Part shown: positions 1 to 56,801 of the stretch, piece by piece | Layout of the letters: each line of letters opens with the position of its first letter | Numbering within the stretch: position 1 is the stretch's first letter | DNA from: a virus | Lineage: Duplodnaviria; Heunggongvirae; Uroviricota; Caudoviricetes | Direction: 5' to 3' (one strand) | Length of the DNA: 56,801 nucleotides | IMG/VR virus record: IMGVR_UViG_2529293216_000012 | Notes under the pieces: generated by a model | What the model saw: the letters and a program-made list of their open reading frames with translations, nothing else | The model's database searches: none | What the model was told of the DNA's origin: nothing | Translations under genes and position numbers: made by a program

Positions 1-1254
1 ATGCTGGAACAAATGGGCATTGCCGCGAAGCAAGCCTCGTATAAATTAGCGCAACTCTCCAGCCGCGAAAAAAATCGCGTGCTGGAAAAAATCGCCGATG
101 AACTGGAAGCACAAAGCGAAATCATCCTCAACGCTAACGCCCAGGATGTTGCTGACGCGCGAGCCAATGGCCTTAGCGAAGCGATGCTTGACCGTCTGGC
201 ACTGACGCCCGCACGGCTGAAAGGCATTGCCGACGATGTACGTCAGGTGTGCAACCTCGCCGATCCAGTGGGGCAGGTAATCGATGGCGGCGTACTGGAC
301 AGCGGCCTGCGTCTTGAGCGTCGTCGCGTACCGCTGGGGGTTATTGGCGTGATTTATGAAGCGCGCCCGAACGTGACGGTTGATGTCGCTTCGCTGTGCC
401 TGAAAACCGGTAACGCGGTGATCCTGCGTGGTGGCAAAGAAACCTGTCGCACTAACGCGGCAACGGTGGTGGTGATTCAGGACGCCCTGAAATCCTGTGG
501 CTTACCGGCGGGTGCCGTGCAGGCGATTGATAATCCTGACCGTGCGCTGGTCAGTGAAATGCTGCGTATGGATAAATACATCGACATGCTGATCCCGCGC
601 GGCGGGGCTGGTTTGCATAAACTGTGCCGCGAGCAGTCGACGATCCCGGTGATCACAGGTGGTATAGGCGTATGCCATATTTATGTTGATGAAAGTGCAG
701 AGATTGCTGAAGCCCTGAAAGTAATCGTCAATGCGAAAACTCAGCGTCCGAGCACATGTAATACGGTAGAAACGTTGCTGGTGAATAAAAACATCGCCTA
801 TAGCTTCCTGCCCGCATTAAGCAAACAAATGGCGGAAAGCGGCGTGACGTTACACGCAGATGCATCTGCGCTGGCGCAGTTGCAGACAGGCCCTGCGAAG
901 GTGGTGGCGGTTAAAGCCGAAGAGTATGACGATGAGTTTCTGTCATTAGATTTGAACGTCAAAATCGTCAGCGATCTTGACGATGCCATCGCCCATATTC
1001 GTGAACACGGCACGCAACACTCCGATGCGATCCTGACCCGCGATATGCGCAACGCCCAGCGTTTTGTTAACGAAGTGGATTCGTCCGCTGTTTACGTTAA
1101 CGCCTCTACGCGTTTTACCGACGGCGGCCAGTTTGGACTGGGTGCGGAAGTGGCGGTAAGCACACAAAAACTCCACGCGCGTGGCCCAATGGGGCTGGAA
1201 GCACTGACCACTTACAAGTGGATCGGCATTGGTGATTACACCATTCGTGCGTAA
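1..1254 (+). CDS. proA: gamma-glutamyl phosphate reductase (proline biosynthesis), complete 417 aa
   Basis: Full-length ORF; translation recognised as enterobacterial ProA ([20 protein letters not shown]... aldehyde dehydrogenase fold). Confidence 0.96.
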
Positions 1255-1368
1255 ATAAAACCGGGTGATGCAAAAGTAGCCGTTTGATTCACAAGGCCAT
1301 TGACGCATCGCCCGGTTAGTTTTAACCTTGTCCACCGTGATTCACGTTCGTGAACATGTCCTTTCAGG

Positions 1369-1444
1369 GCCGATATAGCTCAGTTGGTAGAGCAGCGCAT
1401 TCGTAATGCGAAGGTCGTAGGTTCGACTCCTATTATCGGCACCA
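1369..1444 (+). tRNA. thrW: tRNA-Thr (anticodon CGU)
   Basis: 76 nt GCCGATATAGCTCAGTTGGTAGAGCAGCGCATTCGTAATGCG...GGTTCGACTCCTATTATCGGCACCA; canonical D-loop, T-arm and CCA; lies directly downstream of proA as in E. coli. Confidence 0.93.
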
Positions 1445-1458
1445 TTAAAATCAATAAG

Positions 1459-2622
1459 TTACACATCATTAGTACCTTCCTTATTTTTTGACTGGGACAA
1501 ATTTGGGACCGATGGGTTCAGGATCGAGTCTATTTGCCGTGCGTGTTCGGTAAGGTGATTAGGTGCAAGGTGAGCATATCGACGAACCATTTCGATAGAC
1601 TCCCAGCCTCCCATTTCCTGTAACACTGACAACGGGACTCCGGCTTGAACCAGCCAACTTGCCCAGGTGTGTCTCAAGTCGTGAAATCTGAAATCATCAA
1701 TACCAGCCCGTCTCAGCGCCGCTTTCCAGGCTGTGTTTGCGTCATACCGCATCTTCCTTACTGTTGGCGCTTTCGTTCCGTCTGGTTTGGTACAGCTTTC
1801 CTTGTACACAAATACCCAACGGTGATGATTCCCGATTTGTTTTTTCAATACGCGACATGCAGTATCATTCAGCGCAACGCCAATTGCGCGGTTTGATTTA
1901 CTCTCTTCCGGGTTTATCCATGCCACCCGGCGCTGCATATCTATTTGTTGCCATTCAAGGTTGATGATGTTCGAGCGTCTTAAGCCTGTTGCCAGTGCAA
2001 ATTCAACAACAGACTTTAATGGCTCCGGACATTCATCAATCAGCCTTTGTGCTTCATGGGGCTCCAGCCAGCGGATCCGTTTATTCTTTGGTTGAGGCAC
2101 TTTAATAATTGGTGCCTTATCCAGCATTTTCCATTCACGCTCTGCGGCTCTTAGTAGGGCCTTTATAAATGAAAGATGCGTAGCCTTCGTTGCAACGGAC
2201 GCTGGTTTTGGCGTGTATTCTGGAACAGGTTTCCCTTTTTTTCTGCATGCTTCTGCCCTGAGTTTCCAGTTTTCCTCATGACGCCGGTTCGTCATTTTCT
2301 GCATTGCTGAATAAATTTTTGATTCAGTAATGTCTCTTAGTTGCATTCCTGCGAAATGTTGAAGCCAGAATCCGATCCGGCTTTTGTCATCGTCCAGCGA
2401 TTTTTTATGTGCTTTCTCTTCAAGCCACCTGACACACGCTTCCTCGAACGTTATATCAGGTATTTCACCAAGTTTGCTGACCCGCCATGCTTCAGCCTTT
2501 AGCTTGTCATGGAGTTCTGTCGCCTGCCTTTTGTCCTTTGTTCCAAGAGACTGTTTAAATCTTTTACCGTTCGGCAATGTGAAACTGGCGTACCATATTT
2601 CACCTCTGCGGAAGAGTGACAT
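1459..2622 (-). CDS. int: phage tyrosine integrase, P22/SfV type (thrW-specific)
   Basis: 387 aa, [21 protein letters not shown]... with C-terminal [16 protein letters not shown]...RYAHL catalytic region; stop 15 bp from the tRNA-Thr 3' end. Confidence 0.93.
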
Positions 2623-2849
2623 TTTCTTTCCTCTGTTATGCCATCACCCGCGCTCACCTGGACAGTATGCAGCGGAGACTGAAGAGCCGCAATGCAGGCT
2701 TGTCGTGTTGTGAGGTAAGGAGATTTATTCTTAGTGGGATCTTTGCGTGTTGCCTGAAGACGCCCTGTGCGTATCCAGTTAATGGCAGTCGGTCTGGATA
2801 TCTTGAGAAAATGACAGGCCTCATCGAGTGTGAGGCTGTATGGCTCCAT
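2499..2849 (-). CDS. xis: excisionase (P22 Xis-like, 116 aa)
   Basis: Internal Met of track ORF 2499..2933 chosen ([31 protein letters not shown]); HTH; overlaps int start as in P22; start overlaps upstream stop (TGATG). Confidence 0.8.
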
Positions 2850-3154
2850 TATTTCACCTCTTGTTGTGACATTGTTGAAAAATGGATACCTGCTCGTTGC
2901 TGCCAGACGATCCAACCGAGAGTCATATCCCATGCCATGTATTCGTTATCGCCGTTTTTTGCTCTCCGACGATCTACTAAGTCACCGAAACGCTTTTCCA
3001 TGAATAATTCATAAGCTTCGCGTTCATCTGGTTCTACTTCCAGAGATAGGAGTGCGATTTCATAAGCACGGCGCTCAATATCGTCTCGCACGTCAAGGCT
3101 GCTGATACGCTCTTTAATTTCTTTAATCAGTTCTTTGTCGGTAAAAGTGGTCAT
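2849..3154 (-). CDS. hypothetical lambdoid early-left protein
   Basis: 101 aa ORF translationally coupled to xis and to the upstream ORF; no family recognised. Confidence 0.55.
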   Translation of the reverse strand: MTTFTDKELIKEIKERISSLDVRDDIERRAYEIALLSLEVEPDEREAYELFMEKRFGDLVDRRRAKNGDNEYMAWDMTLGWIVWQQRAGIHFSTMSQQEVK

Positions 3155-3516
3155 TATGCTCCAGCCTCCGGTGCTTTTGGCATTACTGCCCAGTGAGTGA
3201 TATTGACGTTTTCAAGGTCCCCGACCTGAAATGTCCACTGCCATTCTCCGGTTTCTTTTTGTCCCCAGGTGTACCAGAGAGAACGCCAGCCAATTAGCCA
3301 GCCTTCTCCGTTAGCATCGAATAACAAAACACTTTCATTTGCTGGTGGCAGTTCAGTTGACACTGGTATTACTTTGTTTTCCTGTGCTGCACATTTAGCT
3401 TCAAGCGCATCGAATTTACGCACCAGGTATTCAGCATCTGTTTCATTCACTTTCAGATCTCGCGGTACACATCTCCCACGAAGAAACCCTTCCATTTCGA
3501 AAACATTCATGCGCAT
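3154..3516 (-). CDS. hypothetical phage protein, DUF551-like
   Basis: 120 aa, Trp-rich C-terminal region (WLIGWRSLWYTWGQKETGEWQW) typical of DUF551 early-region proteins of lambdoid phages. Confidence 0.55.
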   Translation of the reverse strand: MRMNVFEMEGFLRGRCVPRDLKVNETDAEYLVRKFDALEAKCAAQENKVIPVSTELPPANESVLLFDANGEGWLIGWRSLWYTWGQKETGEWQWTFQVGDLENVNITHWAVMPKAPEAGA

Positions 3517-4070
3517 TTGCGTAACTCCGATAACTCGTTAAAACGTTCCATAAACATCCCGTAGGCATGGCCCGGTGCCTGTGGAATCACTTTGAACATC
3601 TCTGTTGCCGGGATACCTTCCAGTACAGGCCAGAAAGAGCCATCATCAAGCCCGAGATCGCGGCGTTCGGTTGCCAGCATAATGAGATCGGCATATTTCA
3701 CTGGCGTGCTCATAACAGGAGGTAACCCGTATTTCTCACGTATTACGGCGTCTATTTTTTCTTCCATCCGTTTATAGTCAGGAAGAAGTCGTTTCAGTGG
3801 TGCGGGGATGTCCTGGCAATATGCTTCTGTTGCATCATGCATTAAAGCTTCAAAAGCAAATTCCTGTGGCACCAGCTGGCTGCAAAGCACCGCATGTTGG
3901 GCGACACTGTAGAAGTGTGAAAGATGTCCTGCAAAGCGACAGATATTTGAAAGGGAAACCGCGATATCGTTAATAACGATGTCGTCTTTATTTATCCTGT
4001 CATAATAAAAATGCTTCCCGGAAAAAGTTTTAATAAATGACATTTTGTTCTCCACGTATATGCGCTGCAC
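3507..4070 (-). CDS. HD-domain phosphohydrolase (YfbR-like 5'-deoxynucleotidase family)
   Basis: 187 aa with HD motif context (ALMHDATEAYCQDIPAPLK); overlaps the downstream ORF by 10 nt. Confidence 0.65.
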   Translation of the reverse strand: MQRIYVENKMSFIKTFSGKHFYYDRINKDDIVINDIAVSLSNICRFAGHLSHFYSVAQHAVLCSQLVPQEFAFEALMHDATEAYCQDIPAPLKRLLPDYKRMEEKIDAVIREKYGLPPVMSTPVKYADLIMLATERRDLGLDDGSFWPVLEGIPATEMFKVIPQAPGHAYGMFMERFNELSELRKCA

Positions 4071-4183
4071 CGCGCTGAATTCGGGTAAAAGGAAGCCCTC
4101 ACCGTCCGGCGATTATTGAGTCAATTACATTTCCATAAATGCCCCCGTAGGGGCGGTTAGTTTCTCCACAAAACAGAGAAGAA

Positions 4184-4408
4184 CACCTGTAACCAGGTGA
4201 ATCATTTGATACCGACAAGGGTTTTAGTGAAAGGAGGTGAAATCACCTGTAAGATGCTGAAATAAAACAGGTGATGTATACTTCGGACGGAAAACTCTTT
4301 TTGATACCGACTGCTCAACAAATAGTCAAAAGATCAAAAAACGGCGACACATTTGATACTGCTAATTTACCCTTAAAATCTTCTTCAAAACATCTTCAAA
4401 ACATCTTC
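4184..4408. repeat. Mu-like left-end region: repeated transposase-binding-like motifs and a tandem repeat
   Basis: TTTGATACCGAC at 4205-4216 and 4300-4311, TTTGATACTGC at 4352-4362 (spacing about 95 and 50 bp, like Mu L1-L3); palindrome CACCTGTAACCAGGTG at 4184-4199; AAAACATCTTC-type unit x3 at 4375-4408. Confidence 0.45.
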
Positions 4409-4554
4409 AAACTGCCAAAATGCTCACATAATCGATCTAACTATAATCAGTATGATAATCATCATGAATTACTATTCAATAGCGTGATTATCTTGGGATG
4501 AGTCATATGATCTCTATATGTATTTACAGCACCACCTCATGATAGCGATGGCGC

Positions 4555-5166
4555 TTAACCAACAACATTTTTCTTTACTGTCACTGCCCCTGATTCCTGG
4601 GTGGCGTTATTGCTCGAGTTGTACTTCTCAATAACGCGCAAAATCTCTTTGTCTGTTTCTTCACTTCCCGCCATTCCTATCTTTATTGCATTTTTTAGTA
4701 CGGGACGTAATGGCAAGGCATCAATGATGCTTTCTACCGCATCCTGGCTGATTGTAGATGTATTCATTGCTGCCAGCCTGACAAGGTTATTAGTACCTTC
4801 TCGCCTGATGAATGTAAGGATTAATTGCTTCTCTTGGGGGCTTAGAGAGCTAAGCGCCTGATCAATACCCGAACCTGAATCGCAATTGTTTTCGATTTTT
4901 CCGCATTCATCTTCGTTCTTGCCTGTGGCCAACCATTCGAGTGAACAATTACAGGCTTTAGCTATTAAGGCCAGTTTATCCAAAGGAGGGAAGTTTTTCC
5001 CCTTCCTGTAATTTCTTACTGTGGCTTCAGATAGTCCACAAAGGGTCGCCAGTTCGACGTTTGTCATGTTTCCCATAGCCATAGCTAAGCGTTCTGAAAA
5101 TCGGTTTATTCCTTCCATATCAATAAACCGTTCCGCACTGGATACGGTTTTTTCTGCCTTATCCAT
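4555..5166 (-). CDS. c: Mu c-type repressor (HTH, XRE-like N-terminus)
   Basis: 203 aa; N-terminal HTH (NVELATLCGLSEATVRNYRKG); leftward, divergent from ner-A-B as in phage Mu. Confidence 0.8.
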   Translation of the reverse strand: MDKAEKTVSSAERFIDMEGINRFSERLAMAMGNMTNVELATLCGLSEATVRNYRKGKNFPPLDKLALIAKACNCSLEWLATGKNEDECGKIENNCDSGSGIDQALSSLSPQEKQLILTFIRREGTNNLVRLAAMNTSTISQDAVESIIDALPLRPVLKNAIKIGMAGSEETDKEILRVIEKYNSSNNATQESGAVTVKKNVVG

Positions 5167-5322
5167 ATAACCCCCTATAAAACAAAGAAATTATCGACAT
5201 CGCATTTAATTTCGATATGCTCGCAAAAAACCGTTGATATCGAATTATTTTGCGATTATGATTTACCTAAATCGATAACCGGTTTTGATTATCGGTTCAG
5301 GTAAACATGAGAGGATCACACA
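5167..5322. promoter_or_regulatory. divergent c / ner-A-B promoter-operator region (Mu Pc/Pe-O1-O3 equivalent)
   Basis: 156 bp intergenic with at least five copies of an ATCGA(T/C)A-type motif and the palindrome AACCGGTT; position about 1 kb from the left end matches the Mu operator/enhancer region. Confidence 0.5.
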
Positions 5323-5589
5323 ATGAGGGTATCCAGACAAGCATCGAATAATTTGTTTGTTCGAGAGGGGTGTGACTGGTCTGCTAAAGCGGTATATGCA
5401 GCCCTTGAAAACAAAGGCACAGACCTCCCTGAACTGGAAAGGGAGTTAGGATTAAAAAGCGGATCAATGCGCAATGTGTTTTACCGCCAGTGCCGTAAAT
5501 ACGAAGCCGCCATCGCCGAAAAAATAGGGGTTGAACCTGCTGTAATCTGGCCCAGCAGATACCAGGTGGACGCCAGAGAAGTGGCTTGA
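5323..5589 (+). CDS. ner: Ner-like DNA-binding regulator
   Basis: 88 aa; C-terminal EPAVIWPSRYQ matches the Mu Ner/Nlp signature; immediately upstream of the transposase. Confidence 0.88.
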   Translation: MRVSRQASNNLFVREGCDWSAKAVYAALENKGTDLPELERELGLKSGSMRNVFYRQCRKYEAAIAEKIGVEPAVIWPSRYQVDAREVA

Positions 5590-5599
5590 TGGGGGATGT

Positions 5600-7690
5600 A
5601 TGTGGGTAACAGCAAAAGAATGTGTTGGTCTTCCTGATTTACCAATGATGGAACATAACATTCGCCATCGACTCACAAAAGCAGCTGCGGGAAATGCAGC
5701 CATGTTACGCAAACGTAAGGGGACAAAAGCAATCGAATTTAATATCGATTGTTTGCCTTCTGGCGCGCAACAAGTATTGCGTGAACGTTATGCCCTTCAA
5801 CTGATGACGCAAAAAGCTGATGAATCACCGGCTCCGGTGGTGACAAAGGCCAGACGCTCGCCTGCCGTGGTTGATGCGGTGGAGGCATATCGCGGATCAC
5901 CACAACTGATGGTTGAACGCCTTAATGCCCTGACTGAAAACCAGCGCCAGGTGGCTGATGCACGAATTGCGATCGTCAGCGAAGTGATGAAAGTCGCGCA
6001 ACAACCCGGTTTCAGCTGTGCGAAAGCTATCCGGTTTATCGTTGACAACCTGGCACGTTCGCAACTGGACGAGCGCATTGTGGCAATGGTTGAGACGGCG
6101 AACGCCAAAAAGGGAAACAGCCGTGCGTTGAGTGAAATAACGCTGAAACGCTGGATTGCGGCCTTTAACAAGGCGCAGAACGCCGCTGAACGCCTGCTTT
6201 TACTGGCACCGGGTAAGCGCCAGGAAATAAAAGCCGAAGATATTAACTGGCTGCCCGAATTTCTGGCGCAGTATCGCCAGTCAAACGGCCGACCAATGAC
6301 CGAGGCTTACGAGGATTTTGTCGCTGAATGGCAGCACCGGCACGCTGATGAGCCTTATATGCTCGATATCATGCCGTCTTATGACACCATTCGCCGCGCA
6401 ATGAAGAAACTGCCGGAAGTGGTGAAACAAAAAGGCCGGGTGACCGGCAGTGAATACCGCCAGCTTGAGGGATTCACGCGCCGCGACTGGTCCAGAATGC
6501 CGGTGAATTATGTCTGGATTGGTGACGGTCACGGCATGAAGCTGAAATGCGCACACCCGGTTCACGGTCGGCCATTTGCACCGGAAGTGACCTTTGTTAT
6601 CGACGGTGGCACGCGCTTTGTGGTGGGCTGGAGCCTTGACCTGGCTGAAAATGTTTTCGCCGTAGCCGGTGCCATACAGCACGGCATTCGCCATCACGGC
6701 AAACCGTTTCTGTATTACTCGGATAACGGCTCCGGGGAAACCGCCGACATCCTGGATAAGGAGGTTGTGGGGATACTGCCGCGACTGGGGATTAATCACC
6801 CGACCGGGATTGCCGGTAATCCGCAGGGACGAGGCATTATCGAACGGCTTAACCGCACATTACCGATGCGCATAGCCCGTAAATACCGCACCTATTTCGG
6901 GAAAGGTGCAGATCGCGAGACGTTACGCAAAACCAACCGCGATTTACGCTCGGCATTTACTGCCCTGCAACAGGGCAAACGGCTGAACGCCCGGCAGCAG
7001 TCAGCGATGCGTGATTTACCGTCCTGGTCTGAACTGATTGATGCCATTCGTGACGGTGTTGAGTGGTACAACAACCGGCCGCACGATGAATTACCGGTGA
7101 AGCCGAACGGCAAGCATTACAGCCCGGCGGAGTTCAGAAAAAAACGCCTGGCGGAAGAGGACACGGAAATTGAATGGCTGTCCGATGTTGAGCTGCGGGA
7201 TATGTTCCGGCCGATGGTGGAACGCCCTGTAAGACGCTGTGAAATACGCTGGCTGAATAATATTTACTACGCGCCCGAGCTGCGTGACGAGCATGGTCGT
7301 AAGGTGCTTATCAGCTATGACATTCATGATGCCGAACGAATTACCGTACGTCGCCTGGATGGCAGCGTGATTTGCGAGGCGGTATGGGACGGTAATAAAC
7401 GCGAAGCCTTCCCGGTTAGCGCGGAATACTACAAACAGCAGCAACGCCTTAAAGGCATGCGTAAACGCGCAGAGGAAAAAATCCGTGATGCCGAGGATGA
7501 GGTTGTCAACGTGCTGGAGCACAAGCCGCAGGAGCCCTGGCTGGAAAACATATACCGCCCTGTGGGTAATACGGTGACCGTTCAGCAACCGGTCGCTGAC
7601 GATGAACCTGATGAAGAATACGAGCGTAATTTCCAGCGGGGATTGCAGTTGCTGGAAGCGAAATTAAAAGAAAATGACCCGCTGGCCTGA
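5600..7690 (+). CDS. A: Mu-type DDE transposase A
   Basis: 696 aa; N-terminus MWVTAKECVGLPDLP resembles MuA (MELWVSPKECANLPGLP); size and position match. Confidence 0.93.
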   Translation: MWVTAKECVGLPDLPMMEHNIRHRLTKAAAGNAAMLRKRKGTKAIEFNIDCLPSGAQQVLRERYALQLMTQKADESPAPVVTKARRSPAVVDAVEAYRGSPQLMVERLNALTENQRQVADARIAIVSEVMKVAQQPGFSCAKAIRFIVDNLARSQLDERIVAMVETANAKKGNSRALSEITLKRWIAAFNKAQNAAERLLLLAPGKRQEIKAEDINWLPEFLAQYRQSNGRPMTEAYEDFVAEWQHRHADEPYMLDIMPSYDTIRRAMKKLPEVVKQKGRVTGSEYRQLEGFTRRDWSRMPVNYVWIGDGHGMKLKCAHPVHGRPFAPEVTFVIDGGTRFVVGWSLDLAENVFAVAGAIQHGIRHHGKPFLYYSDNGSGETADILDKEVVGILPRLGINHPTGIAGNPQGRGIIERLNRTLPMRIARKYRTYFGKGADRETLRKTNRDLRSAFTALQQGKRLNARQQSAMRDLPSWSELIDAIRDGVEWYNNRPHDELPVKPNGKHYSPAEFRKKRLAEEDTEIEWLSDVELRDMFRPMVERPVRRCEIRWLNNIYYAPELRDEHGRKVLISYDIHDAERITVRRLDGSVICEAVWDGNKREAFPVSAEYYKQQQRLKGMRKRAEEKIRDAEDEVVNVLEHKPQEPWLENIYRPVGNTVTVQQPVADDEPDEEYERNFQRGLQLLEAKLKENDPLA

Positions 7691-7761
7691 AATAAAAAAA
7701 TAACCCGAGCGGCGACTCAGGTTATTTGATTAAACAAGGTATCAAATGAGAGGTTAATAAT

Positions 7762-8694
7762 ATGACTGATATTAACGATGTAATCAAGACCATTGATGAA
7801 CTTATTGATGGCGGCGTACTGACGCAGTATGCCATCGCCAGAGAGGCGGGAATTTCCGACGGCACATTATCGGCTTTCCGTAAGGGAAAATATAAAGGCG
7901 ATAACGCTGCTGTGGCTGCTTCCCTGCGTTCCTGGTATGAGAACTGGAATAAACAAAGCGCACTGCCGGAACCGCCGCAGTTTGTGGAAACGCAGACAGT
8001 CCAGGAGCTGCGCGCACTGTTTCAGGCGGTTCGTCTGATGGGCTGTATTAACGTTATTGTGGGCGTACCGGGTGTGGGTAAAACGGCCACTGCCCGTAAT
8101 TACTGCCAGGAGCAACCAAACACCTGGATGATCACCCTGTCACCCGCGCACTCCAGCGTCACGGAGTGTCTGCTGGAGCTGGCCGATGCGCTGGGGATTG
8201 ATTACACCCGCGCGAACAAAGGGGCATTATCCCGCGCCATCCGCCGTCGCCTGATGGGAACGCGTGGACTGGTGATTGTGGATGAGGCGGATCATCTTGG
8301 TATTGACGGTCTGGAGCAACTCCGGGCAATTCAGGACGCCACGGGGATCGGGATGGTGCTTATTGGTAACCCGCGCGGATTGTTTAAAGGTGGACGCCGC
8401 GCCTTTGATGATTTATCGCGCCTGTTCAGCCGTCTTGCCCGTACAAAACAACTTCGCAAGGCCAAAAAGGCGGATGTGCTGGCCATTGCCAGGGCGTGGG
8501 GGATCAGTGGTGAGGCCGAGCTGGCCGTCATGCAGGCTATCGCTGAAAAGCCGGGAGCGTTACGCGTTCTGACACATACGCTTAACCAGGCGTGGCTCAC
8601 CGCCAGCGGTGAAGGCGCGGCGCTGACAGAAAAACATATTAATGCGGCCTTTAAAGAGGTTTATACCAACCCTGAATTACTCTCACAGGTGTGA
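7762..8694 (+). CDS. B: Mu B-type AAA+ transposition ATPase / target DNA activator
   Basis: 310 aa; N-terminal HTH, Walker A GVPGVGKT, Walker B LVIVDEADHL; follows A. Confidence 0.9.
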   Translation: MTDINDVIKTIDELIDGGVLTQYAIAREAGISDGTLSAFRKGKYKGDNAAVAASLRSWYENWNKQSALPEPPQFVETQTVQELRALFQAVRLMGCINVIVGVPGVGKTATARNYCQEQPNTWMITLSPAHSSVTECLLELADALGIDYTRANKGALSRAIRRRLMGTRGLVIVDEADHLGIDGLEQLRAIQDATGIGMVLIGNPRGLFKGGRRAFDDLSRLFSRLARTKQLRKAKKADVLAIARAWGISGEAELAVMQAIAEKPGALRVLTHTLNQAWLTASGEGAALTEKHINAAFKEVYTNPELLSQV

Positions 8695-8918
8695 TTATGG
8701 CGGTATTTAATATTCCTGATATTTACGGACGCTTTTACCTGGTTAATTTCGATAACGTGAAGGTGATTTCACTGGCCGAAAATAAAGAATGTGGCGATTT
8801 TCTTTTTGAATTTAATGACCGCACACGAATGGTGATATCTGCCGGACTTGATCGCGAAGGTGCGACAGACGTTTACAGCGGAATATGCCGTTCTGTTGGT
8901 GCGAAACAAGTCAGCTAA
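8691..8918 (+). CDS. small protein at the position of Mu kil (host-killing)
   Basis: 75 aa ORF overlapping the B stop; positional analogy to Mu kil only. Confidence 0.45.
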   Translation: MIMAVFNIPDIYGRFYLVNFDNVKVISLAENKECGDFLFEFNDRTRMVISAGLDREGATDVYSGICRSVGAKQVS

Positions 8919-9185
8919 ATGAGGTGTTATATGAATATGCAATCCTGCGGTAACAAAATGAATTTATTCGACTCCCTGAACAGCGCGCGCCGTCTGACCG
9001 AACTTGCCGGTGCGGTACTGGAACGCAGTAAGCGCTATCCGCAACGTTTTGCACTGAAAACCACGCCGCCGGTAGGCAACGTGCAGGGAACCGGTGAAAT
9101 TGAAATCACCATACAGACCAACGGCCTGCGCCGCCGTGTGAAGGCCACCCGCATCAGCGGCTGCACGGTTTACTGGGAGGTGTGA
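8919..9185 (+). CDS. hypothetical Mu-like early protein
   Basis: 88 aa ORF, contiguous with neighbours; no family recognised. Confidence 0.45.
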   Translation: MRCYMNMQSCGNKMNLFDSLNSARRLTELAGAVLERSKRYPQRFALKTTPPVGNVQGTGEIEITIQTNGLRRRVKATRISGCTVYWEV

Positions 9186-9186
9186 G

Positions 9187-9468
9187 GTGAAAAAAAATCT
9201 CATTGCATGGGCGTGGTCGAGTGGTCTTATTGAGTTTGGTTACGTCCTGCCGGAAGGTGCATTGCCGATAGTTGCCGGAAAGCCTGCCACGGTACGGCAT
9301 GTGATTGAGGTTATGGCGCGTCATGGACGTGATGAACAGGAGCAGTTACTGGTTCCGGGGATACCGGAAGCGGTGACGGAGGAAGAAGCCTTTAATGCCA
9401 TGATTCGGTTCTGCCGTGAGGTCAGACGCCGGGTCAGTTATCCAAACAGAACGAGGACCAGAGGATGA
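9187..9468 (+). CDS. hypothetical Mu-like early protein
   Basis: 93 aa, GTG start one nt after the upstream stop; no family recognised. Confidence 0.5.
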   Translation: MKKNLIAWAWSSGLIEFGYVLPEGALPIVAGKPATVRHVIEVMARHGRDEQEQLLVPGIPEAVTEEEAFNAMIRFCREVRRRVSYPNRTRTRG

Positions 9469-9737
9469 GTAAAGTCGTACGCATTATTTTCGAATACAAG
9501 GAGCACGTTATCCATAAAAACGCTGATGGAACAGTGCGCATGGGGGTAAGTCTGGACATACGTTCAACCGGGATAAAGCAGAAAGGTGATGGACCCGCCA
9601 TGATTTTTGGGGTGGTTATGCTCGCGGAAAGCAGAGACTTTGCTGAACTTGTGGCAATGAAAGCCAGTGCGCTCATGAAAGATATGAGCATGCGTTCCGG
9701 GGTTATTAAAGGTAATGAATTTAATCAGCAGGGGTAA
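9465..9737 (+). CDS. hypothetical early protein, paralog 1 of a tandem pair
   Basis: 90 aa, MSKVVRIIFEYKEHV...; shares its N-terminal motif with the next ORF. Confidence 0.55.
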   Translation: MSKVVRIIFEYKEHVIHKNADGTVRMGVSLDIRSTGIKQKGDGPAMIFGVVMLAESRDFAELVAMKASALMKDMSMRSGVIKGNEFNQQG

Positions 9738-9741
9738 TTCC

Positions 9742-10035
9742 ATGAGCAAAGTACGCGTTATTTTTGAATTTAAGCATGTTTCGCATGACGAAAAACCGGC
9801 AGGCAATGACTGTGTTGAAGTGCATGAAAAGATTGGTGTGGATGTAAAAACAGAACGTGATACGAATAACAGGCCGACGTCACTCTGTGACGTTTATGCA
9901 AGTATTCTCCAGTATCACAGTCCTGAAATTATTCAGTTTCTCTCAGCGGAATTTCAGGCATCTGTACAGGCTTTTGGGGCGGATGCCATCATTAAACGCC
10001 ACCGCGTGCATAAAGCATCAGGCACACTGCAATAA
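9742..10035 (+). CDS. hypothetical early protein, paralog 2 of a tandem pair
   Basis: Internal start of track ORF 9715..10035 (MSKVRVIFEFKHVSHDE) chosen by similarity to the preceding paralog. Confidence 0.5.
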   Translation: MSKVRVIFEFKHVSHDEKPAGNDCVEVHEKIGVDVKTERDTNNRPTSLCDVYASILQYHSPEIIQFLSAEFQASVQAFGADAIIKRHRVHKASGTLQ

Positions 10036-10046
10036 GGAAAAACAAA

Positions 10047-10577
10047 ATGGCTAAACGTGTTACAAAATTAAAGGCCGCAGCCGAGGCTGCACCGCAGACC
10101 CGCGAAGAAGTCAGCCGCGATATCCGTACCCTGGGCGATATTCAGCGAGAGGCGCTGCGGCTGGAAACGGCGATGAATGATGAAGTGGCAGAAATCACCG
10201 CCCGTTATACGCCGCAGATTGAAAACCTTAAAAAAGAAATCAAAGTGCTTTTTAAGGGGATTCAGGACTGGTGCAAAACCAACCGCGATGAGCTGACGAA
10301 CGGCGGCAAAACCAAAACAGCCAATCTGACCACCGGAACAGTATCATGGCGGCTGGGAAATCCATCATGCAGCGTCAGCCGTGATGTGGAAGGTGTGATT
10401 GAAATGCTGCGCCGTATGGGGCTTGAGCGATTCATCCGCACGAAAGAGGAAGTGAACAAGGAAGCGGTCCTGGCGGAGCCGGATGCAGTGAAAGGCATTG
10501 CCGGTATTAAGGTGAATAAAGGCGCTGAAAGTTTTTATGTCGAGCCTTTTGAACAGGACGCCGGACTGAATAAATAA
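10047..10577 (+). CDS. gam: Mu Gam-like (Ku-like) DNA-end-binding protein, host nuclease inhibitor
   Basis: 176 aa; strong resemblance to Mu Gam (RLETAMNDEVAEITARY...DELTNGGKTKTANLTTGTVSWR...ERFIRTKEEVNKEA). Confidence 0.9.
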   Translation: MAKRVTKLKAAAEAAPQTREEVSRDIRTLGDIQREALRLETAMNDEVAEITARYTPQIENLKKEIKVLFKGIQDWCKTNRDELTNGGKTKTANLTTGTVSWRLGNPSCSVSRDVEGVIEMLRRMGLERFIRTKEEVNKEAVLAEPDAVKGIAGIKVNKGAESFYVEPFEQDAGLNK

Positions 10578-10674
10578 CACCGCATTAAATCTTTAAATAT
10601 CACATCGTTTTAAGTATGGCGCTCGCGTCAGGGGACTGCCTGCGCCTGTAAACTGAAAATAAGGAACAGGATAT

Positions 10675-11217
10675 ATGGCATATTTTTATTTCAAATTAGA
10701 CCGTGTGCAGACAAATAAATATTTCACCAAATATCAACAGACTGTTTTACCGCTACGCAACAGTATTCTTCGGGCATTACTGAAAAATACAGGCGCTGCC
10801 GGATTGCGCTTAAAGCCGTTCGCCATGGACGTAATCAGTGAGTTTTATTTTTCTGGTTCTCTGCCTGCGGGCTGGCGTAAGCGCGATGATGTGGCTTTTA
10901 TCGGGGACGGACCGTGCTTTATTGCCAGACCTGATGAGTCATGCCCTGAAGGTCCGGCGATTGCCGCAATGATTGAAACCGCTGAACGTGAGTTAAGAAA
11001 GCGTCCTGATTTCCTTGTCTGGCTCTGTGAAAAGCTGGGGGTAATGAGAATCCCCTCCATGTTTAACACGGACTCCTGGTGGACCCCGTCGCTCTCCCGT
11101 GATGCCCTGTGCGTGGTGTTTAAAGTAGGCGCTTATGGCAGGGAAATAAAAGGGGGTATTCCTGAAGAATGCCAGGAAATTAAACATTCTGAATATGTGG
11201 CGCTGACGGAGGAATAA
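10675..11217 (+). CDS. hypothetical protein (accessory region)
   Basis: 180 aa ORF with an upstream GGA-rich RBS region; no family recognised. Confidence 0.55.
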   Translation: MAYFYFKLDRVQTNKYFTKYQQTVLPLRNSILRALLKNTGAAGLRLKPFAMDVISEFYFSGSLPAGWRKRDDVAFIGDGPCFIARPDESCPEGPAIAAMIETAERELRKRPDFLVWLCEKLGVMRIPSMFNTDSWWTPSLSRDALCVVFKVGAYGREIKGGIPEECQEIKHSEYVALTEE

Positions 11218-11220
11218 TTC

Positions 11221-11754
11221 ATGATTGATGCAAAAGTGCTTGAAGGGGTTAAAAGCTGGCTGCGTTTTTCTGGCCGTCTGACCAGTCGTTCTCTGGCAGA
11301 AAAAATGAATATGCCGCTATCCTCCATGGTTTATTTTCTGCGTGATGCGGTCGATGCCGGGGTGCTGACGGACCGTAACGGTTTTTATGATATTCCGCGT
11401 CCCCGCCCGGTGCAGGCGGTTCGTCGCAAATGCAGCCAGGAAGGTGCGGCTGATGATGTTCAGTGGTGCAGCTTCAGAAAATCCCTGCCGTGGATTGAGG
11501 GGCATGATATTCCGTCGATGGCGTGGGAATTTGCTCAGGGAGTACTGACCTGCGAAACCGTTTATGTGGTGGCTGAAGTTGATGAGCAGGCCATGAAAGA
11601 AGGCGTGCCCCAGTTTGTGATGGCGTATATCGACATTCGCCTGGGCGTCATTATCTGCGGCTTAAGCGGCTGGAACATCACCGGGCGCGTTCTGCGTTAC
11701 CTGATTATTGACCGGACAGCGGCATCGGCAGGGATATCTGCGGAGGTGGCGTAA
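11221..11754 (+). CDS. hypothetical protein with N-terminal winged-helix-like segment
   Basis: 177 aa; starts 4 nt after the upstream stop; N-terminus LTSRSLAEKMNMPLSSMVYFLRDAVDAGVL looks like an HTH. Confidence 0.55.
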   Translation: MIDAKVLEGVKSWLRFSGRLTSRSLAEKMNMPLSSMVYFLRDAVDAGVLTDRNGFYDIPRPRPVQAVRRKCSQEGAADDVQWCSFRKSLPWIEGHDIPSMAWEFAQGVLTCETVYVVAEVDEQAMKEGVPQFVMAYIDIRLGVIICGLSGWNITGRVLRYLIIDRTAASAGISAEVA

Positions 11755-12269
11755 TGTTCTTTAAAACATCAAACCCTTCCGCGCTGGCTGCGTGGCAAAA
11801 ATACCAGCAGGACTGCCAGAAAGTTAAGGATGAGGCAAAACGCCTTGAGGCCGTGCTGAATGTTGCGTGCCGGTCGGTATTTGTATCCGGTATCAGTGGA
11901 TTTTGCTTTAAGGGACTGCGTTTTACGGAGGACAAATATCCTTTTCATCGCGACTTATGGCGAAAACCGACTGCGTCGAATGGCTGGAGCTGCACACCGC
12001 GCACATCACGTATCCCTAAAACCCTGCGTGTTGCCTCTGATGAACTGAACAGTCTGTGGCGTGAATATTCGCCCGTCACGTATGCCAGAACCGATGCGCT
12101 GTTGTTCTGGCTGGGTATTGATTTCTCGGCAATCCTGTTTGGCCCTGTGAAGTGGTTCTGCGTTGACGATGTGATTTACCTTCAGTGCGGCGTAAAACCC
12201 GCAAAACAGAAAATGACCGAAATACTGTCTGATGAGTTTTATGCTGCTGAAAAGCGAGTCAGGGGGTGA
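11754..12269 (+). CDS. hypothetical protein (accessory region)
   Basis: 171 aa; start overlaps the upstream stop; no family recognised. Confidence 0.55.
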   Translation: MFFKTSNPSALAAWQKYQQDCQKVKDEAKRLEAVLNVACRSVFVSGISGFCFKGLRFTEDKYPFHRDLWRKPTASNGWSCTPRTSRIPKTLRVASDELNSLWREYSPVTYARTDALLFWLGIDFSAILFGPVKWFCVDDVIYLQCGVKPAKQKMTEILSDEFYAAEKRVRG

Positions 12270-12272
12270 TGC

Positions 12273-12824
12273 ATGATGAAATTACAACCCATGGGACTAA
12301 AAGGTCGCGCCCCCGCTCATGTCCGTCCGTGGACACCTGAAGAAGATGCGCTGCTGATTGCGCTTTATTCATCCACCCCGGTTAAGGATATTGCTGCCAG
12401 AATAAAAAGAACTGTCTGGGCTGTATATAACCGGACTGGTGTATTGCGCAGTTCATACCCGGAGTTACTGAAATATAAACACCCAAGATTTACACCTGAT
12501 GAAGATAAGTTTATTCGAAAAAATGCCAGAACAATGACCTGCCAGCAAATGGGAGAATATCTCGGACGTAATAAAGATTCTGTCAGATGTCGGGCAGGAA
12601 TGATTGGTGCTGGATTAACAAAGTGCGGAGAGTTACGCCCCGGCACGCGCATATCTGATGATGATGTACGTCTTATACGTGCGCTGCGTGATTCCGATTA
12701 CCCACGCCGTCTGTCATTCCGGGAAATTGGCGAAAAGTTTGGAATATCTGAACATTCTGCTCACGCAGTTTATTACCGTCGCCGGACTGCCGAGGACGCT
12801 GTATTACGGGAGTTAACGCCATGA
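12273..12824 (+). CDS. hypothetical DNA-binding protein with two Myb/SANT-like repeats and a C-terminal HTH
   Basis: 183 aa; RPWTPEEDALLIALY and RFTPDEDKFIRKN repeats, then LSFREIGEKFGISEHSAHAVYYRR. Confidence 0.55.
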   Translation: MMKLQPMGLKGRAPAHVRPWTPEEDALLIALYSSTPVKDIAARIKRTVWAVYNRTGVLRSSYPELLKYKHPRFTPDEDKFIRKNARTMTCQQMGEYLGRNKDSVRCRAGMIGAGLTKCGELRPGTRISDDDVRLIRALRDSDYPRRLSFREIGEKFGISEHSAHAVYYRRRTAEDAVLRELTP

Positions 12825-13006
12825 TAAAGAGACTTGTATTTTTCGCAATTTTCGTTCCGGTGTTGGGGGGTGGTTTTATATTTGCGATTACAGGAAACCT
12901 GTCCATGATGCCAGATATTTGGTTCTTTATCAGGATGTCGCTCTTCCTGTTTATTATGAATCTTCTTATCGACATATATATCCGTATTACTGGAAAACAT
13001 AAATGA
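12821..13006 (+). CDS. small hydrophobic protein (two predicted TM helices)
   Basis: 61 aa, strongly hydrophobic (LVFFAIFVPVLGGGFIFAI / FFIRMSLFLFIMNLLI); overlaps neighbours by 4 nt; AT-rich. Confidence 0.45.
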   Translation: MIKRLVFFAIFVPVLGGGFIFAITGNLSMMPDIWFFIRMSLFLFIMNLLIDIYIRITGKHK

Positions 13007-13377
13007 GAAAAATCACGTCCTTGTCAGAGTTACAGGAGATGAATATGAGTATTGAATTAAGATCGTCTTATGAGTATCGCAAATTTCTTATCGCCGGAGG
13101 CATGAAACCGGAAGATGTGGAAAAAATCGTTTCTTTTATGGATAAGGAATGTGATAAGCGGGATGTGTCAGAAATTATTATGGATGACATGATTCTGGAT
13201 TCAGTCGTGGCGTTAAGTCCGTTATGGATTGTGCATTCTCTTGCGGAAATTGCCAAAGGCACCGATAAACAGGCAGCTGTTGCTGCCCTTCAGACGCTTA
13301 ATGAAATGCGTATATCTCCACGCCCGACATTAATACAGATGATTTTGTCCAGTATGGAGGATAAAGCAAATGAATAG
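13003..13377 (+). CDS. hypothetical acidic protein
   Basis: 124 aa, translationally coupled, AT-rich codon usage unlike the flanking phage genes. Confidence 0.5.
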   Translation: MRKITSLSELQEMNMSIELRSSYEYRKFLIAGGMKPEDVEKIVSFMDKECDKRDVSEIIMDDMILDSVVALSPLWIVHSLAEIAKGTDKQAAVAALQTLNEMRISPRPTLIQMILSSMEDKANE

Positions 13378-13567
13378 TCTACCCGCTGGATGGGCGCGCC
13401 CTCTGATGGCTAAGAAGCATCATTTTTTTAAAACTGGCGATAATATCAGTATATGTAGGCGGTGGTTATATCTGGCTCATAATCGCGAGCCGGATACATT
13501 TGAAAGCCCTGATGACTGTGCCGAATGTCGCAGAAGACTGAATAAGGAGAAAGATAATGGACAATAG
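13370..13567 (+). CDS. small hypothetical protein with Cys pairs (possible zinc ribbon)
   Basis: 65 aa; ICRRW...DDCAECRRR; overlaps neighbours. Confidence 0.4.
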   Translation: MNSLPAGWARPLMAKKHHFFKTGDNISICRRWLYLAHNREPDTFESPDDCAECRRRLNKEKDNGQ

Positions 13568-13853
13568 TTCTCTGTTGTTCTGGTGCTTATATATCACATC
13601 CTTTTTCGGCGCATTTGTTATTACCCGGTGGTTATGTCGAAAAATCATCTGCTTTTTTGATAAAAGACATCTGGTTGAACGGGCGGCTGATGCGCTCATT
13701 CAGCAGGCCATTGTGTTATATAGCGGTGAATTTTTCTGCCGGATAACAACCAGAGATGGCTGGCACATAATGATTATTCCACCAACACACCATGCCCGGT
13801 GGGATGAGGCAGAAAAGGCTTTCCATGTCCGTAAAAAGGTAAATACGGTATGA
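13557..13853 (+). CDS. hypothetical protein with N-terminal TM helix
   Basis: 98 aa; LLFWCLYITSFFGAFVI hydrophobic N-terminus; overlaps the gemA-like start. Confidence 0.45.
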   Translation: MDNSSLLFWCLYITSFFGAFVITRWLCRKIICFFDKRHLVERAADALIQQAIVLYSGEFFCRITTRDGWHIMIIPPTHHARWDEAEKAFHVRKKVNTV

Positions 13854-14359
13854 GAGGAAAACTGATATCCGCCATTCATGTGGCAAAGCGCGAGCTTGCC
13901 CTGGATGATGAGACTTATACATCCGCGCTGCTGGCAGCCACCGGCAAAACCAGCTGCCGGGATATGTCACCGGATGAGTTATCCCGCGTGCTGGATGTTT
14001 TCAAAAAACGCGGTTTTAAAGTGCGTCAGAACCCGGTTAACCGGGCCTTAAAACCGGGTACGGTGACCGCCAAAATTCGCGCCATCTGGAAGGTGATGCA
14101 CCGGCAGGGCTTTATCACCGATGGTGCGGAAACCGCCCTTAACCGCTGGGTGAAATCGCAGACGGCCGCGCAAAACGGCGGCGAAGGTGTGGCAAACTGG
14201 CAGTGGCTGGAGCAACACCCCGCCCTGGCCTCAGATGTGCTGGAGCGTCTCAAGCGATGGCACCGCCGCAAAATGCTGGCCGCGATGGGAATGCCCGAAC
14301 GCACGCTGATGGGGTATGACGCCGTTTGCAGGCAGTATGAAAAATCACTTCCCCGTTAA
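13850..14359 (+). CDS. gemA: Mu GemA/gp16-like regulatory protein (DUF1018)
   Basis: 169 aa; position immediately before mor and similarity to Mu gp16. Confidence 0.75.
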   Translation: MRGKLISAIHVAKRELALDDETYTSALLAATGKTSCRDMSPDELSRVLDVFKKRGFKVRQNPVNRALKPGTVTAKIRAIWKVMHRQGFITDGAETALNRWVKSQTAAQNGGEGVANWQWLEQHPALASDVLERLKRWHRRKMLAAMGMPERTLMGYDAVCRQYEKSLPR

Positions 14360-14363
14360 CTCC

Positions 14364-14394
14364 AAATCCCGCCACAACGCGGGATTTTTATTTT
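14364..14394 (+). terminator. rho-independent terminator-like hairpin between gemA and mor
   Basis: ATCCCGC-cacaac-GCGGGAT 7-bp stem (14366-14385) followed by TTTTTATTTT. Confidence 0.5.
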
Positions 14395-14428
14395 AAACTT
14401 ACCGGGAACGCGAGAACCGGAGGCTGAT

Positions 14429-14854
14429 ATGGCAGAAACTCAGATGAGCATGTTTGGTGGTGACAGTGAGCAACTGCACGCCCTTATCGACCGCCTTGAT
14501 GACATCCCTGATGATGTTCTCAAAAAGAACTGGCCGCGGACCCTGTCAGAACTGGTTGAAGTCACCGGCGCAGAACTTCAGCGTCAGGGGATTGAGCCGG
14601 TACTGGCCGGTAAACTGGCACGCAAGGTGGCTGCGGCTCAGGCAGCCTATATGGGCGGACGGGGTTATTACCTGCCGGTCGGGGAATCTCTCTTTGCCGA
14701 GCTGCGAAACAATGAGATATTTTCGCGCTGGGACCGGGGCGAGAAAATTGAATCCCTTCGCCGCCATTACCGGATGTCAGAAACCCAGATTTATACCGTC
14801 ATACGCGAACAGCGCCGTCTGCATCTGGCAAGAACGCAACCGCCACTTTTCTGA
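14429..14854 (+). CDS. mor: Mor/C-family transcriptional activator
   Basis: 141 aa; C-terminal HTH (YRMSETQIYTVIREQRR) typical of Mu Mor/C; precedes the lysis and late genes. Confidence 0.82.
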   Translation: MAETQMSMFGGDSEQLHALIDRLDDIPDDVLKKNWPRTLSELVEVTGAELQRQGIEPVLAGKLARKVAAAQAAYMGGRGYYLPVGESLFAELRNNEIFSRWDRGEKIESLRRHYRMSETQIYTVIREQRRLHLARTQPPLF

Positions 14855-14925
14855 TATTCCGCAAAGCCTGCCGCCTCTCCTTCACCGTTACGCTGACTCA
14901 GAGAACATCATGAGACAGCGTAACA

Positions 14926-15426
14926 ATGCCAAAACTCCCCGCACCACTGCGTAAAAAGCTGATTGCCCTTGTTCTGGCCGGTGCCGGGACGTTCACGATT
15001 GCCACGCATTACACCGGTTACTGGGAAGGGAAAGAAAACTCCACGTATATCGATCCCACCGGTACACCCACCATCTGTTACGGCCATACCGGCCCGGATG
15101 TGAAACCGGGTATGACCCTGACAGATGAAGAATGCCTGGAACTACTGGAAAAGGACATGAAATGGGCCTTTGCGGCCATTGATCGGCGTGTTCAGGTGCC
15201 GCTTACCCGTGGTCAGACGGTGGCGCTGGCTTCGTGGATCTTCTGGGCCGGTGAAACGAACTTTCGCAACTCCACGCTTCTGCGCCTGATCAATGCCGGG
15301 CAGATGCCCGCGTCCTGTAAGCAGTATATCCGCTGGATTTATTCAAAGGGGGTGAAACTCCCCGGCCTTGAGGCCCGCCGTTCGGCGGATGAATGGTTAT
15401 GTCGCTACGACTTGCCGAAAGTCTGA
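14926..15426 (+). CDS. lys: SAR-type endolysin (T4-lysozyme fold, GH24)
   Basis: 166 aa; N-terminal Gly/Ala-rich weakly hydrophobic segment (LIALVLAGAGTFTIA), then catalytic E-8aa-D-5aa-T triad (EGKENSTYIDPTGTPT). Confidence 0.82.
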   Translation: MPKLPAPLRKKLIALVLAGAGTFTIATHYTGYWEGKENSTYIDPTGTPTICYGHTGPDVKPGMTLTDEECLELLEKDMKWAFAAIDRRVQVPLTRGQTVALASWIFWAGETNFRNSTLLRLINAGQMPASCKQYIRWIYSKGVKLPGLEARRSADEWLCRYDLPKV

Positions 15427-15499
15427 ACCGCTTCTGGCGACCGCTCATGATAGCGCTGCTGTGTGCGGTACTGCTGTTACGGGGTGTCCTGTGGCTGCG

Positions 15500-15889
15500 G
15501 TGAATAATGCCTTACCGGCCCTGATTGCCGGGGCGTGCATGGCGGCGCTGGGGATTATCGCTGTACTGGTTGCCGCTATATGGGGAATGCACCAGAAGAC
15601 GCAGCGCCTTGAAGACAATAATCAGGTGCTTGTGCGTGAGCGGGATGAGGCGCGTCAGGTGCTGGCAAATCAGCAGCACACCCTGCAACTCATTTCACAA
15701 ATCAGTGAGGCGGCCACGAATGAAAAACAACAGAACATTCAGCACAGCGAGGGGCAGCAGAGCGTTGTCCGCCGGTCGCTGGCGGCAGTGCCTGCGGCCT
15801 CTGCCCCTGTTCCTGATGATGTGGCTGATCGGGTGCGCCGGGCCGTCTGTGAAATACGTGCCTGTGAAGCCGGTGCCGATCCCCGCTGA
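15500..15889 (+). CDS. i-spanin (Rz-like), start uncertain
   Basis: Track ORF 15368..15889; N-terminal TM (LPALIAGACMAALGIIAVLVAAIW) then coiled-coil-like periplasmic domain; GTG at 15500 chosen, GTG 15491 or ATG 15389 also possible. Confidence 0.5.
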   Translation: MNNALPALIAGACMAALGIIAVLVAAIWGMHQKTQRLEDNNQVLVRERDEARQVLANQQHTLQLISQISEAATNEKQQNIQHSEGQQSVVRRSLAAVPAASAPVPDDVADRVRRAVCEIRACEAGADPR

Positions 15890-16091
15890 ATGGCTGGCTG
15901 ACTGCCTGGTCCCTCCTGCGCCGGAGCCGTTCACGTTTGGGGCATCGGTCACTTACAACCTGCAACTGCTGGCGGTGATCAAGAACTGCAACGTGGACAA
16001 GGCCAGTATTCGTCGTCTGGAGGCGCGGCGACAACATGAATTTACTGATATGGCCGGAACGCCTGCTGTTCCGGCAGGAAAGACGAAGTAA
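15720..16091 (+). CDS. o-spanin (Rz1-like lipoprotein) in the +1 frame overlapping the i-spanin
   Basis: Internal ATG of track ORF 15525..16091 with GAGG RBS; lipobox LIGC, Pro-rich mature part (VKYVPVKPVPIPAEW...PPAPEP); extends past the i-spanin stop. Confidence 0.5.
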   Translation: MKNNRTFSTARGSRALSAGRWRQCLRPLPLFLMMWLIGCAGPSVKYVPVKPVPIPAEWLADCLVPPAPEPFTFGASVTYNLQLLAVIKNCNVDKASIRRLEARRQHEFTDMAGTPAVPAGKTK

Positions 16092-16101
16092 GGAAAAAGG
16101 T

Positions 16102-16329
16102 ATGGATGATTCAGATCGTGCTCAGGCTGTGATGGAGCGGGGATCAGAACGCGCCCTTTGTAACCGGCTGACACGTAAGCGCCGGGCAATGGATGCTCCG
16201 GGCAGACGTGTCTGCGCGGACTGTGGCGGAGAGATCCCCGCCGCACGTCTTGTTGCTGTGCCGGATGCCATCCGTTGTGTGAACTGCCAGAACATCATGG
16301 AGGCCCGTCATGTGGGTCAGCATCGTTAA
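16102..16329 (+). CDS. TraR/DksA-family C4 zinc-finger protein
   Basis: Internal ATG (MDDSDRAQAVMERGSERAL...CADCGGEI...CVNCQ) with AGGAAAAAGG RBS; four-Cys finger typical of phage TraR-like proteins. Confidence 0.7.
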   Translation: MDDSDRAQAVMERGSERALCNRLTRKRRAMDAPGRRVCADCGGEIPAARLVAVPDAIRCVNCQNIMEARHVGQHR

Positions 16330-16618
16330 AGATTATGTTGTGCCGATCCTTTCGGCGACGGCAACCGCTGGCGGGATATTCATGGCGCTGATGCGCAAAA
16401 CGTTTGTCCCCCGCGAGGCCTTTGAAAAACTCTCCGACCGCGTTGAGAAGGTGGAAACCCGCCTGTCGTCACTGCCGACAGAAGCCGAGGTCAACCGTCT
16501 GAATGTGGAAATCGTGACCCTGCGGGGTGAACTGAAAACCACGAACGCCACGCTCCGCTCTGTCTCCTATCAGAACGAACTGCTGCTGGAGCAGGCTGTA
16601 AGGAAAAAAACGCAATGA
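16310..16618 (+). CDS. DUF2730-like membrane protein, candidate Mu gp25-type releasin
   Basis: 102 aa; N-terminal TM (VVPILSATATAGGIFMALM) then helical domain; last gene of the lysis cassette as in Mu. Confidence 0.45.
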   Translation: MWVSIVKDYVVPILSATATAGGIFMALMRKTFVPREAFEKLSDRVEKVETRLSSLPTEAEVNRLNVEIVTLRGELKTTNATLRSVSYQNELLLEQAVRKKTQ

Positions 16619-16905
16619 GTGATTTCATTACTGAAGATCAGCGTCTGGTCATTCTGCGGTCGCTGGCAGATTACAACGGTGAACTGGGTGAATCCGTGCT
16701 CCAGGACTGTCTGGATGATTACGGCCACCGCGTGTCCCGCGACACCGTTCACACCCACATTGCCTGGCTTGCCGAGCAGGGACTGGTGCGTAAGCGCACG
16801 CTCGTTAACGGTTATTTCATCGCCGAACTGACCGGCCGGGGTCAGGATGTGGCGGAAGGTCGCGCCAGCGTTCCGGGTGTGAAGAAACCACGCGCAAGGG
16901 GGTAA
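16615..16905 (+). CDS. hypothetical Mu-like late protein
   Basis: 96 aa, translationally coupled between the lysis cassette and the packaging genes. Confidence 0.5.
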   Translation: MSDFITEDQRLVILRSLADYNGELGESVLQDCLDDYGHRVSRDTVHTHIAWLAEQGLVRKRTLVNGYFIAELTGRGQDVAEGRASVPGVKKPRARG

Positions 16906-16907
16906 CG

Positions 16908-17489
16908 ATGGACAAGCCGACGCGTGGACGCGTGCGCAAGGTGGATTTGCTCCCCGACAGCATCCGTAAGCCACTGCTGGAAATGCTGCGTGAAAAACGT
17001 CTGACGCAGGTCCAGATACGCGAGGAAATCAACCGTCTGATCCGTGAGGCGGGCCTGCCGGAAGAGCAGCAGCTTTCACCGGCGGCCATCAGCCGGGAAG
17101 CCTCCCGTAATGAGCTGATTGCCCGTAACCTGCGTGATTTACGCGAGCAGACAAAAGCCATGATGGCCGAACTGGGAGACAAGCCAACCGGTGAAACCAC
17201 AGCGCTGATTCTGGAGATGTCCCGCGCCCTGATGTACCGCCGTCTGCGTGCCGCGACCGAATCCCTGAACAGTGACAGCGACGTGGATATGCGTCTTATT
17301 AAGGACATCCTCCTGTCAGCACAGCGTGCGGAAAGTGCCGCCGAGCGCAGCATTAAGCGTGAAAAAGAAATCCGGGCTGCATTTGCTGAAGAGATGGCAA
17401 ACGCCGTCACCGACGAGCTGCGCGGCGTGGACGGGATGAGTGAACAGCTTGAGTCCCGTATTAAGGGGATTCTGTTGGGTAAAGCCTGA
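16908..17489 (+). CDS. Mu gp27-like protein (DUF3486; terminase small subunit candidate)
   Basis: 193 aa, basic N-terminus with HTH-like segment, immediately upstream of the large terminase. Confidence 0.65.
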   Translation: MDKPTRGRVRKVDLLPDSIRKPLLEMLREKRLTQVQIREEINRLIREAGLPEEQQLSPAAISREASRNELIARNLRDLREQTKAMMAELGDKPTGETTALILEMSRALMYRRLRAATESLNSDSDVDMRLIKDILLSAQRAESAAERSIKREKEIRAAFAEEMANAVTDELRGVDGMSEQLESRIKGILLGKA

Positions 17490-26516: not shown

Positions 26517-28015
26517 TTAATTTTGACGGGATCGGTAATGACCGCCGTATACCGCTGATTGAGGTTGAGTTTAATAACTCCATGGCTGTCACCGGCACTC
26601 CGGCACAGCGTCAGTGTGTGCTGCTGTTTGGTCAGGCGAGAATGAAAGAGAATGCCGTGGACGGTGCCGGTGTTCTGGATGTTCCGGTCAGGATCACCCG
26701 TGCGTCTCAGGCAACAGAACTCTGGGGGCGCGGTTCCATGATTGCCCTGATGGTGGCGGAATTTATCGCCATCAATCCTGATGCTGAACTGTATGCCATT
26801 GCTCAGGGGAACGGCACCGGACAGGCAACGGCTGCGGCCATGAATCTGACCGGAACGGTCACCCGTGACGGGATTGTTTATGCCTGCGTGGGGGGGCGGC
26901 GTTATACACTCCCGGCACCAAAAGGTAAGAAAGGCAAAGAACTGACCGACGAGCTGGCCGCGCTGATCAATGCCGATCCTGACGCGCCCTTCACGGCCTC
27001 CTCTGGTGCAGGAAGTGGTGATAATGGCGCAGGTCTGAAAGGGTCTCTGGGGATCACCGCCCGCTTTACCGGTGAATGCTCCGTTCATGATGTGCGCCTG
27101 AACTATCACGACGGGGAAGCAACCCCGGAAGGAATACAGGTCGCTATAGCCTATCCGAAACAAAAAGCGGCTAACCCGGATATCACCCGAAGCGTGGCGG
27201 GGATGGGCGATCGCCAGTACAACTATGTCGTCATGCCCTATAAGGATGATGCAAACCTGAAAATCATCAGTGATGAGCTTCTGAAACGCTGGGGACCGGC
27301 CAAAATGTCTGACGGCGTGCTGTGGCTGGCACATACCGGCACGTTTGGTGAGGTGCAGGCATTCGGGGCAAAACGCAATGATTTTCTGGCGACCTGCACA
27401 TCCATTCCCAAAGCCCCTGAACCGGATTACCTCTGGGCAGCGGCGGTCTGTGCCACCTGTGCACCCTCTCTGGGAGCAGATCCTGCGCGTCCGCTTCAGA
27501 CGCTGGCGCTTCCGTCACGCATGGCCCCGGCTCCGGCCGATCGTCTGACGCGTGAAGAGCGTAACAGTCTGCTGTGGGGAGGGATTGCCACGGTCAGTGT
27601 GGCTGCCGGTGATGTGGTTCAGATCGAACGTCAGGTGACCATGTATCGCCAGAACGTGTACGGCGAAAGTGATCCCAGCTATCTGGATGTGGAAACCATC
27701 TACACCCTCTCCTGGCTGCGTTATTCCCTGCGTACTTTTATCACACAACGTTTTCCGCGCCATAAACTGGCTGATGACGGGACGCCCGTTCGTGCCGGTC
27801 AGAATATCGTGACGCCGGAGATCATGAAGCTTCAGTTAATTTCGCTGGGTGAAGAGTGGGTGGAACTCGGGCTGGTCGAAAATCTGGACACCTTTAAAAA
27901 GAATCTGCTTGTGGAGCGTAATGCGTCAGATCGAAACCGTCTTGACGTGTTATGCACGCCGGATCTGGTTAACCAGTTCCGCTTCCTGGCAGCACAGATC
28001 CGTTTCATTTTGTGA
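26513..28015 (+). CDS. contractile tail sheath protein (Mu L type)
   Basis: 500 aa; C-terminal conserved block ERNASDRNRLDVLCTPDLVNQFRF shared with the second sheath. Confidence 0.9.
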   Translation: MINFDGIGNDRRIPLIEVEFNNSMAVTGTPAQRQCVLLFGQARMKENAVDGAGVLDVPVRITRASQATELWGRGSMIALMVAEFIAINPDAELYAIAQGNGTGQATAAAMNLTGTVTRDGIVYACVGGRRYTLPAPKGKKGKELTDELAALINADPDAPFTASSGAGSGDNGAGLKGSLGITARFTGECSVHDVRLNYHDGEATPEGIQVAIAYPKQKAANPDITRSVAGMGDRQYNYVVMPYKDDANLKIISDELLKRWGPAKMSDGVLWLAHTGTFGEVQAFGAKRNDFLATCTSIPKAPEPDYLWAAAVCATCAPSLGADPARPLQTLALPSRMAPAPADRLTREERNSLLWGGIATVSVAAGDVVQIERQVTMYRQNVYGESDPSYLDVETIYTLSWLRYSLRTFITQRFPRHKLADDGTPVRAGQNIVTPEIMKLQLISLGEEWVELGLVENLDTFKKNLLVERNASDRNRLDVLCTPDLVNQFRFLAAQIRFIL

Positions 28016-28023
28016 GGTAAGGC

Positions 28024-28389
28024 ATGAGCGGAAAACAGTATCAGGGCACGGCCACTATCCGTGTGAACGGTCAGGAATACGAGACGCTTGAGGGGGCTAC
28101 ATTTTCTCCGTCAGGTTTTGAACGTGAAGTGGTGAAAGGCGCGAAAGTCTATGGTTACCGCCAGAAACCACGTGAAGCGACGCTGGACTGCAAATTTCCG
28201 GCAGGCGGAGAAGGCTCACCAGCCGCTGATGAAATCAACAACTGGACTGCGGTCACTATCGAGTTTGTGGCGGATACCGGCGAAGTCCACATGATGACGA
28301 AGGCCTGGAGCAGTGAACCGGCCTCGCTTGACGGTGGCGGGGAGATCTCCGTGAAGTTCGCCAGCGCCACCAGTACCCGTGTTCAGTGA
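28024..28389 (+). CDS. tail tube protein (Mu M type)
   Basis: 121 aa directly after the sheath. Confidence 0.85.
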   Translation: MSGKQYQGTATIRVNGQEYETLEGATFSPSGFEREVVKGAKVYGYRQKPREATLDCKFPAGGEGSPAADEINNWTAVTIEFVADTGEVHMMTKAWSSEPASLDGGGEISVKFASATSTRVQ

Positions 28390-28880
28390 TCAGGAAAAAT
28401 AAAATGACCACACGTAAGAAAAAAACGGCAGTTTCCGAGGCAGCCGTGATGGAGGCAATCCGGGAAGCACTTGAGGGGGCTGATCCACGCACTGCCGGGC
28501 TGACAGAGCAACTGGCAAAGGGATATGTGGATCTGCTTGATGGTCTGCCGTTTGGTGAGACCCGTGAATATCGTGTCACGTTCCGGGAACTGACAGCGAA
28601 AGACAGTATTGACGCAGAAGCAGAAGCCGAGCGCGTGGTGGAGACAAACAATGGCCCGATGCTGATAGCGTCTCCGTCGTTACGCGGTGTTGCACTGCTG
28701 CGCCGTCAGATTGCCGCAGTGGGAGACATTGAAGGTCCGTTGTCACCCCGTCAGATTGGACAGTTAAGCGAGCGCGATCTCTCCCGCCTGATGGCAGCGG
28801 TCAGCCTGCTGGATACCGCGCTTGCCGGAAAGCTGGCAGCTGACCGGGGGCGATCAGGCGCAGTGTCGGGATCAGATTGA
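28386..28880 (+). CDS. tail assembly chaperone (Mu gp41 position)
   Basis: 164 aa between tube and tape measure; a short ORF in another frame (28822..29004) overlaps its 3' end. Confidence 0.6.
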   Translation: MIRKNKMTTRKKKTAVSEAAVMEAIREALEGADPRTAGLTEQLAKGYVDLLDGLPFGETREYRVTFRELTAKDSIDAEAEAERVVETNNGPMLIASPSLRGVALLRRQIAAVGDIEGPLSPRQIGQLSERDLSRLMAAVSLLDTALAGKLAADRGRSGAVSGSD

Positions 28881-29006
28881 AGAAGCGGCAATTATCCTGG
28901 GGATGGTGACAAAAAGCGGTCCGGAATGGGCGCTTAACCTCCCCCTGTCGCAACTTTACCGGCACTGCCGACAGACAGAAAAAATCATCAGAACGAAGCA
29001 GTAAGT

Positions 29007-31082
29007 ATGGCCCGAAATCTCAGAGCATCTCTGATAGTTGATTTGCTCGGCAATATCTCAGCCAAATCCCGCCAGTGGTCACAGGAGCTGGGGGCATTCT
29101 CACGCTCCGGCCAGGCGGGGCTGGGTGGCCTGGGAAATGCTGCCCGCCGTGCCGGGCAGGAAACAGATGTACTCGGAAGCAGGATGCAGCGCACGCTGGC
29201 CGGGGTGCGGGGCAGTATCCGCCATGTCACTTCTGATTTTGACCGTCTTCAGGGCAGTATTACCGGCACCATCGGGCGGATCAGCAATCTTTACGGAATG
29301 CTGGCCGGTGGTGCTGCTGTATATGGCTTTAACCGGGGATTTATTCGCCCGGCAGCGGAGATGGAAACCTATATGATTCGCCTGAACTCCCTTTACAAAG
29401 GGGATCGGGCGAAAACGGATGATGTCCGCAGGTGGGCAATACAGAATGCGAAGGAAACCACCTGGGGGCTGGCTGGCGTCATGCAGGAATATACGTCCAG
29501 TCTGGGCTTTGGTATGAGTGACAGGGAGGCCCGAAATTTTGTCACCATGCTTCAGGATCAGGGGGCCGTGGGCGGCTGGTCACTGTCCGATGCACAGGGG
29601 GCATCCCTGCAACTGAAACAGATGTATGCAAGAGGCAGTATTCAGGCGGCGGATGCAAATATTCTTGCCACCTACGGCATTAATGCCTACCGCGTGCTGG
29701 CTGATCGTCTGGGTGTGGACCAGAAAGTGGTCAGAAAACTTGGTGAAAAAGGGCTGCTTGGGCCGGACAGTATTCGCCTGTTATTTCAGACGCTGGCGGA
29801 ACAGGCCAGGGGAGCACAAAAGGACGCAATGAATTCCTGGAGTGGCCTGACGGCCATGATGGGTGACGTCTGGGACCAGTTTGCCCGGGATGTGATGGAC
29901 AGTGGGCCATTTGAAAAACTGAAGGGTAATCTCAGGGGATTTCTTTCATGGGTTGACAGTGCCAAATCTGATGGCAGTTACCATTCCCTGGCGGAAAGCA
30001 CGGCATCAGCCATGAACCAGGGCTTTGAGTATGCCCGTGATGCAGTGACAGGGTTTTATCAGGCGATCAGAAAGGTACGCGACACGCTTCAGGCTCTGCG
30101 GGATGCGGGCTATGGTGATGCGCTGGATCGCATTGGTCAGGGGGCACAGACTGCCGCGAAATACCTGCTGTACATGTATCTCGCCACCCGTGCCCTGAAA
30201 ATGGCGCGGGCTGTCGGAACGGGGATTATACGTCCGGGTGCTGCATTGCTGGGATACGGATTATCAGCGGCGGCCTTCCTGACTTCACCTTTCCGGCGCT
30301 CTCCTCCGGCCGGAACACCACCAGGCACATCTCAGGGACGAGGGCAACGTTTTATAAACTTTCTTACCGGGGTAAATCCGGCAGCCGTTCAGCCAGTACT
30401 TGTAACAAACTGGCCCACAGGAGGACTGTCCGGCACCGGCGCGACCGATACATCCTCAGGCGGACGTCAGGGGCGGGGCCGCAGGAAACGCGGACCGGGG
30501 CGCGGAAGACCGGTCACGCCTCCCCTGCCACCGTCCCCAGTGCCACCGTCTCCCTCTTCTGGTGGGGCAGGGTTCTGGGGGCGCATGATGGGGCGCGCCG
30601 GTGGGTTACTTTCGTCTGTCGGTAGCCGCATGGGGCTGGGGCGTTTCTCCGGCTTTTTCCGCAGTGCCGGTGGACTGGCCGGCCGGCTGGGTGGAGGTGC
30701 CCTGTGGGCTGGCGCGATGGCAGCCCCGGTTCTGCTGGATGGCAGCGCCAGTGCCACAGACAAGGGAGAAGCGGTCGGCTCTCTTGCAGGCAGTATTGCC
30801 GGTGGTGCGCTGGGGGCGGCAGCCGGACCTGTGGGGATTGCCATTGGTTCTACGGTGGGCAGCTATCTCGGTAACTATCTGGGGGGATGGCTGACTGAAG
30901 CCTGGCAGAAATTACGGGGCAGTGATGATGAAAGCAGTGGACAGGCGGTACAAAAAGCCTCTGCCCGTGTGGAGCTGGTTGCCCCGGAAGGGTGGCAGGC
31001 TCGCAGTATTGATATTGATGACACGTCCGGTCACGGACTGGATGTGAATGTCTGGAACGGAGGGAATTATGGCCTCTGGTGA
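29007..31082 (+). CDS. tail tape measure protein
   Basis: 691 aa; helical N-terminal two thirds, then a Pro-rich and Gly-rich low-complexity C-terminal third. Confidence 0.85.
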   Translation: MARNLRASLIVDLLGNISAKSRQWSQELGAFSRSGQAGLGGLGNAARRAGQETDVLGSRMQRTLAGVRGSIRHVTSDFDRLQGSITGTIGRISNLYGMLAGGAAVYGFNRGFIRPAAEMETYMIRLNSLYKGDRAKTDDVRRWAIQNAKETTWGLAGVMQEYTSSLGFGMSDREARNFVTMLQDQGAVGGWSLSDAQGASLQLKQMYARGSIQAADANILATYGINAYRVLADRLGVDQKVVRKLGEKGLLGPDSIRLLFQTLAEQARGAQKDAMNSWSGLTAMMGDVWDQFARDVMDSGPFEKLKGNLRGFLSWVDSAKSDGSYHSLAESTASAMNQGFEYARDAVTGFYQAIRKVRDTLQALRDAGYGDALDRIGQGAQTAAKYLLYMYLATRALKMARAVGTGIIRPGAALLGYGLSAAAFLTSPFRRSPPAGTPPGTSQGRGQRFINFLTGVNPAAVQPVLVTNWPTGGLSGTGATDTSSGGRQGRGRRKRGPGRGRPVTPPLPPSPVPPSPSSGGAGFWGRMMGRAGGLLSSVGSRMGLGRFSGFFRSAGGLAGRLGGGALWAGAMAAPVLLDGSASATDKGEAVGSLAGSIAGGALGAAAGPVGIAIGSTVGSYLGNYLGGWLTEAWQKLRGSDDESSGQAVQKASARVELVAPEGWQARSIDIDDTSGHGLDVNVWNGGNYGLW

Positions 31083-32418
31083 CGGTCGTGGTGCGTTCCG
31101 TGGTGTGCCGTTCCTCGTCTGGCGTGAGCAGCGCGAACGTGGCGGGCGAAACATTGTCCGTCGGGAATATCCGTTACGGGAAACCGGTGGTGCAGACGAT
31201 CTGGGACCTAAACTGGCTGAATTTACGTTCAGTGTACTTGTGATGGGGGATGATGTTCAGACACAGCGAAATCGTCTGCGTGATGCCCTTCGTGCACCCG
31301 GTGCCGGGGAGCTGCTTCACCCGGATTACGGCACGTTAAATGTGCTGATAAACAGCTTTGAAAGTCGTTATAACGCTGCTGAACAGGGCGTGGTTGAGTT
31401 CACCATTAATGTCACGCCGGTAAGTGATGATACCGCACCTGCTGTCACACAGGACACGGCCGCCATTCTGGAGCAGAAGAGTACCACCGCGCTCGGGAAG
31501 GTTTTTGAAACCCTGGAAGCGGGCTGGACGGTGATTTCTGACGGAATGCACGATGTCCAGGCAATGACCGAAACCATCAGCGATAAGGTGTCCGCCCTGG
31601 AAAATGCCGTTTCCGGCATGGGGATTGTACAGGATATCAGTGCCTTTACTGCCACGTTCACGGCGCTGAAAGGGAATGCCACGGCATTACTGACAGCACC
31701 TTCCCGCATGGCCTCATCTTTTGCGGGGCTTTTCAGTGCCCTGATCACCCTGCCATCGCTGCCGTCACTGTCTTCAGGAGGCCTGAATACCCGGCCCGGT
31801 GGCAGTATCGGCCGGACGACATCCGCCTTCTCTCAGGGAATGCCGCAACTGTACAGGACATTATCTTCCCTGCGTTACGTGCTGGATGAGCAGGATAATC
31901 CGCAGACTCTCATCGGTCTGACACCGGCAGCACAAAAGAATATTCGTCTGATACGGGCGGTAATGCAGAGTGCTGCCGTGGTGGCCCAGGCACAGACCGT
32001 GGGAAAACTGCTGGATCAGGTTCTCAGTCAGGAAACCCTGCCGGACAGTGACGCAGCCCACCGTACCTGGCCTGTCTGGCTGGAAAGTTCAGTTGATCTT
32101 CAGCGCATTAACCGTGACTTAAGCGAAGCGCTCGAACGGCAGGTGATGACACTGTCCGGGCAGGGGTATACCGCCACGGCGCTGACGCTTCGTGATGCCA
32201 GACTGGCACTGACAGAGGATCTGAATACACGGGGAGTTCAGCTACCCGGTGCAACAGTAGTGACTGTACGTACCACCGAGCCTGCACTGGTGACCCTGTA
32301 CCGTGCCACCGGGAACAGTACCGGCTGGCAACGTTTTGTGCGCCGTAACGGTATTGTTGATCCGCTGTTCATTCCCGGAGGCCATTCAGTGGAGGTGATT
32401 AGTGAGCAGCAGGGTTGA
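31069..32418 (+). CDS. Mu N-like DNA circularisation protein
   Basis: Internal ATG with GGAGGG RBS chosen (MASGDGRGAFRGVPF, matching the homolog in the second tail module); track ORF starts at 31048. Confidence 0.8.
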   Translation: MASGDGRGAFRGVPFLVWREQRERGGRNIVRREYPLRETGGADDLGPKLAEFTFSVLVMGDDVQTQRNRLRDALRAPGAGELLHPDYGTLNVLINSFESRYNAAEQGVVEFTINVTPVSDDTAPAVTQDTAAILEQKSTTALGKVFETLEAGWTVISDGMHDVQAMTETISDKVSALENAVSGMGIVQDISAFTATFTALKGNATALLTAPSRMASSFAGLFSALITLPSLPSLSSGGLNTRPGGSIGRTTSAFSQGMPQLYRTLSSLRYVLDEQDNPQTLIGLTPAAQKNIRLIRAVMQSAAVVAQAQTVGKLLDQVLSQETLPDSDAAHRTWPVWLESSVDLQRINRDLSEALERQVMTLSGQGYTATALTLRDARLALTEDLNTRGVQLPGATVVTVRTTEPALVTLYRATGNSTGWQRFVRRNGIVDPLFIPGGHSVEVISEQQG

Positions 32419-33526
32419 ACTGTATCTGGGCGGTGAGATTTTTTCCGGCTGGCTGACGGTGAGTGTTCGTCGCTCTCTTGAACATCTGGCGGGCTCCTTT
32501 GAACTGGGGGTAATGATGCCCGGTGTACGCCTTCCGTCATCCGTCCGTGCCGGTCAGTCTCTGGAATTGCGCATTGACGGTCAGCCTGTGATCACTGGCT
32601 GGCTGGATCAGGTCCGGCAGCGCATCAGCGCCACGCGTTTTCAGATCACGCTCAGCGGACGGGATAAAACCGGTGACCTGGTGGACTGTTCAGCCATTCA
32701 TCCGGGCAGCCAGTGGAGGAACCGCACGCTGGAGCACATTGCTTCAGATTTGTGTGCTCCGTTCGGGGTCACGGTGCGCTGGCAGGTAAATGATGCAACG
32801 GCAGCCCGGCCCTTTTCCACCTTCACACTGGAAAACTCAGAAACCGTGGCAGATGCGCTGACACGGGCCGCGAGACACAGAGGCGTCCTGGTAACCAGTA
32901 ATGCCGCCGGTGAACTGGTTTTCACTCAGGCCGGCAGTCAGCGTGGCGACACGCTGACGCTGGGCGAAAATCTGCTGGATTTGGATCACAACGTGGATCA
33001 CCGTCTGCGCCACAGTGAATACCGTGTACGGGGGCACGGGCGTGGTGGTGGTCATGCCGGGGATGCACTGACAGCCGGAACGCTGGCCGCACCCGTTGGT
33101 ACGGTGACAGACAGTGCCATCCACCGTTACAGACCGAAAATTGTGCTGGCGGATCATGCTGTTGATGCAGACGGTGCACGCCAGAGGGCTGTCCGGGAAA
33201 TGCGCCGGGCGGTTGCCCGCTCTGTGCGCCTGACAGCCACCGTGCGGCACTGGTTTCGGGAGAACGGCCAGTTGTGGGATATCAACCTGCTGACGGCTGT
33301 CACGGCTCCCCGCACCGGAGTGGAAGAGCGTGATCTTCTTGTCTGTCAGGTGGAGTTTTCGCTGGATGCAAATCACGGCGAAACCACCCGTCTGATTCTG
33401 GCACCCCGTGACGGCTTTATTGTTCCGGCAGAGCCGGGAAACAGCGGAAGCGGAAATGCGGGTGACGTGGACGCCTTCGTGCGGGCACAGATGAAAAAAC
33501 AGGGGATTAAATTCAATGATGAATGA
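32402..33526 (+). CDS. Mu P-like baseplate hub protein
   Basis: 374 aa; conserved order N-P-gp45. Confidence 0.82.
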   Translation: MSSRVELYLGGEIFSGWLTVSVRRSLEHLAGSFELGVMMPGVRLPSSVRAGQSLELRIDGQPVITGWLDQVRQRISATRFQITLSGRDKTGDLVDCSAIHPGSQWRNRTLEHIASDLCAPFGVTVRWQVNDATAARPFSTFTLENSETVADALTRAARHRGVLVTSNAAGELVFTQAGSQRGDTLTLGENLLDLDHNVDHRLRHSEYRVRGHGRGGGHAGDALTAGTLAAPVGTVTDSAIHRYRPKIVLADHAVDADGARQRAVREMRRAVARSVRLTATVRHWFRENGQLWDINLLTAVTAPRTGVEERDLLVCQVEFSLDANHGETTRLILAPRDGFIVPAEPGNSGSGNAGDVDAFVRAQMKKQGIKFNDE

Positions 33527-34130
33527 CGAAGTCATCAGCCGCCTTCTGGCCCCCGTGATGCGGGGTGTTCGTCTGCTGTTCGGGCGTGGTGTACTGACCG
33601 GCACAACGGACACGCTGAAAATCCAGAATGTGCAAATCACCGGTATGGATGGTGAAACCTTTGATGACGTTGAACGCCCCCAGCAGTACGGGCAAATCAG
33701 CGTCCCCCTGCCTGGTGCGGAAGTTTTTCTGGCCTGTGCTGGCGGACAACGGGATCAGGCCGTGGTGCTTGTGGTGGAAGACCGCCGCAGTCGCCCGACC
33801 GGACTTACCGCCGGAGATACCGGCGTGTATCACCATGAGGGGCACCGTATACGTCTGACAAAGAACGGCCGGATCATTGTGACCTGTAAGACGCTGGAGA
33901 TTTACGCCGATGAAGGTGTTCAGGTGGATACACCGGAGGCTCACTTTACCGGTAATGTCACAGTGGATAAGAACCTGCATGTCAAAGGCAATGTGTCCAT
34001 TGACGGCACCGGAAGATCACAGGGGACGTTCACGATGTCCGAAGCGGTTATTGCCGGGATCACCTATTCAGGTCATGTGCATCACGATAACGGTGAAGGC
34101 AGCAAAACGGGAGGACCAGAGAATGGCTGA
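33516..34130 (+). CDS. Mu gp45-like baseplate assembly / spike protein
   Basis: 204 aa; overlapping start and stop. Confidence 0.8.
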   Translation: MMNDEVISRLLAPVMRGVRLLFGRGVLTGTTDTLKIQNVQITGMDGETFDDVERPQQYGQISVPLPGAEVFLACAGGQRDQAVVLVVEDRRSRPTGLTAGDTGVYHHEGHRIRLTKNGRIIVTCKTLEIYADEGVQVDTPEAHFTGNVTVDKNLHVKGNVSIDGTGRSQGTFTMSEAVIAGITYSGHVHHDNGEGSKTGGPENG

Positions 34131-34560
34131 TATTGCTGTCGTCTGGGATCAGGGTTGCGGTTCCCTGCAACTGAACGGCGCAGATCTTCTGACGGATAAC
34201 AGCCTGCTGACTGCGGTCATTATTTCACTGTTTACGGACAGGCGGGCGCTGGATTCCGATGAAATCCCTGACGGCACCCGTGACCGTCGGGGATGGTGGG
34301 GAGACAGTTTCCGGGAGCGCCCCGTTGGCTCCCGTCTCTGGCTGTTAAGCCGTGAAAAGACGCTGTCCTCCGTGGTCAGCCGTGCACAGGCCTATGCTGA
34401 TGAAGCGCTGGCGTGGCTGCATAAAAGCGGTGCTGCCACATCCGTGGTATGTCATGCCATGCGTGTGGGGCATGCTCGCCTTTCGCTTTCCGTGAAAATC
34501 ACCCTGCCGGACGGAAGCAGACATCCGATGATTTTTTATGCTGATATGAAGGGGGAATGA
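34123..34560 (+). CDS. Mu gp46-like baseplate protein
   Basis: Internal ATG (MADIAVVWDQ...) overlapping the gp45 stop (ATGGCTGA) chosen over the long track ORF 33910..34560; WWGD motif shared with the minus-strand homolog. Confidence 0.78.
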   Translation: MADIAVVWDQGCGSLQLNGADLLTDNSLLTAVIISLFTDRRALDSDEIPDGTRDRRGWWGDSFRERPVGSRLWLLSREKTLSSVVSRAQAYADEALAWLHKSGAATSVVCHAMRVGHARLSLSVKITLPDGSRHPMIFYADMKGE

Positions 34561-35642
34561 TGCCTTATCAGCCCTTACCACTGGCGCAACTGATCACACA
34601 GACACAACAGGATATCAGCCAGCGCCTGCCCGGTTCGCAGCCGGGCGTGAATGAAACCACCCTGAATGCCATTGCGTATGCACTGGCGGGTCTGTCAGCA
34701 CAGGAGCATGAACATCTGGCCTGGATCTCCCGGCAGATAATTCCGACAGAAGCTGATGAAGCCGAACTCCTGAAACACTGCGCATTCTGGGGTGTCATCC
34801 GTAAACCGGCTTCCCGCGCTGACGGACCGGTACAACTGATGCTGACCACGGATGCAGGGATCACGGAAGGCGTACTCCTTCAGCGAAGCGATGGGGTTGT
34901 GTACCGCATCACCGGCTCTGCGACCGGAAAAGCCGGAACACTGAATGTTAATGTGGAGGCGGAAAGTGCGGGGCGCGCTGGAAATACCCCGACCGGAACC
35001 CGCCTGTCCTTTATCACGCCACAGGCGGGCATCAACCAGACAGCCACGGTCACCGGCACGGGACTCACCGGTGGTGCGGATGTGGAAACGGTGCCGGAGT
35101 TGCTGTCCAGGCTGGTATTCCGGGTACAGAACCCGCCATCAGGGGGAACACAGTATGATTTTGAACGCTGGGCACGGGAAGTACCGGGCGTGACGCGGGC
35201 ATGGTGTAAGCCTGAATGGCCTGAGGCGGGTAGTGTTGGTGTGACTTTTGTTCAGGATAATAACCCTGACATTTTCCCCGGAGAAGGTGATGTGAAGCGG
35301 GTGGCGGATTATATCCGCAGTCATGATGATCCGGCGACGGGCCAGCCCGTTGGTCAGCCACTTGGGCCGACAATCAGCGTGTTTAAGCTGACCAATAAGC
35401 CGGTGGCGTTTGAGATCAGGATTGTACCCAAAACGCCGGAAAATCAGGCTGCCGTAAAACAGGCATTAACAGACCTGCTTTATAACGAATCGCGGCCGGG
35501 TGGACTTGTATTGCCTTCATCATTCTGGCGGGCTGTTGCAGGGGTGAAAGGACTGGAGGATTTTGAAGTTCGCAGCCCGCTGAAGTCCGTGATGGCCGGA
35601 GATACAGAGTTGCTGACCGTGGGGGAAATCACATGGCTGTAA
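34557..35642 (+). CDS. baseplate J-like protein (Mu gp47)
   Basis: 361 aa; overlapping start. Confidence 0.85.
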   Translation: MMPYQPLPLAQLITQTQQDISQRLPGSQPGVNETTLNAIAYALAGLSAQEHEHLAWISRQIIPTEADEAELLKHCAFWGVIRKPASRADGPVQLMLTTDAGITEGVLLQRSDGVVYRITGSATGKAGTLNVNVEAESAGRAGNTPTGTRLSFITPQAGINQTATVTGTGLTGGADVETVPELLSRLVFRVQNPPSGGTQYDFERWAREVPGVTRAWCKPEWPEAGSVGVTFVQDNNPDIFPGEGDVKRVADYIRSHDDPATGQPVGQPLGPTISVFKLTNKPVAFEIRIVPKTPENQAAVKQALTDLLYNESRPGGLVLPSSFWRAVAGVKGLEDFEVRSPLKSVMAGDTELLTVGEITWL

Positions 35643-36193
35643 CCCTGACCCCGCATCAGCGCGCCCTGTTGCAGTTGCTGCCTGACGGGCTGGCATGGGA
35701 TAAGCGGCCGTCATCCGTTCTTGCGGCTTTGTGCCTGGGCCTCAGTCATTCCACGGAGCGTGTTTCCTGGACCGGTAACCAGATGCTGGCAGAACGTTTT
35801 CCTGATTCATCCCGTCTGCTGCTGGAAGACTGGGAGCGTTATCTGGGGTTACCGGAATGTGATATGACCGGCGCAACCATTCAGGAGCGTCAGCGTTATG
35901 CCGGGAATAAATACCGGATGAAACCCTCTCTTAACCGTGAATTTTATATCCGGTTTGCGGCAGAGTTTGGTTATGAAATAGATATTCAGCCATCACCGGA
36001 TTCACAGTGGGTCAGTATTGTCACGATTAACAGTGAAACCGGCTACCGGAATATGAATGTGCTGGATGATATTCTCACGCCGCTGCGTATTTATGAAGGC
36101 GGTGCGCTGGAATGTATTCTGAACCGTTATAAGCCTGCATGGCAGACGTTTATTTACGTATATGCAAACAGTCACGAAGAGGAGAATATTTAA
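35633..36193 (+). CDS. Mu gp48-like tail protein (DUF2313)
   Basis: 186 aa; homolog of minus-strand 38907..39491. Confidence 0.78.
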   Translation: MAVTLTPHQRALLQLLPDGLAWDKRPSSVLAALCLGLSHSTERVSWTGNQMLAERFPDSSRLLLEDWERYLGLPECDMTGATIQERQRYAGNKYRMKPSLNREFYIRFAAEFGYEIDIQPSPDSQWVSIVTINSETGYRNMNVLDDILTPLRIYEGGALECILNRYKPAWQTFIYVYANSHEEENI

Positions 36194-37095
36194 TGTTCCA
36201 TGTTGATAATAATTCCGGCGTGGCGAATATGCCTGCGCTGGCACCGGCGCAGAGTAATACCACCACCTGGTTTACCGAAGGTGACGGACAAAAAGGTATC
36301 AGCTGGATTGGTCAGGACTGGCTGAATATTCTCCAGGCCGAACTGCTGAATATTCTGGCTGAAGCCAGTATTCAGCCGGATAAGGCGCAGTTAAACCAGC
36401 TTACGCTGTCCATTAAAGCCATTATCGCTGCGAATGCCTTTTCCCGGAAAAACAACCTGAAAGAAATTGCTGATGCCGGTGCGGAAGCCCAGCGTCTTGC
36501 CCGTGGTTATCTTGGTCTTGGGGCGCTTGCCACAAAAAACAGTCTTGGTCCCGGTGACGTTAATGCTCTGGCGAAGGATCAGAACCTTGCCGACCTGGAG
36601 AATGCGGGAACCGCCCGTAATAATCTGGATGTTTACAGCAAAAGCGAAGGTGATAACCGTTACCTGCGCAGGGAGCAGAACGGCGCAGACATTCCGGATA
36701 AAGGCGCTTTTATCGATAACGTTGGTTTGGGAGAAGCGGCAAAACGGGATGTGGGGACAGGGGAAAATCAGATACCGGACATGGCCTCTTTTGCCAGTGG
36801 TGATGGATGGATGAAATTACCCAACGGGAAAATCCTGCAATATGGTCGTGGTGCGGTTACGCCGACATTATCGACGCAAACAATGAGAATTACATTCAGC
36901 ATCCCTTTCTCCAAAAAAGCGGACTGCGCCATGCTTACTCATTCTGGTGATGGCGGTGCGCCTTTAGGCGCTGGGCGAGGGTTCGTGATGACTGCAGAAG
37001 GCCCAACGTTAACCGGCTTTAATTCTGCTTACAGAACGTCATCAACCAGCGACACGGTATCGATGAATTACAGTTGGTGGGCTGTTGGTGAGTAA
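36193..37095 (+). CDS. tail fibre protein (Mu S-like)
   Basis: Internal ATG overlapping the gp48 stop (TAATG); N-terminus MFHVDNNSGVANMPA. Confidence 0.75.
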   Translation: MFHVDNNSGVANMPALAPAQSNTTTWFTEGDGQKGISWIGQDWLNILQAELLNILAEASIQPDKAQLNQLTLSIKAIIAANAFSRKNNLKEIADAGAEAQRLARGYLGLGALATKNSLGPGDVNALAKDQNLADLENAGTARNNLDVYSKSEGDNRYLRREQNGADIPDKGAFIDNVGLGEAAKRDVGTGENQIPDMASFASGDGWMKLPNGKILQYGRGAVTPTLSTQTMRITFSIPFSKKADCAMLTHSGDGGAPLGAGRGFVMTAEGPTLTGFNSAYRTSSTSDTVSMNYSWWAVGE

Positions 37096-37106
37096 TTTTA
37101 TTCAGG

Positions 37107-37559
37107 GTGATTTATATGAATGAATATGTTTATAGCGCAAGGCATAATGCTTTTTTCCCTGTGGATATGATTGATAAATATAAATCAGAGGGATGGGATT
37201 TATCAGACGCTAAGGAAGTAAATCAAAATATTATCAGTGAGTTTATGGCTGAACCGCCACAAGGAAAAATCCGTATTGCCGGAGATGATGGGCTGCCTGC
37301 GTGGGCAGATATTCCTCCACCCACGCATGAAGAACTTATTGAAATTACTGAATCAGAAAGACAGCTACTAATTAACCAGGCCAACGAATACATGAACAGT
37401 AAACAATGGCCCGGTAAAGCCGCTATTGGTCGTCTGAAAGGTGAGGAACTGGCGCAATATAATTTGTGGCTGGATTATCTGGATGCACTGGAGCTGGTTG
37501 ATACCTCCAGTGCGCCAGATATTGAATGGCCTACGCCTCCGGCAGTTCAGGCCAGATGA
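37107..37559 (+). CDS. tail fibre assembly protein (Mu U-like)
   Basis: 150 aa; C-terminal motif LDYLDALELVDTSSAPDIEWPTPP typical of tail fibre assembly chaperones. Confidence 0.85.
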   Translation: MIYMNEYVYSARHNAFFPVDMIDKYKSEGWDLSDAKEVNQNIISEFMAEPPQGKIRIAGDDGLPAWADIPPPTHEELIEITESERQLLINQANEYMNSKQWPGKAAIGRLKGEELAQYNLWLDYLDALELVDTSSAPDIEWPTPPAVQAR

Positions 37560-38133
37560 CATCCGGCGCGGTGCTGGTATCTGTTGCCGTCACCGCGTCA
37601 ATGTAATCCAGCACAGCGTTAAGTCTGGTTGTTTCTGCCTGCGTCGGTTTACGTCCGGCCTGCAATTTCAGTTGAATCAGACTGATGGAAGCCATTGCTG
37701 CATCAATCAGTGACTGGCGCTGTGCTTCTGCCGCTTCTACTGCGGCACCGTGTTGTGCCTCAGTATCTGTCACCCATTTTTCACCATCCCATTTATCGAA
37801 TGGCGTTAACGGGGCGATAGTGGTTGTATTTTCAGGATAATCACCCGGAGCTGTGATTTCTTTGGCGTCTCCCGTTTCGGTGTTATAGACGATTTCACCG
37901 CGATGGTCTGGCACATATTCCCATGAGTTTAAATCCATCGAACGGCAGATAGCATAACCCGCCTTATGTATACCAGGTTCATCCAGACAGGAATATGCAG
38001 GGATACCGACACCAATGGCAAGATATTCATTTGAAGTAGAAATATATTCCCGAGTTTTACCATCATAGTTATAGACGGTAATATTCCCCGCCTTCGTGGC
38101 AATAAGCTCGCTATTTAATACGGCGTTATCCAT
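37531..38133 (-). CDS. tail fibre assembly protein of the second (minus-strand) tail module
   Basis: 200 aa; C-terminus LDYIDAVTATDTSTAPDVIWPELPEA; 3' end overlaps the plus-strand assembly gene by 29 bp. Confidence 0.85.
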   Translation of the reverse strand: MDNAVLNSELIATKAGNITVYNYDGKTREYISTSNEYLAIGVGIPAYSCLDEPGIHKAGYAICRSMDLNSWEYVPDHRGEIVYNTETGDAKEITAPGDYPENTTTIAPLTPFDKWDGEKWVTDTEAQHGAAVEAAEAQRQSLIDAAMASISLIQLKLQAGRKPTQAETTRLNAVLDYIDAVTATDTSTAPDVIWPELPEA

Positions 38134-38903
38134 TATGCAGCCCTCACGATATAGTTAAATGCAATATTTCGTGGACGGGTTTCACTCCCGCCAGTATTAC
38201 CGATACTCCCTCGTGAATGAAGTGTCGGTGATGGGATCAGACTCCCTCCTGTATTTGTGGCATCAAGTCCCCGTCCTTGTGTGTATGTCTTTTTGAAAAT
38301 CGTAGCCAGTTCCCATTCATCTTTTGTGTCGTAACCATCATTGGCAACAACAATATGGCGGTGTTTTTCCAGCATCCCTGTCTGAATGCTCAATAAAACA
38401 CGTCCTGCATCAATACCGCGCCCGTCATCCCAGCCACGAATAAACTCACCACGTAAATCAGGCAATTTATTTGTCGGATAAGCCTTTGCCAGTTCCGGGT
38501 ATTCTTCAGCAGAAAAAGCCGCACCGTTGCATTTCAGCCAGCCTGTTGGCGGTGTGGCTGAAGGCCATGGAACAGGCACACCAACAGGTAATGCAGAGCC
38601 TTCTCCCAAACCAAGGTTTTCGAGAGCCGTTTGCACAGTGCCATCCGATTTGATATCGCCAAACGGATTCTTGCGGCTTAACAGCAGCGCGCGAAGTGCG
38701 GTAAGTAACTGGTCGTGCCGCCCCTTCTCCAGGCTGGCACCGGATGCCTCCACCACGCTGCAAAGTTCCTCCTGCAACATGTCAAAGTAGTCATCATCCA
38801 GATCGGTGGCAGGCGTGCCGGTCTGGGGGTTACCACGGGTAAAACCGTTCTTACCCGCGCCGAACTTATCCTTCTGCGCGGTTTTCGTGTCTATACGATG
38901 CAT
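38133..38903 (-). CDS. tail fibre protein with phage tail-collar domain
   Basis: 256 aa; own ATG 4 nt after the gp48-like stop; collar motif [53 protein letters not shown]. Confidence 0.85.
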
Positions 38904-38906
38904 GGA

Positions 38907-39491
38907 TTACTCCGGATATTTAAAAATTACGTAGGTTTGCGACGGGCAGAGTTTGTTAAGCACACACTCGACAACGGTGTCACCCCAGATACGCAGTGCG
39001 GAATCACAGGGATCGCCACATGTCATCCAGGTGGAGTTGGTGGTGGCTGGCATGTTGACCTGCCAGTAATACCGCCATTCCGGCGCATTCACCGCGTCAG
39101 TACAGGCCGATGAGCAGGTGAAAGTGCTTTTGTCGTATCGCGTGATGGTGGCATCTGGTCTGCCCAGGGCAGCAAGCTGTGCAAGATAAAAATCCTCGTT
39201 GATGCCGCCCGCCAGGTTAACCTTCGCATCCAGCCGTTGCTGACGCTGGCGAAGGGTCTGCGTTCCCGCCGGAATACATTCATCCGGCAGACCGCACAGA
39301 CGCTCCCAGCGGTTTATCAGTTCAGTGGTGGTGCGAGGATCCAGCTCCCGCATCAGGGCATCCGCACGCTGATGAACACGGGTTAATGACGGTGCCGCAC
39401 CGGCAATCGCCGGATCGCTGGCTGACCACGCCGGACCGGGCGGCAACAGTGCCGATAACAGGCGGATGTAATCATCGTTTGTCACGTCCAT
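38907..39491 (-). CDS. Mu gp48-like tail protein (second tail module)
   Basis: 194 aa; homologous in length and motifs to plus-strand 35633..36193. Confidence 0.78.
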
Positions 39492-40540
39492 GAAATCGTC
39501 CCCAGTACCGCCAGTTCGTTTTTCGCAATGGAGATATTGTCCACCGGTGCAAGCAACTGATGGCTGTATTCCCCGTTCGCACCGGAAATCGCCTCACTGA
39601 TACGCGATACCTTGAGTTCTCCCTGCGGATAACCATCACGCAGCAGGAACGAACGCAACTCCGCGGTAATGGCAGCCCGTATTTCCGGTGTGTCCGGCGT
39701 CACGCGGATATGAAAATCCACTTTATGCGCCACCGGCCTGAATACATACAAATCAGAGCCTGCCACCGGGGCCAGTGGCTCAATGTGTTGTCTTGCCGCC
39801 GTTTCCGTTGATTCTTCCGGAATGGGATTAATCAGGTCACTGCTGGCAATCATCACACCGACAGTTCCCGTTCCCATCCAGTGACGGTATGTCCATGCGC
39901 GGGTAATGCCGGGCACTTCTTTAGCCCAGACAACATAGTCCCCGTCAGCCCCGCCCTGAGGCGTCCAGTAATACCGCTCAATGACGCGGGCGCGCCACGT
40001 TTCCAGATCTTCAGTATCGAATCCGCCAGTCAGGGTATCTGCAACACCGGAAGACGGCAGACCATTCACCGGCGTGACCAGGATTAATGCCGTACCGTCG
40101 TCAGCGTTACCGACCGCGCCTGCACTTGAGCAGGCGATCGGCACGCGCAGGACACCACCGGAGCTGGTTGCATCAGCAGTTGCCGTGTACTGAACCAGGT
40201 CATCGCGCTGAATCACGCTCCCGGCGGTCACCTTCAGGCCATCGCTGACACCTTCCCAGCGCATATACCCGCTGGCAGCCGTGGCCCCCTTGCGCGGACA
40301 CCGTTTCATCGCAGCATGTCGCGCCAGCCAGGACTCATCGCACAGGTCAGGCAGCATGTTCATTGCCAGATAATCGATGTAACCGTAAACCGTATGCAGC
40401 GCCGCCGCATACACCTTTGCCCGCACGTCTTCATCCATGCGCCGGAGCGTGTCGCTGACGTCCAGCCTGGCGAATAAATCGTTACGGAGCATACTGATAT
40501 TTTCTGCCAGCGTCGGGCGCTGAAATTCACTGTCCGCCAT
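39482..40540 (-). CDS. baseplate J-like protein (second tail module)
   Basis: 352 aa; conserved order. Confidence 0.85.
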
Positions 40541-40955
40541 GCGTTATCGCACTCCACAGATCATCAAAAGAAATCATTACCGGTCCGTCACGACGCCAGA
40601 GGGTGATACTGTTACCCAGCTCATTAATCCCGGTGCGGCGGATATCCAGATCAATACGGGACACCACGCCGTCATCAATCATCCATTGCAGGCATTCGCG
40701 GATATACCCCCTTACTGTCTGCACCAGCTGATTGGTCAGTTTGCTGCGCTGAAGCAGCCACAGTCGTGAGCCGTAACGGTCATTCTGTACCGCAGGCCAG
40801 GTATCCCCCCACCATCCCATCGGGACGTCGGCGTTGTCATCAGGCTCCGCCCGCCGCCAGGTAAACAGGGAAATCACCACGGCGCGGGTCAGCGGATCCA
40901 GCGGTGCGCTGGCGCAGGTGCGTTTACCGTTCACCGTCAGCCACAGTTCCATCAT
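40527..40955 (-). CDS. Mu gp46-like baseplate protein (second tail module)
   Basis: 142 aa; WWGDTW motif as in plus-strand gp46. Confidence 0.78.
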   Translation of the reverse strand: MMELWLTVNGKRTCASAPLDPLTRAVVISLFTWRRAEPDDNADVPMGWWGDTWPAVQNDRYGSRLWLLQRSKLTNQLVQTVRGYIRECLQWMIDDGVVSRIDLDIRRTGINELGNSITLWRRDGPVMISFDDLWSAITHGGQ

Positions 40956-41500
40956 GCCTCCATCGCTTTATCCGGTTTGTCGGTGTTACTGCCCTGACCG
41001 TTCTCTCTGTGACGATGCCCGTTATAGGCAAGCCGCATCGCTGACATGGTAGTGCCGCTGGAGTCGCACAGGTCTTTCACCTGTCCTGTCACTTCCAGGT
41101 CCATTTCAAAACGTGCTTTAGGTGAATTGCGAAACGTGATCGTTTTACCTGCACCGTCCACCACGATCCCCTCCCGGGTCAGCGTCACAGACTGCCCCTG
41201 ATCGTCATAGACAGCCACCTCACCCGTCTGCAACCCTTTCAGGCGGTAGCGCCGGTCCGACACCGTAACAACCACCGCATGAGAACGGTCGCCATCCGGA
41301 AACAACACCACCGCTTCCGCGCCGCTGTTTGCCCTTGCGGTAAAACCGTAGGGTTCAAGATGTTCAACCCCGGCTTTGGGTTCACCGGCAATCAGGGACA
41401 CATCCACGGTCTGACATTTCGTGGCGGCACTGATGCTTTTCACCACTGCCCGCGCAATCAGGCCGAGAAGTTGTCGCTGCATGGCTTCAATCGTCCTCAT
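40952..41500 (-). CDS. Mu gp45-like baseplate spike protein (second tail module)
   Basis: 182 aa; conserved order. Confidence 0.78.
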   Translation of the reverse strand: MRTIEAMQRQLLGLIARAVVKSISAATKCQTVDVSLIAGEPKAGVEHLEPYGFTARANSGAEAVVLFPDGDRSHAVVVTVSDRRYRLKGLQTGEVAVYDDQGQSVTLTREGIVVDGAGKTITFRNSPKARFEMDLEVTGQVKDLCDSSGTTMSAMRLAYNGHRHRENGQGSNTDKPDKAMEA

Positions 41501-42579
41501 CAGAACGGGTCCTCCTGTACTCTGGCTTTTTTCTTTTTCCGCGCGCCGGGGGCTTCGGGTTCAGGCAGATAAGCATCAGGCGGGCCGACACGGATTTCCG
41601 TCAGGGTGCCGTTCTGGTCCTGAGTAAACGTGACTTCCGAGACAAGCAGTTCGGTATTGTCGAAACCACAGACTGGATCGAAGACAATCACCCGCTGGTT
41701 GGGCTGCCACAGCGTACCGTTACCCTGTCGCCAGCCCTGCACCACATAGGTGGTTTCATCCGTCCGCGCCGCCCGTTGTCGGGCTTCAAAGTCAGCACGC
41801 GCAATACAGCCTGCCCCCGTGGCCTGCCCTGTCTGCCTGATATACATCGGACGGTAACGGGCAATAAATGCGTCCTCTGTGCGGGCCCGCAGCGCGGTGG
41901 TGGTGACCTCACCGAAATCATCGTCGTTTCCGGCACGCTGCCCCGCCACCTGGTAAACAGAAAACCGCTCCCGGATACTCTTCTCCGTATCACAGGAAAG
42001 GATGTTTTCCCCAAGTACCAGCGCGGTATGTGCCCGCGTTGAGCCAATACCGCCAATCACCAGCCTGCCGTGCGGATCGTCGTAAGCCAGCGCCTGCTGC
42101 TGACCGAGTATTTTGTTGATAACCTCAATCACCGTTTCACCGTGATCAGGCTGAACATCAGGAATAACACCCGACGGCGCACCGCTGTTCACCACCTCAA
42201 TGCCGAAAGGCGCAGCAAGCGCCTGCGCAATCTGCACCAGCGAGCGTCCGTTAAACTGTGTCGGTTCGGCTGCACAGTCAATCAGGTCAGCCGTCAGACT
42301 ACGTCCGGCAATACCGGTGCTGACCGAACGGGCATCGTAACGAACGGGAGTCGCCTCCACCCAGCCGGTGATCACCAGCTCATCACCAATCAGCACTTCC
42401 ACTTTTGAACCGTTTTTAATGCGCGGCTGAAGCGTGGTGATACCCTCATCTCCCGGCCACTGGCGAGTGATCTCCACACTGAAATCCCGCGCCAGCCGTT
42501 CAATACCGGCACCGATGCGCACCGATGTCCAGCCATTCCACTCCCGGCCATTTACCCGTAGCGTGACATTGTCGTTCAT
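41500..42579 (-). CDS. Mu P-like baseplate hub protein (second tail module)
   Basis: 359 aa; N-terminus MNDNVTLRVNGREWNGW parallels plus-strand P. Confidence 0.82.
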   Translation of the reverse strand: MNDNVTLRVNGREWNGWTSVRIGAGIERLARDFSVEITRQWPGDEGITTLQPRIKNGSKVEVLIGDELVITGWVEATPVRYDARSVSTGIAGRSLTADLIDCAAEPTQFNGRSLVQIAQALAAPFGIEVVNSGAPSGVIPDVQPDHGETVIEVINKILGQQQALAYDDPHGRLVIGGIGSTRAHTALVLGENILSCDTEKSIRERFSVYQVAGQRAGNDDDFGEVTTTALRARTEDAFIARYRPMYIRQTGQATGAGCIARADFEARQRAARTDETTYVVQGWRQGNGTLWQPNQRVIVFDPVCGFDNTELLVSEVTFTQDQNGTLTEIRVGPPDAYLPEPEAPGARKKKKARVQEDPF

Positions 42580-43904
42580 TGCACTGGCACCTTCAGAGGG
42601 ATCACCGGCACAAAGCCGGGATGCGTAATGGCATTACGCCGGATAATGTCCGCGTCACGCGCCGCGTTATCAAACCAGGTCGCCGCCAGCACCAGCGCGG
42701 GTAAAACCTCATCCGGCGTGCGCTGAATGATCCGTGCAGACTGTTCAAGGCGCGTGTTGATATCCGCATTCAGATCTGCTTTCACCCGGCGCAGCGCCAG
42801 AAACAGCGCATCACTGGTTGTACGGGACAACTCCTTATCAATTGCCGTATTCAGTGTGTCGCGAATGTCGGTCAGTTCTTCCCACGTTGGCAGGTCAACC
42901 GTGTTTTTCACCGCCGGTGCATTGTTCAGTGCCGGATGCGTGACAGAAGGCCAGCCGGTGCTCTGCGCGGGTGTTGTTGACTGCCCTACTGTGGCATTCT
43001 GCATCACCGCGGAAGTTGTGGGCGCAGGCAATCGTGTGACGGCATACGCCGCTTCGCTGATTGCGGTCGTACGAAGGGTGCTGGCAACCACGTTACGCTG
43101 CTGCGTCGCCGTGGCGGTAGTTTTACTGTCCGTTTTCCAGACGCCGCGCGGTTGCAGATCGCTGCCGAGGCTGACACCGGAAAGCGTTTTGATCATGGTG
43201 ACCAGGTCGCTGGCGTTACCATAAAGGCGTTTCCCGGTACGCCACATTTTCTGCACCTGCTCAACGAAATTTTTGCCTGACGATGGTGGCGGCAGAAGTA
43301 CCGAGATATCCCCCTGCAACAGCCTGGCGGCATCCGATACGGCAGAATCCACCACTTTCATCGCATCAGAAACATACCCAAGCATTGTGCTGGCATTACC
43401 GACGACGTCGTTCTGCACAAAATCTGCCACGCCATCGATACTGAAACCACTGAAGCTGTCACTGATGCAGTCATCCAGTGCAGAACAGGATGACATCAGC
43501 GTCTGCGCCGTCGCCGCACCTGAAGTGGGGTAAGAGAGTTCTCCCGCTTCGACAAACTTCAGGTCAAAGCGGACAATACGCCCTTCACTCTTCGATGTGC
43601 TGACCCGAACTTCCCCGTCAACACAGACTTTCAGCTCACCGTAAGTCGGATGGACAAGCGTGCCGGGACCGGGTTTATTCAGCGCGTCAATCAGGCGATC
43701 GCGCTGGTCAAAGCAGTCATCTCCCACCACATAAGCTGTGATGGACGGGCGGAAAGTGATTTTCCCCAGGTCTTCGGTATAGGGTTTGTCGCGGTTCGGG
43801 TATTCGTGCGTTTCCACACGACGACCGGTTCCCGCACTTTCTTCTTCAACCTTAAACGGCACACCGCGAAATGACGCGTCCTGAAGTCTGTCTTTCCACG
43901 TCAT
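42576..43904 (-). CDS. Mu N-like DNA circularisation protein (second tail module)
   Basis: Internal ATG at 43904 with GGAG RBS chosen (MTWKDRLQDASFRGVPF); track ORF extends to 43946. Confidence 0.8.
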   Translation of the reverse strand: MTWKDRLQDASFRGVPFKVEEESAGTGRRVETHEYPNRDKPYTEDLGKITFRPSITAYVVGDDCFDQRDRLIDALNKPGPGTLVHPTYGELKVCVDGEVRVSTSKSEGRIVRFDLKFVEAGELSYPTSGAATAQTLMSSCSALDDCISDSFSGFSIDGVADFVQNDVVGNASTMLGYVSDAMKVVDSAVSDAARLLQGDISVLLPPPSSGKNFVEQVQKMWRTGKRLYGNASDLVTMIKTLSGVSLGSDLQPRGVWKTDSKTTATATQQRNVVASTLRTTAISEAAYAVTRLPAPTTSAVMQNATVGQSTTPAQSTGWPSVTHPALNNAPAVKNTVDLPTWEELTDIRDTLNTAIDKELSRTTSDALFLALRRVKADLNADINTRLEQSARIIQRTPDEVLPALVLAATWFDNAARDADIIRRNAITHPGFVPVIPLKVPVQ

Positions 43905-43964
43905 ATAAACTCCGTACATAAAAAATCCCACCGGAGTGGGACTCATTAACAGATTAATTTTTCA

Positions 43965-45800
43965 TTACCTGCCAAAGCGCGTATAGCCAACATCATGGCT
44001 GACATCAAAACCGCTGGATCGCGTTTCCATAACCCGCATACCCGGAGGCGAATTCACAAAAGAGACCTTGATCTCACCATCAACTTTTGGCGCAGAAGCT
44101 TTGTTAATCATGAAGGGATTCGGGCCTGTGGCACCGGAGGCGTTGTTTGACTGAGCCGGATCTACCGCCTGATAAGGTGTGTATCCCCGTGCCGGTATTC
44201 CCGTCCCATAAGCATCATAAGCACCCGCGCCCCACTGCGCAGAGTTAATGGCATCGACCGTGTCACCGGAACTGTCGGTAAACCACTCAATAATTGGCTT
44301 CAGTTTGTCCCACATATCCTGAAACCACTTAACAACCGGTCCCCAGTTATTGATTACCATCCCCAGCGGCGACCAGGCAAAAACCTTCTTCAGAAGTTCC
44401 CAGCCAGCCTCAAAATAAGGACCAATGGTTTCCCAGAGCTTCTTGAAATAAGGTCCGACAACATCCCAGTTAGTGATAATTAATCCCGCAGCCAGGGCTA
44501 TCGCCGTCGCAATCATTCCAATCGGCGTCATCGACATGATCCTGCTGACAATACTGATGGCACCGCCAACGCCCATCAATCCCAGTTTCAGAATCGCAAG
44601 ACCGGCAGCAAGCCCGACGACGCCGCGAATAACCCGGGGATTTTCATCCGCAAACTTCGTGAATTTTTCCCCTAACTCCCCCAGCCATTGCGTGATATTT
44701 TTGGCGTCACCAGAAAATGCGCCGCCAATAGCCGCAAGGCCGTTAGTTGCGGTCCCCGTCATTGCCTCCCACAGGTTGGACAGCGTACCAAGCTGGGCCT
44801 GAACACGTTTATTCAGGCTGGCCTGTTTATTCATCTTCTGCTGGATCTGATCGTAGCCATCCTTTCCTTTATCGATTAGTGCATTGACCACCTGAAGGGT
44901 TTCGGCATCATCACCAAATATTGCCTTAAGTACACCTGTTCGCTTAACGTCGGTCAGTTTTCGCAGCTTTGCCAGTTGCCTGAACATGTTATCAAGACCG
45001 CCAAAACTTCCTTTGCCGTCAGTAAAATCGAGCTGTACCCCGAGTTTCTGGCGGGCCATGATTTTATTGACGTCCCTGATTTTCTTAACGCTTAATCCGG
45101 ACTGGATAACTTTTCGCAGGGCGTTACCTGCCGACTCCCCGTTCATCCCCATCTGATCCATCATGACGCTGATGGGGGCAAGGCTCTGTGCAGCCTGAAG
45201 ACCGTCCTTGTTCACCATCTTCAGAACAGAGCTGGTTTTAGTGAAGAAGGACAACATGTTGGTATCGTCAACACCCAGATAAAACGCCTTCTGGATAGTG
45301 TCGAACAGCCCCATCATGTCTTCTGACGCCGTTCCGGTAGCATCCTGCATCTTTGCAGCAAACTCAGCAGCCGCTTCCGGTGTTTTTTTCAGTTGTACCG
45401 CAAGATAAGCTGTCGCTTTACCCACACCGCCAAGAATGTTTTCTGCCGGGATCCCCTGACGCACCAGCATCTGCATCATGTTCTGGAAATCAGCCGTTGT
45501 ACCGGGTAGCTGGTTACCCAGGCCAATAGCCAGTTTATTGATGTCCTGAAAGCTCTTTCCAACCTCGCCGTTCGCATCCATCATGGCGACTTTCAGCCCG
45601 GTGGCGGCGTTTTCCTGATCGGCATAAGATTTCAGGGAAAGCGTCAGACCCGCTGCCAGTCCGCCACCAAGCGCCAGCCCACCCTGTGACGCTTCTTCCG
45701 CCTGGCGTTTAAATCCCCGGATTTTCTTTTGCATTTTCGACAGCGCGGGAGAAAGCCTGTCGACACCGGTGATCAACGCCTTAAGCTCAAATTCCGCCAT
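43965..45800 (-). CDS. tail tape measure protein (second tail module)
   Basis: 611 aa, helical; hydrophobic Gly/Ala-rich segment; position between chaperone and N-like gene. Confidence 0.85.
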   Translation of the reverse strand: MAEFELKALITGVDRLSPALSKMQKKIRGFKRQAEEASQGGLALGGGLAAGLTLSLKSYADQENAATGLKVAMMDANGEVGKSFQDINKLAIGLGNQLPGTTADFQNMMQMLVRQGIPAENILGGVGKATAYLAVQLKKTPEAAAEFAAKMQDATGTASEDMMGLFDTIQKAFYLGVDDTNMLSFFTKTSSVLKMVNKDGLQAAQSLAPISVMMDQMGMNGESAGNALRKVIQSGLSVKKIRDVNKIMARQKLGVQLDFTDGKGSFGGLDNMFRQLAKLRKLTDVKRTGVLKAIFGDDAETLQVVNALIDKGKDGYDQIQQKMNKQASLNKRVQAQLGTLSNLWEAMTGTATNGLAAIGGAFSGDAKNITQWLGELGEKFTKFADENPRVIRGVVGLAAGLAILKLGLMGVGGAISIVSRIMSMTPIGMIATAIALAAGLIITNWDVVGPYFKKLWETIGPYFEAGWELLKKVFAWSPLGMVINNWGPVVKWFQDMWDKLKPIIEWFTDSSGDTVDAINSAQWGAGAYDAYGTGIPARGYTPYQAVDPAQSNNASGATGPNPFMINKASAPKVDGEIKVSFVNSPPGMRVMETRSSGFDVSHDVGYTRFGR

Positions 45801-45941
45801 GTGTGCGTTTCTCCTGCTCTATCCTGTTTGCCTGACTGACCAGCAAGGGAATTTCACTGATCGGCATATTCAGCAATTCGAAAGGATTAATGCGCCAGTA
45901 GCTGGCGCAGTCAAAGAAGCGATCAGTGAGGTATTCAGCCG

Positions 45942-46211
45942 TCAGGCCTGGAGGAAAAAACCAGCCACAAGCCACGCCGCTGCATTCAGGTCTGCCGGAG
46001 ACATCTGGTCGACAGAGCTTTGCGGCACTTTCGCCAGCCGCACAATGTATTTCGACACCACATGCGCCAGAAGTCTGACTGACTCATCCTGATTCATCTG
46101 GTAGGGATACCCCAGCTCGCGGACATCCTTCCCGGTGGGTTCATCAAACTCCAGTACGGAGAGTGTCTCGCCATGAGCAGTAATCGGTTTCTTTAACTCA
46201 AGCTCTTTCAT
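45942..46211 (-). CDS. tail assembly chaperone (second tail module)
   Basis: 89 aa between tube and tape measure; overlapped at its 3' end by an ORF in another frame (45787..45975). Confidence 0.6.
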   Translation of the reverse strand: MKELELKKPITAHGETLSVLEFDEPTGKDVRELGYPYQMNQDESVRLLAHVVSKYIVRLAKVPQSSVDQMSPADLNAAAWLVAGFFLQA

Positions 46212-46567
46212 TACTGGTAATCCCCTTCTTCACCGTGGAACTCAAGATCAACCGTGCCTTCTTCGGCATTATGGTTCGCTTCGCCGTGCAGCCAGGCAGA
46301 CGACAGTACATAGACCTGACCGTTCGCCAGCTCGGCAGTGATGGTCATCTCATCAGACGAGGTGATTTTGCTTACCGGAAAATTCTTCGGCACCTTGAAG
46401 GTCCCTTTGACATAAGGCGCACGGTGAGTTTCCTTGCGGTCCACTGAACCGTCCAGGCCGATGATGTCATCGTTAACCGTTTTGTTCATGGGCACCTCAA
46501 TGCCGCCGGTCAGCGATAGCTGCTGACCGTCAATTTTGAAATAACAGGTTCCCCCGATACGGGCCAT
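46211..46567 (-). CDS. tail tube protein (second tail module)
   Basis: 118 aa directly after the sheath. Confidence 0.85.
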   Translation of the reverse strand: MARIGGTCYFKIDGQQLSLTGGIEVPMNKTVNDDIIGLDGSVDRKETHRAPYVKGTFKVPKNFPVSKITSSDEMTITAELANGQVYVLSSAWLHGEANHNAEEGTVDLEFHGEEGDYQ

Positions 46568-48063
46568 TATGCAGACTCCTCTGAATACTGAAGACGGAAC
46601 TGATTAACCACGGCAAAGACACGCAGCTGGTTAACATAGTCAGGCGGGAACAGCGTGTTCAGGCGGTTCGGATCGCTGGCATCACGCTCCACAACCAGGT
46701 ACTGCTTAAACAGTTCGTAGTTTTCCACGATCCCCGCACGCTCAAGCTGACGGTAGGTTGCCAGCAGTTCCCCTTTGATCACCGCCGGGGTGACAATCGC
46801 CTGACCGGGACCAAAGCGGGTACCGTCACTGGCAAGCTTGTGACGCCCGTACTTACTGGTAATGACGGATTTCAGTTTGCGCAGTACATACGCGCTGGTA
46901 TGCAGCGTCTCACTGTCGAGGTAACTGTTATCCGCAACCCCGTAAGCGTTTTTCCTGTACGTGGTGACATCACGCTGAATGCGTAGTACCCCGCTTTCGA
47001 CATACGCCGTTGCCACGCCATGAGACAGCAGGGTCTGTTGTTCGGTCATCGTGAACCGTTTCCCCTTCGGCGCAGGCAGCATACCCACCAGCTCACCGGT
47101 CTGCGTGGGACGTGCCGGATCGTTGCGGATAAACACCGCTGCGCGGGCGGTACGGCTTGCCGCCAGCTCGTCGGCAGGCGTCTGGGTCTCTTTTTCGTAC
47201 CCCGCCAGGGTAATGTGCTGCTGGTTAAACTGGTCACCTGCGGTCACCAGTTCTGACAGCGTGCCGATCTTTGCCGTATACACATGACCATACAGCTGAC
47301 GCGCATAGCTCCAGCGACCGCTGGTATCGTTCATCTCGGTCACCAGCGTGTTAACGGAGGCCGTGTCGTTGAACGGCAGGCCGATATAATCAAACGGCTC
47401 ATCCGCCATTGCAGCCACCGCGCCGGTGAGAACCGGAGCACCCGTTCCGGCGGTACCCGTCGCCACGGCAATCTGTACGCCCGCTGGCAGCACTTCGCCC
47501 CCACCAAAGCCGTAGTAATTGAGGCTGACAGGAATTTCATTCCCACAAAGCCCCTTATGACGCGCGGTCAGTGTGACCACGCCTGCCAAAGATGAAGCCG
47601 TAAACGGCAGGGTCGGAACGGCATTGATGGCATCCTGGATACTGCTGGCAATCATCGTGACGTTATCGCCGTTAGTCACCGGTGCCTGCACGCGGGTACG
47701 TCCTACATACACATTCACCGTGCCGGTTTCGGTTGCCGCCCCGGTCACCGTCAGCGTAACTGTTGCCGCCGCACCTGTGGATTCAGGAACGGCAATCACA
47801 TACAGCTCGCCAAACGGGTCAGTCTGGCGATAAGCCTCGACCATACGCGCCAGCTGACTTCCCGCACCACAAATCTGGCGTGCATAGTCTGCCGACGACA
47901 TCAGTACCAGACTGTTGGCAACAATCTCTGCACCGTTATTGGCATGACCAATCAGCAGCGATGCTCCGCTGTCCTGTGCAGTATTCGCCGCCTGGTTATC
48001 CATTTCCGCATAAAACAACGGAACCAGCGTATTCGACGGAATGGTGTTAAAGCTTATCGTCAT
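46567..48063 (-). CDS. contractile tail sheath protein (second tail module)
   Basis: 498 aa; C-terminal block ERDASDPNRLNTLFPPDYVNQLRVF homologous to plus-strand sheath. Confidence 0.9.
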   Translation of the reverse strand: MTISFNTIPSNTLVPLFYAEMDNQAANTAQDSGASLLIGHANNGAEIVANSLVLMSSADYARQICGAGSQLARMVEAYRQTDPFGELYVIAVPESTGAAATVTLTVTGAATETGTVNVYVGRTRVQAPVTNGDNVTMIASSIQDAINAVPTLPFTASSLAGVVTLTARHKGLCGNEIPVSLNYYGFGGGEVLPAGVQIAVATGTAGTGAPVLTGAVAAMADEPFDYIGLPFNDTASVNTLVTEMNDTSGRWSYARQLYGHVYTAKIGTLSELVTAGDQFNQQHITLAGYEKETQTPADELAASRTARAAVFIRNDPARPTQTGELVGMLPAPKGKRFTMTEQQTLLSHGVATAYVESGVLRIQRDVTTYRKNAYGVADNSYLDSETLHTSAYVLRKLKSVITSKYGRHKLASDGTRFGPGQAIVTPAVIKGELLATYRQLERAGIVENYELFKQYLVVERDASDPNRLNTLFPPDYVNQLRVFAVVNQFRLQYSEESA

Positions 48064-48217
48064 CGGTGTTCACCTTTTTATTCACGCGCCGGATATCACC
48101 CGCTGCTTCACGGCGCAGCCAGTAGTTGTTCTCGTCAACATTTCGCCCTTCGGCGGGCAAAAGGTCGCCGCGGGCAGGGTCAGGCACTGACCGCCCTTTA
48201 ACAGGTTTGACAAACAT
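48047..48217 (-). CDS. small gp38-like protein (56 aa), absent from the ORF track
   Basis: Hand-translated: MFVKPVKGRSVPDPARGDLLPAEGRNVDENNYWLRREAAGDIRRVNKKVNTDDDKL; GAGGA RBS; resembles plus-strand gp38. Confidence 0.45.
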   Translation of the reverse strand: MFVKPVKGRSVPDPARGDLLPAEGRNVDENNYWLRREAAGDIRRVNKKVNTDDDKL

Positions 48218-48225
48218 GAGGATCC

Positions 48226-48786
48226 TCAGGAAGGAAGGGTTATTTCGGTGTGATGTTCGATATCGCCGTCAGGCCCGTTACCGGGCTCGAGATAATCAAC
48301 ATCAATCGCCAGCGTTTGCAGTTCATCCAGACTGTTCAGATCATCCTGCTGGCGGGTATCGTCTTCAGTCAGCTCGCTGATGACCGAAAAATCGAACTGA
48401 TAAATCAGCTCATGACGATTCAGATCCAGCAGCGTGCCGCCGTCATAGGTAATCGGGTTACCGCACGCTTCCGGGTTCCAGCCCAGCAAGGCCTTAAAGA
48501 GCATCTGCCGGACATCGTCCACCACATCATACGAAGCAAACTGACCGAGCTCATCACGCCCGTTACTCAGTATGACAACCACGGAGAAGCCCTCTTTCAG
48601 CTCCTGCCAGTAGTCGGTCTGGCTTTTGTTTTCTCCCGGAGAGTCATCACCCGGTACCACATACGCCGCCGGGAGTCTCAGCTTTCCGACCTCCGGCAGA
48701 TTTTTGAACTGTGCCGCGCCTGCCACCCGGTTTTCAAAATACGGGCAGCGGGCACGCAGCGCAGCAATAACAGGCGTCAGTTTCAT
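48226..48786 (-). CDS. tail completion / head-tail joining protein (gp37-like position)
   Basis: 186 aa; upstream of the sheath. Confidence 0.55.
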   Translation of the reverse strand: MKLTPVIAALRARCPYFENRVAGAAQFKNLPEVGKLRLPAAYVVPGDDSPGENKSQTDYWQELKEGFSVVVILSNGRDELGQFASYDVVDDVRQMLFKALLGWNPEACGNPITYDGGTLLDLNRHELIYQFDFSVISELTEDDTRQQDDLNSLDELQTLAIDVDYLEPGNGPDGDIEHHTEITLPS

Positions 48787-49289
48787 CTGCGTCGTCGCTC
48801 AGGCTTCAGTGATTTACGTAATTCTCGCGCCAGAAAATAGCGTGTCCAGCTGCGGTTCTTTTCAAGCGTTTCCACCATAAAGTTATTACGTGGAGCCAGC
48901 CGCCAGCCGCTGCCACCGGATGCACCACGATGATGACTACGACGACGTTTTGCTCCTCCCCGGACACCAAAAAACAGAAACGCCGGATAGAAGTCACCAG
49001 AGATCATCCGGTTCCCCTTCCCGTTGCGCTGGTTAGGGGCAATGCGTGTCATAAAACCGGCTCGCTTTTTACTGGCTCTCGGCACCATGTAACCAATCGA
49101 ACGAGCCAGGCGTCCGGTCTGATAACCGGGGTTTTCACCCGGTGCCGACCGCGCACGGCGCATCACCAGCCGACGGGCATCACGCATATGACGCTGCCCA
49201 ATCGTGACAAACGCCCGCCGGACACGGGCGCGGTTAAAGCGCATCTCGGCGGGCTGCTGAACATCAACGTGAAAAAAGGGAGTCGCCAT
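48783..49289 (-). CDS. hypothetical basic virion protein (head-tail joining region)
   Basis: 168 aa, Arg-rich, translationally coupled. Confidence 0.5.
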   Translation of the reverse strand: MATPFFHVDVQQPAEMRFNRARVRRAFVTIGQRHMRDARRLVMRRARSAPGENPGYQTGRLARSIGYMVPRASKKRAGFMTRIAPNQRNGKGNRMISGDFYPAFLFFGVRGGAKRRRSHHRGASGGSGWRLAPRNNFMVETLEKNRSWTRYFLARELRKSLKPERRRR

Positions 49290-49674
49290 TGCTGCCTCCG
49301 TGACTCTGCGTAAATTCGCCCAGTTCCGTACACTCCAGCAGCAGAAAGCGCCGCGCCCCGTTCAGATCGCGCTGACGTTTCACCCGGTACACACTGTCAT
49401 CACAGACCACCTCATAATCAGCAGTGATCCCGCGGCGGTAGCGAATGGTGATGTAATGGGTGATGGCGTCCCCGGTCTGCGCGGTTTCCTGCCAGGTGGT
49501 GGCACTGGTCTGGATAACCTTCGCCCATGCCCGGAACGCAACCGGGTATTGAGGCTCCACGCCAAAGTTATCCGCGGGCATATCCACCCGCTGGCGGATC
49601 AGGACGCGTTTATTCAGTTCGCCGGGGTCCGGCAGTATGTAGGTTGCGCTGGTCTGCGCCTGACGAATTTTCAT
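49264..49674 (-). CDS. head-tail adaptor / head closure protein
   Basis: 136 aa; position after the connector in an HK97-type head module. Confidence 0.55.
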   Translation of the reverse strand: MKIRQAQTSATYILPDPGELNKRVLIRQRVDMPADNFGVEPQYPVAFRAWAKVIQTSATTWQETAQTGDAITHYITIRYRRGITADYEVVCDDSVYRVKRQRDLNGARRFLLLECTELGEFTQSHGGSNGDSLFSR

Positions 49675-49994
49675 AGTGGTATAAGGCGATAAGGAGCAAC
49701 CAACCAGTTAAAACTCATTGGCAACTCCATTTTCTCAACGTCTGTAACCGTTGAGCGGTTTTCGTAGAAATGGCTGACAAGTAGCAGAAGTGCCAGCTTC
49801 ACATCATCAGATATCACAAGCCCATCAGGATCATCCGCAGGCCTGTCATCTGCGGTTGCATACAACTTACGGTTAAGGAAGTTTTCCGTACGACTCTGAG
49901 CGGCCTTACCAAGCAGTTCAAGCAACTCATCTTCATCAGAGAAATCATCATCCAGACGGAGCTGAAGCTTAATCTCTTCCATTTTTAACAGCAT
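49671..49994 (-). CDS. head-tail connector protein (gp6-like)
   Basis: Internal ATG at 49994 (MLLKMEEIKLQLRLDDDFSDEDELLELL) with AGGAGG RBS, downstream of the post-capsid hairpin; track ORF extends to 50039. Confidence 0.55.
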   Translation of the reverse strand: MLLKMEEIKLQLRLDDDFSDEDELLELLGKAAQSRTENFLNRKLYATADDRPADDPDGLVISDDVKLALLLLVSHFYENRSTVTDVEKMELPMSFNWLVAPYRLIPL

Positions 49995-50072
49995 AAAACC
50001 TCCTGTGCCCGCCAGAACGCGGGCACAAAAAAACCGCATTACGCGGCGTGCTGTATTACGTAAAAAGACTAA

Positions 50073-51302
50073 TCAACCACCAACGCTACCTTTCCCCACC
50101 AGCGCTTTAATGGCAGAGGTGTCTTCCAGGATACAGTCAAAACGATGGAAGGCCAGAAAACCGGTCTGATCATATTCCGCGTAACGCTCAACCAGACGTT
50201 TAAGAATCATGTATCGCACACGACGGATAATGAAGCGATCAAAGTCACCACAGAACATGAATTTTTTACCCGCCCCGATATCATCAATTTCCTGATCAAT
50301 GACATACGGTACATTCAACACTGAAGCAGGTGCCACACCAACAATATCCGGCAACCATAAAGGGCGTCCCTGACCGTCTTCCATCTCACTGATCAGTTTC
50401 AGCGTATTATCGTTAAACGCCAGGCGGAATTTCGGTCCGCGACGATATGCAGGATCAATGCTGTGTTTCAGAGCCAGAATTTCCTGCCACTTCACCGTAT
50501 TTGCCGCGGCAGTCTGTGTTGTGCCGGTCACAGATGCGACCAGCCCTTTGGGTTGTTTAGGCGTACCAGCACCAGTTCCCTGAATCAGATAACGGGCTTC
50601 ACCACGACCAATACGTTCAGCAATGCGACGGGCAAGATAAGCTTCCATATCGATCGCACTGTCCTGCAGCAACTCATTAGACACACGAATTATTTTCGAT
50701 GTCATTTTGAGCGCCCCAAGGCTTCCCATACCGAAATCGGTGTCTTCTTCACCGGCTTCTTCATTTTCGCCCAGCAGAACACCAACTTCGGAAGTACCAT
50801 CAGCTGTTGCCCACTCCATAGTGCGACCGTCAGAAGTGGTAAGAATCTGCGCCACACTGGCGATGCCACCGTAGGATTTCATCTTCTCAACAACTTTCGC
50901 CAGGAATGTTTCTGGTACGGTATATCCGCCCTTTTCATCCTGAGCTACGCCCTGGGCACGAAGTTCACGCAACGCCTTTCGTTCTTCTGATGTCAGCTCA
51001 CTGGCACCGTGACGCATCCACTTATCAAAAACCTGAGCTCGTTTCTCATCCTGTTGTGGATTGTTTTCCGGATCAAGATTCTGACGCTGCTCTTCCTCAT
51101 TGCTTTCAATGTACGCCTGATCCTGACGACGCAGTTCTTCTTCGCGTGCAATTCGTTCATCAAGCGCTTCCAGTTCGGATTTTGCTTTGTTCCACTCAGT
51201 GCGCTGCTCTTCCGTCCATGCGTTATCACCAATTTTTTCATTCAGGGCGCGCATGTCAGTTGCGATAGTATTACGTTTCTGTTTCAGTTCATGCAGTTTC
51301 AT
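50073..51302 (-). CDS. major capsid protein, HK97 family
   Basis: 409 aa; long coiled-coil N-terminal delta-like region then capsid fold; follows the prohead protease. Confidence 0.88.
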   Translation of the reverse strand: MKLHELKQKRNTIATDMRALNEKIGDNAWTEEQRTEWNKAKSELEALDERIAREEELRRQDQAYIESNEEEQRQNLDPENNPQQDEKRAQVFDKWMRHGASELTSEERKALRELRAQGVAQDEKGGYTVPETFLAKVVEKMKSYGGIASVAQILTTSDGRTMEWATADGTSEVGVLLGENEEAGEEDTDFGMGSLGALKMTSKIIRVSNELLQDSAIDMEAYLARRIAERIGRGEARYLIQGTGAGTPKQPKGLVASVTGTTQTAAANTVKWQEILALKHSIDPAYRRGPKFRLAFNDNTLKLISEMEDGQGRPLWLPDIVGVAPASVLNVPYVIDQEIDDIGAGKKFMFCGDFDRFIIRRVRYMILKRLVERYAEYDQTGFLAFHRFDCILEDTSAIKALVGKGSVGG

Positions 51303-51312
51303 GATGTTTCCT

Positions 51313-51915
51313 TTACGCGTTAAGAAGGGTCAGGACGCGTTCACGCGCCATACGTTGATTAATGGCTTTCTGTAGCGCGCCGCTGTTGCGCGCCTCCTGC
51401 CATGCTTTCATGGAGCGAACAGCCGAGTCAGCCTCCTGATAGGCAGGATATGTCACAGGACTGACATCCAGCAGACGGGAAAAGCGGGTTATCTCGCGAA
51501 TAACAACCCCGTCCTCATCCTGATACCACTCCTCGCCGTCACGGGCGACACGGAAAGCAAAAGATGACTGGTTAATATCTCCACGTTGCATCGGGGCCAG
51601 CACCAGATCACGAATGGTCTGTGTCTCCGGAGCCTGGATGTCATAGCGCAATCCGCGCTCATCAACTGAAAGATTCAGCGTGCCTGCTGCACTACGCCCA
51701 AGAATAAAATTAGGATCGTGGTTAAACAGTGCGCGTACATCATCACCAAGCACATCGTCAAAAGCGCCGGGCCGGATGATTTCGCGGAATGAACCAAATA
51801 TCAGCTCAGAACGACAGTCAAACACCGATCCATAACCGATAATGTGCGCAGGGTTATCGTCATGCCGCTCAGCACGCACCTCACCGCTGTAACAACGGAT
51901 TTCACGGTCATTCAT
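51313..51915 (-). CDS. prohead protease, HK97 family
   Basis: Track ORF 51313..51972; internal ATG at 51915 (MNDREIRCYSGEVRAE...) just after the portal stop with GAGGG RBS preferred. Confidence 0.8.
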   Translation of the reverse strand: MNDREIRCYSGEVRAERHDDNPAHIIGYGSVFDCRSELIFGSFREIIRPGAFDDVLGDDVRALFNHDPNFILGRSAAGTLNLSVDERGLRYDIQAPETQTIRDLVLAPMQRGDINQSSFAFRVARDGEEWYQDEDGVVIREITRFSRLLDVSPVTYPAYQEADSAVRSMKAWQEARNSGALQKAINQRMARERVLTLLNA

Positions 51916-53134
51916 TGGTTTTTCCCTCATCATTTTTTGGGGGCTTAAAATCTCCTGCCGGGTTAGCAGCATTCACGCTTACCAGCATCTCATCCAGCCC
52001 TTCAACCGGATTCATATCCTCGAATGCGCGGGCTTCATTACGGCTCATCCATCCATCGGTAATAGCGAAGTGATAGAATTGCGCGCGCTCCTGCGGAGTT
52101 CCGCGTAAAAGCCCCGTCAGATTGAACCTAACGTAATACCCGGCGGCTAACTCAGCGCGGGTAAACAAGCGACGGTTAAGCTCCTGCTCCCAGTTCGTTA
52201 CCCACGGCATCATCGTGTAGCGGACAAACTGAATCGCCTGCGCAGAAATATTGGAGAAGGTGGCTTTTTCGAGGTCATTAATCATGTGCGCAGGAATATT
52301 GAAAATACCGGCAATCATTGAACGGTTCAGTTTCATCATGTCAATGATCTGAGCGTCAACTGGCGACACAGTCAGTGCCTTGTAATCCAGATCGGCTGGC
52401 AGCAGCATGGTTTTGTTTTCCTGGCTGCGTAACGCCTGCGATGCCTTCTGCCACTGATCTTTAAGCCAGCCCCAGCTGTCCTTATTGAGTCCGCTTTTAA
52501 CGGATACTATCCCCGCCGGACGGGCATTACCGCTGAAGAAGCTTTCTGTGTATTTCTGACCGCTCATCCCCATGCCTATTGTTTCGGCATGTTGCATAAT
52601 CGGACTCAGCCCCATCTTCTGATTATTACCCAGCGCACGGATGTGGATCATATCGTCGGGGCTGATCGCAAACGCCCCATATTCGTTGTACAAACCGTAG
52701 GTATATCGGCCACCAGTATTCATCAGCGTCGTTTCCCACGGCATACAGCAATCCAGGGATATGACTTCACCGCGACGATTACGTTTCACCCAGGTATACC
52801 CATTCCCCCAGCCAAGGATGTGACGTTGCTTCAGTTCGCGCCATTTGTAACTGGTTTGCCAGGTATTGGGCTCATCATGAACCAGATAAAACGCCGGATG
52901 ATCGCGTGCGGGCTCAACCTTCCCATTGTGCCTGCGCATAACATGCAACGGCATCTGGGCAAGGCTGGAAGACAGGACATAGATACAGGAATACACCGCA
53001 GCCAGTTTCATCGCAGTTTCAGGACTGACATAAACGTCTGTCCGGAACAGCCCATCAGTATCAACGGCATCCCCGGTTATCGGGGTGGAAGGATTCTCCA
53101 GTGATTTACTTCTGAACAGAGCATCAAGCAGCAC
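51908..53134 (-). CDS. portal protein, HK97 family
   Basis: 408 aa; between TerL and protease. Confidence 0.88.
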   Translation of the reverse strand: MLLDALFRSKSLENPSTPITGDAVDTDGLFRTDVYVSPETAMKLAAVYSCIYVLSSSLAQMPLHVMRRHNGKVEPARDHPAFYLVHDEPNTWQTSYKWRELKQRHILGWGNGYTWVKRNRRGEVISLDCCMPWETTLMNTGGRYTYGLYNEYGAFAISPDDMIHIRALGNNQKMGLSPIMQHAETIGMGMSGQKYTESFFSGNARPAGIVSVKSGLNKDSWGWLKDQWQKASQALRSQENKTMLLPADLDYKALTVSPVDAQIIDMMKLNRSMIAGIFNIPAHMINDLEKATFSNISAQAIQFVRYTMMPWVTNWEQELNRRLFTRAELAAGYYVRFNLTGLLRGTPQERAQFYHFAITDGWMSRNEARAFEDMNPVEGLDEMLVSVNAANPAGDFKPPKNDEGKTNE

Positions 53135-53285
53135 GCGTCCCCCTTCTGGTCATAGCCAGTGCGCCCACCAGCAGTAAACCGCCGGACAGCATCAGAGCCG
53201 GAGCCATACCAAACTGCAGGTAAAACCCGCACGTAAGCAGGCCAAAACCAGCCAGCCCGATAACATCAGCAATTAGTGATTTCAT
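53124..53285 (-). CDS. small hydrophobic protein (53 aa) between TerL and portal, absent from the ORF track
   Basis: Hand-translated: [53 protein letters not shown]; start overlaps the TerL stop (ATGA). Confidence 0.35.
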
Positions 53286-55015
53286 AGAATTAAGAGAGCA
53301 TCGTCCGGATCAAGAGATGAGAGGAAATCGTCGGGTTCTTTGAGCATTGCCCGACCGATCGCCATAATCAGCGCAACCGCACCATCGATTTTGTTTTCCG
53401 CCTGCTCCTTGACAGGCTTCACCACATCATCGTTACCCGGAATGGTTTTGCCGACCACGTTGCCGATACACCAGGTCATGATGGGATTGCCGTCATGATG
53501 AAAGCGCCCCGATTCAATCGCCGCTTCCAGCTCTTTCATCGGATCGGACATGTTGGTGTAGTTCTGAATGATGGTGATGGGGTTCAGGTCTTCATCAGCA
53601 AGGTCATGCGACAGCCCGGTCGCCCCGAAGGGGTCGATGGGTGACTCACTGACCGGGCTGATTTTGTTCGCCGCTTTGGCCTCCTCGAGGATGTACCGAT
53701 AATCCACCTCCGCACCAGCGGTAACAGTCAGAACGCCCATTTCCACCCATTTCTGAAAGCGTTCGGCTGTCCGGCGATCTTCATTTTTCTCGACGCTGTA
53801 CACCGTGTCATACGGTACCCAGAAACGCGGGGCCACACTGTAGTAATGCGTTTTACCGTCAATCTCGCGGGTATAAAGTCGCGCCATGCTGTTCATATCC
53901 AGCTTACGCGCCAGGTCAAAGGCCAGAATGCACGGCTGCCCCTCGAACTGCTCAAGGGTCAGTGATTTATCCTCGCAGCTCTGCCAGCTCACCAGGTTGA
54001 AATACGCCGAACGCGCCGACACCCAGATATTGAGGTGTTTTGTTTTAAAGACGTTTGCCAGACGGGCGTTATTTTTCGCACGCTGCTGCTGACTTAACAA
54101 AAATTCGCGATAAACCGACACGCCAATATTTGGATTGGCTTTTTCCAGCACCTGCGGGTCGATCCAGTCGTCACCTTCATCAACGGTATAGATGATCCCG
54201 AACAGTTCATCGTTGGGTACCGAACCGTTGAGCATCTCGATAACTTCCCGCCGCTTGTCGTAGCACGGCCCCTCAATGTTGTACCCGGCGGTGGTGATGG
54301 CCCACATCAGTGGCTGACGTCGCGCCCCCATCCCGGTAAGCATCGTGGTATAAAGCGCATCGGTGGCGTGCTCGTGATATTCATCCACCACCGCACAGTG
54401 GGGTGATGAACCATCACCAGGGTTACCGATCAGCGGTTCAAACCGCGCACCATCCTCCGGACGGTTCATGTTTGAGGCGTTAACCTCAATCCCGAACGCT
54501 TCCGTCAGCATGGGTGTGCGTTTACACATCAGTCGTGCCGGACGAAAGACTTCCCATGCCTGTTTCTCCGTCGTGGCACCGGAATACACTTCCGCGCCGA
54601 ACTCGTTATCACAGGCAAAACAATACAGGGCGACACCGGCAGAGATTGCCGATTTGCCGTTCTTACGGGGGATTTCGGTATACACCTCCCGGAAGCGGCG
54701 CAGCCGGGAGCCTTTATTGACCCAGCCAAACGCGCAGCAGATCACAAAGAGCTGCCACGGCTCCAGCGTGATGGGCATCCGTTTGAATGCCCACTCACCC
54801 TTGGTGTGCGGCAACAGCTGAATAAATTTCGCGGCCCGTTCAGCCAGGTCCTTGTCGAAGCGGTAACGAAACGACTTACTTTTTTCCGCCATCAGGTCAT
54901 CAAGATGGCGCTGGCAGGCCTGAATCACAAACTGGCAGGCCACAATCTTTCCGCGCACGACATCACGGGCATACTGATTTGCAGCATTTACGTTGGGGTA
55001 AGATTTCCGGCTCAT
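53282..55015 (-). CDS. terminase large subunit (HK97-like)
   Basis: 577 aa; N-terminal ATPase, C-terminal nuclease; preceded by small terminase and HNH genes. Confidence 0.92.
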
Positions 55016-55515
55016 GATTCGATAATTTTCAGAAACGGGTTAGTGGCTTTCTTCTGCCCCGCCAGGCCAATCAGACGCTGGCGGCTGCTGGGGTCGAGTC
55101 CGAGCATTGCCCCCGTACTGCTCATCTCGGACTCCTGTTCTTTTTTGGCGGTCAGCTCCGGATTTTTGACCATGCCGCCCATTGCACCGGTGATGGTGTT
55201 GCCCTGTCTGGCAATATTTTTCACGGCACGTCGCCAGAACTCATAGGCCACGCACCACCGCTCAAGCACCGCGAGGTCAGTCACGCACAGCAGGCCCTGA
55301 CCGCAGAGTTCTTTGGTTGTCAGTTGCCACATGATCGTGGCGAGAGGGAGATCTTCTTCAGCGAACCACTCCGGTGGCTCAACACCTTTGATGGGCGTAA
55401 AAACAGGTTCATCTTTGTTCAGGGCTCGCTTGCCGGGGGTTCCGGCCAGCGCCTTGCGCGCCGTTGGCTTGGGGCGACGCCCGGAACGCCCCGCCGTTCC
55501 AGCCATATGCGGCAC
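55012..55515 (-). CDS. terminase small subunit (P27 family)
   Basis: 167 aa; [30 protein letters not shown] basic N-terminus typical of P27-type TerS. Confidence 0.85.
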
Positions 55516-55631
55516 TCCTGGTTAAATTTCATTTTTCGCGGGTATAAAAAAACGATGGGGCGGGCAGTCCGGAAGACGTCAGGTCACAGGGATTTGACCC
55601 GCCCCTCCCCTCTGGCAGTGGGAACTGGTTC

Positions 55632-55982
55632 TTACTTCAGCCGTTCACGGGCCGTCTTCGCCTTATGACACGGCCAGCACAGGCTCTGCAGATTGCTGTC
55701 GGCATCAGTGCCGCCATGCGCTTTAGGGATGATGTGGTCAACGGTTTTCGCCTCGCGCACCACACCGGCACGCAAACACAACTGACACAGGCCTTTGTCA
55801 CGCTTTAGTACACGCCCCCGGATAACATCCCATTTCGAACCATAACCGCGCTGGTGTCGGGACTGGCCTGGCTTGTATTGCTTCCAGCCCTCGCTTTTGT
55901 GGCTTTCGCAATAACCTGACGGGTCAGTCGTGGTATGGCGGCAGCCGCGAACTCGGCAGGCTTTTGGGGTTCGTGGTGGCAT
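55632..55982 (-). CDS. HNH endonuclease (terminase-associated)
   Basis: Internal ATG at 55982 with GGAG RBS (MPPRTPKACRVRGCRHTT...); Cys/His HNH motif (CQLC...DHIIPKAHGG...CWPCH). Confidence 0.8.
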   Translation of the reverse strand: MPPRTPKACRVRGCRHTTTDPSGYCESHKSEGWKQYKPGQSRHQRGYGSKWDVIRGRVLKRDKGLCQLCLRAGVVREAKTVDHIIPKAHGGTDADSNLQSLCWPCHKAKTARERLK

Positions 55983-56102
55983 ATGTACTCCAATGAAGAA
56001 GCTACCGACATAGCCTCCTCCATTCGTCGTGAAACTATTTTCATCTACCCAGTAATGAATTCTTTGAAGAGTTGTAATCAATACAACTCGCTAATGGAGA
56101 GG

Positions 56103-56124
56103 CTTGTCTCACACGTGAGACAAG
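56103..56124. other. GC-rich hairpin in the HNH-bor intergenic region
   Basis: CTTGTCTCA-cacg-TGAGACAAG, 9-bp perfect stem, in the AT-rich region between HNH and bor. Confidence 0.3.
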
Positions 56125-56507
56125 CTTCCTGTTTGATTTACTGGACACTATAGAAGGACAGAATGCCTTCCTCACTCGAATCACATCAATTAAGGAGGTT
56201 CAACATGTTTCATTCCACAAGTCATCAGGCTGTAATTATGGCAGCATCAGTTTGTGCCACAGACCTTTTCCGCTTCACTTTGAGCCTGATTCATTTCTAC
56301 CTGACCGGCTCGCCTCTATCTTTTTAATCCCCGCTTTATCCAAATTGCATTGCCAGAATGCCGACAACAGACTGACATTCAAATCCTGACTACCTCCAAT
56401 AGTCTGACCGTACACCTATATAGTTTTAATTTTCATCAATCCATTTAACTATCGTTTAATTGTTGTCACATAGGATTCTGCCGTTTTTAACAATGCAGGA
56501 TAATAAG

Positions 56508-56801: not shown

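Follow-up and report, generated by a model that had tools for sequence, protein, structure and literature searches.

In the window analyzed here, the whole stretch of 56,801 nucleotides, a Mu-like prophage has a recognizable left end and no right end. We propose, with a probability of about 0.78, that a DNA-invertase crossover between the tail-fiber cassettes of two phages flipped about 37 kb of DNA in a nested arrangement with four crossover sites (the four-site model). The right end of the Mu-like element was most likely carried out of the window by this inversion and not deleted.

The prophage that hosts the nested Mu-like element lies at thrW/proA and is here labeled X. The window opens with the chromosomal flank and one arm of X:

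1..1444, plus strand: host flank, with proA (1-1254) and tRNA-Thr(CGU) thrW (1369-1444), the attachment site of prophage X
1459..4187, minus strand: X left arm, with a tyrosine integrase (1459-2622), an HTH protein, yfdT, a phage protein, and yfdR (3507-4070), ending at the Mu insertion point

The thrW tRNA was called by ARAGORN, and the proA-thrW stretch is 100% identical to that of many O157:H7 genomes. In the intact X locus, a 47-bp repeat copy of the thrW 3' end lies beyond pinE. The integrase (1459-2622) matches Pfam Phage_integrase, and the whole left arm is 100% identical to positions 14001 to 18187 of L005, from strain ECP19-2498. X sequence without the insertion reads ...GAACACC followed directly by TGCGGTGG, and the Mu-like element sits after base 4187.

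From that point the Mu-like element reads as follows:

4188..4380, plus strand: Mu-like left end, with the terminus TGTAACCAGG at 4188 and three TTTGATACYG repeats
4555-5166, minus strand: c-type repressor, Pfam Phage_CI_repr
5323-5589, plus strand: ner-like gene, Pfam HTH_35
5600/5648-7690, plus strand: transposase A, Pfam Mu-transpos_C (E 1.5e-17) with HTH_Tnp_Mu_1
7762-8694, plus strand: MuB ATPase, Pfam Phage-MuB_C (E 2.5e-25)
8697..36193, plus strand: semi-essential, middle (mor 14429-14854), lysis, head, and tail genes, collinear with an Sp18-type prophage

The preliminary description of this DNA had offered 4188 or 4198 as the terminal TG. Megablast homology to many Escherichia coli genomes with unrelated flanks begins at window positions 4184 to 4188, and 13 of 13 independent insertions start T(G/A)TAACCAGG immediately past the unrelated flank; this puts the terminus at 4188, not at 4198. 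Members of the family sit between many different flanks, and in each of two complete relatives the left and right flanks share an overlap of just 4 bp. The motif TTTGATACYG occurs on the plus strand at 4205-4214, 4300-4309, and 4352-4361, confirming that three left-end motifs are spaced like L1 to L3. The expectation from shuffles was 0.16 matches, and 0 of 100 shuffles reached four. A fourth plus-strand match, at 24364, lies within a head gene. At the right end of intact relatives, the inverted motif is found three times (...AGTATCAAA...CGGTATCAAA...CGGTATCAAAAAAATCGCCGCGCTATA). Offsets from the terminus are 18, 113, and 165 at the left and 18, 40, and 75 at the right, with the first motif 18 nt from both termini, and this spacing at the two ends resembles the L1-L3 and R1-R3 arrangement of Mu. 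Given the matching inverted motifs at the relatives' right ends and the Mu-like layout, TTTGATACYG is very likely the transposase-binding repeat.

That the element is a Mu-like prophage is borne out by its Pfam matches and by its collinearity with an intact 38.9-kb prophage carrying gin, com, and mom. The repressor and the ner-like gene are divergent and adjoin the left end, the intact prophage L001 encodes identical repressor, Ner, A, and B proteins, and all open reading frames (ORFs) in 8697..36193 are open. By blastn, window positions 4184 to 25232 and 25222 to 36728 match L001 2591-35200 with 98.6% and 99.9% identity; the Mu-type head and contractile-tail modules of the window are collinear with those of L001, whose annotation lists Mu gpT, a DUF935 protein, Mu F, sheath, tube, and baseplate. 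The gene equivalent to that of the DUF935 protein in a related copy, L006, matches Pfam Portal_Mu. The element belongs to the Sp18 family, a known group of Mu-like prophages in E. coli O157. The end repeats and the repressor, Ner, A, and B proteins of Sp18 (O157:H7 Sakai) and relatives such as Phi804-3 are the same as those of the window element, whose positions 4188 to 36722 are collinear with and 98.6 to 99.9% identical to such a prophage. The window copy differs in lacking a contiguous native cassette, gin, DUF6645, com, mom, and the right end, in being nested in another prophage, and in having a hybrid fiber gene. Sp18 family members are reported to occupy strain-specific sites and to be able to transpose (PMC7430833).

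A right end had gone undetected in the preliminary description, and this holds. A search of the whole window for the inverted left-end motif was run and found none: TTTGATACYG has no match on the minus strand, and the 19-mer TGAATCATTTGATACCGAC has no second or inverted copy in the window even with 3 mismatches. Blastn, blastn-short, and tblastn with a Gin query recovered nothing in the window from the 5-kb right arm, which runs from the invertase to the right end, and tblastn with Gin found no serine invertase gene there. The right end had been expected near 41 kb; the 38.9-kb length of the intact copy puts it near 43.1 kb. Before that position is reached, the sequence changes identity within a tail-fiber gene:

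36193..37095, plus strand: hybrid tail-fiber gene, 300 amino acids, WP_000469161.1, with a C terminus matching Pfam Gp53-like_C
36710..36735, plus strand: hybrid crossover site, TTATCGATAACG TT GGTTTGGGAGAA, core 36722-36723
36724..38612, both strands: X invertible cassette of 1889 bp, with Sv (to 37095, plus), tfa (37116-37559, plus), tfa' (37531-38133, minus), and S'v (38133-38612, minus)
38133..38903, minus strand: X tail-fiber gene, 256 amino acids, entering the same cassette from the opposite side, Pfam Collar
38601..38626, minus strand: X native left crossover site, CTCTCGAAAACC TT GGTTTGGGAGAA, core 38613-38614

Collinearity with intact relatives ends at 36722/36723, the two core bases of a Gin/Pin-type crossover site 26 bp long. 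Mu-derived DNA therefore stops there, inside the tail-fiber gene, and does not extend to 37640 as had been described. In the hybrid fiber gene, the Mu constant part (to 36722) is joined in frame to the variable part Sv of the X cassette, and both fiber ORFs pass in frame through a crossover site. In a three-way comparison of the window, L001, and L002 (a reference copy of X), the outer half of the hybrid site traced to the gixL-like left site of the Mu-like element, and its inner half and core traced to the pinE-proximal site of X, confining the breakpoint to a 6-nt interval at the crossover-site center. Sites 36710-36735 and 38601-38626, two imperfect palindromes that bound the segment, are in inverted orientation and show 92% complementarity over 24 nt. 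The cassette matches that of X in strain ECP19-2498 without a mismatch, and among O157 genomes it is found either way around with respect to its flanks. The tail-fiber assembly gene and the opposing one that it meets (37116-37559 and 37531-38133) are both real, as first described; they are convergent, and both match Pfam Caudo_TAP. In intact X, pinE adjoins the cassette, and in L004 and L017 gin adjoins it. Mu sites of the reference relatives have the core TC, X sites have TT, and all hybrid sites examined have TT. For Hin and Gin, a core mismatch disfavors ligation of recombinants, which counts against the crossover proposed here.

The remainder of the window is X sequence:

38907..56801, minus strand: X late operon, with baseplate, tape measure, tube, sheath, HK97-type head, portal (51908-53134), terminases (large, 53282-55015; P27-family small), and HNH genes
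56508-56801, plus strand: iss, at the right edge of the window in the X late region

Window positions 36718 to 56801 match L002 20001-40084 with 99.995% identity (1 mismatch in 20,084 bases, at 53150), and the X tail-fiber gene is identical to the coding sequence at L002 21416-22186. Both a tyrosine integrase adjoining thrW and a full late operon matching reference copies of X are present, and X combines a P27-type terminase and an HK97-type head with a Mu-type tail. These alignments identify the opposing second tail module as the late operon of the thrW prophage that also supplies the integrase arm next to the Mu left end. The integrase arm and the late operon of X are on opposite strands in all complete genomes compared and on the same strand in the window. 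Since the late operon is flipped relative to the integrase arm, an inversion is required, not a deletion, and the geometry of that inversion places the Mu right arm beyond the right edge of the window.

A true truncation would instead mean that the right arm (cassette, gin, mom, and right end) was lost and that the opposing module belongs to a second X-like prophage copy. The window does lack right-arm sequence, and the reciprocal junction was not found in the searches run. Yet the left flank and the right module are halves of one prophage, contiguous in the references, with the right half flipped, so that deletion alone is inadequate; the breakpoint at the core and the mirror and swap products described below also fit a reciprocal site-specific exchange. 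We regard truncation as improbable, while a secondary, later loss of the right arm may have occurred. The suggestion that the prophage is defective, or that its right end was replaced by recombination, is borne out in naming recombination as the cause; there is no evidence of right-end loss or replacement.

In the inversion model, an Sp18-family element inserted after base 4187 into the X early region, in the same orientation as the X late genes. Each phage carries its fiber cassette between two 26-bp Gin/Pin-type sites, so nesting would have brought four sites together, ordered Mu-L, Mu-R, X-L, and X-R and alternating in orientation. One of the two serine DNA invertases, Gin of Mu or PinE of X, would then have recombined Mu-L with X-R, and because these are mutually inverted, about 37 kb would have been inverted. 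The left product would be the window: the Mu constant fiber part with the X cassette, followed by the X fiber gene and late operon backwards. The reciprocal product would lie beyond it. It would start with about 11.6 kb of the remaining X lysis and early genes in reverse, continue through the Mu right end and the reversed mom, com, and gin to the Mu cassette, and finish at pinE. The Mu right arm is thus predicted about 11.6 kb past the window edge, inverted, with the Mu right end expected to join X sequence at ...TGCGGTGGCAGCC. A predicted ORF across this junction was not found in the protein database, and the junction pattern had no match in metagenomes. The insertion point, the limits of collinearity, the hybrid site, the inverted X late region, and the presence of the other predicted recombinants in other isolates are observed; we infer the acting enzyme, the completeness of Mu before the event, and the present position of the right arm from the model. 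The two Mu ends would now be in direct orientation with about 64 kb between them, and from what is known of Mu the element would probably not transpose as a unit until re-inversion; the inverted state is reversible in principle.

The reciprocal hybrid fiber (X constant part with Mu variable part) was built in silico before the search. It was found as protein P0241 with 100% identity and 100% coverage, on 11 to 13 contigs. Four of these loci (L019, L021, L023, and L024) have the mirror single inversion, with the X tail followed by the Mu cassette and then the Mu tail reversed. L020 and L004, on one contig of 97.8 kb, represent a double-inversion cassette swap, whose four hybrid sites were all exchanged exactly at the core. 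The P0241 contexts match the four-site model. The window-type joint was likewise present in independent assemblies (L003 and two others), in a Mu background that differs at 13 SNPs.

Both hybrid joints were seen only on contigs of at most 141 kb, and neither was seen in a complete chromosome (0 of 5,426 complete E. coli RefSeq genomes), as would be expected of an assembly chimera in which two prophages were mis-joined at a shared repeat. Against this, the sequence common to the parental sites at the joint is limited to AACGT and GGTTT, too short for graph mis-joins. The same joint is in at least four contigs of different samples, from NCBI and Logan assemblies and with SNP differences, and 13 contigs carry the reciprocal hybrid that it predicts. 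A chimera is therefore very improbable.

The same inversion could also have been made by RecA, if a Mu variant already carrying the X cassette had inserted and the identical 1.9-kb cassettes, in opposite flip states, had recombined. L004 is such a variant, with the X cassette between two hybrid sites and then gin; the left site of the window is identical to that of this type, and a 1.9-kb stretch of about 100% identity suits RecA well. An L004-type variant itself, however, needs two crossovers exactly at site cores, and the window Mu background is 13 SNPs from L004. The X of the L004/L020 contig carries the Mu cassette and no second copy of its own, and the short-read contigs (L003, 31.5 kb; L004/L020, 97.8 kb) cross the cassette uninterrupted, suggesting a single copy. 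We consider the RecA route unlikely, though the least so of the three alternatives, and prefer the invertase crossover.

Tail-fiber variable regions are mosaic across the unrelated phages Mu, P1, P2, e14, and p15B, and the physical route of cassette exchange has mostly been inferred from sequence comparison. Here, for a transposable phage and a thrW prophage, natural isolates hold both single-inversion intermediates and the full reciprocal swap, and each crossover falls on the 2-bp core of an invertase site, which makes the exchange mechanism directly testable. An altered host range is predicted for both phages. A prophage seemingly without an end may instead have been split by inversion, and prophage callers on short-read assemblies will then mis-score it as defective. 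More tentatively, the Mu-in-X nesting could act as an accidental four-site "shufflon," with recurrent, reversible sharing and swapping of cassettes between two unrelated phages through two successive invertase inversions, and with toggling of Mu between transposition-competent and locked states. This would amount to a natural, enzyme-driven exchange of fiber cassettes without homologous recombination, but we think this reading doubtful.

The kind of event is known; this configuration is new. The window cassette shares with the Mu G segment a 26-bp site at the constant/variable boundary of fiber gene S, convergent variable-part and chaperone genes, and, in intact relatives, an adjacent serine invertase. 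In Mu, however, Gin works on a single pair of sites, those of Mu itself, and inverts nothing but the 3-kb G segment between them, whereas here a Mu-type site would have recombined with the site of another phage about 37 kb away. Min of plasmid p15B and the R64 shufflon have more than two compatible sites, and alternative inversions reassort the fiber or pilus tip. The four-site model would behave as these multi-site systems do, but they are built into one element, whereas the four sites here would have been united by accident through phage transposition into a prophage. The Fis-dependent enhancer of such invertase systems is reported to be able to act from many kilobases away (PMC3798978).

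Prophage X is also close to the e14 P segment and PinE: the inner sequence of the X left site equals a published, experimentally defined e14 repeat, PGAP names the neighbors tfaE, ymfQ, and pinE, and of the two e14 repeats, TTGGTTTGGGAGAAGG and CCTTCTCCCAAACCAA (PMC12529663), the former is contained in X sites. One prophage's invertase acting on another's segment is documented, in that the e14 P segment is reported to be inverted by PinE and also by PinQ and PinR, which come from other prophages, and earlier work cited there had PinE inverting the Mu G segment (PMC12529663). In these published e14 cases, a foreign enzyme flips a native segment by acting on the pair of sites that bounds it; in the present case, each of the two recombining sites comes from a different prophage, and the result is chimeric fiber genes and a large inversion. 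Prophage-mediated inversions in O157 are mostly large and result from homologous recombination between prophages that resemble each other. In O157 genomes, inversions with endpoints in prophages have been linked to inverted-repeat pairs (PMC7430833), whereas the endpoints here are 26-bp invertase sites in unrelated phages, with the crossover at the core.

When searching the whole window for the Mu-like end motif TTTGATACYG, we found it on the plus strand at 4205, 4300, and 4352, in agreement with the three left-end motifs of the preliminary description, with a fourth plus-strand copy at 24364. Shuffled sequence gave an expectation of 0.16 matches, and four matches were reached in 0 of 100 shuffles. 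The fourth copy (24364 to 24373, TTTGATACCG) lies within the major head protein gene and is probably due to chance. The proposed search for an inverted copy found none: the motif is absent from the minus strand of the window, and the longer left-end sequence is not repeated there in either orientation, even at three mismatches. A right end, hidden or degenerate, was not found in the window by motif search, 3-mismatch search, blastn-short, or tblastn, which bears out the earlier statement that it is undetectable there. The invertase gene and the right-arm DNA are also absent from the window. For the left terminus, TG at 4188 or 4198 had been proposed. A megablast search of 5,426 complete E. coli genomes showed that Mu homology begins at 4184 to 4188, that the sequence left of 4188 is unrelated to Mu, and that the genes adjoining the Mu-like left end vary widely among hosts, with siiEA, betT, and genes of other prophages among them. 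All 13 independent copies start with T(G/A)TAACCAGG right after an unrelated flank. Since every independent insertion begins at the equivalent of 4188, this TG is the terminus, and the one at 4198 is ruled out.

The window is collinear from 4184 to 36728 with the intact 38.9-kb Mu-like prophage of O157:H7 strain RV06 (L001), with an identity of 98.6 to 99.9%, and its proteins have Pfam matches to Mu transposase, MuB, a CI-type repressor, and a ner-like HTH protein. The element belongs to the Sp18 family of Mu-like prophages, which are reported to occupy strain-specific sites in O157 and to be capable of transposition (PMC7430833). Beyond the collinear part, L001 continues with an invertible fiber segment, a serine recombinase, DUF6645, com, mom, and then the right end, ...CGCCGCGCTATA. 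A (GCCGAA)n hexanucleotide repeat at 25222 to 25232, encoding (Glu-Ala)n in an HI1506-related protein (gene 24944 to 25297), has 2 copies in the window versus 13 in L001, an in-frame difference; a Logan short-read contig breaks near this position. The Mu semi-essential region contains a mosaic patch (11221 to 12824) flanked by genes identical to those of RV06, in which 53 of 183 residues of the protein encoded by 12273 to 12824 and 14 of 177 of that encoded by 11221 to 11754 differ from the L001 copies. The allele of the former is widespread (>2,000 database blocks), and its look-up was thus uninformative for reaching the right arm. Many of the database "proteins" P0140 to P0240 are host ORFs fused to one tail of ~36 residues, translated from the Mu right end (YSAAIFLIPICISFDTAEKRRYATYLILNRRFSFEF), and such fusions could catalogue where Sp18-family elements have inserted in E. 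coli and Shigella.

Alignment to Mu-like relatives with defined ends, also proposed earlier, showed the same motif three times, inverted, at the right ends of three relatives. At each end, 18 nt separate the first motif from the terminus, and the offsets (18, 113, and 165 on the left; 18, 40, and 75 on the right, in the relatives) resemble the L1-L3 and R1-R3 layout of Mu. The right terminus ends in TA-3', not CA-3', and the left ends of some copies start with TATAACC in place of TGTAACC. In two complete Sp18-type insertions (L001 2595/41488; locus L017 10007 with locus L018, FDAARGOS_293), the flanks of the conserved termini overlap by 4 bp only (CACC and ATCA), whereas the typical target duplication of Mu is 5 bp. 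In the left-end region of the window, CACCTGTAA recurs at 4185 and 4244, and a 36-nt inverted repeat with 75% complementarity links 4237 to 4272 with 8737 to 8772, just after the B gene; this may be chance.

Positions 1 to 4187 comprise proA, tRNA-Thr (thrW), and the integrase arm of X, the prophage at thrW/proA, and are 100% identical to many O157:H7 genomes. The distal part of the window corresponds to the other end of X in ECP19-2498, differing at one base of 20,084, and carries the late genes:

36718 to 56801, X late part in the window: invertible fiber cassette, fiber gene, baseplate, tail, HK97-type head, portal, terminases, HNH, and iss

Intact X has the order thrW, int, early, lysis, terminase, head, tail, fiber, cassette, and pinE (the X invertase gene). 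Its integrase arm and late operon match on opposite strands in every complete genome compared but on the same strand in the window; therefore, the Mu-like phage was inserted after 4187, in the early region of X, and the late half of X was inverted. In uninterrupted X, the insertion point lies between GAACACC and TGCGGTGG. X carries its iss (serum survival) gene, 56508 to 56801, between the genes for lysis and those for packaging. A P4-like element lies in tandem with X in the reference genome, sharing a 47-bp copy of the 3' end of thrW (X reference locus L002, 14837 to 16226).

Mu-type homology stops and X homology starts within a 26-bp site, which has an inverted partner at 38601 to 38626 (repeat I11). 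The outer half, core, and inner half of this site and of the corresponding reference sites are as follows:

L001, Mu left site: ATCGATAACG TC GGTTTACGGGAA
X, pinE-proximal site: TTCTTAAACG TT GGTTTGGGAGAA
36710 to 36735, window site: ATCGATAACG TT GGTTTGGGAGAA

Comparison of the three limits the crossover to AACGT plus the core. Both fiber genes are open ORFs, each crossing a site into one shared cassette from opposite sides. The X sites contain TTGGTTTGGGAGAAGG, the experimentally defined repeat of the e14 P segment, which is also inverted by PinQ and PinR from other prophages (PMC12529663); inversion of the Mu G segment by PinE was found in earlier work (cited in PMC12529663). The core dinucleotide is TC in Mu-type reference sites, TT in X sites, and TT in all hybrids. 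In Hin and Gin recombination, ligation is hindered when the cores do not match. The TC/TT mismatch would fit the rarity of hybrid events but is not proof of mechanism.

If Mu lies inside X and has its orientation, the crossover sites bounding the two fiber cassettes would follow one another as Mu-L, Mu-R, X-L, and X-R and alternate in orientation, and the allowed inversions would be the two normal cassette flips, Mu-L × X-R, Mu-R × X-L, and the last two together. Inversion at Mu-L × X-R would yield exactly the window arrangement, Mu-R × X-L its mirror image, and both together swapped cassettes. From this model, the hybrid protein of the reciprocal product, with its constant part from X and its variable part from Mu, was built in silico and then searched for. 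It was found at 100% identity over its full length (P0241, WP_251641502.1) on 11 to 13 contigs, and its genomic contexts match the four-site model. In four loci (L019, L021, L023, and L024), the X tail leads into the Mu cassette and then the Mu fiber and tail backwards, which is the mirror single inversion. In locus L020, the X tail, the Mu cassette, and pinE follow in this order, and locus L004 has a Mu-like phage with the X cassette, then gin (the Mu-like invertase gene), com, mom, and the right end. Both are on one 97.8-kb contig, a complete reciprocal cassette swap with four of four hybrid sites exchanged exactly at the core. A third hybrid configuration, X tail and constant fiber part, Mu cassette, gin, and a DUF6645 gene, occupies 10001 to 14160 of locus L022 (SRR11909393) and implies that X-L recombined with Mu-L, either on an excised circle or in a Mu copy at another place and in the opposite orientation. 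Among copies, the length of the gin-proximal half-site differs (GGTTTTCAGGG, GGTTTCAGGG, and AGGTTTCAGGG; L001 36564, L017 ~4990, L004 12404 to 12430, and L022 ~11665), and a 1-nt change in it could affect the efficiency of native Mu cassette inversion.

Inversion by replicative transposition of Mu was rejected because the junction lies within the fiber gene and not at a Mu end. For the window itself, a RecA route through two identical cassettes is possible, but the Mu variant it requires must itself derive from crossovers at site cores. We favor the Mu-L × X-R inversion.

The hybrid fiber protein of the window (WP_000469161.1) is encoded on four contigs, three of the window type and one being L004; its sources include the assemblies with EKH42608.1 and EOO5618895.1 and run SRR8924463. 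Locus L003, assembled in Logan from another sample, has the joint of the window and differs from it at 14 positions, 13 of them in Mu tail genes, where the window alleles are of the L001 type; the joint is therefore not an artifact of one assembly and probably arose more than once. Both hybrid joints are absent from all 5,426 complete RefSeq E. coli genomes; the events are rare. Exact-pattern scans of IMG/VR gave zero matches to the hybrid sites. The Mu right end in GCA_011836255.2 lies directly against the start of the X portal gene (L004 17435/17436, equivalent to window ~53124 to 53134). This insertion point in X differs from that of the window, which suggests independent transpositions of Mu-like phages into X. 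For the L004 contig, a window-like left flank seems less likely than a simple insertion at the portal start combined with a contig break in the repeated lysis region. Strains Z1835 and Z1836, with a "phage head completion protein" gene next to the left end, may have a further Mu-like insertion into X. The Mu left end beside a portal gene in strain War involves a different, Qin-like prophage, not X.

Beyond the window, the remaining lysis and early genes of X would follow in reverse (X reference locus L005, from 29762 back to 18188, 11.57 kb), leading to the reversed Mu right end at ~68.4 kb window-equivalent and then to mom, com, and gin, reversed, the Mu cassette, and pinE. The predicted junction would read ...GGCTGCCACCGCA, a 4- to 5-bp duplicate, and TATAGCGCGGCGAT (Mu right end reversed). 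The predicted ORF spanning it is not in the protein database, an exact-pattern scan of metagenomes gave zero matches to the junction, and a Gin protein search toward the right arm returned no exact representative. The Logan contig ends at window-equivalent 56769, and the iss/lysis region appears to be where short-read contigs break.

In the inverted state, ~64 kb would separate the Mu ends, and their orientation would be direct instead of inverted. Mu transpososome assembly gives the basis for expecting no transposition as a unit with directly oriented ends; the element should thus neither transpose nor replicate as a unit, and re-inversion could restore it. Both phages would retain complete fiber genes with one common cassette and would therefore display complementary tips at any time. 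Of the earlier suggestion that the prophage is defective or had its right end replaced through recombination, the recombination stands; the prophage is split by inversion rather than demonstrably truncated. The finding is real and is explained by a prophage family and an enzyme class that are both known, here acting between prophages in an unusual configuration.

Follow-up and report, generated by a model that had tools for sequence, protein, structure and literature searches.

ORF1-ORF4, the four genes that follow gam in the early operon of this Mu-like prophage, are probably four separate accessory modules which occupy slots of fixed order, each slot filled or empty, and not one multi-subunit system. 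In the window (the whole stretch of 56,801 nucleotides that was analysed) they lie within the early operon, in the semi-essential early (SEE) region of a Mu-like prophage of the E. coli O157 type, and the context of a Mu-like early accessory region proposed in the initial annotation is thereby borne out. The SEE region is lengthy and weakly conserved, and encodes small proteins lacking characterised function (PMC8705779; PMC3820752). The functions of the Mu SEE genes are a decades-old question, and the window does not bring a new class of element to it; our analysis gives a map of the constant gene gp11 versus the interchangeable genes, which can guide experiments.

Organization of the Early Region

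The region has the following components.

10047..10577, + strand: gam, Mu Gam-like DNA-end-binding protein, left anchor of the variable array
10578..10674, + strand: post-gam non-coding spacer, conserved; the variable modules start just 3′ of it
10675..11217, + strand: ORF1, 180 aa, ATG start; remote DUF5420-like protein, PHROG 2260; optional, replaceable slot
11221..11754, + strand: ORF2, 177 aa, ATG start; phage Mu gp11 orthologue
11754..12269, + strand: ORF3, 171 aa, ATG start; phage Mu gp12 orthologue
12273..12824, + strand: ORF4, 183 aa, ATG start; two Myb/SANT-like repeats and a C-terminal HTH; optional
12821..13853, + strand: four small coupled early ORFs of 61, 124, 65 and 98 aa (12821-13006, 13003-13377, 13370-13567 and 13557-13853), between ORF4 and gemA
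13850..14359, + strand: gemA (Pfam GemA, 3.2e-30), right anchor
14364-14387: terminator-like hairpin directly after gemA, from the terminator scan

The gam product matches Pfam Phage_Mu_Gam at 1.5e-41 and has 57% identity with Mu Gam. The coordinates and sizes previously given for the four ORFs are exact, but eight ORFs lie between gam and gemA, the four smaller ones following ORF4.

The genes ORF1-ORF4 are separated by +3, -1 and +3 nt, and a Shine-Dalgarno-like motif precedes every start. They had been described as tightly coupled, which is correct; the same holds throughout the operon, however, where the 16 genes running from B to gemA are all closely packed with gaps of -23 to +11 nt and the only exception is the 97 nt between gam and ORF1. 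Because this packing is operon-wide, a four-gene unit is not defined by spacing. Promoter and terminator scans of the early operon gave no convincing internal promoter and no strong internal terminator, and the four genes would be transcribed within the long early operon. No match to the Mu left-end sequence was found at three or fewer mismatches.

All four ORFs have full-length homologues elsewhere, and in pairwise comparison with three related prophages their dN/dS is 0.05-0.62, which resembles that of gam and gemA. These are therefore real genes, and they are under purifying selection. The GC content of the variable genes ORF1 and ORF4 is lower than that of gam, ORF2 and gemA.

Distribution of the Four Genes among Related Prophages

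Do the four genes travel together? We compared 66 non-identical gam..gemA regions, mostly from E. coli and Salmonella prophages. The array has the order gam, ORF1-like gene, DUF5420 gene, gp11, gp12, Myb-like gene, small ORFs and gemA, in which the ORF1-like, DUF5420, gp12 and Myb-like genes are optional. These four are present or absent independently while the order is fixed, and 12 gene combinations occur, the window's own combination in 14 of the 66 regions. Partial versions include Gp11 alone, Gp11 with Gp12, ORF1 with Gp11, Gp11 with Gp12 and the Myb protein, a DUF5420 gene in place of ORF1, and the Myb gene without Gp12. In Salmonella variants either the Myb gene or the Gp12 gene follows Gp11. 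Phage Mu has homologues of ORF2 and ORF3 only, without ORF1 and ORF4, and in Mu-like phages of Yersinia an ORF1-like gene accompanies an ORF2-like one. The small ORFs in front of gemA are variable in related prophages as well.

The only gene found in all 66 regions is gp11, whose constancy is partly a sampling effect since most loci were retrieved through gp11 itself and the sample consists mostly of E. coli and Salmonella prophages. Muvirus-type phages carry Gp11 consistently, and it is confined to them. ORF1 was detected in 28 of the 66 regions; in close E. coli relatives its slot is either empty or filled by a DUF5420 gene. Within one genome pair the dS values of neighbouring genes lie up to 14-fold apart, which shows a mosaic history.

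The initial annotation had read ORF1-ORF4 as one functional unit, a host-takeover, anti-defence or exclusion cassette with interdependent parts. The four genes are indeed co-directional, closely spaced and similar in size, their arrangement recurs in the 14 regions mentioned, and the wider gam-gemA stretch is present in 232 of 5426 complete E. coli genomes. The Myb gene is usually found together with the Gp12 gene (26 of 28 regions), so a functional link between these two may exist, and the strictly kept gene order could reflect more than recombination history. Across the 66 unique regions, however, the components neither co-occur consistently nor are lost together: all partial combinations exist, Mu keeps only the pair ORF2 and ORF3, relatives of Gp12 are solitary in unrelated phages, coupling extends along the whole operon, and each gene has a separate history of divergence. 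The missing co-occurrence in related prophages already largely refutes the single cassette, which we regard as extremely unlikely.

Comparison of the Individual Proteins

The four ORFs had been reported as belonging to no known family. Their function is indeed uncharacterised, and we found no functional study in the literature on gp11/gp12, DUF5420 or anti-defence in the Mu early region; but ORF2 belongs to PF25754, the homologues of ORF3 belong to PF26885, and all four ORFs have PHROG matches. An NCBIfam scan of the four proteins gave no match, and PDB searches with their single sequences and family profiles gave chance-level matches only.

The middle pair is the best defined. Mu gp11 (Mu_11, AAF01088) and gp12 (Mu_12, AAF01089) are full-length homologues of ORF2 and ORF3 in the same order, with the same overlapping stop/start junction, and are likewise without assigned function. 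In Mu this pair stands directly downstream of gam, whereas in the window there is an extra gene before it (ORF1) and another after it (ORF4), and the small genes further downstream differ.

ORF2 is assigned to the gp11 family by Pfam PF25754 Gp11_C (2.7e-39, 133.8 bits, cutoff 27). Its identity with Mu_11 is 63% across 177 aa and it keeps the position after gam; ORF2 is the orthologue of Mu gp11, earlier called E10-E12. In this protein a disordered linker joins a winged-helix N-domain to a beta-rich Gp11_C domain. On superposition with known winged-helix domains, the N-domain shows their three-helix bundle and wing.

ORF3 has 54% identity with Mu_12 over 169 aa and lies directly after gp11. 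Precomputed matches to PF26885 Phage_Mu_Gp12 were present on all 46 clusters of ORF3 homologues, 94%-identical ones included; the family assignment is made through these homologues and the identity to Mu_12. On these comparisons ORF3 is the orthologue of phage Mu gp12 (formerly E13) and a member of the Phage_Mu_Gp12 family. The structure model of ORF3 is confident and of alpha+beta type, and a fold search with it returned no fold relative in the PDB. The family thus has a confident model and no solved structural relative, though it is present in several unrelated phage groups. Relatives of gp12 also stand alone, without Gp11, in unrelated Klebsiella, Vibrio and Acinetobacter phages, where they lie in early regions near genes of recombination and DNA metabolism (Bet, DNA ligase, dUTPase). 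Across these unrelated phages no conserved neighbour of Gp12 was found. A profile search of the genome contigs with the Gp12 alignment detected one locus only.

ORF1 matches phrog_2260 at 2.5e-74 and is a remote relative of DUF5420. The ORF1 and DUF5420 families align in hhalign with Prob 99.2% and E 5e-20, and a DUF5420 HMM made from related loci matches ORF1 at 1.2e-14. Pfam PF17457 (DUF5420) itself, with a gathering threshold of 26 bits, gave no match to ORF1 at E<=1, so that ORF1 falls outside the Pfam family; the same model scores 15 bits on the Salmonella ORF1-like protein versus 41.6-52 bits on true DUF5420 genes of the same slot. Like ORF1, the DUF5420 proteins of Mu-like prophages (e.g. 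SfMu gp11 in RefSeq naming) occupy the gam-gp11 slot and have similar length, and both groups have the N-terminal YFKL and C-terminal IKHSE[YF]-x-A-x-TEE motifs. ORF1 differs in having only about 24-29% identity with true DUF5420 proteins. In Salmonella the ORF1-type and DUF5420 genes are adjacent, which indicates that they are distinct paralogous lineages. The dN/dS of ORF1 is 0.23-0.62.

ORF4 matches phrog_323, "transcriptional regulator", at 2e-52. Its repeats lie at about residues 17-62 and 70-113, and its C-terminal HTH at about 125-170. The two W-x-x-EED Myb/SANT repeats with a C-terminal HTH described earlier are Myb-like plus HTH as claimed, but only the first repeat has such a motif (W-T-P-E-E-D) and the second reads F-T-P-D-E-D. 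For a Myb assignment we required a score above the gathering cutoff with Myb_DNA-binding or Myb_DNA-bind_6; ORF4 alone stays below it, at 20.7 bits where 24.4 are needed and at 17.3 bits where 22.9 are needed. HMMER relatives of ORF4 score 38-148 bits, and many of its 1138 representative relatives are multi-repeat proteins well over the Myb_DNA-binding cutoff. Internal repeat similarity in ORF4 is weak, the observed score being reached by 9 of 500 and 24 of 500 shuffles. Its RefSeq names include "SANT/Myb-like DNA-binding domain-containing protein", and it occurs as two alleles of about 70% mutual identity. ORF4 is best described as a Myb/SANT-like multi-HTH protein, predicted to bind DNA.

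ORF4 resembles phage DNA-binding proteins with Myb/SANT- and GcrA-N-like HTH repeats (PHROG 323) in its repeated [WF]-T-P-x-E-D HTH units. Its relatives exceed the Pfam cutoffs for Myb_DNA-binding and GcrA, and these repeats also occur as the DNA-binding part of fusions with helicase, HNH or methylase domains. In contrast, ORF4 itself has two repeats and a third, more generic HTH, no effector domain, and sub-threshold Pfam scores.

Another RefSeq label of ORF4, "AsnC family protein" (AsnC/Lrp family), was rejected. It is unjustified because the AsnC_trans_reg ligand-binding domain is absent and the HTH_AsnC-type match is sub-threshold (19.1 bits, cutoff 27).

Some features are common to ORF1 and ORF3. 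Both ORF1/DUF5420 and Gp12 carry the motif [FY][FY]K[TL] at the N-terminus, with EI-x-x-SE[YF] at the C-terminus. In hhalign the ORF1 and ORF3 families gave E 0.51 initially, 0.05 with more sequences, and 0.0013 (Prob 18%), collinear over 152 columns, when distant Gp12 members were included; an HMM-versus-sequence search for this paralogy gave no match. The structural matches in BFVD, viral proteins of 182 and 194 aa with TM 0.78-0.82 and 17-22% identity, were counted in favour of a common superfamily, and Salmonella prophages carry up to three possibly related ORF1/DUF5420/Gp12-type genes in tandem. These results suggest paralogy of ORF1 and ORF3 but do not establish it. A wider proposal would unite ORF1/DUF5420 and Gp12 in one previously unrecognised superfamily of early phage proteins of about 175-195 aa, with a fold absent from the PDB, which diversified in tandem beside Gam (up to three copies in a row), spread singly to the early regions of the unrelated Klebsiella, Vibrio and Acinetobacter phages, and acts through stoichiometric inhibition of host DNA-repair or immune proteins. 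Taken as a whole this proposal is speculative and rather unlikely; one diversifying superfamily of DUF5420, ORF1 and gp12 beside Gam is a testable hint.

Possible Functions

Each of the four proteins would probably work alone and be dispensable for basic growth. ORF2 and ORF4, judging from fold and sequence, may be DNA-binding proteins that influence transcription or DNA transactions in the early phase of the lytic cycle. For ORF1 and ORF3 the most likely role would be stoichiometric binding of host proteins. Their conserved residues are mostly aromatic or hydrophobic, with short motifs at both termini (C-terminal EI-x-x-SE-[YF]), and inspection of these residues revealed no recognisable catalytic constellation. 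The host targets are probably to be sought in DNA metabolism, DNA repair or defence because of the location of both genes beside Gam, an antagonist of RecBCD. Early-region host-interaction genes are also known in Pseudomonas Mu-like phages. Like Mu kil, gam and gemA, the four ORFs are small, early-expressed, non-essential and variable between relatives, and they belong to the same operon; they differ from host-interaction proteins of this type in having no sequence or fold similarity to them. A host-interaction or anti-defence role for the four genes is plausible.

At least one of the four proteins, most plausibly ORF1/DUF5420 or Gp12, could inhibit host immunity or DNA-repair nucleases, the genes being kept beside Gam and exchanged between prophages as the result of an arms race. 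Presence or absence and allelic replacement in slots between conserved anchors would fit such an anti-defence island, as would early expression next to gam, the tandem genes of Salmonella prophages, the position of Gp12 relatives near Bet, DNA ligase and dUTPase, and the lack of an enzyme-like motif. On the other hand, a non-systematic look turned up no homology to a characterised anti-defence protein, dN/dS (0.05-0.6) gives no sign of positive selection at the whole-gene level, Gp11 is constant rather than variable, and variable early genes of phages include many non-immune functions. We consider an island of this kind possible but not likely. It is a more specific version of the independent-modules explanation and compatible with it. 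If any of the proteins proves to be an inhibitor of host repair or immunity, the slot array will be a useful source of more.

The genes might instead help the phage itself, boosting Mu-type replicative transposition or early expression, with the winged-helix and Myb proteins acting on phage DNA. Classical non-essential stimulatory functions have been genetically mapped to the Mu SEE region, and deletions of it cause a modest drop in replication and burst. DNA-binding folds in two of the four proteins, the restriction of the constant Gp11 to Muvirus-type phages and the operon common with A, B and gam agree with this. However, many natural relatives can dispense with ORF1, Gp12 and the Myb protein, Gp12 has relatives in non-transposable phages, and an unsystematic look revealed no conserved candidate binding sites. 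We regard such a helper role as rather unlikely.

According to a published proposal, low-level transcription from Pe runs across the SEE genes in Mu lysogens and may benefit the host (PMC3820752). Leaky expression of this kind in the prophage could protect or alter the host, for example through superinfection exclusion; but with no family of the PADLOC-DB defence models matching the four proteins at E<=1, no membrane or exclusion-type features in them and no promoter of their own found, this is very improbable.

Conserved Spacer Downstream of gam

In the spacer that separates gam from the variable modules, a hairpin, GGCGC (10618-10622) / GCGCC (10642-10646), comes after an AT-rich stretch. 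Rfam gave no match over 10000-14500, spacer included, and the folding energy of the hairpin is no better than that of shuffled sequence. The spacer is conserved from Mu through to this phage in an alignment of 43 unique spacers, and the hairpin has one compensatory change (GGCGT/ACGCC), present in two Salmonella loci.

Gene content and operon layout

The initial annotation placed four ORFs in a Mu-like early region, between gam and gemA, and regarded them as an uncharacterised cassette that would act as one functional unit. All four ORFs were confirmed:

10047..10577 (+): gam, left anchor
10675..11217 (+): ORF1, 180 aa
11221..11754 (+): ORF2, 177 aa, orthologue of Mu gp11
11754..12269 (+): ORF3, 171 aa, orthologue of Mu gp12
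12273..12824 (+): ORF4, 183 aa, Myb/SANT-like protein
13850..14359 (+): gemA, right anchor

They are genuine genes, since each has full-length homologues and their dN/dS values (0.05-0.62 against three relatives) lie in a range similar to those of gam and gemA. Purifying selection acts on all four. However, we counted eight ORFs in the gam-gemA interval, and tight coupling does not set the four apart. Gaps of -23 to +11 nt occur at every junction from B to gemA, with the sole exception of gam/ORF1 (97 nt), so close spacing is a trait of the early operon and not of a four-gene cassette. A promoter/terminator scan found no promoter-like or convincing terminator-like sites within the four-gene block, and ORF1-ORF4 are transcribed within the early operon.

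Distribution of the genes among related phages

We pooled 66 non-identical regions lying between gam (or the alternative DUF3164 gene) and gemA. These fall into 12 architectures, among them that of the window (14), gam-gp11 alone (13) and the Mu type (10). Counts for the single genes are 28/66 regions for ORF1, 14/66 for DUF5420, 44/66 for gp12 and 28/66 for Myb, and the order ORF1, DUF5420, gp11, gp12, Myb is invariant. Only gp11 was found in all 66, a constancy that is partly a sampling effect because most loci were retrieved through gp11. The four genes thus do not consistently co-occur, and the proposal of a single functional unit is not supported: they assort independently.

Individual arrays illustrate this. 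Mu has gam-gp11-gp12 only, SfMu has an ORF1-like gene, gp11 and an unannotated gp12, and Yersinia vB_YpM_3 has only the ORF1-like gene and gp11. The ORF1 slot of close E. coli relatives in IMG/VR is either empty or filled, by ORF1 or by a true DUF5420 gene whose identity to ORF1 is about 24%. In Salmonella prophages the ORF1-like gene adjoins DUF5420, and either Myb or gp12 lies 3' of gp11; the gene calls of one Salmonella locus (L071) include neither, though tblastn still detects a Myb-like stretch there. The gp11 gene is restricted to Muvirus-type phages; full-length gp12 relatives (25-30% identity) occur without it in Klebsiella Lastavirus phages, Vibrio phages, an Acinetobacter temperate phage and a Klebsiella Mu-like phage. 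These sit in early regions, and no conserved neighbour was found for them across those phages.

Within one genome pair the dS of adjacent genes varies up to 14-fold, and the GC of the variable genes ORF1 and ORF4 is below that of gam, ORF2 and gemA. Both facts indicate mosaic exchange. Two ORF4 alleles, about 70% identical as proteins, occur in prophages that are otherwise 90-99% identical (the window against the related loci L002, L006 and others). Between the window and L002, dS is 0.62 for ORF4 and 0.04 for ORF1, a sign that ORF4 may recently have been swapped for the other allele.

Conserved sequence at module junctions

Two junctions deserve separate description:

10578-10674 (+): post-gam spacer, an AT-rich stretch followed by a GGCGC...GCGCC hairpin (arms 10618-10622 and 10642-10646)
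11200-11223: ORF1/gp11 junction, compared with those of loci L006, L001 and L003 (SfMu, NC_027382)

About 75 nt of non-coding sequence directly 3' of the gam stop has been kept from phage Mu to the window prophage, whereas the identity of the proteins encoded on either side is no more than about 57-63%. A single compensatory change in the hairpin (GGCGT/ACGCC) occurs in two Salmonella loci, and the variable modules begin immediately 3' of the conserved stretch. Rfam gave no match to the spacer, and in folding energy the hairpin does not surpass shuffled sequence. Processing, pausing or a recombination boundary are candidate roles.

At the second junction, the C-terminal ...TEE-stop of both ORF1 and DUF5420 (acGGAGGaataa) doubles as the gp11 Shine-Dalgarno sequence. 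Mu, which has no ORF1, retains a remnant (tGAGGaataa) 5' of gp11, and in relatives without ORF1, such as L019, a 14-codon mini-ORF fills the gap. The junction of ORF1 (or DUF5420) with gp11 is itself conserved.

Protein families

Searches of PADLOC, NCBIfam and PDB sequences with ORF1-ORF4 gave no match for any of them. They are nevertheless members of catalogued families, in a part of Mu-like phage genomes already known to vary; the description as uncharacterised holds in that these families have no characterised function.

ORF1 matches phrog_2260 and has no homologue in Mu. On profile comparison it is a remote DUF5420 relative (hhalign Prob 99.2%, E 5e-20, full length), and it is matched at 1.2e-14 by an HMM made from the DUF5420 sequences of related loci. 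ORF1 does not reach the threshold of Pfam PF17457, which is reached by the gene standing in for it in some relatives.

It is possible that gp12 and ORF1/DUF5420 are distant paralogues. The two groups have in common their length, an N-terminal [FY][FY]K[TL] and a C-terminal EI-x-x-SE[YF], and deepening the profiles lowered the hhalign E value from 0.51 to 0.0013, the alignment remaining collinear across about 150 columns; the probability, however, stayed low (18%), which counts against paralogy. The ORF3 model matched unnamed viral proteins of 182 and 194 aa in BFVD (TM 0.78-0.82, 17-22% identity).

ORF4 matches phrog_323, "transcriptional regulator" (2e-52); its own Pfam Myb and HTH matches are sub-threshold. 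An exhaustive HMMER search gave 1138 representative relatives, some with helicase-domain fusions; the mycobacteriophage genes hit by tblastn carry the annotation HNH endonuclease or DNA methylase. Many relatives are long, with 3-11 repeats, and their scores against Myb_DNA-binding, Myb_DNA-bind_6 or GcrA lie far above the cutoffs; for this reason ORF4 is predicted to bind DNA and to comprise two Myb/SANT-like repeats plus a third HTH. Of the two W-x-x-EED repeats and C-terminal HTH first described, repeats and HTH stand, but W occurs in the first repeat only, the second being F-T-P-D-E-D.

Possible roles

The Mu semi-essential early (SEE) region is long and poorly conserved and encodes small proteins of uncharacterised function (PMC8705779; PMC3820752); ORF1-ORF4 belong to it, and the Mu-like early context given in the initial annotation is correct. 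Two of the four proteins have DNA-binding folds. We suppose that gp11 and the Myb protein would act soon after induction, binding DNA and modulating transcription or DNA transactions. The invariant positions of ORF1 and gp12 are mainly aromatic or hydrophobic; both proteins have short motifs at their termini, and nothing resembling a catalytic constellation was seen among the conserved positions. These two probably bind host proteins. Their targets may plausibly lie in DNA repair or immunity, given that Gam adjoins and that some gp12 relatives have Bet, DNA ligase or dUTPase genes in their vicinity. That the binders are aimed specifically at host immunity, as an anti-defence function, fits the slot-like gene turnover, but we consider it rather unlikely.

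Neighbouring genes

Upstream, the adjacent small early ORFs 9465-9737 and 9715-10035 have a common N-terminal motif, MSKV-[VR]-[RV]-IFE-[YF]-K, which suggests a tandem duplication with the true start of the second gene at the internal ATG 9742. A 61-aa ORF (12821-13006) overlaps the ORF4 stop codon. This ORF has the lowest GC of all in the operon (0.36), and its strongly hydrophobic product probably forms two membrane helices. It contains a weak terminator-like hairpin (12852-12873); the Mu record has a predicted terminator annotated at a comparable place, within Mu_14.

In SfMu the gp12 homologue (54% identity) lies in an unannotated 515-bp gap, at 3501-3944 of locus L003 (7500-7943 of the record). 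The match starts only at query residue 21; either the annotation missed a gene here, or the sequence is a pseudogene with a damaged N-terminus. In the Salmonella and Citrobacter loci L066-L071 a DUF3164 protein (212 aa) takes the place of Gam before the same variable array, which suggests that the two are functional alternatives.

What the first reader, a model, noticed from the sequence alone, without database searches (positions are those of the whole stretch)
12350..13853. AT-rich island with small membrane and Cys-pair proteins inside the Mu-like early operon
From roughly the middle of ORF 12273..12824 to 13853 the sequence is visibly AT-richer than the flanking phage DNA (for example ttttcgcaattttcgttcc..., tatatttgcgattacagg..., atatatatccgtattactgg...). 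It encodes four overlapping small ORFs: a 61-aa two-helix hydrophobic protein, a 124-aa acidic protein, a 65-aa protein with Cys pairs and a 98-aa protein with an N-terminal TM helix. Compositional deviation plus small membrane proteins is the usual signature of a recently acquired moron such as superinfection exclusion, abortive infection or a toxin-antitoxin pair. The composition claim is by eye, not computed.
Basis: partly seen in the sequence, partly recalled or inferred. Interest (0 to 1): 0.6.

Follow-up and report, generated by a model that had tools for sequence, protein, structure and literature searches.

The report
Accessory gene slot, Mu-like prophage
The AT-rich stretch is real and holds four genuine small genes of unknown function, but it is an ordinary cassette-swapping slot in the early operon of an E. 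coli Mu-like prophage, not a self-contained defence "moron".

Summary
Window 12821-13853 is 41.5% GC, against 50% for the early region and 57% for the late region of this Sp18-type Mu-like prophage. The four ORFs are real genes, with strong Shine-Dalgarno sites and dN/dS of 0.08-0.26. They lie between a triple-HTH gene (12273-12824) and gemA (13850). More than 30 related E. coli prophages carry at least six different cassette combinations in this interval, with breakpoints at gene boundaries and independently reassorting alleles. Mu and SfMu use the same gp12-to-gemA slot for other small genes. The genes overlap (ATGA junctions) and show no promoter or terminator signal of their own. They therefore read as part of the repressor-controlled early transcript, not as an autonomous moron. 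There are no Pfam, PADLOC or PDB matches. The 65-aa protein belongs to a large unnamed family (982 clusters) with a conserved His/Cys3 pattern. That family also occurs in virulent Pseudomonas phages and in lambdoid non-essential early regions, which argues for a lytic-cycle role. The most likely reading is a set of early accessory effectors for host takeover, counter-defence or inter-phage competition. Biochemical function is unresolved. This is a new member of a known kind and of low to moderate interest.

The parts
12273..12824 (+). Left border gene: 183-aa DNA-binding protein with three HTH repeats (2 Myb/SANT-like plus 1 AsnC-type). It is present in all Sp18-type relatives examined, in two alleles about 71% identical, and has low GC3 (.375).
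   Evidence: Weak Pfam Myb/HTH_AsnC hits and phrog_323 'D5-like regulator' at E 2e-52. Weak similarity to Mu gp9. Allele pattern. dN/dS 0.24-0.30.
12821..13006 (+). Cassette a: 61-aa basic protein (pI 10.4) with two hydrophobic helices. Predicted N-in/C-in hairpin in the inner membrane. GC 36%.
   Evidence: Hydropathy. GGGAG Shine-Dalgarno and ATGA overlap with the HTH stop codon. dN/dS 0.17-0.26 from 12 synonymous and 9 non-synonymous differences. Found only in these prophages; phrog_19804 at E 6.5e-5; no Pfam hit. Topology is inferred from the positive-inside rule.
13007..13044 (+). Junction where cassettes b, c and d (75, 103 and 116 aa) are present in relatives. 13003-13013 is the first 11 nt of cassette b, left behind by a deletion. 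It creates the in-frame 124-aa ORF.
   Evidence: Homology to L004/L010 stops at 13013 and resumes at 13032. Junction sequences.
13045..13377 (+). Cassette e: 110-aa acidic, all-helical protein (the ORF is open from 13003). It belongs to a family shared with SfMu gp14 and other Muvirus prophages at 33-37% identity, in the same slot.
   Evidence: AGGAG 7 nt upstream. phrog_1988 at E 5e-44. SfMu and Yersinia Mu-like homologues. dN/dS 0.13-0.18. AF2 model has pLDDT of only 52, with six helices.
13370..13567 (+). Cassette f: 65-aa basic protein with a conserved GW-(A/G)-x-P ... K-x-H-(F/Y)-F ... S-x-C-G-(R/K)-(W/Y) ... C-x-x-C motif. Probable His/Cys3 zinc site (inferred). Member of a large family with no Pfam model.
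   Evidence: Alignments. 982 50%-identity clusters at E<=1e-3. Present in Pbunavirus, Klebsiella and Pantoea phages and in lambdoid ea/nin-like regions. AF2 pLDDT 76: small beta unit plus C-terminal helix. dN/dS 0.08-0.13.
13557..13853 (+). Cassette g: 98-aa protein with an N-terminal membrane anchor (residues 6-24). The C-terminal domain is predicted to be cytoplasmic. Two alleles about 51% identical share a conserved anchor.
   Evidence: Hydropathy. AAGGAG Shine-Dalgarno, and stop codon overlapping the gemA start. Alleles and saturated dS. phrog_17269 only. Topology is inferred.
13850..14359 (+). Right border gene: GemA (Mu gp16 family), GC 57%.
   Evidence: Pfam PF06252 at E 3e-30. 44% identical to Mu GemA.
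14364..14387 (+). First terminator-like hairpin downstream of the island (9-bp stem plus T-run), between gemA and mor.

Best explanation
The island is the current filling of a recombination-prone accessory slot of Mu-type phages, between the conserved gp11/gp12(+HTH) genes and gemA.

Shown: it consists of four independent RBS-plus-ORF cassettes (a 61 aa, e 110 aa, f 65 aa, g 98 aa). These are exchanged, deleted and re-assorted among related prophages at short shared junction motifs.

Inferred from sequence: the cassettes have no transcription signals of their own and are translationally coupled to their neighbours. They would therefore be made from the early promoter only after infection or induction, and kept off by the prophage repressor.

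Inferred function: dispensable early effectors that adjust the host cell for lytic growth. The 65-aa protein, probably zinc-binding, and the 110-aa helical acidic protein would act as soluble binders or inhibitors of host or defence proteins. The 61-aa hairpin and the 98-aa membrane-anchored protein would act at the inner membrane, for example by blocking envelope functions or entry of competing phages during the lytic cycle.
For: Shown:
- Real genes. All four have Shine-Dalgarno sites and show purifying selection, dN/dS 0.08-0.26.
- Variable slot. At least six arrangements occur between flanks that are 88-99% identical at nucleotide level.
- Breakpoints fall at 12830, 13013/13032, 13289 (the one inside a gene, cassette e), 13554 and 13874.
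- Alleles of the HTH gene and of g combine freely with neighbours that are otherwise identical.
- Shared junction motifs and a remnant of cassette b are visible.
- The same slot is variable in Mu, SfMu and other Muvirus prophages and shares cassette families e, h and DUF2513.
- Low GC compared with the flanks.
- Operon membership. ATGA and 8-11 nt overlaps join the genes. There are 4 promoter-like sites against 7.8 expected, none convincing on the + strand inside the island. The first good terminator lies after gemA.

Bearing on a lytic-cycle role:
- Cassette f's family occurs in Pbunavirus phages (268 Pseudomonas phage records).
- It also occurs in the non-essential early regions of lambdoid-type prophages, next to Ead/Ea22, DUF551, dATP/dGTP pyrophosphohydrolase and GemA genes.

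Precedent:
- Pseudomonas Mu-like phages carry 34-100-codon accessory ORFs in regions of genomic plasticity. These lie mostly in the early arm, some in low-GC valleys, and some are anti-CRISPRs (PMC4378225).
- The small proteins Aqs1 and Tip of such phages disable the pilus receptor (PMC13436744).
Against: - No function is demonstrated for any of the four proteins. There is no Pfam, NCBIfam, PADLOC or PDB sequence match.
- The 110-aa model is unreliable.
- Promoter absence rests on a consensus scan only. AT-rich DNA can carry weak promoters. One 9/12 match on the + strand lies at 13743-13771, upstream of gemA, where Mu has a documented semi-early promoter.
- Expression timing was not measured.
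- At synonymous sites the compositional deviation from the other early genes is modest.
Confidence: 0.6

Rival explanations
1. One reading: a recently acquired moron expressed from the prophage. It would protect the lysogen by superinfection exclusion, abortive infection or a toxin-antitoxin pair, with the two membrane proteins as effectors.
For: Low GC relative to the flanks. Two small inner-membrane proteins. Present or absent between close relatives. Lambdoid morons share these traits (background in PMC4378225).
Against: No own promoter or terminator was found, and the genes are translationally coupled inside the repressor-controlled early operon. There are no PADLOC or Pfam defence, toxin or antitoxin hits. 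The cassettes occur in different combinations: g without f, e without a, and f alone in other phages, so there is no obligate pair. Cassette f's family is in virulent Pbunavirus phages. Acquisition is not recent: dS is 0.18-0.39 and g has ancient alleles.
Confidence: 0.15
2. Narrower version of the main explanation. The two membrane proteins (61 aa and 98 aa) act early in lytic growth to exclude superinfecting phages. They would be architecturally analogous to T4 Imm (small protein with 2 transmembrane helices) and Sp (N-terminally anchored).
For: Size and predicted membrane topology. Early-operon position. Two deeply diverged alleles of the 98-aa protein's soluble domain behind a conserved anchor, as expected for a protein that must match a varying partner.
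Against: No sequence similarity to any exclusion protein. The positive-inside rule places the 98-aa protein's domain in the cytoplasm, unlike T4 Sp (inference). The allele divergence has dN/dS 0.14 with saturated dS, so it shows an old replacement and no detectable positive selection. The T4 comparison is from my own knowledge, not a test.
Confidence: 0.2
3. The ORFs are conserved core Mu early genes, and the low GC is only a by-product of amino-acid composition.
For: The GC dip of the 61-aa gene is mostly at codon positions 1 and 2. Cassette e has homologues in SfMu-type phages.
Against: Mu itself has non-homologous genes here. At least six alternative fillings exist among near-identical prophages. 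GC3 is also lower than in gp11, gp12 and GemA.
Confidence: 0.03
4. Non-functional spacer: chance ORFs in decaying AT-rich DNA.
For: There are no database annotations beyond 'hypothetical protein'.
Against: dN/dS is 0.08-0.26 with 7-13 synonymous differences per gene. All four have Shine-Dalgarno sites. Each belongs to a PHROG family. The 65-aa family has 982 clusters.
Confidence: 0.02

Closest known systems
Regions of genomic plasticity with accessory ORFs in Pseudomonas Mu-like phages (Cazares et al. 2014, PMC4378225)
   Same: Short ORFs (34-100 codons) sit at fixed positions between conserved genes, mostly in the early (left) arm. Content differs between otherwise syntenic genomes, some regions coincide with low-GC valleys, and most ORFs have unknown function.
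   Different: Different phage lineage (enterobacterial myovirus-type Mu relatives rather than D3112/DMS3 siphoviruses). No sequence homology between the cassettes. No anti-CRISPR or other function has been assigned here.
Phage Mu semi-essential early region, genes gp13 (E14), gp14 (E15) and Mu_54 between gp12 and gemA
   Same: Same position between homologous gp11/gp12 and GemA. Both hold small genes of unknown function and have lower GC than the flanks (.455-.48 against .53-.55). SfMu-type phages carry a homologue of the 110-aa cassette there.
   Different: The four window proteins have no detectable similarity to Mu gp13, gp14 or Mu_54. The window has an extra triple-HTH gene, and no intergenic promoter region before gemA.
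Lambdoid-phage morons (Juhala/Hendrix concept, as summarised in PMC4378225)
   Same: Extra DNA between genes that are adjacent in relatives, with deviant base composition.
   Different: Morons are defined as carrying their own promoter and terminator, and are often expressed from the prophage. Neither signal was found here, and the genes are coupled to the early operon.
Aqs1/Tip of DMS3/D3112-type Mu-like phages (PMC13436744)
   Same: Small accessory proteins of transposable phages that act on host machinery to the phage's advantage. They give a functional precedent for what such cassettes can do.
   Different: No sequence or structural relation was tested or found. Their target, the type IV pilus ATPase PilB, is not a Mu receptor pathway in E. 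coli.
T4 Imm and Sp superinfection-exclusion proteins (own knowledge, not tested)
   Same: Early-made, very small inner-membrane proteins: one with two helices, one N-terminally anchored.
   Different: No homology. The predicted orientation of the 98-aa protein's domain is cytoplasmic.

Membership tests
Moron (autonomous 'more DNA' unit) | Inserted between genes that are adjacent in related phages | tested here: met
   Cassettes are present or absent between HTH/gp12 and gemA in relatives.
Moron (autonomous 'more DNA' unit) | Own promoter and terminator flanking the insert | tested here: not met
   The consensus scan found 4 promoter-like sites in 9000-15200 against 7.8 expected, none upstream of the cassettes on the + strand. 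There is no terminator before 14364. Start and stop codons overlap. This is a scan only, not an experiment.
Moron (autonomous 'more DNA' unit) | Nucleotide composition different from neighbours | tested here: met
   41.5% GC against 50% (early) and 57% (late). GC3 .427 against .53-.65 in the flanking genes.
Moron (autonomous 'more DNA' unit) | Expression from the repressed prophage | not testable with these tools
   Needs RNA-seq or 5'-end mapping of a lysogen.
Accessory ORFs in regions of genomic plasticity of Mu-like phages | Short ORFs at positions that are non-homologous between otherwise syntenic genomes | tested here: met
   Breakpoints at 12830, 13013/13032, 13289, 13554 and 13874 between flanks 88-99% identical. 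ORFs of 61-116 codons.
Accessory ORFs in regions of genomic plasticity of Mu-like phages | Located in the early (left) arm, often in a low-GC valley | tested here: met
   Lies between gam/gp11/gp12 and gemA/mor. Second-lowest GC window of the 56.8 kb.
Core Mu early genes gp13-gp15 | Sequence homology to Mu gp13, gp14 or Mu_54 | tested here: not met
   BLASTP best E-values are 0.26-5.5. Only cassette e matches SfMu gp14, which Mu lacks.
Toxin-antitoxin module | Obligate co-occurring gene pair | tested here: not met
   Observed combinations are a|e|f|g, c|d|e|f|g, c|g and c|d|e'|DUF2513. Cassette f occurs alone in other phages.
Toxin-antitoxin module | Homology to a known toxin or antitoxin family | tested here: not met
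   No Pfam, NCBIfam or PADLOC hits.
Known anti-phage defence / abortive-infection systems (PADLOC-DB 2.0) | Match to a defence-system protein model | tested here: not met
   0 families at E<=0.1 for all the proteins.
Superinfection-exclusion membrane proteins (T4 Imm/Sp type) | Small inner-membrane protein | tested here: met
   Hydropathy shows two segments in the 61-aa protein and one N-terminal segment in the 98-aa protein. No dedicated transmembrane predictor was available.
Superinfection-exclusion membrane proteins (T4 Imm/Sp type) | Sequence homology or demonstrated exclusion | tested here: not met
   No Pfam hit for either protein at E<=0.1. The phenotype is not testable here.
Zinc-binding small phage proteins (treble-clef/zinc-ribbon type) for the 65-aa protein | Four conserved metal ligands in knuckle/helix positions | tested here: inconclusive
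   H18, C29, C50 and C53 are conserved among the relatives read, and C50-x-x-C53 lies at the start of the C-terminal helix in the model. Model coordinates could not be inspected, there is no significant fold match and metal content is unknown.

The most novel reading that the evidence does not exclude
The 65-aa protein (13370-13567) would represent a large phage protein family that has no Pfam model. The family has 982 clusters at 50% identity and is mostly made of stand-alone 60-85-aa proteins. It carries the GW-x-x-P / K-x-H-(F/Y)-F / S-x-C-G / C-x-x-C signature. It is shared by temperate Mu-like and lambdoid phages and by virulent Pseudomonas myoviruses. On this reading it acts as a broadly useful inhibitor of a conserved host or defence protein. 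The neighbouring fast-reassorting cassettes, including the two membrane proteins, would then be further undescribed counter-defence or exclusion effectors.
Probability: 0.3. Interest if true: 0.55.

Novelty: new member of a known kind. Interest (0 to 1): 0.3.

Why it matters
The result mainly tidies up the annotation. It shows where the flexible gene pool of E. coli O157-type Mu-like prophages sits. It also shows that exchange happens in RBS-plus-ORF units, and that these genes should be read as early lytic accessory genes rather than lysogenic-conversion genes.

The practical value is a short, well-delimited candidate list for functional screens: four proteins here, plus at least six alternative cassettes in relatives. 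The widespread 65-aa family is the best single target, because a function found for it would transfer to hundreds of phages of Enterobacteria and Pseudomonas.

Tried and rejected
Searches that returned nothing useful:
- Pfam, NCBIfam, PADLOC and PDB sequence searches gave nothing for the four proteins. PHROGs returned only 'unknown function' families.
- The AF2 model of the 110-aa protein was too poor to search (pLDDT 52).
- Foldseek against viral models returned only uncharacterised homologues.
- The afdb50 library was unavailable.
- Rfam found no RNA family in 11500-15000.
- A scan of species-representative genomes with the 110-aa family found nothing. The 65-aa family gave only three Enterobacterial loci there.
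- Literature searches by accession number found nothing.
- Ten of the longer 65-aa family members were scanned. The only added domain to pass Pfam's own cut-off was DUF551, in one protein. A second weak hit (End_beta_propel, 18.1 bits against a cut-off of 24) fell below its cut-off.

Ideas considered and rejected or left as leads:
- Kunitz/BPTI resemblance of the 65-aa family. Pfam gave E 0.012 in 5 of 16 members, the PDB profile search E about 0.3, and hhalign probability 9.6%. This is not significant and the fold search does not support it, so I keep it only as a lead.
- Terminase-small-subunit-like or HEAT-like reading of the 110-aa protein. This rests on visual motif similarity and one source's name, with no statistical support.
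- Holin or type I toxin reading of the 61-aa protein. I rejected it as unsupported: the gene is in the early operon and there is no homology.
Full report
- repressor, ner-like gene, transposase A, B, small early genes and Gam (10047-10577);
- a 180-aa protein, a Gp11-like protein (11221-11754) and a Gp12-like protein (11754-12269);
- a 183-aa HTH protein (12273-12824);
- the four small ORFs of the finding;
- GemA (13850-14359), Mor (14429-14854) and lysozyme.
Against phage Mu itself, gp11, gp12 and GemA are 63%, 54% and 44% identical. The genes between gp12 and gemA in Mu (gp13, gp14, Mu_54) show no similarity to those in the window.

Observation. The AT-rich island is real.
- Window 12821-13853 is 41.5% GC. 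The early-region mean for windows of the same size is 50.0% (sd 3.7) and the late-region mean is 56.7% (sd 2.8).
- It is the second-lowest such window in the 56.8 kb.
- The extreme trough (36% at 12800-13200) is largely due to the hydrophobic amino-acid content of the 61-aa protein. Its GC at codon positions 1 and 2 is .355 and .29.
- At third positions the island averages .427. gp11, gp12 and GemA are .57.53 and .65. The other early genes average .523 (sd .080) and the late genes .610 (sd .064).
- By GC3 the low-GC block already includes the HTH gene (.375).
- The four ORFs are at the stated coordinates. Their described properties hold: two hydrophobic helices, an acidic protein (pI 4.85), and an N-terminal hydrophobic anchor.
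- The 65-aa protein has three cysteines, not several pairs.

Are they genes? Yes.
- Each has a good Shine-Dalgarno sequence: GGGAG, AGGAG, GGAGG and AAGGAG.
- Comparison with diverged copies gives dN/dS of 0.08-0.26, with 7-13 synonymous differences per gene.
- Each matches a PHROG family of unknown function.
- The 124-aa ORF most likely starts at 13045 (110 aa). AGGAG lies 7 nt upstream and PGAP annotates that start.
- Its N-terminal extension begins with the first 11 nt of a different cassette (b, 'MRKI...'). That cassette is present in full in relatives, whose homology to the window stops at 13013 and resumes at 13032.

What the region is. I compared the interval from the HTH gene to gemA in more than 30 related loci from complete genomes, IMG/VR and metagenomes. 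They show at least six arrangements:
- a|e|f|g (the window);
- c|d|e|f|g;
- a|b|c|d|e|f|g;
- c|d|e'|DUF2513 (antisense);
- c|g;
- c|h|antisense-79aa, where h is a Mu gp14 homologue.
Five of the six breakpoints relative to the window lie at or within about 25 nt of gene boundaries (12830, 13013/13032, 13554, 13874); the sixth, at 13289, lies inside cassette e. The flanks are 88-99% identical. Alleles reassort independently. The HTH gene exists as two alleles about 71% identical. Cassette g exists as two alleles about 51% identical with saturated dS. Either allele can sit next to a, e and f copies that are 98-100% identical to the window's. Junctions share short RBS-containing motifs such as acGGGAGgtgaat, which could serve as microhomology.

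True Muvirus prophages use the same gp12-to-gemA slot for gp13|h|Mu_54 (Mu), gp13|e-like|h (SfMu) or gp13|e-like|DUF2513. The slot is therefore a plasticity region common to Mu-type phages, and the window holds one of its fillings. Apart from a sub-threshold DUF2513 match for one antisense cassette, none of the alternative cassettes has a Pfam assignment, and their PHROG families are all of unknown function.

Expression logic (inferred).
- The cassette genes overlap their neighbours. ATGA overlaps occur at 12821, 13003 and 13850, with 8-nt and 11-nt overlaps at 13370 and 13557.
- A consensus scan found fewer promoter-like sites than in shuffled sequence, and none placed to drive the cassettes. 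The first convincing terminator-like hairpin is at 14364-14387, after gemA.
- The genes therefore read as part of the early transcript. In Mu-type phages that transcript is shut off by the repressor in lysogens (established knowledge for Mu; regulatory features listed).
- This does not fit the strict definition of a moron, which has its own promoter and terminator (as summarised in PMC4378225).

The individual proteins.
- a (61 aa). Basic, with two hydrophobic helices. Predicted N-in/C-in hairpin by the positive-inside rule. Found only in these prophages.
- e (110 aa). Acidic and all-helical. The AF2 model is unreliable (pLDDT 52). Shared at 33-37% identity with SfMu-type phages.
- f (65 aa). 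This is the widespread one.
  - tblastn finds it in 287 phage records. These include 268 Pseudomonas phages, mainly Pbunavirus (virulent, by my own knowledge), plus Klebsiella and Pantoea phages.
  - IMG/VR relatives sit in dense arrays of small co-directional genes next to Ead/Ea22, DUF551, dATP/dGTP pyrophosphohydrolase or GemA genes.
  - An exhaustive profile search finds 982 clusters at E<=1e-3. Most are stand-alone 60-85-aa proteins. A few have unrelated N- or C-terminal extensions, one of which is a DUF551 domain.
  - The conserved positions are G7, W8, P11, K16, H18, F20, S27, C29, W/Y32, C50 and C53.
  - The AF2 model (pLDDT 76) is a small beta unit followed by a helix that starts at the CxxC.
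  - A His/Cys3 zinc site is a reasonable inference but was not shown.
  - Fold searches were uninformative.
- g (98 aa). A conserved N-terminal anchor with a variable C-terminal domain. The charge distribution predicts that the domain faces the cytoplasm. Restricted to these prophages.

Interpretation. The evidence best supports a set of dispensable early accessory effectors in a recombination hot spot. This is the enterobacterial counterpart of the regions of genomic plasticity described in Pseudomonas Mu-like phages. Those regions hold 34-100-codon ORFs, lie mostly in the early arm, sometimes fall in low-GC valleys, and include anti-CRISPRs (PMC4378225). Aqs1 and Tip show what such small proteins of transposable phages can do (PMC13436744).

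- A toxin-antitoxin pair or abortive infection is unsupported. There are no family hits and no obligate pairing.
- Protection of the lysogen is unlikely without expression in the lysogen.
- Exclusion of competing phages by the two membrane proteins during lytic growth remains open.
- 'Recent acquisition' is not supported. The cassettes show as much synonymous divergence between prophage lineages as the flanking genes, or more.

Limits.
- No experiment or transcript data were available.
- Promoter absence rests on a consensus scan.
- Membrane topology rests on hydropathy and charge only.
- The function of every cassette remains unknown.

Verdict. This is a known kind of feature, a phage accessory-gene slot, in a lineage where it had not been laid out in this detail. 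Interest is 0.3. The 65-aa family is the most worthwhile follow-up.

Noticed in passing
[not shown]
   Followed up: partly
[not shown]
   Followed up: partly
window 14364-14387: A strong terminator-like hairpin (9-bp stem, T-run) lies between gemA and mor. In Mu, gemA overlaps mor and the early terminator follows mor. In this lineage mor may therefore need its own promoter or read-through.
   Followed up: no
window 9188-9399, 9742-10035 and 10648-11175: The same early operon has other variable spots. In the Mu-like insert of an Stx1a phage record (L008), two stretches are non-homologous. The 97-aa gene at 9742-10035 (GC3 .38-.39) has a 60%-identical allele in L016. The 180-aa gene at 10675-11217 is replaced by a DUF5420 protein in L015 and SfMu.
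   Followed up: no
window 12273-12824: The gene at the left border of the slot encodes a protein with three HTH repeats (two Myb/SANT-like, one AsnC-type). It occurs as two alleles about 71% identical (dS about 0.6-0.7) that combine freely with any slot content. Mu has a shorter relative (gp9) at another position. A homologue also lies in the Klebsiella phage that carries the 65-aa gene.
   Followed up: partly
window 13003-13044: The 124-aa reading frame is a by-product of a deletion. Its first 11 nt are the start of cassette b (75 aa in L010), fused in frame to cassette e.
   Followed up: yes
window 13370-13567: The 65-aa family shows a weak, non-significant sequence resemblance to Kunitz/BPTI domains, with C29 and C50 aligned to the BPTI C30-C51 disulfide pair. 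Pfam gave E 0.012 in 5 of 16 members and hhalign probability 9.6%. The fold search does not support it.
   Followed up: partly
L015 5598-6295 (E. coli 2012EL-2448): In one relative an IS1A element has inserted inside this same slot, just upstream of gemA.
   Followed up: no
L013 about 1690-1737 and L005 4688-4954 / L013 2006-2245: Some slot variants keep only the 3' end of a Mu gp13-like zinc-ribbon gene. Several carry an antisense gene (79-88 aa, phrog_32893/8747) overlapping the region that the Mu record annotates as the + strand ORF Mu_54.
   Followed up: no

Follow-up and report, generated by a model that had tools for sequence, protein, structure and literature searches.

A Mu-like late lysis cassette in an Sp18-type Escherichia coli prophage, with a SAR-type endolysin, overlapping spanins, a releasin-like DUF2730 protein and a conserved micro-ORF

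The DNA analysed here (the window) is a stretch of 56,801 nucleotides from the IMG/VR virus record IMGVR_UViG_2529293216_000012. Judged from its sequence, an Sp18-type Mu-like (transposable) E. coli prophage has its late lysis cassette here, at 14926-16618. The prophage carries genes for the Mu transposase, GemA, Mor/C, gp27 and related proteins, and the cassette with its flanking genes is syntenic with Mu genes 21, 22, 23, 23.1, 24, 25, 26 and 27. A first-pass annotation had described five open reading frames here, encoding an endolysin, two spanins, a TraR-like protein and a DUF2730-like protein; all five were found where it had placed them, on the plus strand, and profiles from Pfam, PHROGs and NCBIfam match each component of the cassette except a micro-ORF described below. 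The cassette is 99.5% identical to that of Sakai Sp18 and is intact in 231 of 5426 complete E. coli genomes (about 4%), as well as in several other lineages. It is widespread in Shiga-toxin-producing E. coli. A search of genome contigs with the endolysin as query returned a single locus, in Citrobacter braakii.

The gene adjoining the endolysin gene on its upstream side (14429..14854, + strand) lies outside the cassette and is given as flanking context. It occupies the position of Mu gene 21 and encodes a C-like transcription activator of the Mor/C family (PF08765, E=3e-32) that shares 39% identity with Mu C (E=4e-35), compared with 27% with Mu Mor. The C-like protein is a probable activator of the late (lysis) promoter. 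The intergenic stretch at 14855..14925 (+ strand) contains the ribosome-binding site of the endolysin gene and corresponds in position to Mu Plys; alignment across lineages showed that the blocks CCGCAA and GTTAC-CT are retained, and we infer that a C-dependent equivalent of Plys lies here. A scan of 14300-17600 returned no sigma-70 consensus promoter, a null result that is uninformative and indeed expected, because the late promoter is presumed to be activator-dependent.

The first gene of the cassette (14926..15426, + strand) encodes a SAR-type endolysin, a GH24 lysozyme of 166 residues (PF00959, E=6e-37) that is 39% identical to Mu gp22 (E=9e-35). The E-8aa-D-5aa-T triad reported in the first-pass annotation is intact (E34-x8-D43-x5-T49) and invariant across 43 homologues, all of which share the same N-terminal layout. 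The cytoplasmic tail, MPKLPAPLRKK, has the basic residues K3, R9, K10 and K11; R9-K10-K11 is followed by LIALVLAGAGTFTIAT, a weakly hydrophobic segment (residues 12-27; nt 14959-15006) in which 9 of 16 residues are Gly, Ala, Ser or Thr. Its mean Kyte-Doolittle value over 19 residues is 1.39, compared with 2.3-2.6 for the transmembrane domains (TMDs) of the i-spanin and the micro-ORF product. The best match in the PDB is full-length R21 (3HDE). The alignment spans the SAR domain of R21, with which the endolysin N-terminus is collinear, both sequences having PxxLRK and then a Gly/Ala-rich segment. The hydropathy, the residue composition and this alignment bear out the earlier description of a weakly hydrophobic, Gly/Ala-rich, SAR-like N-terminus.

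An AlphaFold2 model of the endolysin (pLDDT 94) places residues 6-34 in two helices packed on the domain, with pLDDT values of 95-97. The model superimposes on full-length active R21 (3HDE) and on the DLP12 enzyme (4ZPU) with a TM-score of 0.85 and an rmsd of 2.0 over 161 columns, and fits the SAR-less inactive form of R21 more poorly (TM-score 0.59). The hydrophobic segment stops 6 residues short of the catalytic Glu. Conservation of the 11-residue basic tail among relatives at 63-82% identity amounts to 64-82%, against 63-83% for the catalytic domain; a tail as conserved as the catalytic domain is unlike the n-region of a generic signal peptide. Collectively, the predicted structure and the sequence comparisons argue against cleavage of the endolysin N-terminus.

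The junction between the endolysin and i-spanin genes contains an unannotated micro-ORF, s36, of 34-36 codons (15393/15399..15503, + strand; MVMSLRLAESLNRFWRPLMIALLCAVLLLRGVLWLR), which is conserved and has coding-type substitutions. It probably starts at ATG 15399, giving 34 residues, and it overlaps the 3' end of the endolysin gene by 34 nt and the start of the i-spanin gene by 13 nt. The product has one hydrophobic segment (13-19 residues) and lacks a charged tail. In 20 of 21 aligned loci, and also in L103 and L122-L125, an open frame of 36-37 codons occupies the same position, and at least six prophage lineages conserve it. Its pN/pS is 0.54-0.58, compared with 1.0 and 1.7-3.0 for the other two frames; minimum changes at codon positions 1, 2 and 3 number 11, 7 and 20; and R16 and L33 are invariant, each through four synonymous codons. 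By these comparative measures, the micro-ORF codes for a protein under purifying selection. The first-pass annotation overlooked it.

Matches to the micro-ORF in a motif scan of IMG/VR and metagenomes were confined to these prophages, the extra metagenomic copies being all of E. coli type. A phmmer search of 1.84 billion representative proteins returned one true match and two repeat artefacts, tblastn against phages found nothing beyond the same prophage, and no family in Pfam, PHROGs or NCBIfam was matched. An origin as a duplicated i-spanin TMD, or kinship with Mu gp20, was rejected because BLASTP gave no alignment. A programmed frameshift joining the micro-ORF to the i-spanin was likewise discarded, the 13-nt overlap containing no slippery heptamer on reading of the sequence.

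The first-pass annotation had also described overlapping spanins with a +1-frame LIGC o-spanin running past the i-spanin stop, and the profile matches agree. The i-spanin (15491..15889, + strand) matches the Rz-like spanin family phrog_214 (E=8e-33) and is 27% identical to Mu gp23; its TMD lies at residues 6-35 (Kyte-Doolittle 2.6-2.8), and C120 and C125 are near the C-terminus. GTG 15491 was taken as its start, since the Citrobacter-type and L103 lineages have an ATG at the aligned position. N-terminal extensions, from ATG 15389 or from the GTG 15461 chosen by PGAP, were rejected: the frame before 15491 has a pN/pS of 2.97, like an off-frame sequence, and the starts in sister lineages align at 15491. 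The o-spanin (15720..16091, + strand; 123 residues; PF23793 LysC, E=2e-16; phrog_3001, E=8e-42) is 42% identical to Mu gp23.1. Its gene uses the +1 frame with respect to that of the i-spanin, overlaps the latter by 170 nt and ends 202 nt beyond the i-spanin stop codon. The lipobox is LIGC, with Cys39 at nt 15834-15836 and Ala rather than Asp at +2, and the mature part is Pro-rich (11 Pro in 84 residues).

The o-spanin signal peptide is unusually long (38 residues) and very basic (+7). The first ATG lies 38 codons ahead of the Cys in six of six lineages, so that the long signal peptide noted in the first pass recurs with conserved length and a conserved Cys39. The earlier statement that this is the sole in-frame ATG needs amending, as M33 and M34 are also ATG codons; these fall within the h-region, which leaves 15720, with GAGG 9 nt 5' of it, as the only usable start. 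A shorter product from TTG 15765, which would have a 24-residue signal peptide and also has GAGG upstream, was rejected since that codon occurs in the E. coli lineage only and ATG 15720 and Cys39 are kept in six lineages. An apparent frameshift of the o-spanin in Sakai Sp18 was dismissed, as the 1-nt length difference sits in an A-run past the stop codon. In identical E. coli records, PGAP calls the o-spanin at 15849, past the lipobox Cys, and the i-spanin too early, at 15461.

The next gene (16102..16329, + strand) encodes a C4 zinc-finger protein of the TraR/DksA family (75 residues; PF01258; TIGR02419; phrog_54). The TIGR02419 score is 77.8 bits against a cut-off of 59.7, and the four cysteines are arranged as C38-x2-C41...C59-x2-C62, in accord with the earlier family assignment. 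The protein lies at the position of Mu gp24, to which it has weak similarity (E=0.015). L122-L125 and Klebsiella phage Kp4866-3 likewise have TraR and DUF2730 genes side by side. Its position makes the TraR-like protein part of the cassette, and nothing points to a role in lysis; it probably modulates host RNA polymerase instead.

The last gene (16310..16618, + strand) is the fifth after the endolysin gene if the micro-ORF is included; gp26- and gp27-like genes come next, as they do in Mu. It encodes a releasin-like DUF2730 protein of 102 residues (PF10805; phrog_736). PF10805 scores 71.4 bits (cut-off 24.9), with residues 6-97 aligned to profile positions 3-101 of 102, and identity to Mu gp25 is 34% over 93 residues (E=5e-18). 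The TMD covers approximately residues 9-28 and is preceded by 8 residues; R29-K30 forms the junction to a helical cytoplasmic domain of 74 residues. The positive-inside rule suggests an N-out/C-in topology. An N-terminal TMD and a dibasic RR/RK motif where it meets the cytoplasmic domain are features described for the family. The full-length profile match, the identity to gp25 and the synteny confirm the earlier reading of a DUF2730-like protein with an N-terminal TMD at the gp25 position, and Mu gp25 has indeed been named releasin (PMC9239132).

Sequence features of the DUF2730 protein differ from those of gp25 in several respects. Mu gp25 has been characterized as mostly anionic and as having two His residues (PMC9239132). 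The cytoplasmic domain encoded in the window contains 5 Ser and no His and, with 14 basic against 11 acidic residues, is net basic; the otherwise conserved SHQ motif reads SYQ. An anionic Ser/His cytoplasmic domain is a description of gp25 and not an established requirement, and the window's protein departs from that description. Its identity to the DUF2730 proteins of Vibrio phages with GH108 endolysins is also approximately 34%, equal to that with gp25, so assignment to type I of Chamblee et al. is not exclusive. DUF2730 proteins occur in Mu-like phages with cytoplasmic endolysins as well (PMC9239132), and in Klebsiella phage Kp4866-3 one is found alongside a non-SAR endolysin; the role of the family may therefore be broader or different.

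The first-pass annotation had called the cassette holin-less. Among the cassette ORFs and the upstream TMD proteins, no match to a holin family was found in Pfam, PHROGs or NCBIfam, and no ORF of the late cassette has a classical holin architecture. This part of the claim stands, and a holin-less state is a reasonable inference from homology with Mu. It must be softened in view of the overlooked single-TMD micro-ORF and of a 61-residue protein with two TMDs (12821-13006), encoded 1.9 kb upstream of the cassette. This protein has a class II holin-like topology, predicted as N-in/C-in, with basic residues at the N-terminus and in the C-terminal tail. Its gene lies in the early/middle region upstream of gemA, and a terminator-like hairpin (14364-14387) stands between it and the late operon. 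The protein is limited to E. coli and Shigella (16 clusters); in the Citrobacter-type prophage, whose lysis cassette is the same, the 3 kb upstream of the endolysin gene do not encode it. The narrow distribution, the early-region position and the absence from a sister lineage argue against this protein as the holin.

Alignments of four cassette products with their counterparts in phage Mu (AF083977), as the first pass had proposed, gave 39%, 27%, 42% and 34% identity to gp22, gp23, gp23.1 and gp25, respectively. Despite these modest values (27-42%), the two systems share gene order and orientation, after a C-type activator and before gp26, gp27 and terminase genes; a GH24 endolysin in which a Gly/Ala-rich hydrophobic segment comes after a basic tail; spanins that are overlapped and not embedded, with an o-spanin of the LysC family; and a late operon without a gene of any holin family. 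Several features set the window apart. It has the additional 34-36-codon gene for a membrane peptide at the endolysin/i-spanin junction, for which Mu has no space because gene 22 ends in an overlap with gene 23. The poorly conserved gp24, which Pfam does not recognize as TraR, is replaced by a genuine TraR-family zinc finger. The o-spanin signal peptide is 38 residues long, against 28 in Mu, and the cytoplasmic part of the DUF2730 protein is net basic, without His. Neither the gp18-gp20 block nor a mor gene of its own is present between gemA and the C-like gene. The SAR segment contains two Gly, whereas Mu gp22 has six Gly in a seven-residue stretch (PMC9239132).

Comparison with other lysis systems gave a similar mixture of likeness and difference. 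R21 and DLP12 RrrD (3HDE, 3HDF, 4ZPU) are the best matches in both sequence and structure and share P-x-x-L-R-K and a Glu soon after the hydrophobic segment; the predicted fold of the window's endolysin corresponds to the full-length active form of R21. In contrast to R21, which is controlled by a pinholin (S21 68) encoded alongside it, the endolysin is accompanied in the window by a DUF2730 gene and no pinholin gene, and its tail is longer and more basic (K3, R9, K10, K11). The spanins resemble P2 LysB/LysC and lambda Rz/Rz1 in that an i-spanin whose TMD is N-terminal and whose periplasmic domain is helical is combined with an outer-membrane lipoprotein that is small, Pro-rich and encoded in the +1 frame (PF23793; phrog_214, phrog_3001, phrog_456). 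The arrangement is overlapped, as in P2 and Mu, whereas that of lambda is embedded, and the long, very basic (+7) and length-conserved o-spanin signal peptide distinguishes the window from both P2 and lambda. The micro-ORF product can be compared with Lcc6 of Shewanella phage LambdaSo, a small single-TMD protein that is neither holin, endolysin nor spanin and is required for lysis with a SAR endolysin (bioRxiv 10.1101/2024.01.23.576932). Lcc6 differs in being encoded far from the lysis genes and in working with a pinholin, and a sequence relationship between the two was neither found nor expected.

Mu lyses its host without a holin, and gp25 also aids other SAR endolysins (Chamblee et al. 2022; PMC9239132); gp22 needs gp25 because two basic residues adjoin its SAR domain (PMC9239132). 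The most probable reading of the cassette, to which we assign a probability of roughly 0.72, is that it works as in phage Mu, with a SAR endolysin, a releasin and spanins. The C-like activator would switch on a promoter just 5' of the endolysin gene. The GH24 endolysin would be exported by Sec, and its uncleaved SAR domain would tether the inactive enzyme in the inner membrane with the R9-K10-K11 tail in the cytoplasm. A peptide of 34-36 residues would be translated between endolysin and i-spanin and enter the membrane. The DUF2730 protein would act through its N-out/C-in TMD and cytoplasmic helical domain; freed endolysin would refold, with the N-terminal helices against the catalytic domain, and degrade the murein, and the i-spanin/o-spanin complex would then fuse the inner and outer membranes. 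The TraR-family protein would be co-transcribed and probably reprogrammes host RNA polymerase, without a role in lysis. Among the points that count against a holin-less, Mu-like system, Sp18 was not induced by mitomycin C (PMC2669165), and the prophage encodes three small membrane proteins, namely the micro-ORF product and the 61- and 98-residue proteins upstream.

These small proteins lead to the alternative that the system is not holin-less, and that the micro-peptide or the 61-residue protein depolarizes or permeabilizes the inner membrane and triggers SAR release like a minimal pinholin or holin, with the DUF2730 protein as an accessory. The micro-ORF is conserved, under purifying selection and nested between the endolysin and i-spanin genes, and the two TMDs and basic termini of the 61-residue protein resemble those of a class II holin. 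To our knowledge, however, a peptide of 34-36 residues with a single hydrophobic stretch of 13-19 residues is below any known holin class. The 61-residue protein lies in the early/middle region ahead of the hairpin and is missing from the Citrobacter-type prophage, and the three family databases gave zero holin matches. With Lcc6, a small TMD protein proved unexpectedly to be essential for lysis (bioRxiv 10.1101/2024.01.23.576932), which sets a precedent; the extra TMD proteins gp19 and gp20 of Mu, on the other hand, were shown not to be holins (PMC9239132). Taken together, a holin of this kind is considered unlikely. Still less probable is a system in which endolysin release does not involve the DUF2730 protein and the SAR endolysin escapes spontaneously on accumulation. 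A function in virion morphogenesis or packaging comes into consideration because the DUF2730 gene adjoins gp26, gp27 and terminase genes, and it would suit a gene that is always beside TraR and gp26/gp27 genes, that many Mu-like phages combine with a non-SAR endolysin (PMC9239132; Kp4866-3), and whose product in the window is net basic, lacks the SHQ His and is as close to the homologues from GH108-encoding Vibrio phages as to gp25. Against this stands full-length homology to gp25, the sole DUF2730 protein tested and needed for lysis, and the pairing with a gp22-type SAR endolysin whose tail (RKK plus K3) is more basic than that of gp22, the very feature that creates releasin dependence in Mu.

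The refuting observation named in the first pass, an endolysin N-terminus that is an ordinary cleavable Sec signal peptide, would imply a secreted soluble enzyme and control of lysis elsewhere. An n-h-c layout can be traced, with a basic n-region, the hydrophobic stretch LIALVL and an A-x-A at 18-20 (A18-G19-A20, a possible -3/-1 site). Nevertheless, the N-terminus and the SAR domain of R21 are homologous and can be aligned, and the former is predicted to be integral to the fold, such that a cut at residue 20 would remove the helix at 6-17. The proximity of the hydrophobic segment to the catalytic Glu and the conservation of the tail also speak against a signal peptide, and Mu gp22, which has the same layout, was shown experimentally to be a SAR endolysin (PMC9239132). 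Cleavage is accordingly regarded as very improbable.

If the Mu-like reading holds, the cassette extends what can be learned about releasins. Mu gp25 is the only one studied experimentally, and the cassette as a whole is a natural variant of the Mu system that has diverged to 27-42% identity. The His-less, net basic DUF2730 protein, if functional, argues against the Ser/His/Asp protease and "acidic microenvironment" models proposed for gp25. The strongly conserved RKK tail of the endolysin, more basic than that of gp22, provides a handle on the rule linking basic residues to releasin dependence. In present annotations of these prophages the o-spanin is truncated, the i-spanin is mis-started and the micro-gene is missing. 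This micro-gene is the sole new lead of a cassette that is otherwise largely ordinary, and it may participate in holin-independent lysis control. A tentative and rather doubtful proposal is that it serves Sp18-type transposable phages as an overlooked component of lysis: either a membrane partner (an "anti-releasin" or co-releasin) by which the SAR domain is retained or its release is timed, supplying the timing control otherwise missing from a holin-less system, or else a minimal depolarizing peptide.

The lysis genes (14926-16618, + strand) lie in a Mu-like region of the window (~4.5-37.5 kb) that is 100% identical to many E. coli chromosomes and encodes a Mu transposase, a B-like ATPase, Gam, GemA, a Mor/C-family activator, gp27, a portal, and Mu-type head and tail proteins. 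Its host element is another myovirus-type prophage integrated at tRNA-Thr (1369-1444), with a phage integrase gene following the tRNA (1459-2622, - strand) and myovirus-type tail, capsid, and terminase genes at ~37.5-56 kb (- strand). The Mu-like element apparently reached its present site by transposition into this resident prophage, whose flanks are represented by 1-4500 and 37500-56801. In the PGAP annotation of an identical E. coli record, a "tRNA-OTHER" is placed among the head-morphogenesis genes (22059-22138, - strand), where ARAGORN detected no tRNA. The cassette is 99.5% identical to that of Sp18, the Mu-like prophage of E. coli O157:H7 Sakai, and was found in 231 of 5426 complete E. 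coli genomes; two Stx phage records also hold it, annotated as "inserted Mu-like phage". Every ORF listed for the cassette in the first-pass annotation was present on the + strand and confirmed by family matches, and that annotation correctly read the finding as the Mu-type lysis cassette of a Mu-like prophage that is both diverged and widespread.

The cassette proteins were compared with those in the curated Mu record AF083977, which annotates gp22 as a SAR (signal-anchor-release) endolysin, gp23 as the i-spanin, Mu_55 (gene 23.1) as the o-spanin, and gp25 as the releasin; the use of the last name for gp25 in the first-pass annotation is correct (Chamblee et al. 2022, PMC9239132). Alignment gave 39% identity between the endolysin and gp22 (E=9e-35), 27% between the i-spanin and gp23, 42% between the o-spanin and gp23.1, and 34% between the DUF2730 protein and gp25 (E=5e-18). 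The TraR-family protein resembles Mu gp24 in its CxxC...CxxC pattern alone (E=0.015), and Pfam did not recognize gp24 as TraR. The interval between gemA and the endolysin gene holds one Mor/C-family gene (14429-14854), and the separate mor gene and gp18-gp20 block of Mu are absent. The product of this gene is closer to Mu C (39% identity) than to Mor (27%), which makes the intervening promoter region, upstream of the endolysin gene, the predicted positional equivalent of Mu Plys. The probable lysis mechanism is drawn by analogy from Mu and from R21 of phage 21.

The endolysin (14926-15426, + strand) is a GH24 lysozyme (PF00959, phrog_7). The catalytic triad, reported in the first pass as an intact E-8aa-D-5aa-T arrangement, corresponds to E34-x8-D43-x5-T49 and was invariant across 43 aligned homologues. 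The description of its N-terminus as weakly hydrophobic and Gly/Ala-rich also held: MPKLPAPLRKK is followed by LIALVLAGAGTFTIAT, in which 9 of the 16 residues are Gly, Ala, Ser, or Thr, and the 19-residue hydropathy of the segment was 1.39, compared with 2.3-2.6 in the genuine transmembrane domains (TMDs) encoded by neighboring genes. Among solved structures, the closest by sequence is that of full-length R21 (3HDE), which has been established by experiment as a SAR endolysin; their alignment begins at residue 5 and takes in the SAR domain, with P-x-x-L-R-K as a common motif. In an AlphaFold2 model built from 43 sequences (mean pLDDT 94), helices 6-17 and 22-34 pack against the catalytic domain (pLDDT 95-97). 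Foldseek aligned this model with full-length R21 and the DLP12 endolysin over 161 columns (TM 0.84-0.85, rmsd 2.0 Å), and the fit to the SAR-less, inactive form of R21 (3HDF) was poorer (TM 0.59). Were the N-terminus cleaved instead, the sole plausible A-x-A site would be that after residue 20, and cleavage there would take away part of the modeled fold. All 43 homologues carry an extension of 21-33 residues ahead of the catalytic Glu containing a hydrophobic 16-mer rich in Gly, Ala, Ser, and Thr, and among Sp18-type endolysins the 11-residue basic tail is conserved (64-82%) equally with the catalytic domain (63-83%). Collectively, the sequence, model, and conservation tests favor, but do not prove, an uncleaved SAR domain, to which they add structural and comparative support.

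The i-spanin frame matches Rz-like spanin profiles, and its PGAP start is 15461 in identical genomes and 15491 in diverged ones. The earlier start was rejected because the Citrobacter-type lineage and a further related locus (L103) have ATG at the codon aligned with 15491, and the frame upstream of 15491 evolves as an off-frame (pN/pS 2.97); the start was set at GTG 15491 (i-spanin, 15491-15889). In NZ_CP028695.1 and many RefSeq genomes, PGAP labels the i-spanin (15461-15889) an "endopeptidase". The o-spanin (15720-16091; PF23793, LysC) occupies the +1 frame, overlaps the i-spanin gene by 170 nt, and ends 202 nt past its stop, with Cys39 in the lipobox LIGC that was noted for this overlapping lipoprotein in the first pass. 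The PGAP call of 15849-16091 ("LysC") in the same genomes is wrong, since it begins past the lipobox Cys, and the o-spanin is altogether missing from the Sakai annotation. Starting at ATG 15720, the o-spanin would have the 38-residue signal peptide previously flagged as unusually long. This ATG is preceded by GAGG 9 nt upstream, and its distance to the lipobox Cys downstream is exactly 38 codons in each of the six lineages compared; seven basic residues occur among the first 26 of the signal peptide. The alternative start at TTG 15765 is restricted to the E. coli lineage. Given the constant spacing and the limited occurrence of TTG 15765, sequence comparison identifies the long signal peptide as a conserved feature and rejects an annotation artefact; conservation of the ATG is not independent evidence, because the codon is embedded in a conserved i-spanin motif. 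The corrected gene starts and the conserved signal peptide length are additions of this work.

A micro-ORF missed in the first pass (15393-15503, + strand) spans the interval from the endolysin stop (15426) to the i-spanin start; it encodes MVMSLRLAESLNRFWRPLMIALLCAVLLLRGVLWLR and overlaps the endolysin gene by 34 nt and the i-spanin gene by 13 nt. Its 36 codons were open in 20 of 21 aligned loci, the remaining locus having indels, and a homologue of 36-37 codons occupied the same place in every further lineage found, namely the Citrobacter/Salmonella type (~82-84% endolysin identity) and L103, L122, L123/L124, and L125 (63-70%). In the part overlapping no other gene, pN/pS was 0.54-0.58 in this frame versus 1.0 and 1.7-3.0 in the other two. 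Minimum changes at codon positions 1, 2, and 3 numbered 11, 7, and 20 (p ~0.03 in our own chi-square on the three counts), and four different synonymous codons are used for each of the invariant residues R16 and L33. The internal ATG 15399 arises from an endolysin Leu codon that, in most lineages, is invariably the rare TTA or CTA, and L125 has GTG at that codon position, pointing to 15399 as the likely start and to a product of 34 residues. A degenerate motif scan matched 31 stretches in IMG/VR and 14 in metagenomes. The contigs of the IMG/VR matches all encode either this endolysin or the accompanying DUF2730 protein, and each metagenomic match is a copy of one and the same E. coli-type locus. 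A search of 1.84 billion representative proteins yielded a single real homologue, a 34-residue call. No family match was obtained in Pfam, PHROGs, or NCBIfam, and no match to Mu gp20 or gp23. Mu lacks the micro-ORF, and its gene 23 begins within the end of gene 22. The invariant C-terminus, LRGVLWL, overlaps the ribosome-binding site and start codon of the i-spanin gene, which partly accounts for its conservation. On this evidence the micro-ORF is very probably a real gene, and this conserved, unannotated micro-gene is the sole element of the cassette with the potential to represent new biology. At one related locus (L031, IMGVR_UViG_2526164665_000023), aligned to 15350-15430, small indels join the end of the endolysin frame with the frame of the micro-ORF; the resulting product has 192 residues and ends in SLNRFWRPLMIALLCAVLLLRGVLWLR. 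The indels probably reflect an error in sequencing or assembly, or else a recent mutation.

The first-pass annotation described the cassette as holin-less. Hydropathy was scanned across every annotated prophage gene and the small ORFs of the cassette, and the scan returned the expected membrane proteins (the weak SAR segment, i-spanin, o-spanin signal, and DUF2730 protein) and three others: the micro-ORF product, a 61-residue protein (12821-13006, + strand), and a 98-residue protein (13557-13853, + strand). None of the three matched a holin family in Pfam, PHROGs, or NCBIfam. The 61-residue protein (MIKRLVFFAIFVPVLGGGFIFAITGNLSMMPDIWFFIRMSLFLFIMNLLIDIYIRITGKHK), for which no family match was found, has two TMDs, a basic N-terminus, and a basic C-terminal tail, a class II holin-like topology. 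Its gene lies in the early/middle region, and between it and the late operon come gemA and, at 14364-14387 (+ strand), a terminator-like hairpin with a trailing T-run, which lies immediately past gemA and ahead of the gene for the C-like activator. It is confined to Sp18-type prophages of E. coli and Shigella, and a Citrobacter-type prophage with the same lysis genes has no copy in the 3 kb preceding the endolysin gene; this location and distribution make it a poor candidate for a conserved holin. The 98-residue protein (phrog_17269), encoded directly upstream of gemA, has one N-terminal TMD and a cytoplasmic tail, resembling small lysis helpers such as Lcc6 in topology alone. For the analogous extra membrane proteins of Mu, gp19 and gp20, a holin role was disproved (PMC9239132); conversely, the example of Lcc6 in LambdaSo shows that lysis can depend on a small TMD protein of non-canonical type (bioRxiv 10.1101/2024.01.23.576932). 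Holin-less is the most likely reading; it rests on homology and is qualified by the three small membrane proteins.

The last two genes encode the expected TraR/DksA zinc finger (16102-16329; 75 residues, above the NCBIfam cut-off for TraR, CxxC-x17-CxxC) and the DUF2730 protein (16310-16618), which matches PF10805 over its full length and has the position and single N-terminal transmembrane helix claimed for a gp25 counterpart. Its similarity to gp25, its TMD and RK junction, and its occurrence in a transposable phage close to a SAR endolysin of the gp22 type mark it, at the level of sequence, as a candidate releasin. It departs twice from the description of Mu gp25: the cytoplasmic domain is net basic (11 acidic and 14 basic residues) in a protein devoid of histidine throughout, and the SHQ motif of gp25 and most Sp18-type relatives is SYQ in the lineage of the window (residue 87). 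If functional, this histidine-free variant, itself one addition of this work, argues against the catalytic (protease) and acidic-microenvironment models of gp25; if not, the lineage may lyse poorly. In Vibrio Mu-like phages, DUF2730 proteins about as similar to this one as gp25 is are paired with GH108 endolysins, which suggests that the role of the family may be broader than SAR release. Klebsiella phage Kp4866-3 (OK490420, 7906-13193) has a cytoplasmic GH108-type endolysin, lacks a SAR endolysin, and encodes multi-TMD proteins including a gp19-like one; since its TraR-DUF2730-gp26 order is kept, the TraR/DUF2730 pairing is more conserved than endolysin type. In three Citrobacter/Salmonella-type relatives (L034, at 4160-4458, L035, and L040), an extra ORF of ~98 residues (MTEPTQTQNAGIAAAS...) lies between the o-spanin and TraR genes.

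Follow-up and report, generated by a model that had tools for sequence, protein, structure and literature searches.

Two nested prophages of E. coli O157:H7, a Mu-like one inside an SfV-like one (prophage B), have very probably been rearranged by invertase-mediated site-specific recombination in the stretch of 56,801 nucleotides analyzed here (the window). At the level of sequence, both the nesting of the prophages and a reciprocal exchange at their crossover sites are apparent.

Prophage B and the Mu-like element inside it

The window opens with chromosomal DNA (1–1444, + strand) comprising proA (1–1254) and the tRNA-Thr(CGT) gene thrW (1369–1444, ARAGORN), and this flank was a 100% match to proA-thrW of FRIK944. 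The thrW gene is the attachment site of prophage B, whose left arm (1459–4187, − strand) follows in the reference orientation, with a tyrosine integrase ORF (1459–2622) and yfdT/yfdR-like early-left genes. Positions 1–4189 were 100% identical to L001 617–4805 and collinear with the reference B prophage. The late region of B (36723–56801) was inverted relative to the integrase and thrW and to every reference genome, and positions 36718–56801 matched L001 from 36424 to 16357 in reverse orientation with 99.91% identity. All on the − strand, it carries a tail-fibre gene (38133–38903; 256 aa, with the tail-collar domain, Pfam Collar) and an SfV-type tail module (38907–48063) 97.6% identical to that of phage SfV, with gp48 (38907–39491), gp47 (39482–40540), gp46 (40527–40952), gp45 (40952–41500), P (41500–42579), N (42576–43946), tape measure (43965–45800), chaperone (45942–46211), tube (46211–46567) and sheath (46567–48063). 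A block from the head-tail joining genes through the iss/bor region (48226–56801, annotation from the reference) then includes the HK97-type capsid (50073–51302), protease (51313–51972), portal (51908–53134), terminase (53282–55015 and 55012–55515) and HNH genes.

The combination of an HK97-type head and a Mu-type tail, near identity to SfV and a tyrosine integrase at thrW places B in the SfV family. No gtr cassette for O-antigen glucosylation was annotated between the tail genes and attP in the reference copy of B, where the gtr position is taken instead by an invertible segment with pinE adjoining it, an AraC gene and a GIY-YIG gene. Although related to SfV, B does not convert serotype.

Between the two parts of B lies a Mu-like transposable prophage (4188–36722, + strand), which runs from its left end (TGTAACCAGG...) to the core of a crossover site in the fibre gene. 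Its early genes encode a repressor (4555–5166, − strand), a ner-like protein (5323–5589), transposase A (5600–7690) and B (7762–8694). The head genes (17489–24900) and the tail module (26513–36193) are on the + strand, the latter with sheath (26513–28015), tube (28024–28389), chaperone (28404–28880), tape measure (29007–31082), N (31069–32418), P (32402–33526), gp45 (33516–34130), gp46 (34123–34560), gp47 (34560–35642) and gp48 (35633–36193). Mu-type A and the ATPase B stand beside a left-end region of repressor/ner type (PF09299, PF02316, PF09077); Pfam matches of the element comprised Mu-transpos_C, Phage-MuB_C and, for a Mu-type head, Portal_Mu, Mu F, Mu I and gpT.

The element was 99.87% identical to L002, and the Mu-like part was at least 99.8% identical to prophages at many unrelated sites in other E. 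coli, the insertion flanks varying among genomes (siiEA, betT, a plasmid, a portal gene). The left end begins with TG at 4188 and adjoins a 5-bp target duplication, ACACC (4183–4187). The second ACACC copy was found beside the Mu right end on another contig (L014), and bases 4799–4803 of B in L001 flank both ends. The right end common to two insertions reads ...GCGCTAT(A), not ...CA, and the position of this terminus is approximate.

A hybrid fibre gene at a hybrid crossover site

The tail-fibre gene that follows the Mu-like tail module (36193–37095, + strand, 300 aa) is an in-frame fusion of the Mu-like constant part (aa 1–177) with Sv', the alternative variable part of B. The first-pass annotation of this DNA had held that the fibre tips of the two tail modules differ, which is correct, and that the + strand fibre is Mu S-like, which does not apply to its C-terminus: this is Gp53-like_C (Pfam) and comes from the invertible segment of B itself. 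The exact hybrid protein was present on only four contigs of the public collection; the look-up gave matches with the start at 36193 and none with the longest ORF start at 36139.

The fusion point lies in a 26-bp site of Gin/Pin type, h1 (36710–36735, + strand), which reads TTATCGATAACG-TT-GGTTTGGGAGAA. Its outer half-site is that of the Mu-like gixL and its inner half-site that of pixR of B, with the core TT at 36722–36723. The window agrees with the Mu-like reference as far as ...AACGTTGGTTT and with the B reference from AAACGTTGGTTT onward, and the parental sites share only 11–12 bp at this breakpoint, centred on the core TT. The site is unique in the window, and zero are expected by chance.

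Inward of h1 lies the e14-type invertible P segment of B (36723–38613, ~1.9 kb), which was 100% identical to FRIK944 and is located between two convergent fibre genes. It contains Sv' (to 37095, +), tfa' (37116–37559, +), tfaE (37531–38133, −) and the variable part of the B fibre (−), and its two Caudo_TAP genes converge at 37116–38133. The intact B crossover site pixL (38601–38626, − strand, CTCTCGAAAACC-TT-GGTTTGGGAGAA) is the inverted partner of h1: the 24-nt arms of the pair are 92% complementary, and both cores are TT. Sites within fibre ORFs and convergent cassettes of variable part and chaperone characterize this as a Din-family segment, and all parental and hybrid fusions that were translated keep the reading frame around the motif N(V/L)GLGE / GLRE. 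Within the window, no resolvase-family gene that could be a serine invertase was found beside the segment.

In ordinary prophages, the P segment of B was found in both orientations (L005 versus L006, from a look-up of B gp48), and so was the Mu-like G segment that is common to two convergent tails in other isolates (L015 versus L031). Such invertases are therefore active in nature. The flipped-state protein of the composite in the window, ScMu-SvB, was absent from the collection by exact look-up.

The reciprocal junction and other recombination products

The reciprocal product of the exchange was built in silico before the search, as a 13-aa leader from the pinE side joined to the Mu-like Sv (139/140 aa). 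By exact look-up, this predicted protein was found in E. coli FRIK1999 (EKH42294.1) and in Logan assemblies. Its locus, L014, has the order pinE, a site consisting of the pixR outer half and the Mu inner half, the G segment, gin ... com mom, the Mu right end and the B early region, and B resumes 5 bp before the point at which its left arm stops in the window. Both pinE and gin are intact in L014, outside the window; the two invertases are 73% identical, and the Mu-like one matches the Mu Gin structures 3UJ3/4M6F (E=2e-91). The FRIK1999 contig is tied to the window by its matching arrangement, neighbouring accession numbers and contig ends that nearly abut, rather than by a single contiguous sequence.

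Run SRR8924463 contains both junctions, the window type in L003 and the reciprocal one in L029. Further products were seen in other isolates, including a reciprocal cassette swap at the same cores (L004+L016, one contig; the remainder of the L004 contig was reached via the predicted ScB-SvMu protein) and, again at the same cores, convergent tails with a common G segment in either orientation (L015, L031) and a ScB-G-gin arrangement (L018). Overall, the four outer arms and two segments occurred in at least five combinations. The idea that gixL may have lost its partner through a 1-bp insertion in gixR fits a suggestive pattern, but one seen in small numbers.

These products bear on two other explanations. 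A Mu-like phage that already had B cassettes might have inserted into B and then undergone RecA-dependent recombination between the identical 1.9-kb fibre segments, a course that implies that h1 is older than the inversion. A Mu-like prophage with B cassettes in the G position does exist (L004), and it would provide the possible 1.9-kb homology. However, the reciprocal junction in genomes of the same arrangement has a Mu-type G segment instead of a second B-type segment (L014, L029), and therefore no long homology was available. Moreover, both breakpoints are at the core dinucleotide, and the origin of L004 itself needs two site-specific exchanges, which makes this course very unlikely.

All evidence on the recombinant junctions comes from short-read draft and Logan assemblies, and neither the h1 junction nor the ScB-SvMu junction was found in 5,426 complete E. 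coli genomes. As invertible segments are heterogeneous in cultures, short-read assemblers might have misjoined the prophages at repeated invertase sites. Such an artefact is very unlikely as well, because the sequence shared by the parental sites is shorter than any assembler k-mer, the window junction recurs in independent assemblies (an NCBI draft and, from Logan, those of SRR8924463 and SRR427067), prediction of the reciprocal junction preceded its discovery, and the Mu target duplication fits.

Two related tail modules

The Mu-like tail module (26513–37559, +) and the B tail module (37531–48063, −) have the same gene order on opposite strands, and it was this pairing of Mu-type contractile-tail modules in one locus that the first-pass annotation had pointed out. 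BLASTP of the paired proteins bears it out, with eight significant pairs, 27–38% identical, across both modules: sheath (36% over 508 aa, E=7e-87; 500 versus 498 aa), N/DNA circularization (28%, E=4e-26), P (32%, E=7e-43), gp45 (31%, E=7e-21), gp46 (34%, E=6e-15), gp47 (29%, E=1e-45), gp48 (27%, E=5e-15) and the fibre-assembly C-termini (38%, E=7e-10). The sheath sizes and both sheath motifs given earlier were also recovered, and the modules are homologous yet diverged, as had been stated. The tube, chaperone, tape measure and fibre pairs were without a significant BLASTP match; PF10618 is common to both tubes and PF10109 to both chaperones, and the tape measures belong to different Pfam families (PF20155 versus PF10145). 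The different head types could likewise be confirmed by Pfam, the Mu-type head of the Mu-like element contrasting with the HK97-type head of B (PF05065, Peptidase_S78).

The modules had further been regarded as substrates for homologous recombination, and this view fails at the nucleotide level. They share no exact match longer than 15 nt, blastn (word 7) aligned them at best with 69% identity over 84 nt, and dc-megablast between them gave no match, so that neither program turned up usable homology. Judging from the sequences, it is the invertase sites that served as substrates for recombination and not the tail genes, and the two modules probably face each other convergently because the exchange took place within the fibre genes, at the 26-bp crossover sites of serine invertases. 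Nor do the modules represent two copies within one element; they come from two distinct prophages, each of a well-known type. The eight similar protein pairs and the conserved gene order speak for duplication or module capture, with two diverged paralogous modules open to homologous recombination, but this origin is hardly credible: nucleotide similarity is lacking, the modules are near-identical to independent phages (SfV, 97.6%; Mu-like phage, 99.9%), and the Mu-like element is marked off by ends and a target duplication of its own.

Proposed course of the rearrangement

Recombination of the nested prophages by an invertase would have proceeded in three steps. B, which combines an HK97-type head and a Mu-type tail with pinE and an e14-like invertible fibre segment, is integrated at thrW. 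A Mu-like phage with its own G segment and gin transposed into the early region of B, giving rise to the 5-bp target duplication. Finally, a serine invertase of the Gin/Pin family would have recombined the Mu-like gixL with pixR of B, which would have been ~38 kb apart in inverted orientation; the candidate enzymes are the Mu-like Gin, PinE of B or another resident Pin. Strand exchange at the 2-bp core TT would invert all DNA between these sites, namely the P segment, tail, head, terminase, lysis and early-right genes of B together with the right arm of the Mu-like element (attR, mom, com, gin and G segment). The outcome would be a Mu-like tail followed by the hybrid fibre gene, the P segment of B and, on the other strand, the fibre and tail of B, while pinE and gin would be carried to the far end. 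Which enzyme acted, in what order the events took place and whether the inversion can still be reversed today are matters of inference.

Wild-type invertases of the Gin/Hin type favour nearby sites, one supercoiled domain and an enhancer in cis, and Din-family systems require in cis a Fis-dependent enhancer located inside the invertase gene. Over a spacing of ~38 kb such an enzyme may be inefficient, which speaks against the proposal, as does the absence of ScMu-SvB from the collection.

The element encodes Mu A and B, and replicative transposition can yield inversions, but an intramolecular event of this kind is the least credible origin of all, because two inverted Mu copies border such inversions, whose breakpoints fall at Mu ends, whereas here one Mu copy is split internally, with the breakpoint in the fibre gene at a gix site and a normal 5-bp duplication of one target at both Mu ends. 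The inversion at the invertase sites turns one end of the Mu-like element, which splits the element, and parts the B integrase from the rest of B. Both prophages are probably immobilized unless the inversion is reversed.

Discussion

No part of phage genomes is more mosaic than the tail-fibre genes, and the movement of their cassettes between unrelated phages has mostly been inferred. Here, both reciprocal products of a fibre-switch exchange between two prophages are visible, and elsewhere the finished swap and a shared segment can be seen. We tentatively suggest, with slightly less than even confidence, that the Din-family sites of co-resident unrelated prophages may form one natural recombination network in E. 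coli. It would recurrently flip tens of kb (which splits the Mu-like element and traps both prophages, perhaps reversibly), move receptor-binding cassettes between transposable and lambdoid phages without homology, and be able to leave one segment serving the fibres of two phages; the window would be a one-inversion intermediate of the swap completed in GCA_011836255.2. If so, a mechanism of tail-fibre mosaicism that, to our knowledge, has so far only been inferred from sequence comparison would here have direct evidence from nature. The exchange between the two fibre switches itself offers a homology-independent route for host-range exchange and a source of structural variation that is new for E. 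coli O157:H7, prophage-bounded inversions usually being ascribed to homologous recombination there. Hybrid fibre genes beside invertase sites in draft genomes can thus be real and not misassemblies.

Comparison with known systems

On invertase recombination between prophages, the literature yielded only trans action on one element and within-element shufflons, which is weak evidence because older subscription papers were thinly covered. Like the Mu G segment with Gin (Din family: Gin, Cin, Hin, Pin), the system described here has 26-bp sites with a 2-bp core in the fibre gene, a constant part joined in frame to alternative variable parts, each accompanied by an assembly chaperone of its own, and a Mu-like invertase that matches Gin. 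Unlike in Mu, the recombining sites come from two different prophages, the block is ~38 kb long with most of a second phage instead of a cassette of 1.4–3 kb, and recombination yields hybrid sites together with a fibre gene assembled from two phages.

B shares with the e14 P segment and PinE the e14-type inner repeat TTGGTTTGGGAGAAG, stfE/tfaE-like cassettes and an adjacent pinE. PinQ and PinR act in trans on e14, so that the invertase of one prophage works on the sites of another (PMC12529663); however, this published action concerns the site pair of one element, whereas here each element contributes one site and fibre genes are fused. Two multiple-inversion systems, the Min region of plasmid p15B and the "shufflon" of a P2-like prophage in EPEC (PMC4272514), similarly use more than two compatible sites for several arrangements with alternative fibre C-termini, but each keeps its sites inside a single element, at most a few kb apart, and not across two nested prophages.

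From terminase to baseplate, B is 97.6% identical to phage SfV over 98% of the length, and it shares the thrW integration next to proA and the already known mosaic of HK97-type head and Mu-type tail; unlike SfV, it has an invertible fibre segment and pinE where SfV has its own distal genes. The Mu-like prophage inside the Stx phages LC727881 and LC727895 of STEC is 94.8% identical over 91% of the query and is annotated there as "inserted Bacteriophage Mu-like phage", so that insertion into other prophages is already on record. In contrast to that prophage, the element in the window has been split by inversion and its fibre tip replaced.

The two tail modules come from two independent phages

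Mu-type contractile tail genes occur twice in the window, on opposite strands and in matching gene order, and eight protein pairs were significant by BLASTP, in agreement with the first-pass annotation. These were the sheath (36% identity, E=7e-87), N (28%), P (32%), gp45 (31%), gp46 (34%), gp47 (29%), gp48 (27%), and the C-termini of the fibre-assembly proteins (38%). The sheath motifs quoted in that annotation were also found. The tube and chaperone pairs were alike at the Pfam family level only, and the tape measures belonged to different families. Nucleotide comparison of the two modules gave no usable similarity, and the longest exact match was 15 nt. With so short a shared stretch, the modules do not offer the substrate for homologous recombination that had been proposed, nor are they duplicates within one locus: they are old homologues from two independent phages. 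Recombination does link the two modules, as had been suggested, but the exchange appears to have taken place at crossover sites and not in the tail genes.

The window starts with proA, the flank of prophage B, followed by the tRNA-Thr(CGT) gene thrW (1369–1444) and a tyrosine integrase gene on the minus strand. Positions 1–4189 match, with 100% identity, the left end of a prophage (B) that is integrated at thrW in numerous E. coli O157:H7 genomes, FRIK944 among them. In FRIK944, the order of B is int, early-left, cI/cro-like, replication, Q, lysis, iss, terminase, HK97-type head, Mu-type tail, fibre, invertible segment, and pinE. Its structural region was 97.6% identical to that of phage SfV over 98% of the length; thus, the combination of an HK97-type head and a Mu-type tail is a phage type known already. 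The GC content of the B late region is ~52–58%. The P-like baseplate gene of B is intact in the window (41500–42579, 359 aa), and its counterpart in the reference B prophage (L001 30579–31642) is annotated as frameshifted in FRIK944. The 3' ends of the convergent fibre-assembly genes tfa' (+) and tfaE (−) share 29 nt (37531–37559), as they do in the reference prophage.

In other O157 strains, the thrW prophage carries IS3/IS1203 insertions and large deletions; in one locus (L011 7235–8448), an IS stands in place of everything from the lysis region to gp46. Several lineages show decay of prophage B. Just past B (L001 40407–44001; L014 1590–6051) lie a second integrase gene and a putative ABC-three-component defence system (CTD6/MC2/AAA_23), followed by P4-like Psu/Ogr-Delta genes, indicating that a satellite or defence island adjoins the thrW prophage.

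The Mu-like transposable prophage begins at 4188 with the left end TGTAACCAGG... and encodes a repressor, a ner-like protein, transposase A (Mu-transpos_C, HTH_Tnp_Mu_1), MuB, the Mu portal, F, I, gpT, and a tail module. Copies with at least 99.8% identity were found at many unrelated E. coli sites (siiEA, betT, a plasmid, and beside a portal gene), and the element is on record inside Stx phages too. Its GC content differs strongly between the early region, at ~43–51%, and the late region, at ~57–59% (window 1–14000 versus 14000–36000). The right end reads ...ATCGCCGCGCTAT(A) instead of the canonical ...CA and is common to two independent insertions (L014 16403–16432; L004 17410–17440); the terminus is uncertain by one base because an A begins both flanks. 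Between gin and com/mom, the right arm carries a gene for a 679-aa SASA/DUF6645 protein (sialate O-acetylesterase-like; L002 11827–13866; L014 12142–14181), a cargo absent from phage Mu itself.

A hybrid crossover site lies at the inversion breakpoint

Window 36718–56801 matched prophage B with 99.91% identity, in the orientation opposite to that of 1–4189. Since int lies on the minus strand beside thrW, the late genes of B are expected on the plus strand, where they were found in all complete genomes having this fibre region (41/41). The B match starts at 36718 and the Mu-like match stops at about 36728. In a three-way alignment, the window tracks the Mu-like reference through ...TTATCGATAACGTTGGTTT and B from AAACGTTGGTTTGGGAGAA... 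onward; the references share 11–12 bp at the breakpoint, which falls at the centre of a 26-bp site. This site, h1 (36710–36735; TTATCGATAACG-TT-GGTTTGGGAGAA), is unique in the window and laid out like the Gin/Hin/Pin crossover sites, and its inner half is identical to the published e14 P-segment repeat.

Read as outer half, core, and inner half, the sites of the Mu-like prophage are gixL, TTATCGATAACG-TT-GGTTTACGGGAA, and gixR, ATCCCTGAAACC-TT(C)-GGTTTACGGGAT; those of B are pixL, CTCTCGAAAACC-TT-GGTTTGGGAGAA, and pixR, TTTTCTTAAACG-TT-GGTTTGGGAGAA. Thus, h1 joins the outer half of gixL to a B inner half, and the fibre gene at 36193–37095 is a hybrid. It fuses a 177-aa Mu-like constant part in frame to the alternative variable part of B (Gp53-like_C), so its tip is not Mu S-like as first annotated, and the matching chaperone gene of B comes right after it. 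The inverted partner of h1 within the window is an intact pixL (38601–38626).

The Mu-like invertase matched Mu Gin crystal structures (E=2e-91) and was 73% identical to PinE of B. Pin, Gin, and Hin enzymes are established to act on each other's sites (PMC12529663 and references therein), and the parental G and P segments have each been seen in both orientations in nature. Together, these observations point to strand exchange by a serine invertase at the TT core.

The reciprocal junction was predicted and found

In our model, the Mu-like phage transposed into the early region of B, and an invertase then recombined gixL with pixR. The model predicts, outside the window, the order pinE, a site of the pixR outer half and Mu inner half, G segment, gin, Mu right arm, and B early region. 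We built the predicted ORF across this junction (MPVSHNLCIFLNV + GLRETVNK..., 139/140 aa) and queried it by exact-sequence look-up. It matched exactly EKH42294.1 of E. coli FRIK1999 as well as Logan assemblies, and the hybrid fibre of the window is EKH42608.1, from the same accession series. The FRIK1999 locus (L014) had exactly the predicted gene order and the predicted hybrid site. Past the Mu right end, B picks up at L001 4799, and the B left arm of the window ends at L001 4803; ACACC at both Mu ends is thus a Mu-type 5-bp target duplication. Both junctions were also present in one sequencing run, SRR8924463 (L003, L029).

An inversion by homologous recombination between identical segments is very unlikely, because the far end has the G segment and no second P segment. 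Misassembly of two prophages is slightly less probable still, given that merely 11–12 bp are in common at the breakpoint, that independent assemblies have the same junction, and that the reciprocal junction was predicted before it was found. Inversion by the Mu transposase is hardly credible, as the breakpoints lie away from the Mu ends.

The FRIK1999 reciprocal contig would end ~270 bp from the end point of the window in B, nearly abutting it, which would put the inverted block at about 38 kb. The window stops within the iss/bor-like lipoprotein gene of B, directly after the lysis cassette (56460–56801). These neighbouring contig ends may mark a break in the assembly at a repeat of the lysis region that lambdoid prophages share.

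The two Mu-like ends would no longer be oriented normally to each other, and the element should therefore be unable to transpose as a unit. The int/xis arm of B would lie 32.5 kb from the remainder of B, and the composite would far exceed the SfV genome in size. Both late operons appear intact, and each fibre gene complete. Reversal would be possible in principle, since h1 and its reciprocal h2 are each complete sites and neither invertase gene is disrupted.

Other recombinant arrangements occur in natural isolates

Half-site bookkeeping shows five arrangements of the four outer arms (ScMu and ScB, the constant fibre parts, and the gin and pinE sides) around G and P, one of them parental. The window type is ScMu-P-ScB with pinE-G-gin. 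A second arrangement is on a single 97.8-kb contig of GCA_011836255.2, where the Mu-like phage holds the complete P interior of B between the gixL and gixR outer halves (L004), and B holds the Mu G interior between the pixL and pixR outer halves (L016); the predicted ScB-SvMu protein, with the Mu-like variable part, was matched exactly. The two phages have here cleanly traded cassettes with each other. A window-type intermediate followed by a second inversion, pixL × gixR, would yield exactly this arrangement. Its Mu-like insertion site is different, beside the portal gene of B, which points either to a distinct lineage or to a transposition that came afterwards.

In a third arrangement, convergent B and Mu-like tails flank a common G segment, present in one orientation in L015, L017, L019, and L020 and in the other in L031. 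Both orientations suggest that the hybrid sites are still functional and that one switch serves two fibre genes. The fourth is ScB-G-gin (L018). None of the recombinant junctions was found in 5,426 complete E. coli genomes; either such recombination seldom happens, or its products do not persist for long.

The core of the Mu-like crossover sites is polymorphic, as seen at gixR of unrecombined prophages (L002 11087–11112; L021–L028 about 7585–7612). At gixR, three genomes had TT and three had TC, with TC at gixL as well in two of the latter; another five (L002, L021, L022, L014, and L018) had TTC, a 1-bp insertion. Recombined gixR always had the insertion-free allele, and in insertion-allele genomes gixL alone had recombined, although the numbers are small. 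The insertion may disable gixR, freeing gixL to pair with the sites of B. In O157 prophages that are identical in other respects, the e14-type P segment of B (L005 versus L006, 10589–12807; window 36723–38613) can lie either way round. For one of these orientations, gene calling gave just a 131-aa ORF and missed the ScB-Sv' fusion (Sv', the alternative variable part of B), though the fusion is in frame.

Comparison with known inversion systems

Our literature search, which covered the older Cin/Min quasi-site literature only in part, returned no report of crossover-site recombination between prophages. Compared with the known G, P, and Min systems, what is new here is recombination between the sites of two different prophages, with natural isolates showing its reciprocal products, a cassette swap carried to completion, and shared segments.
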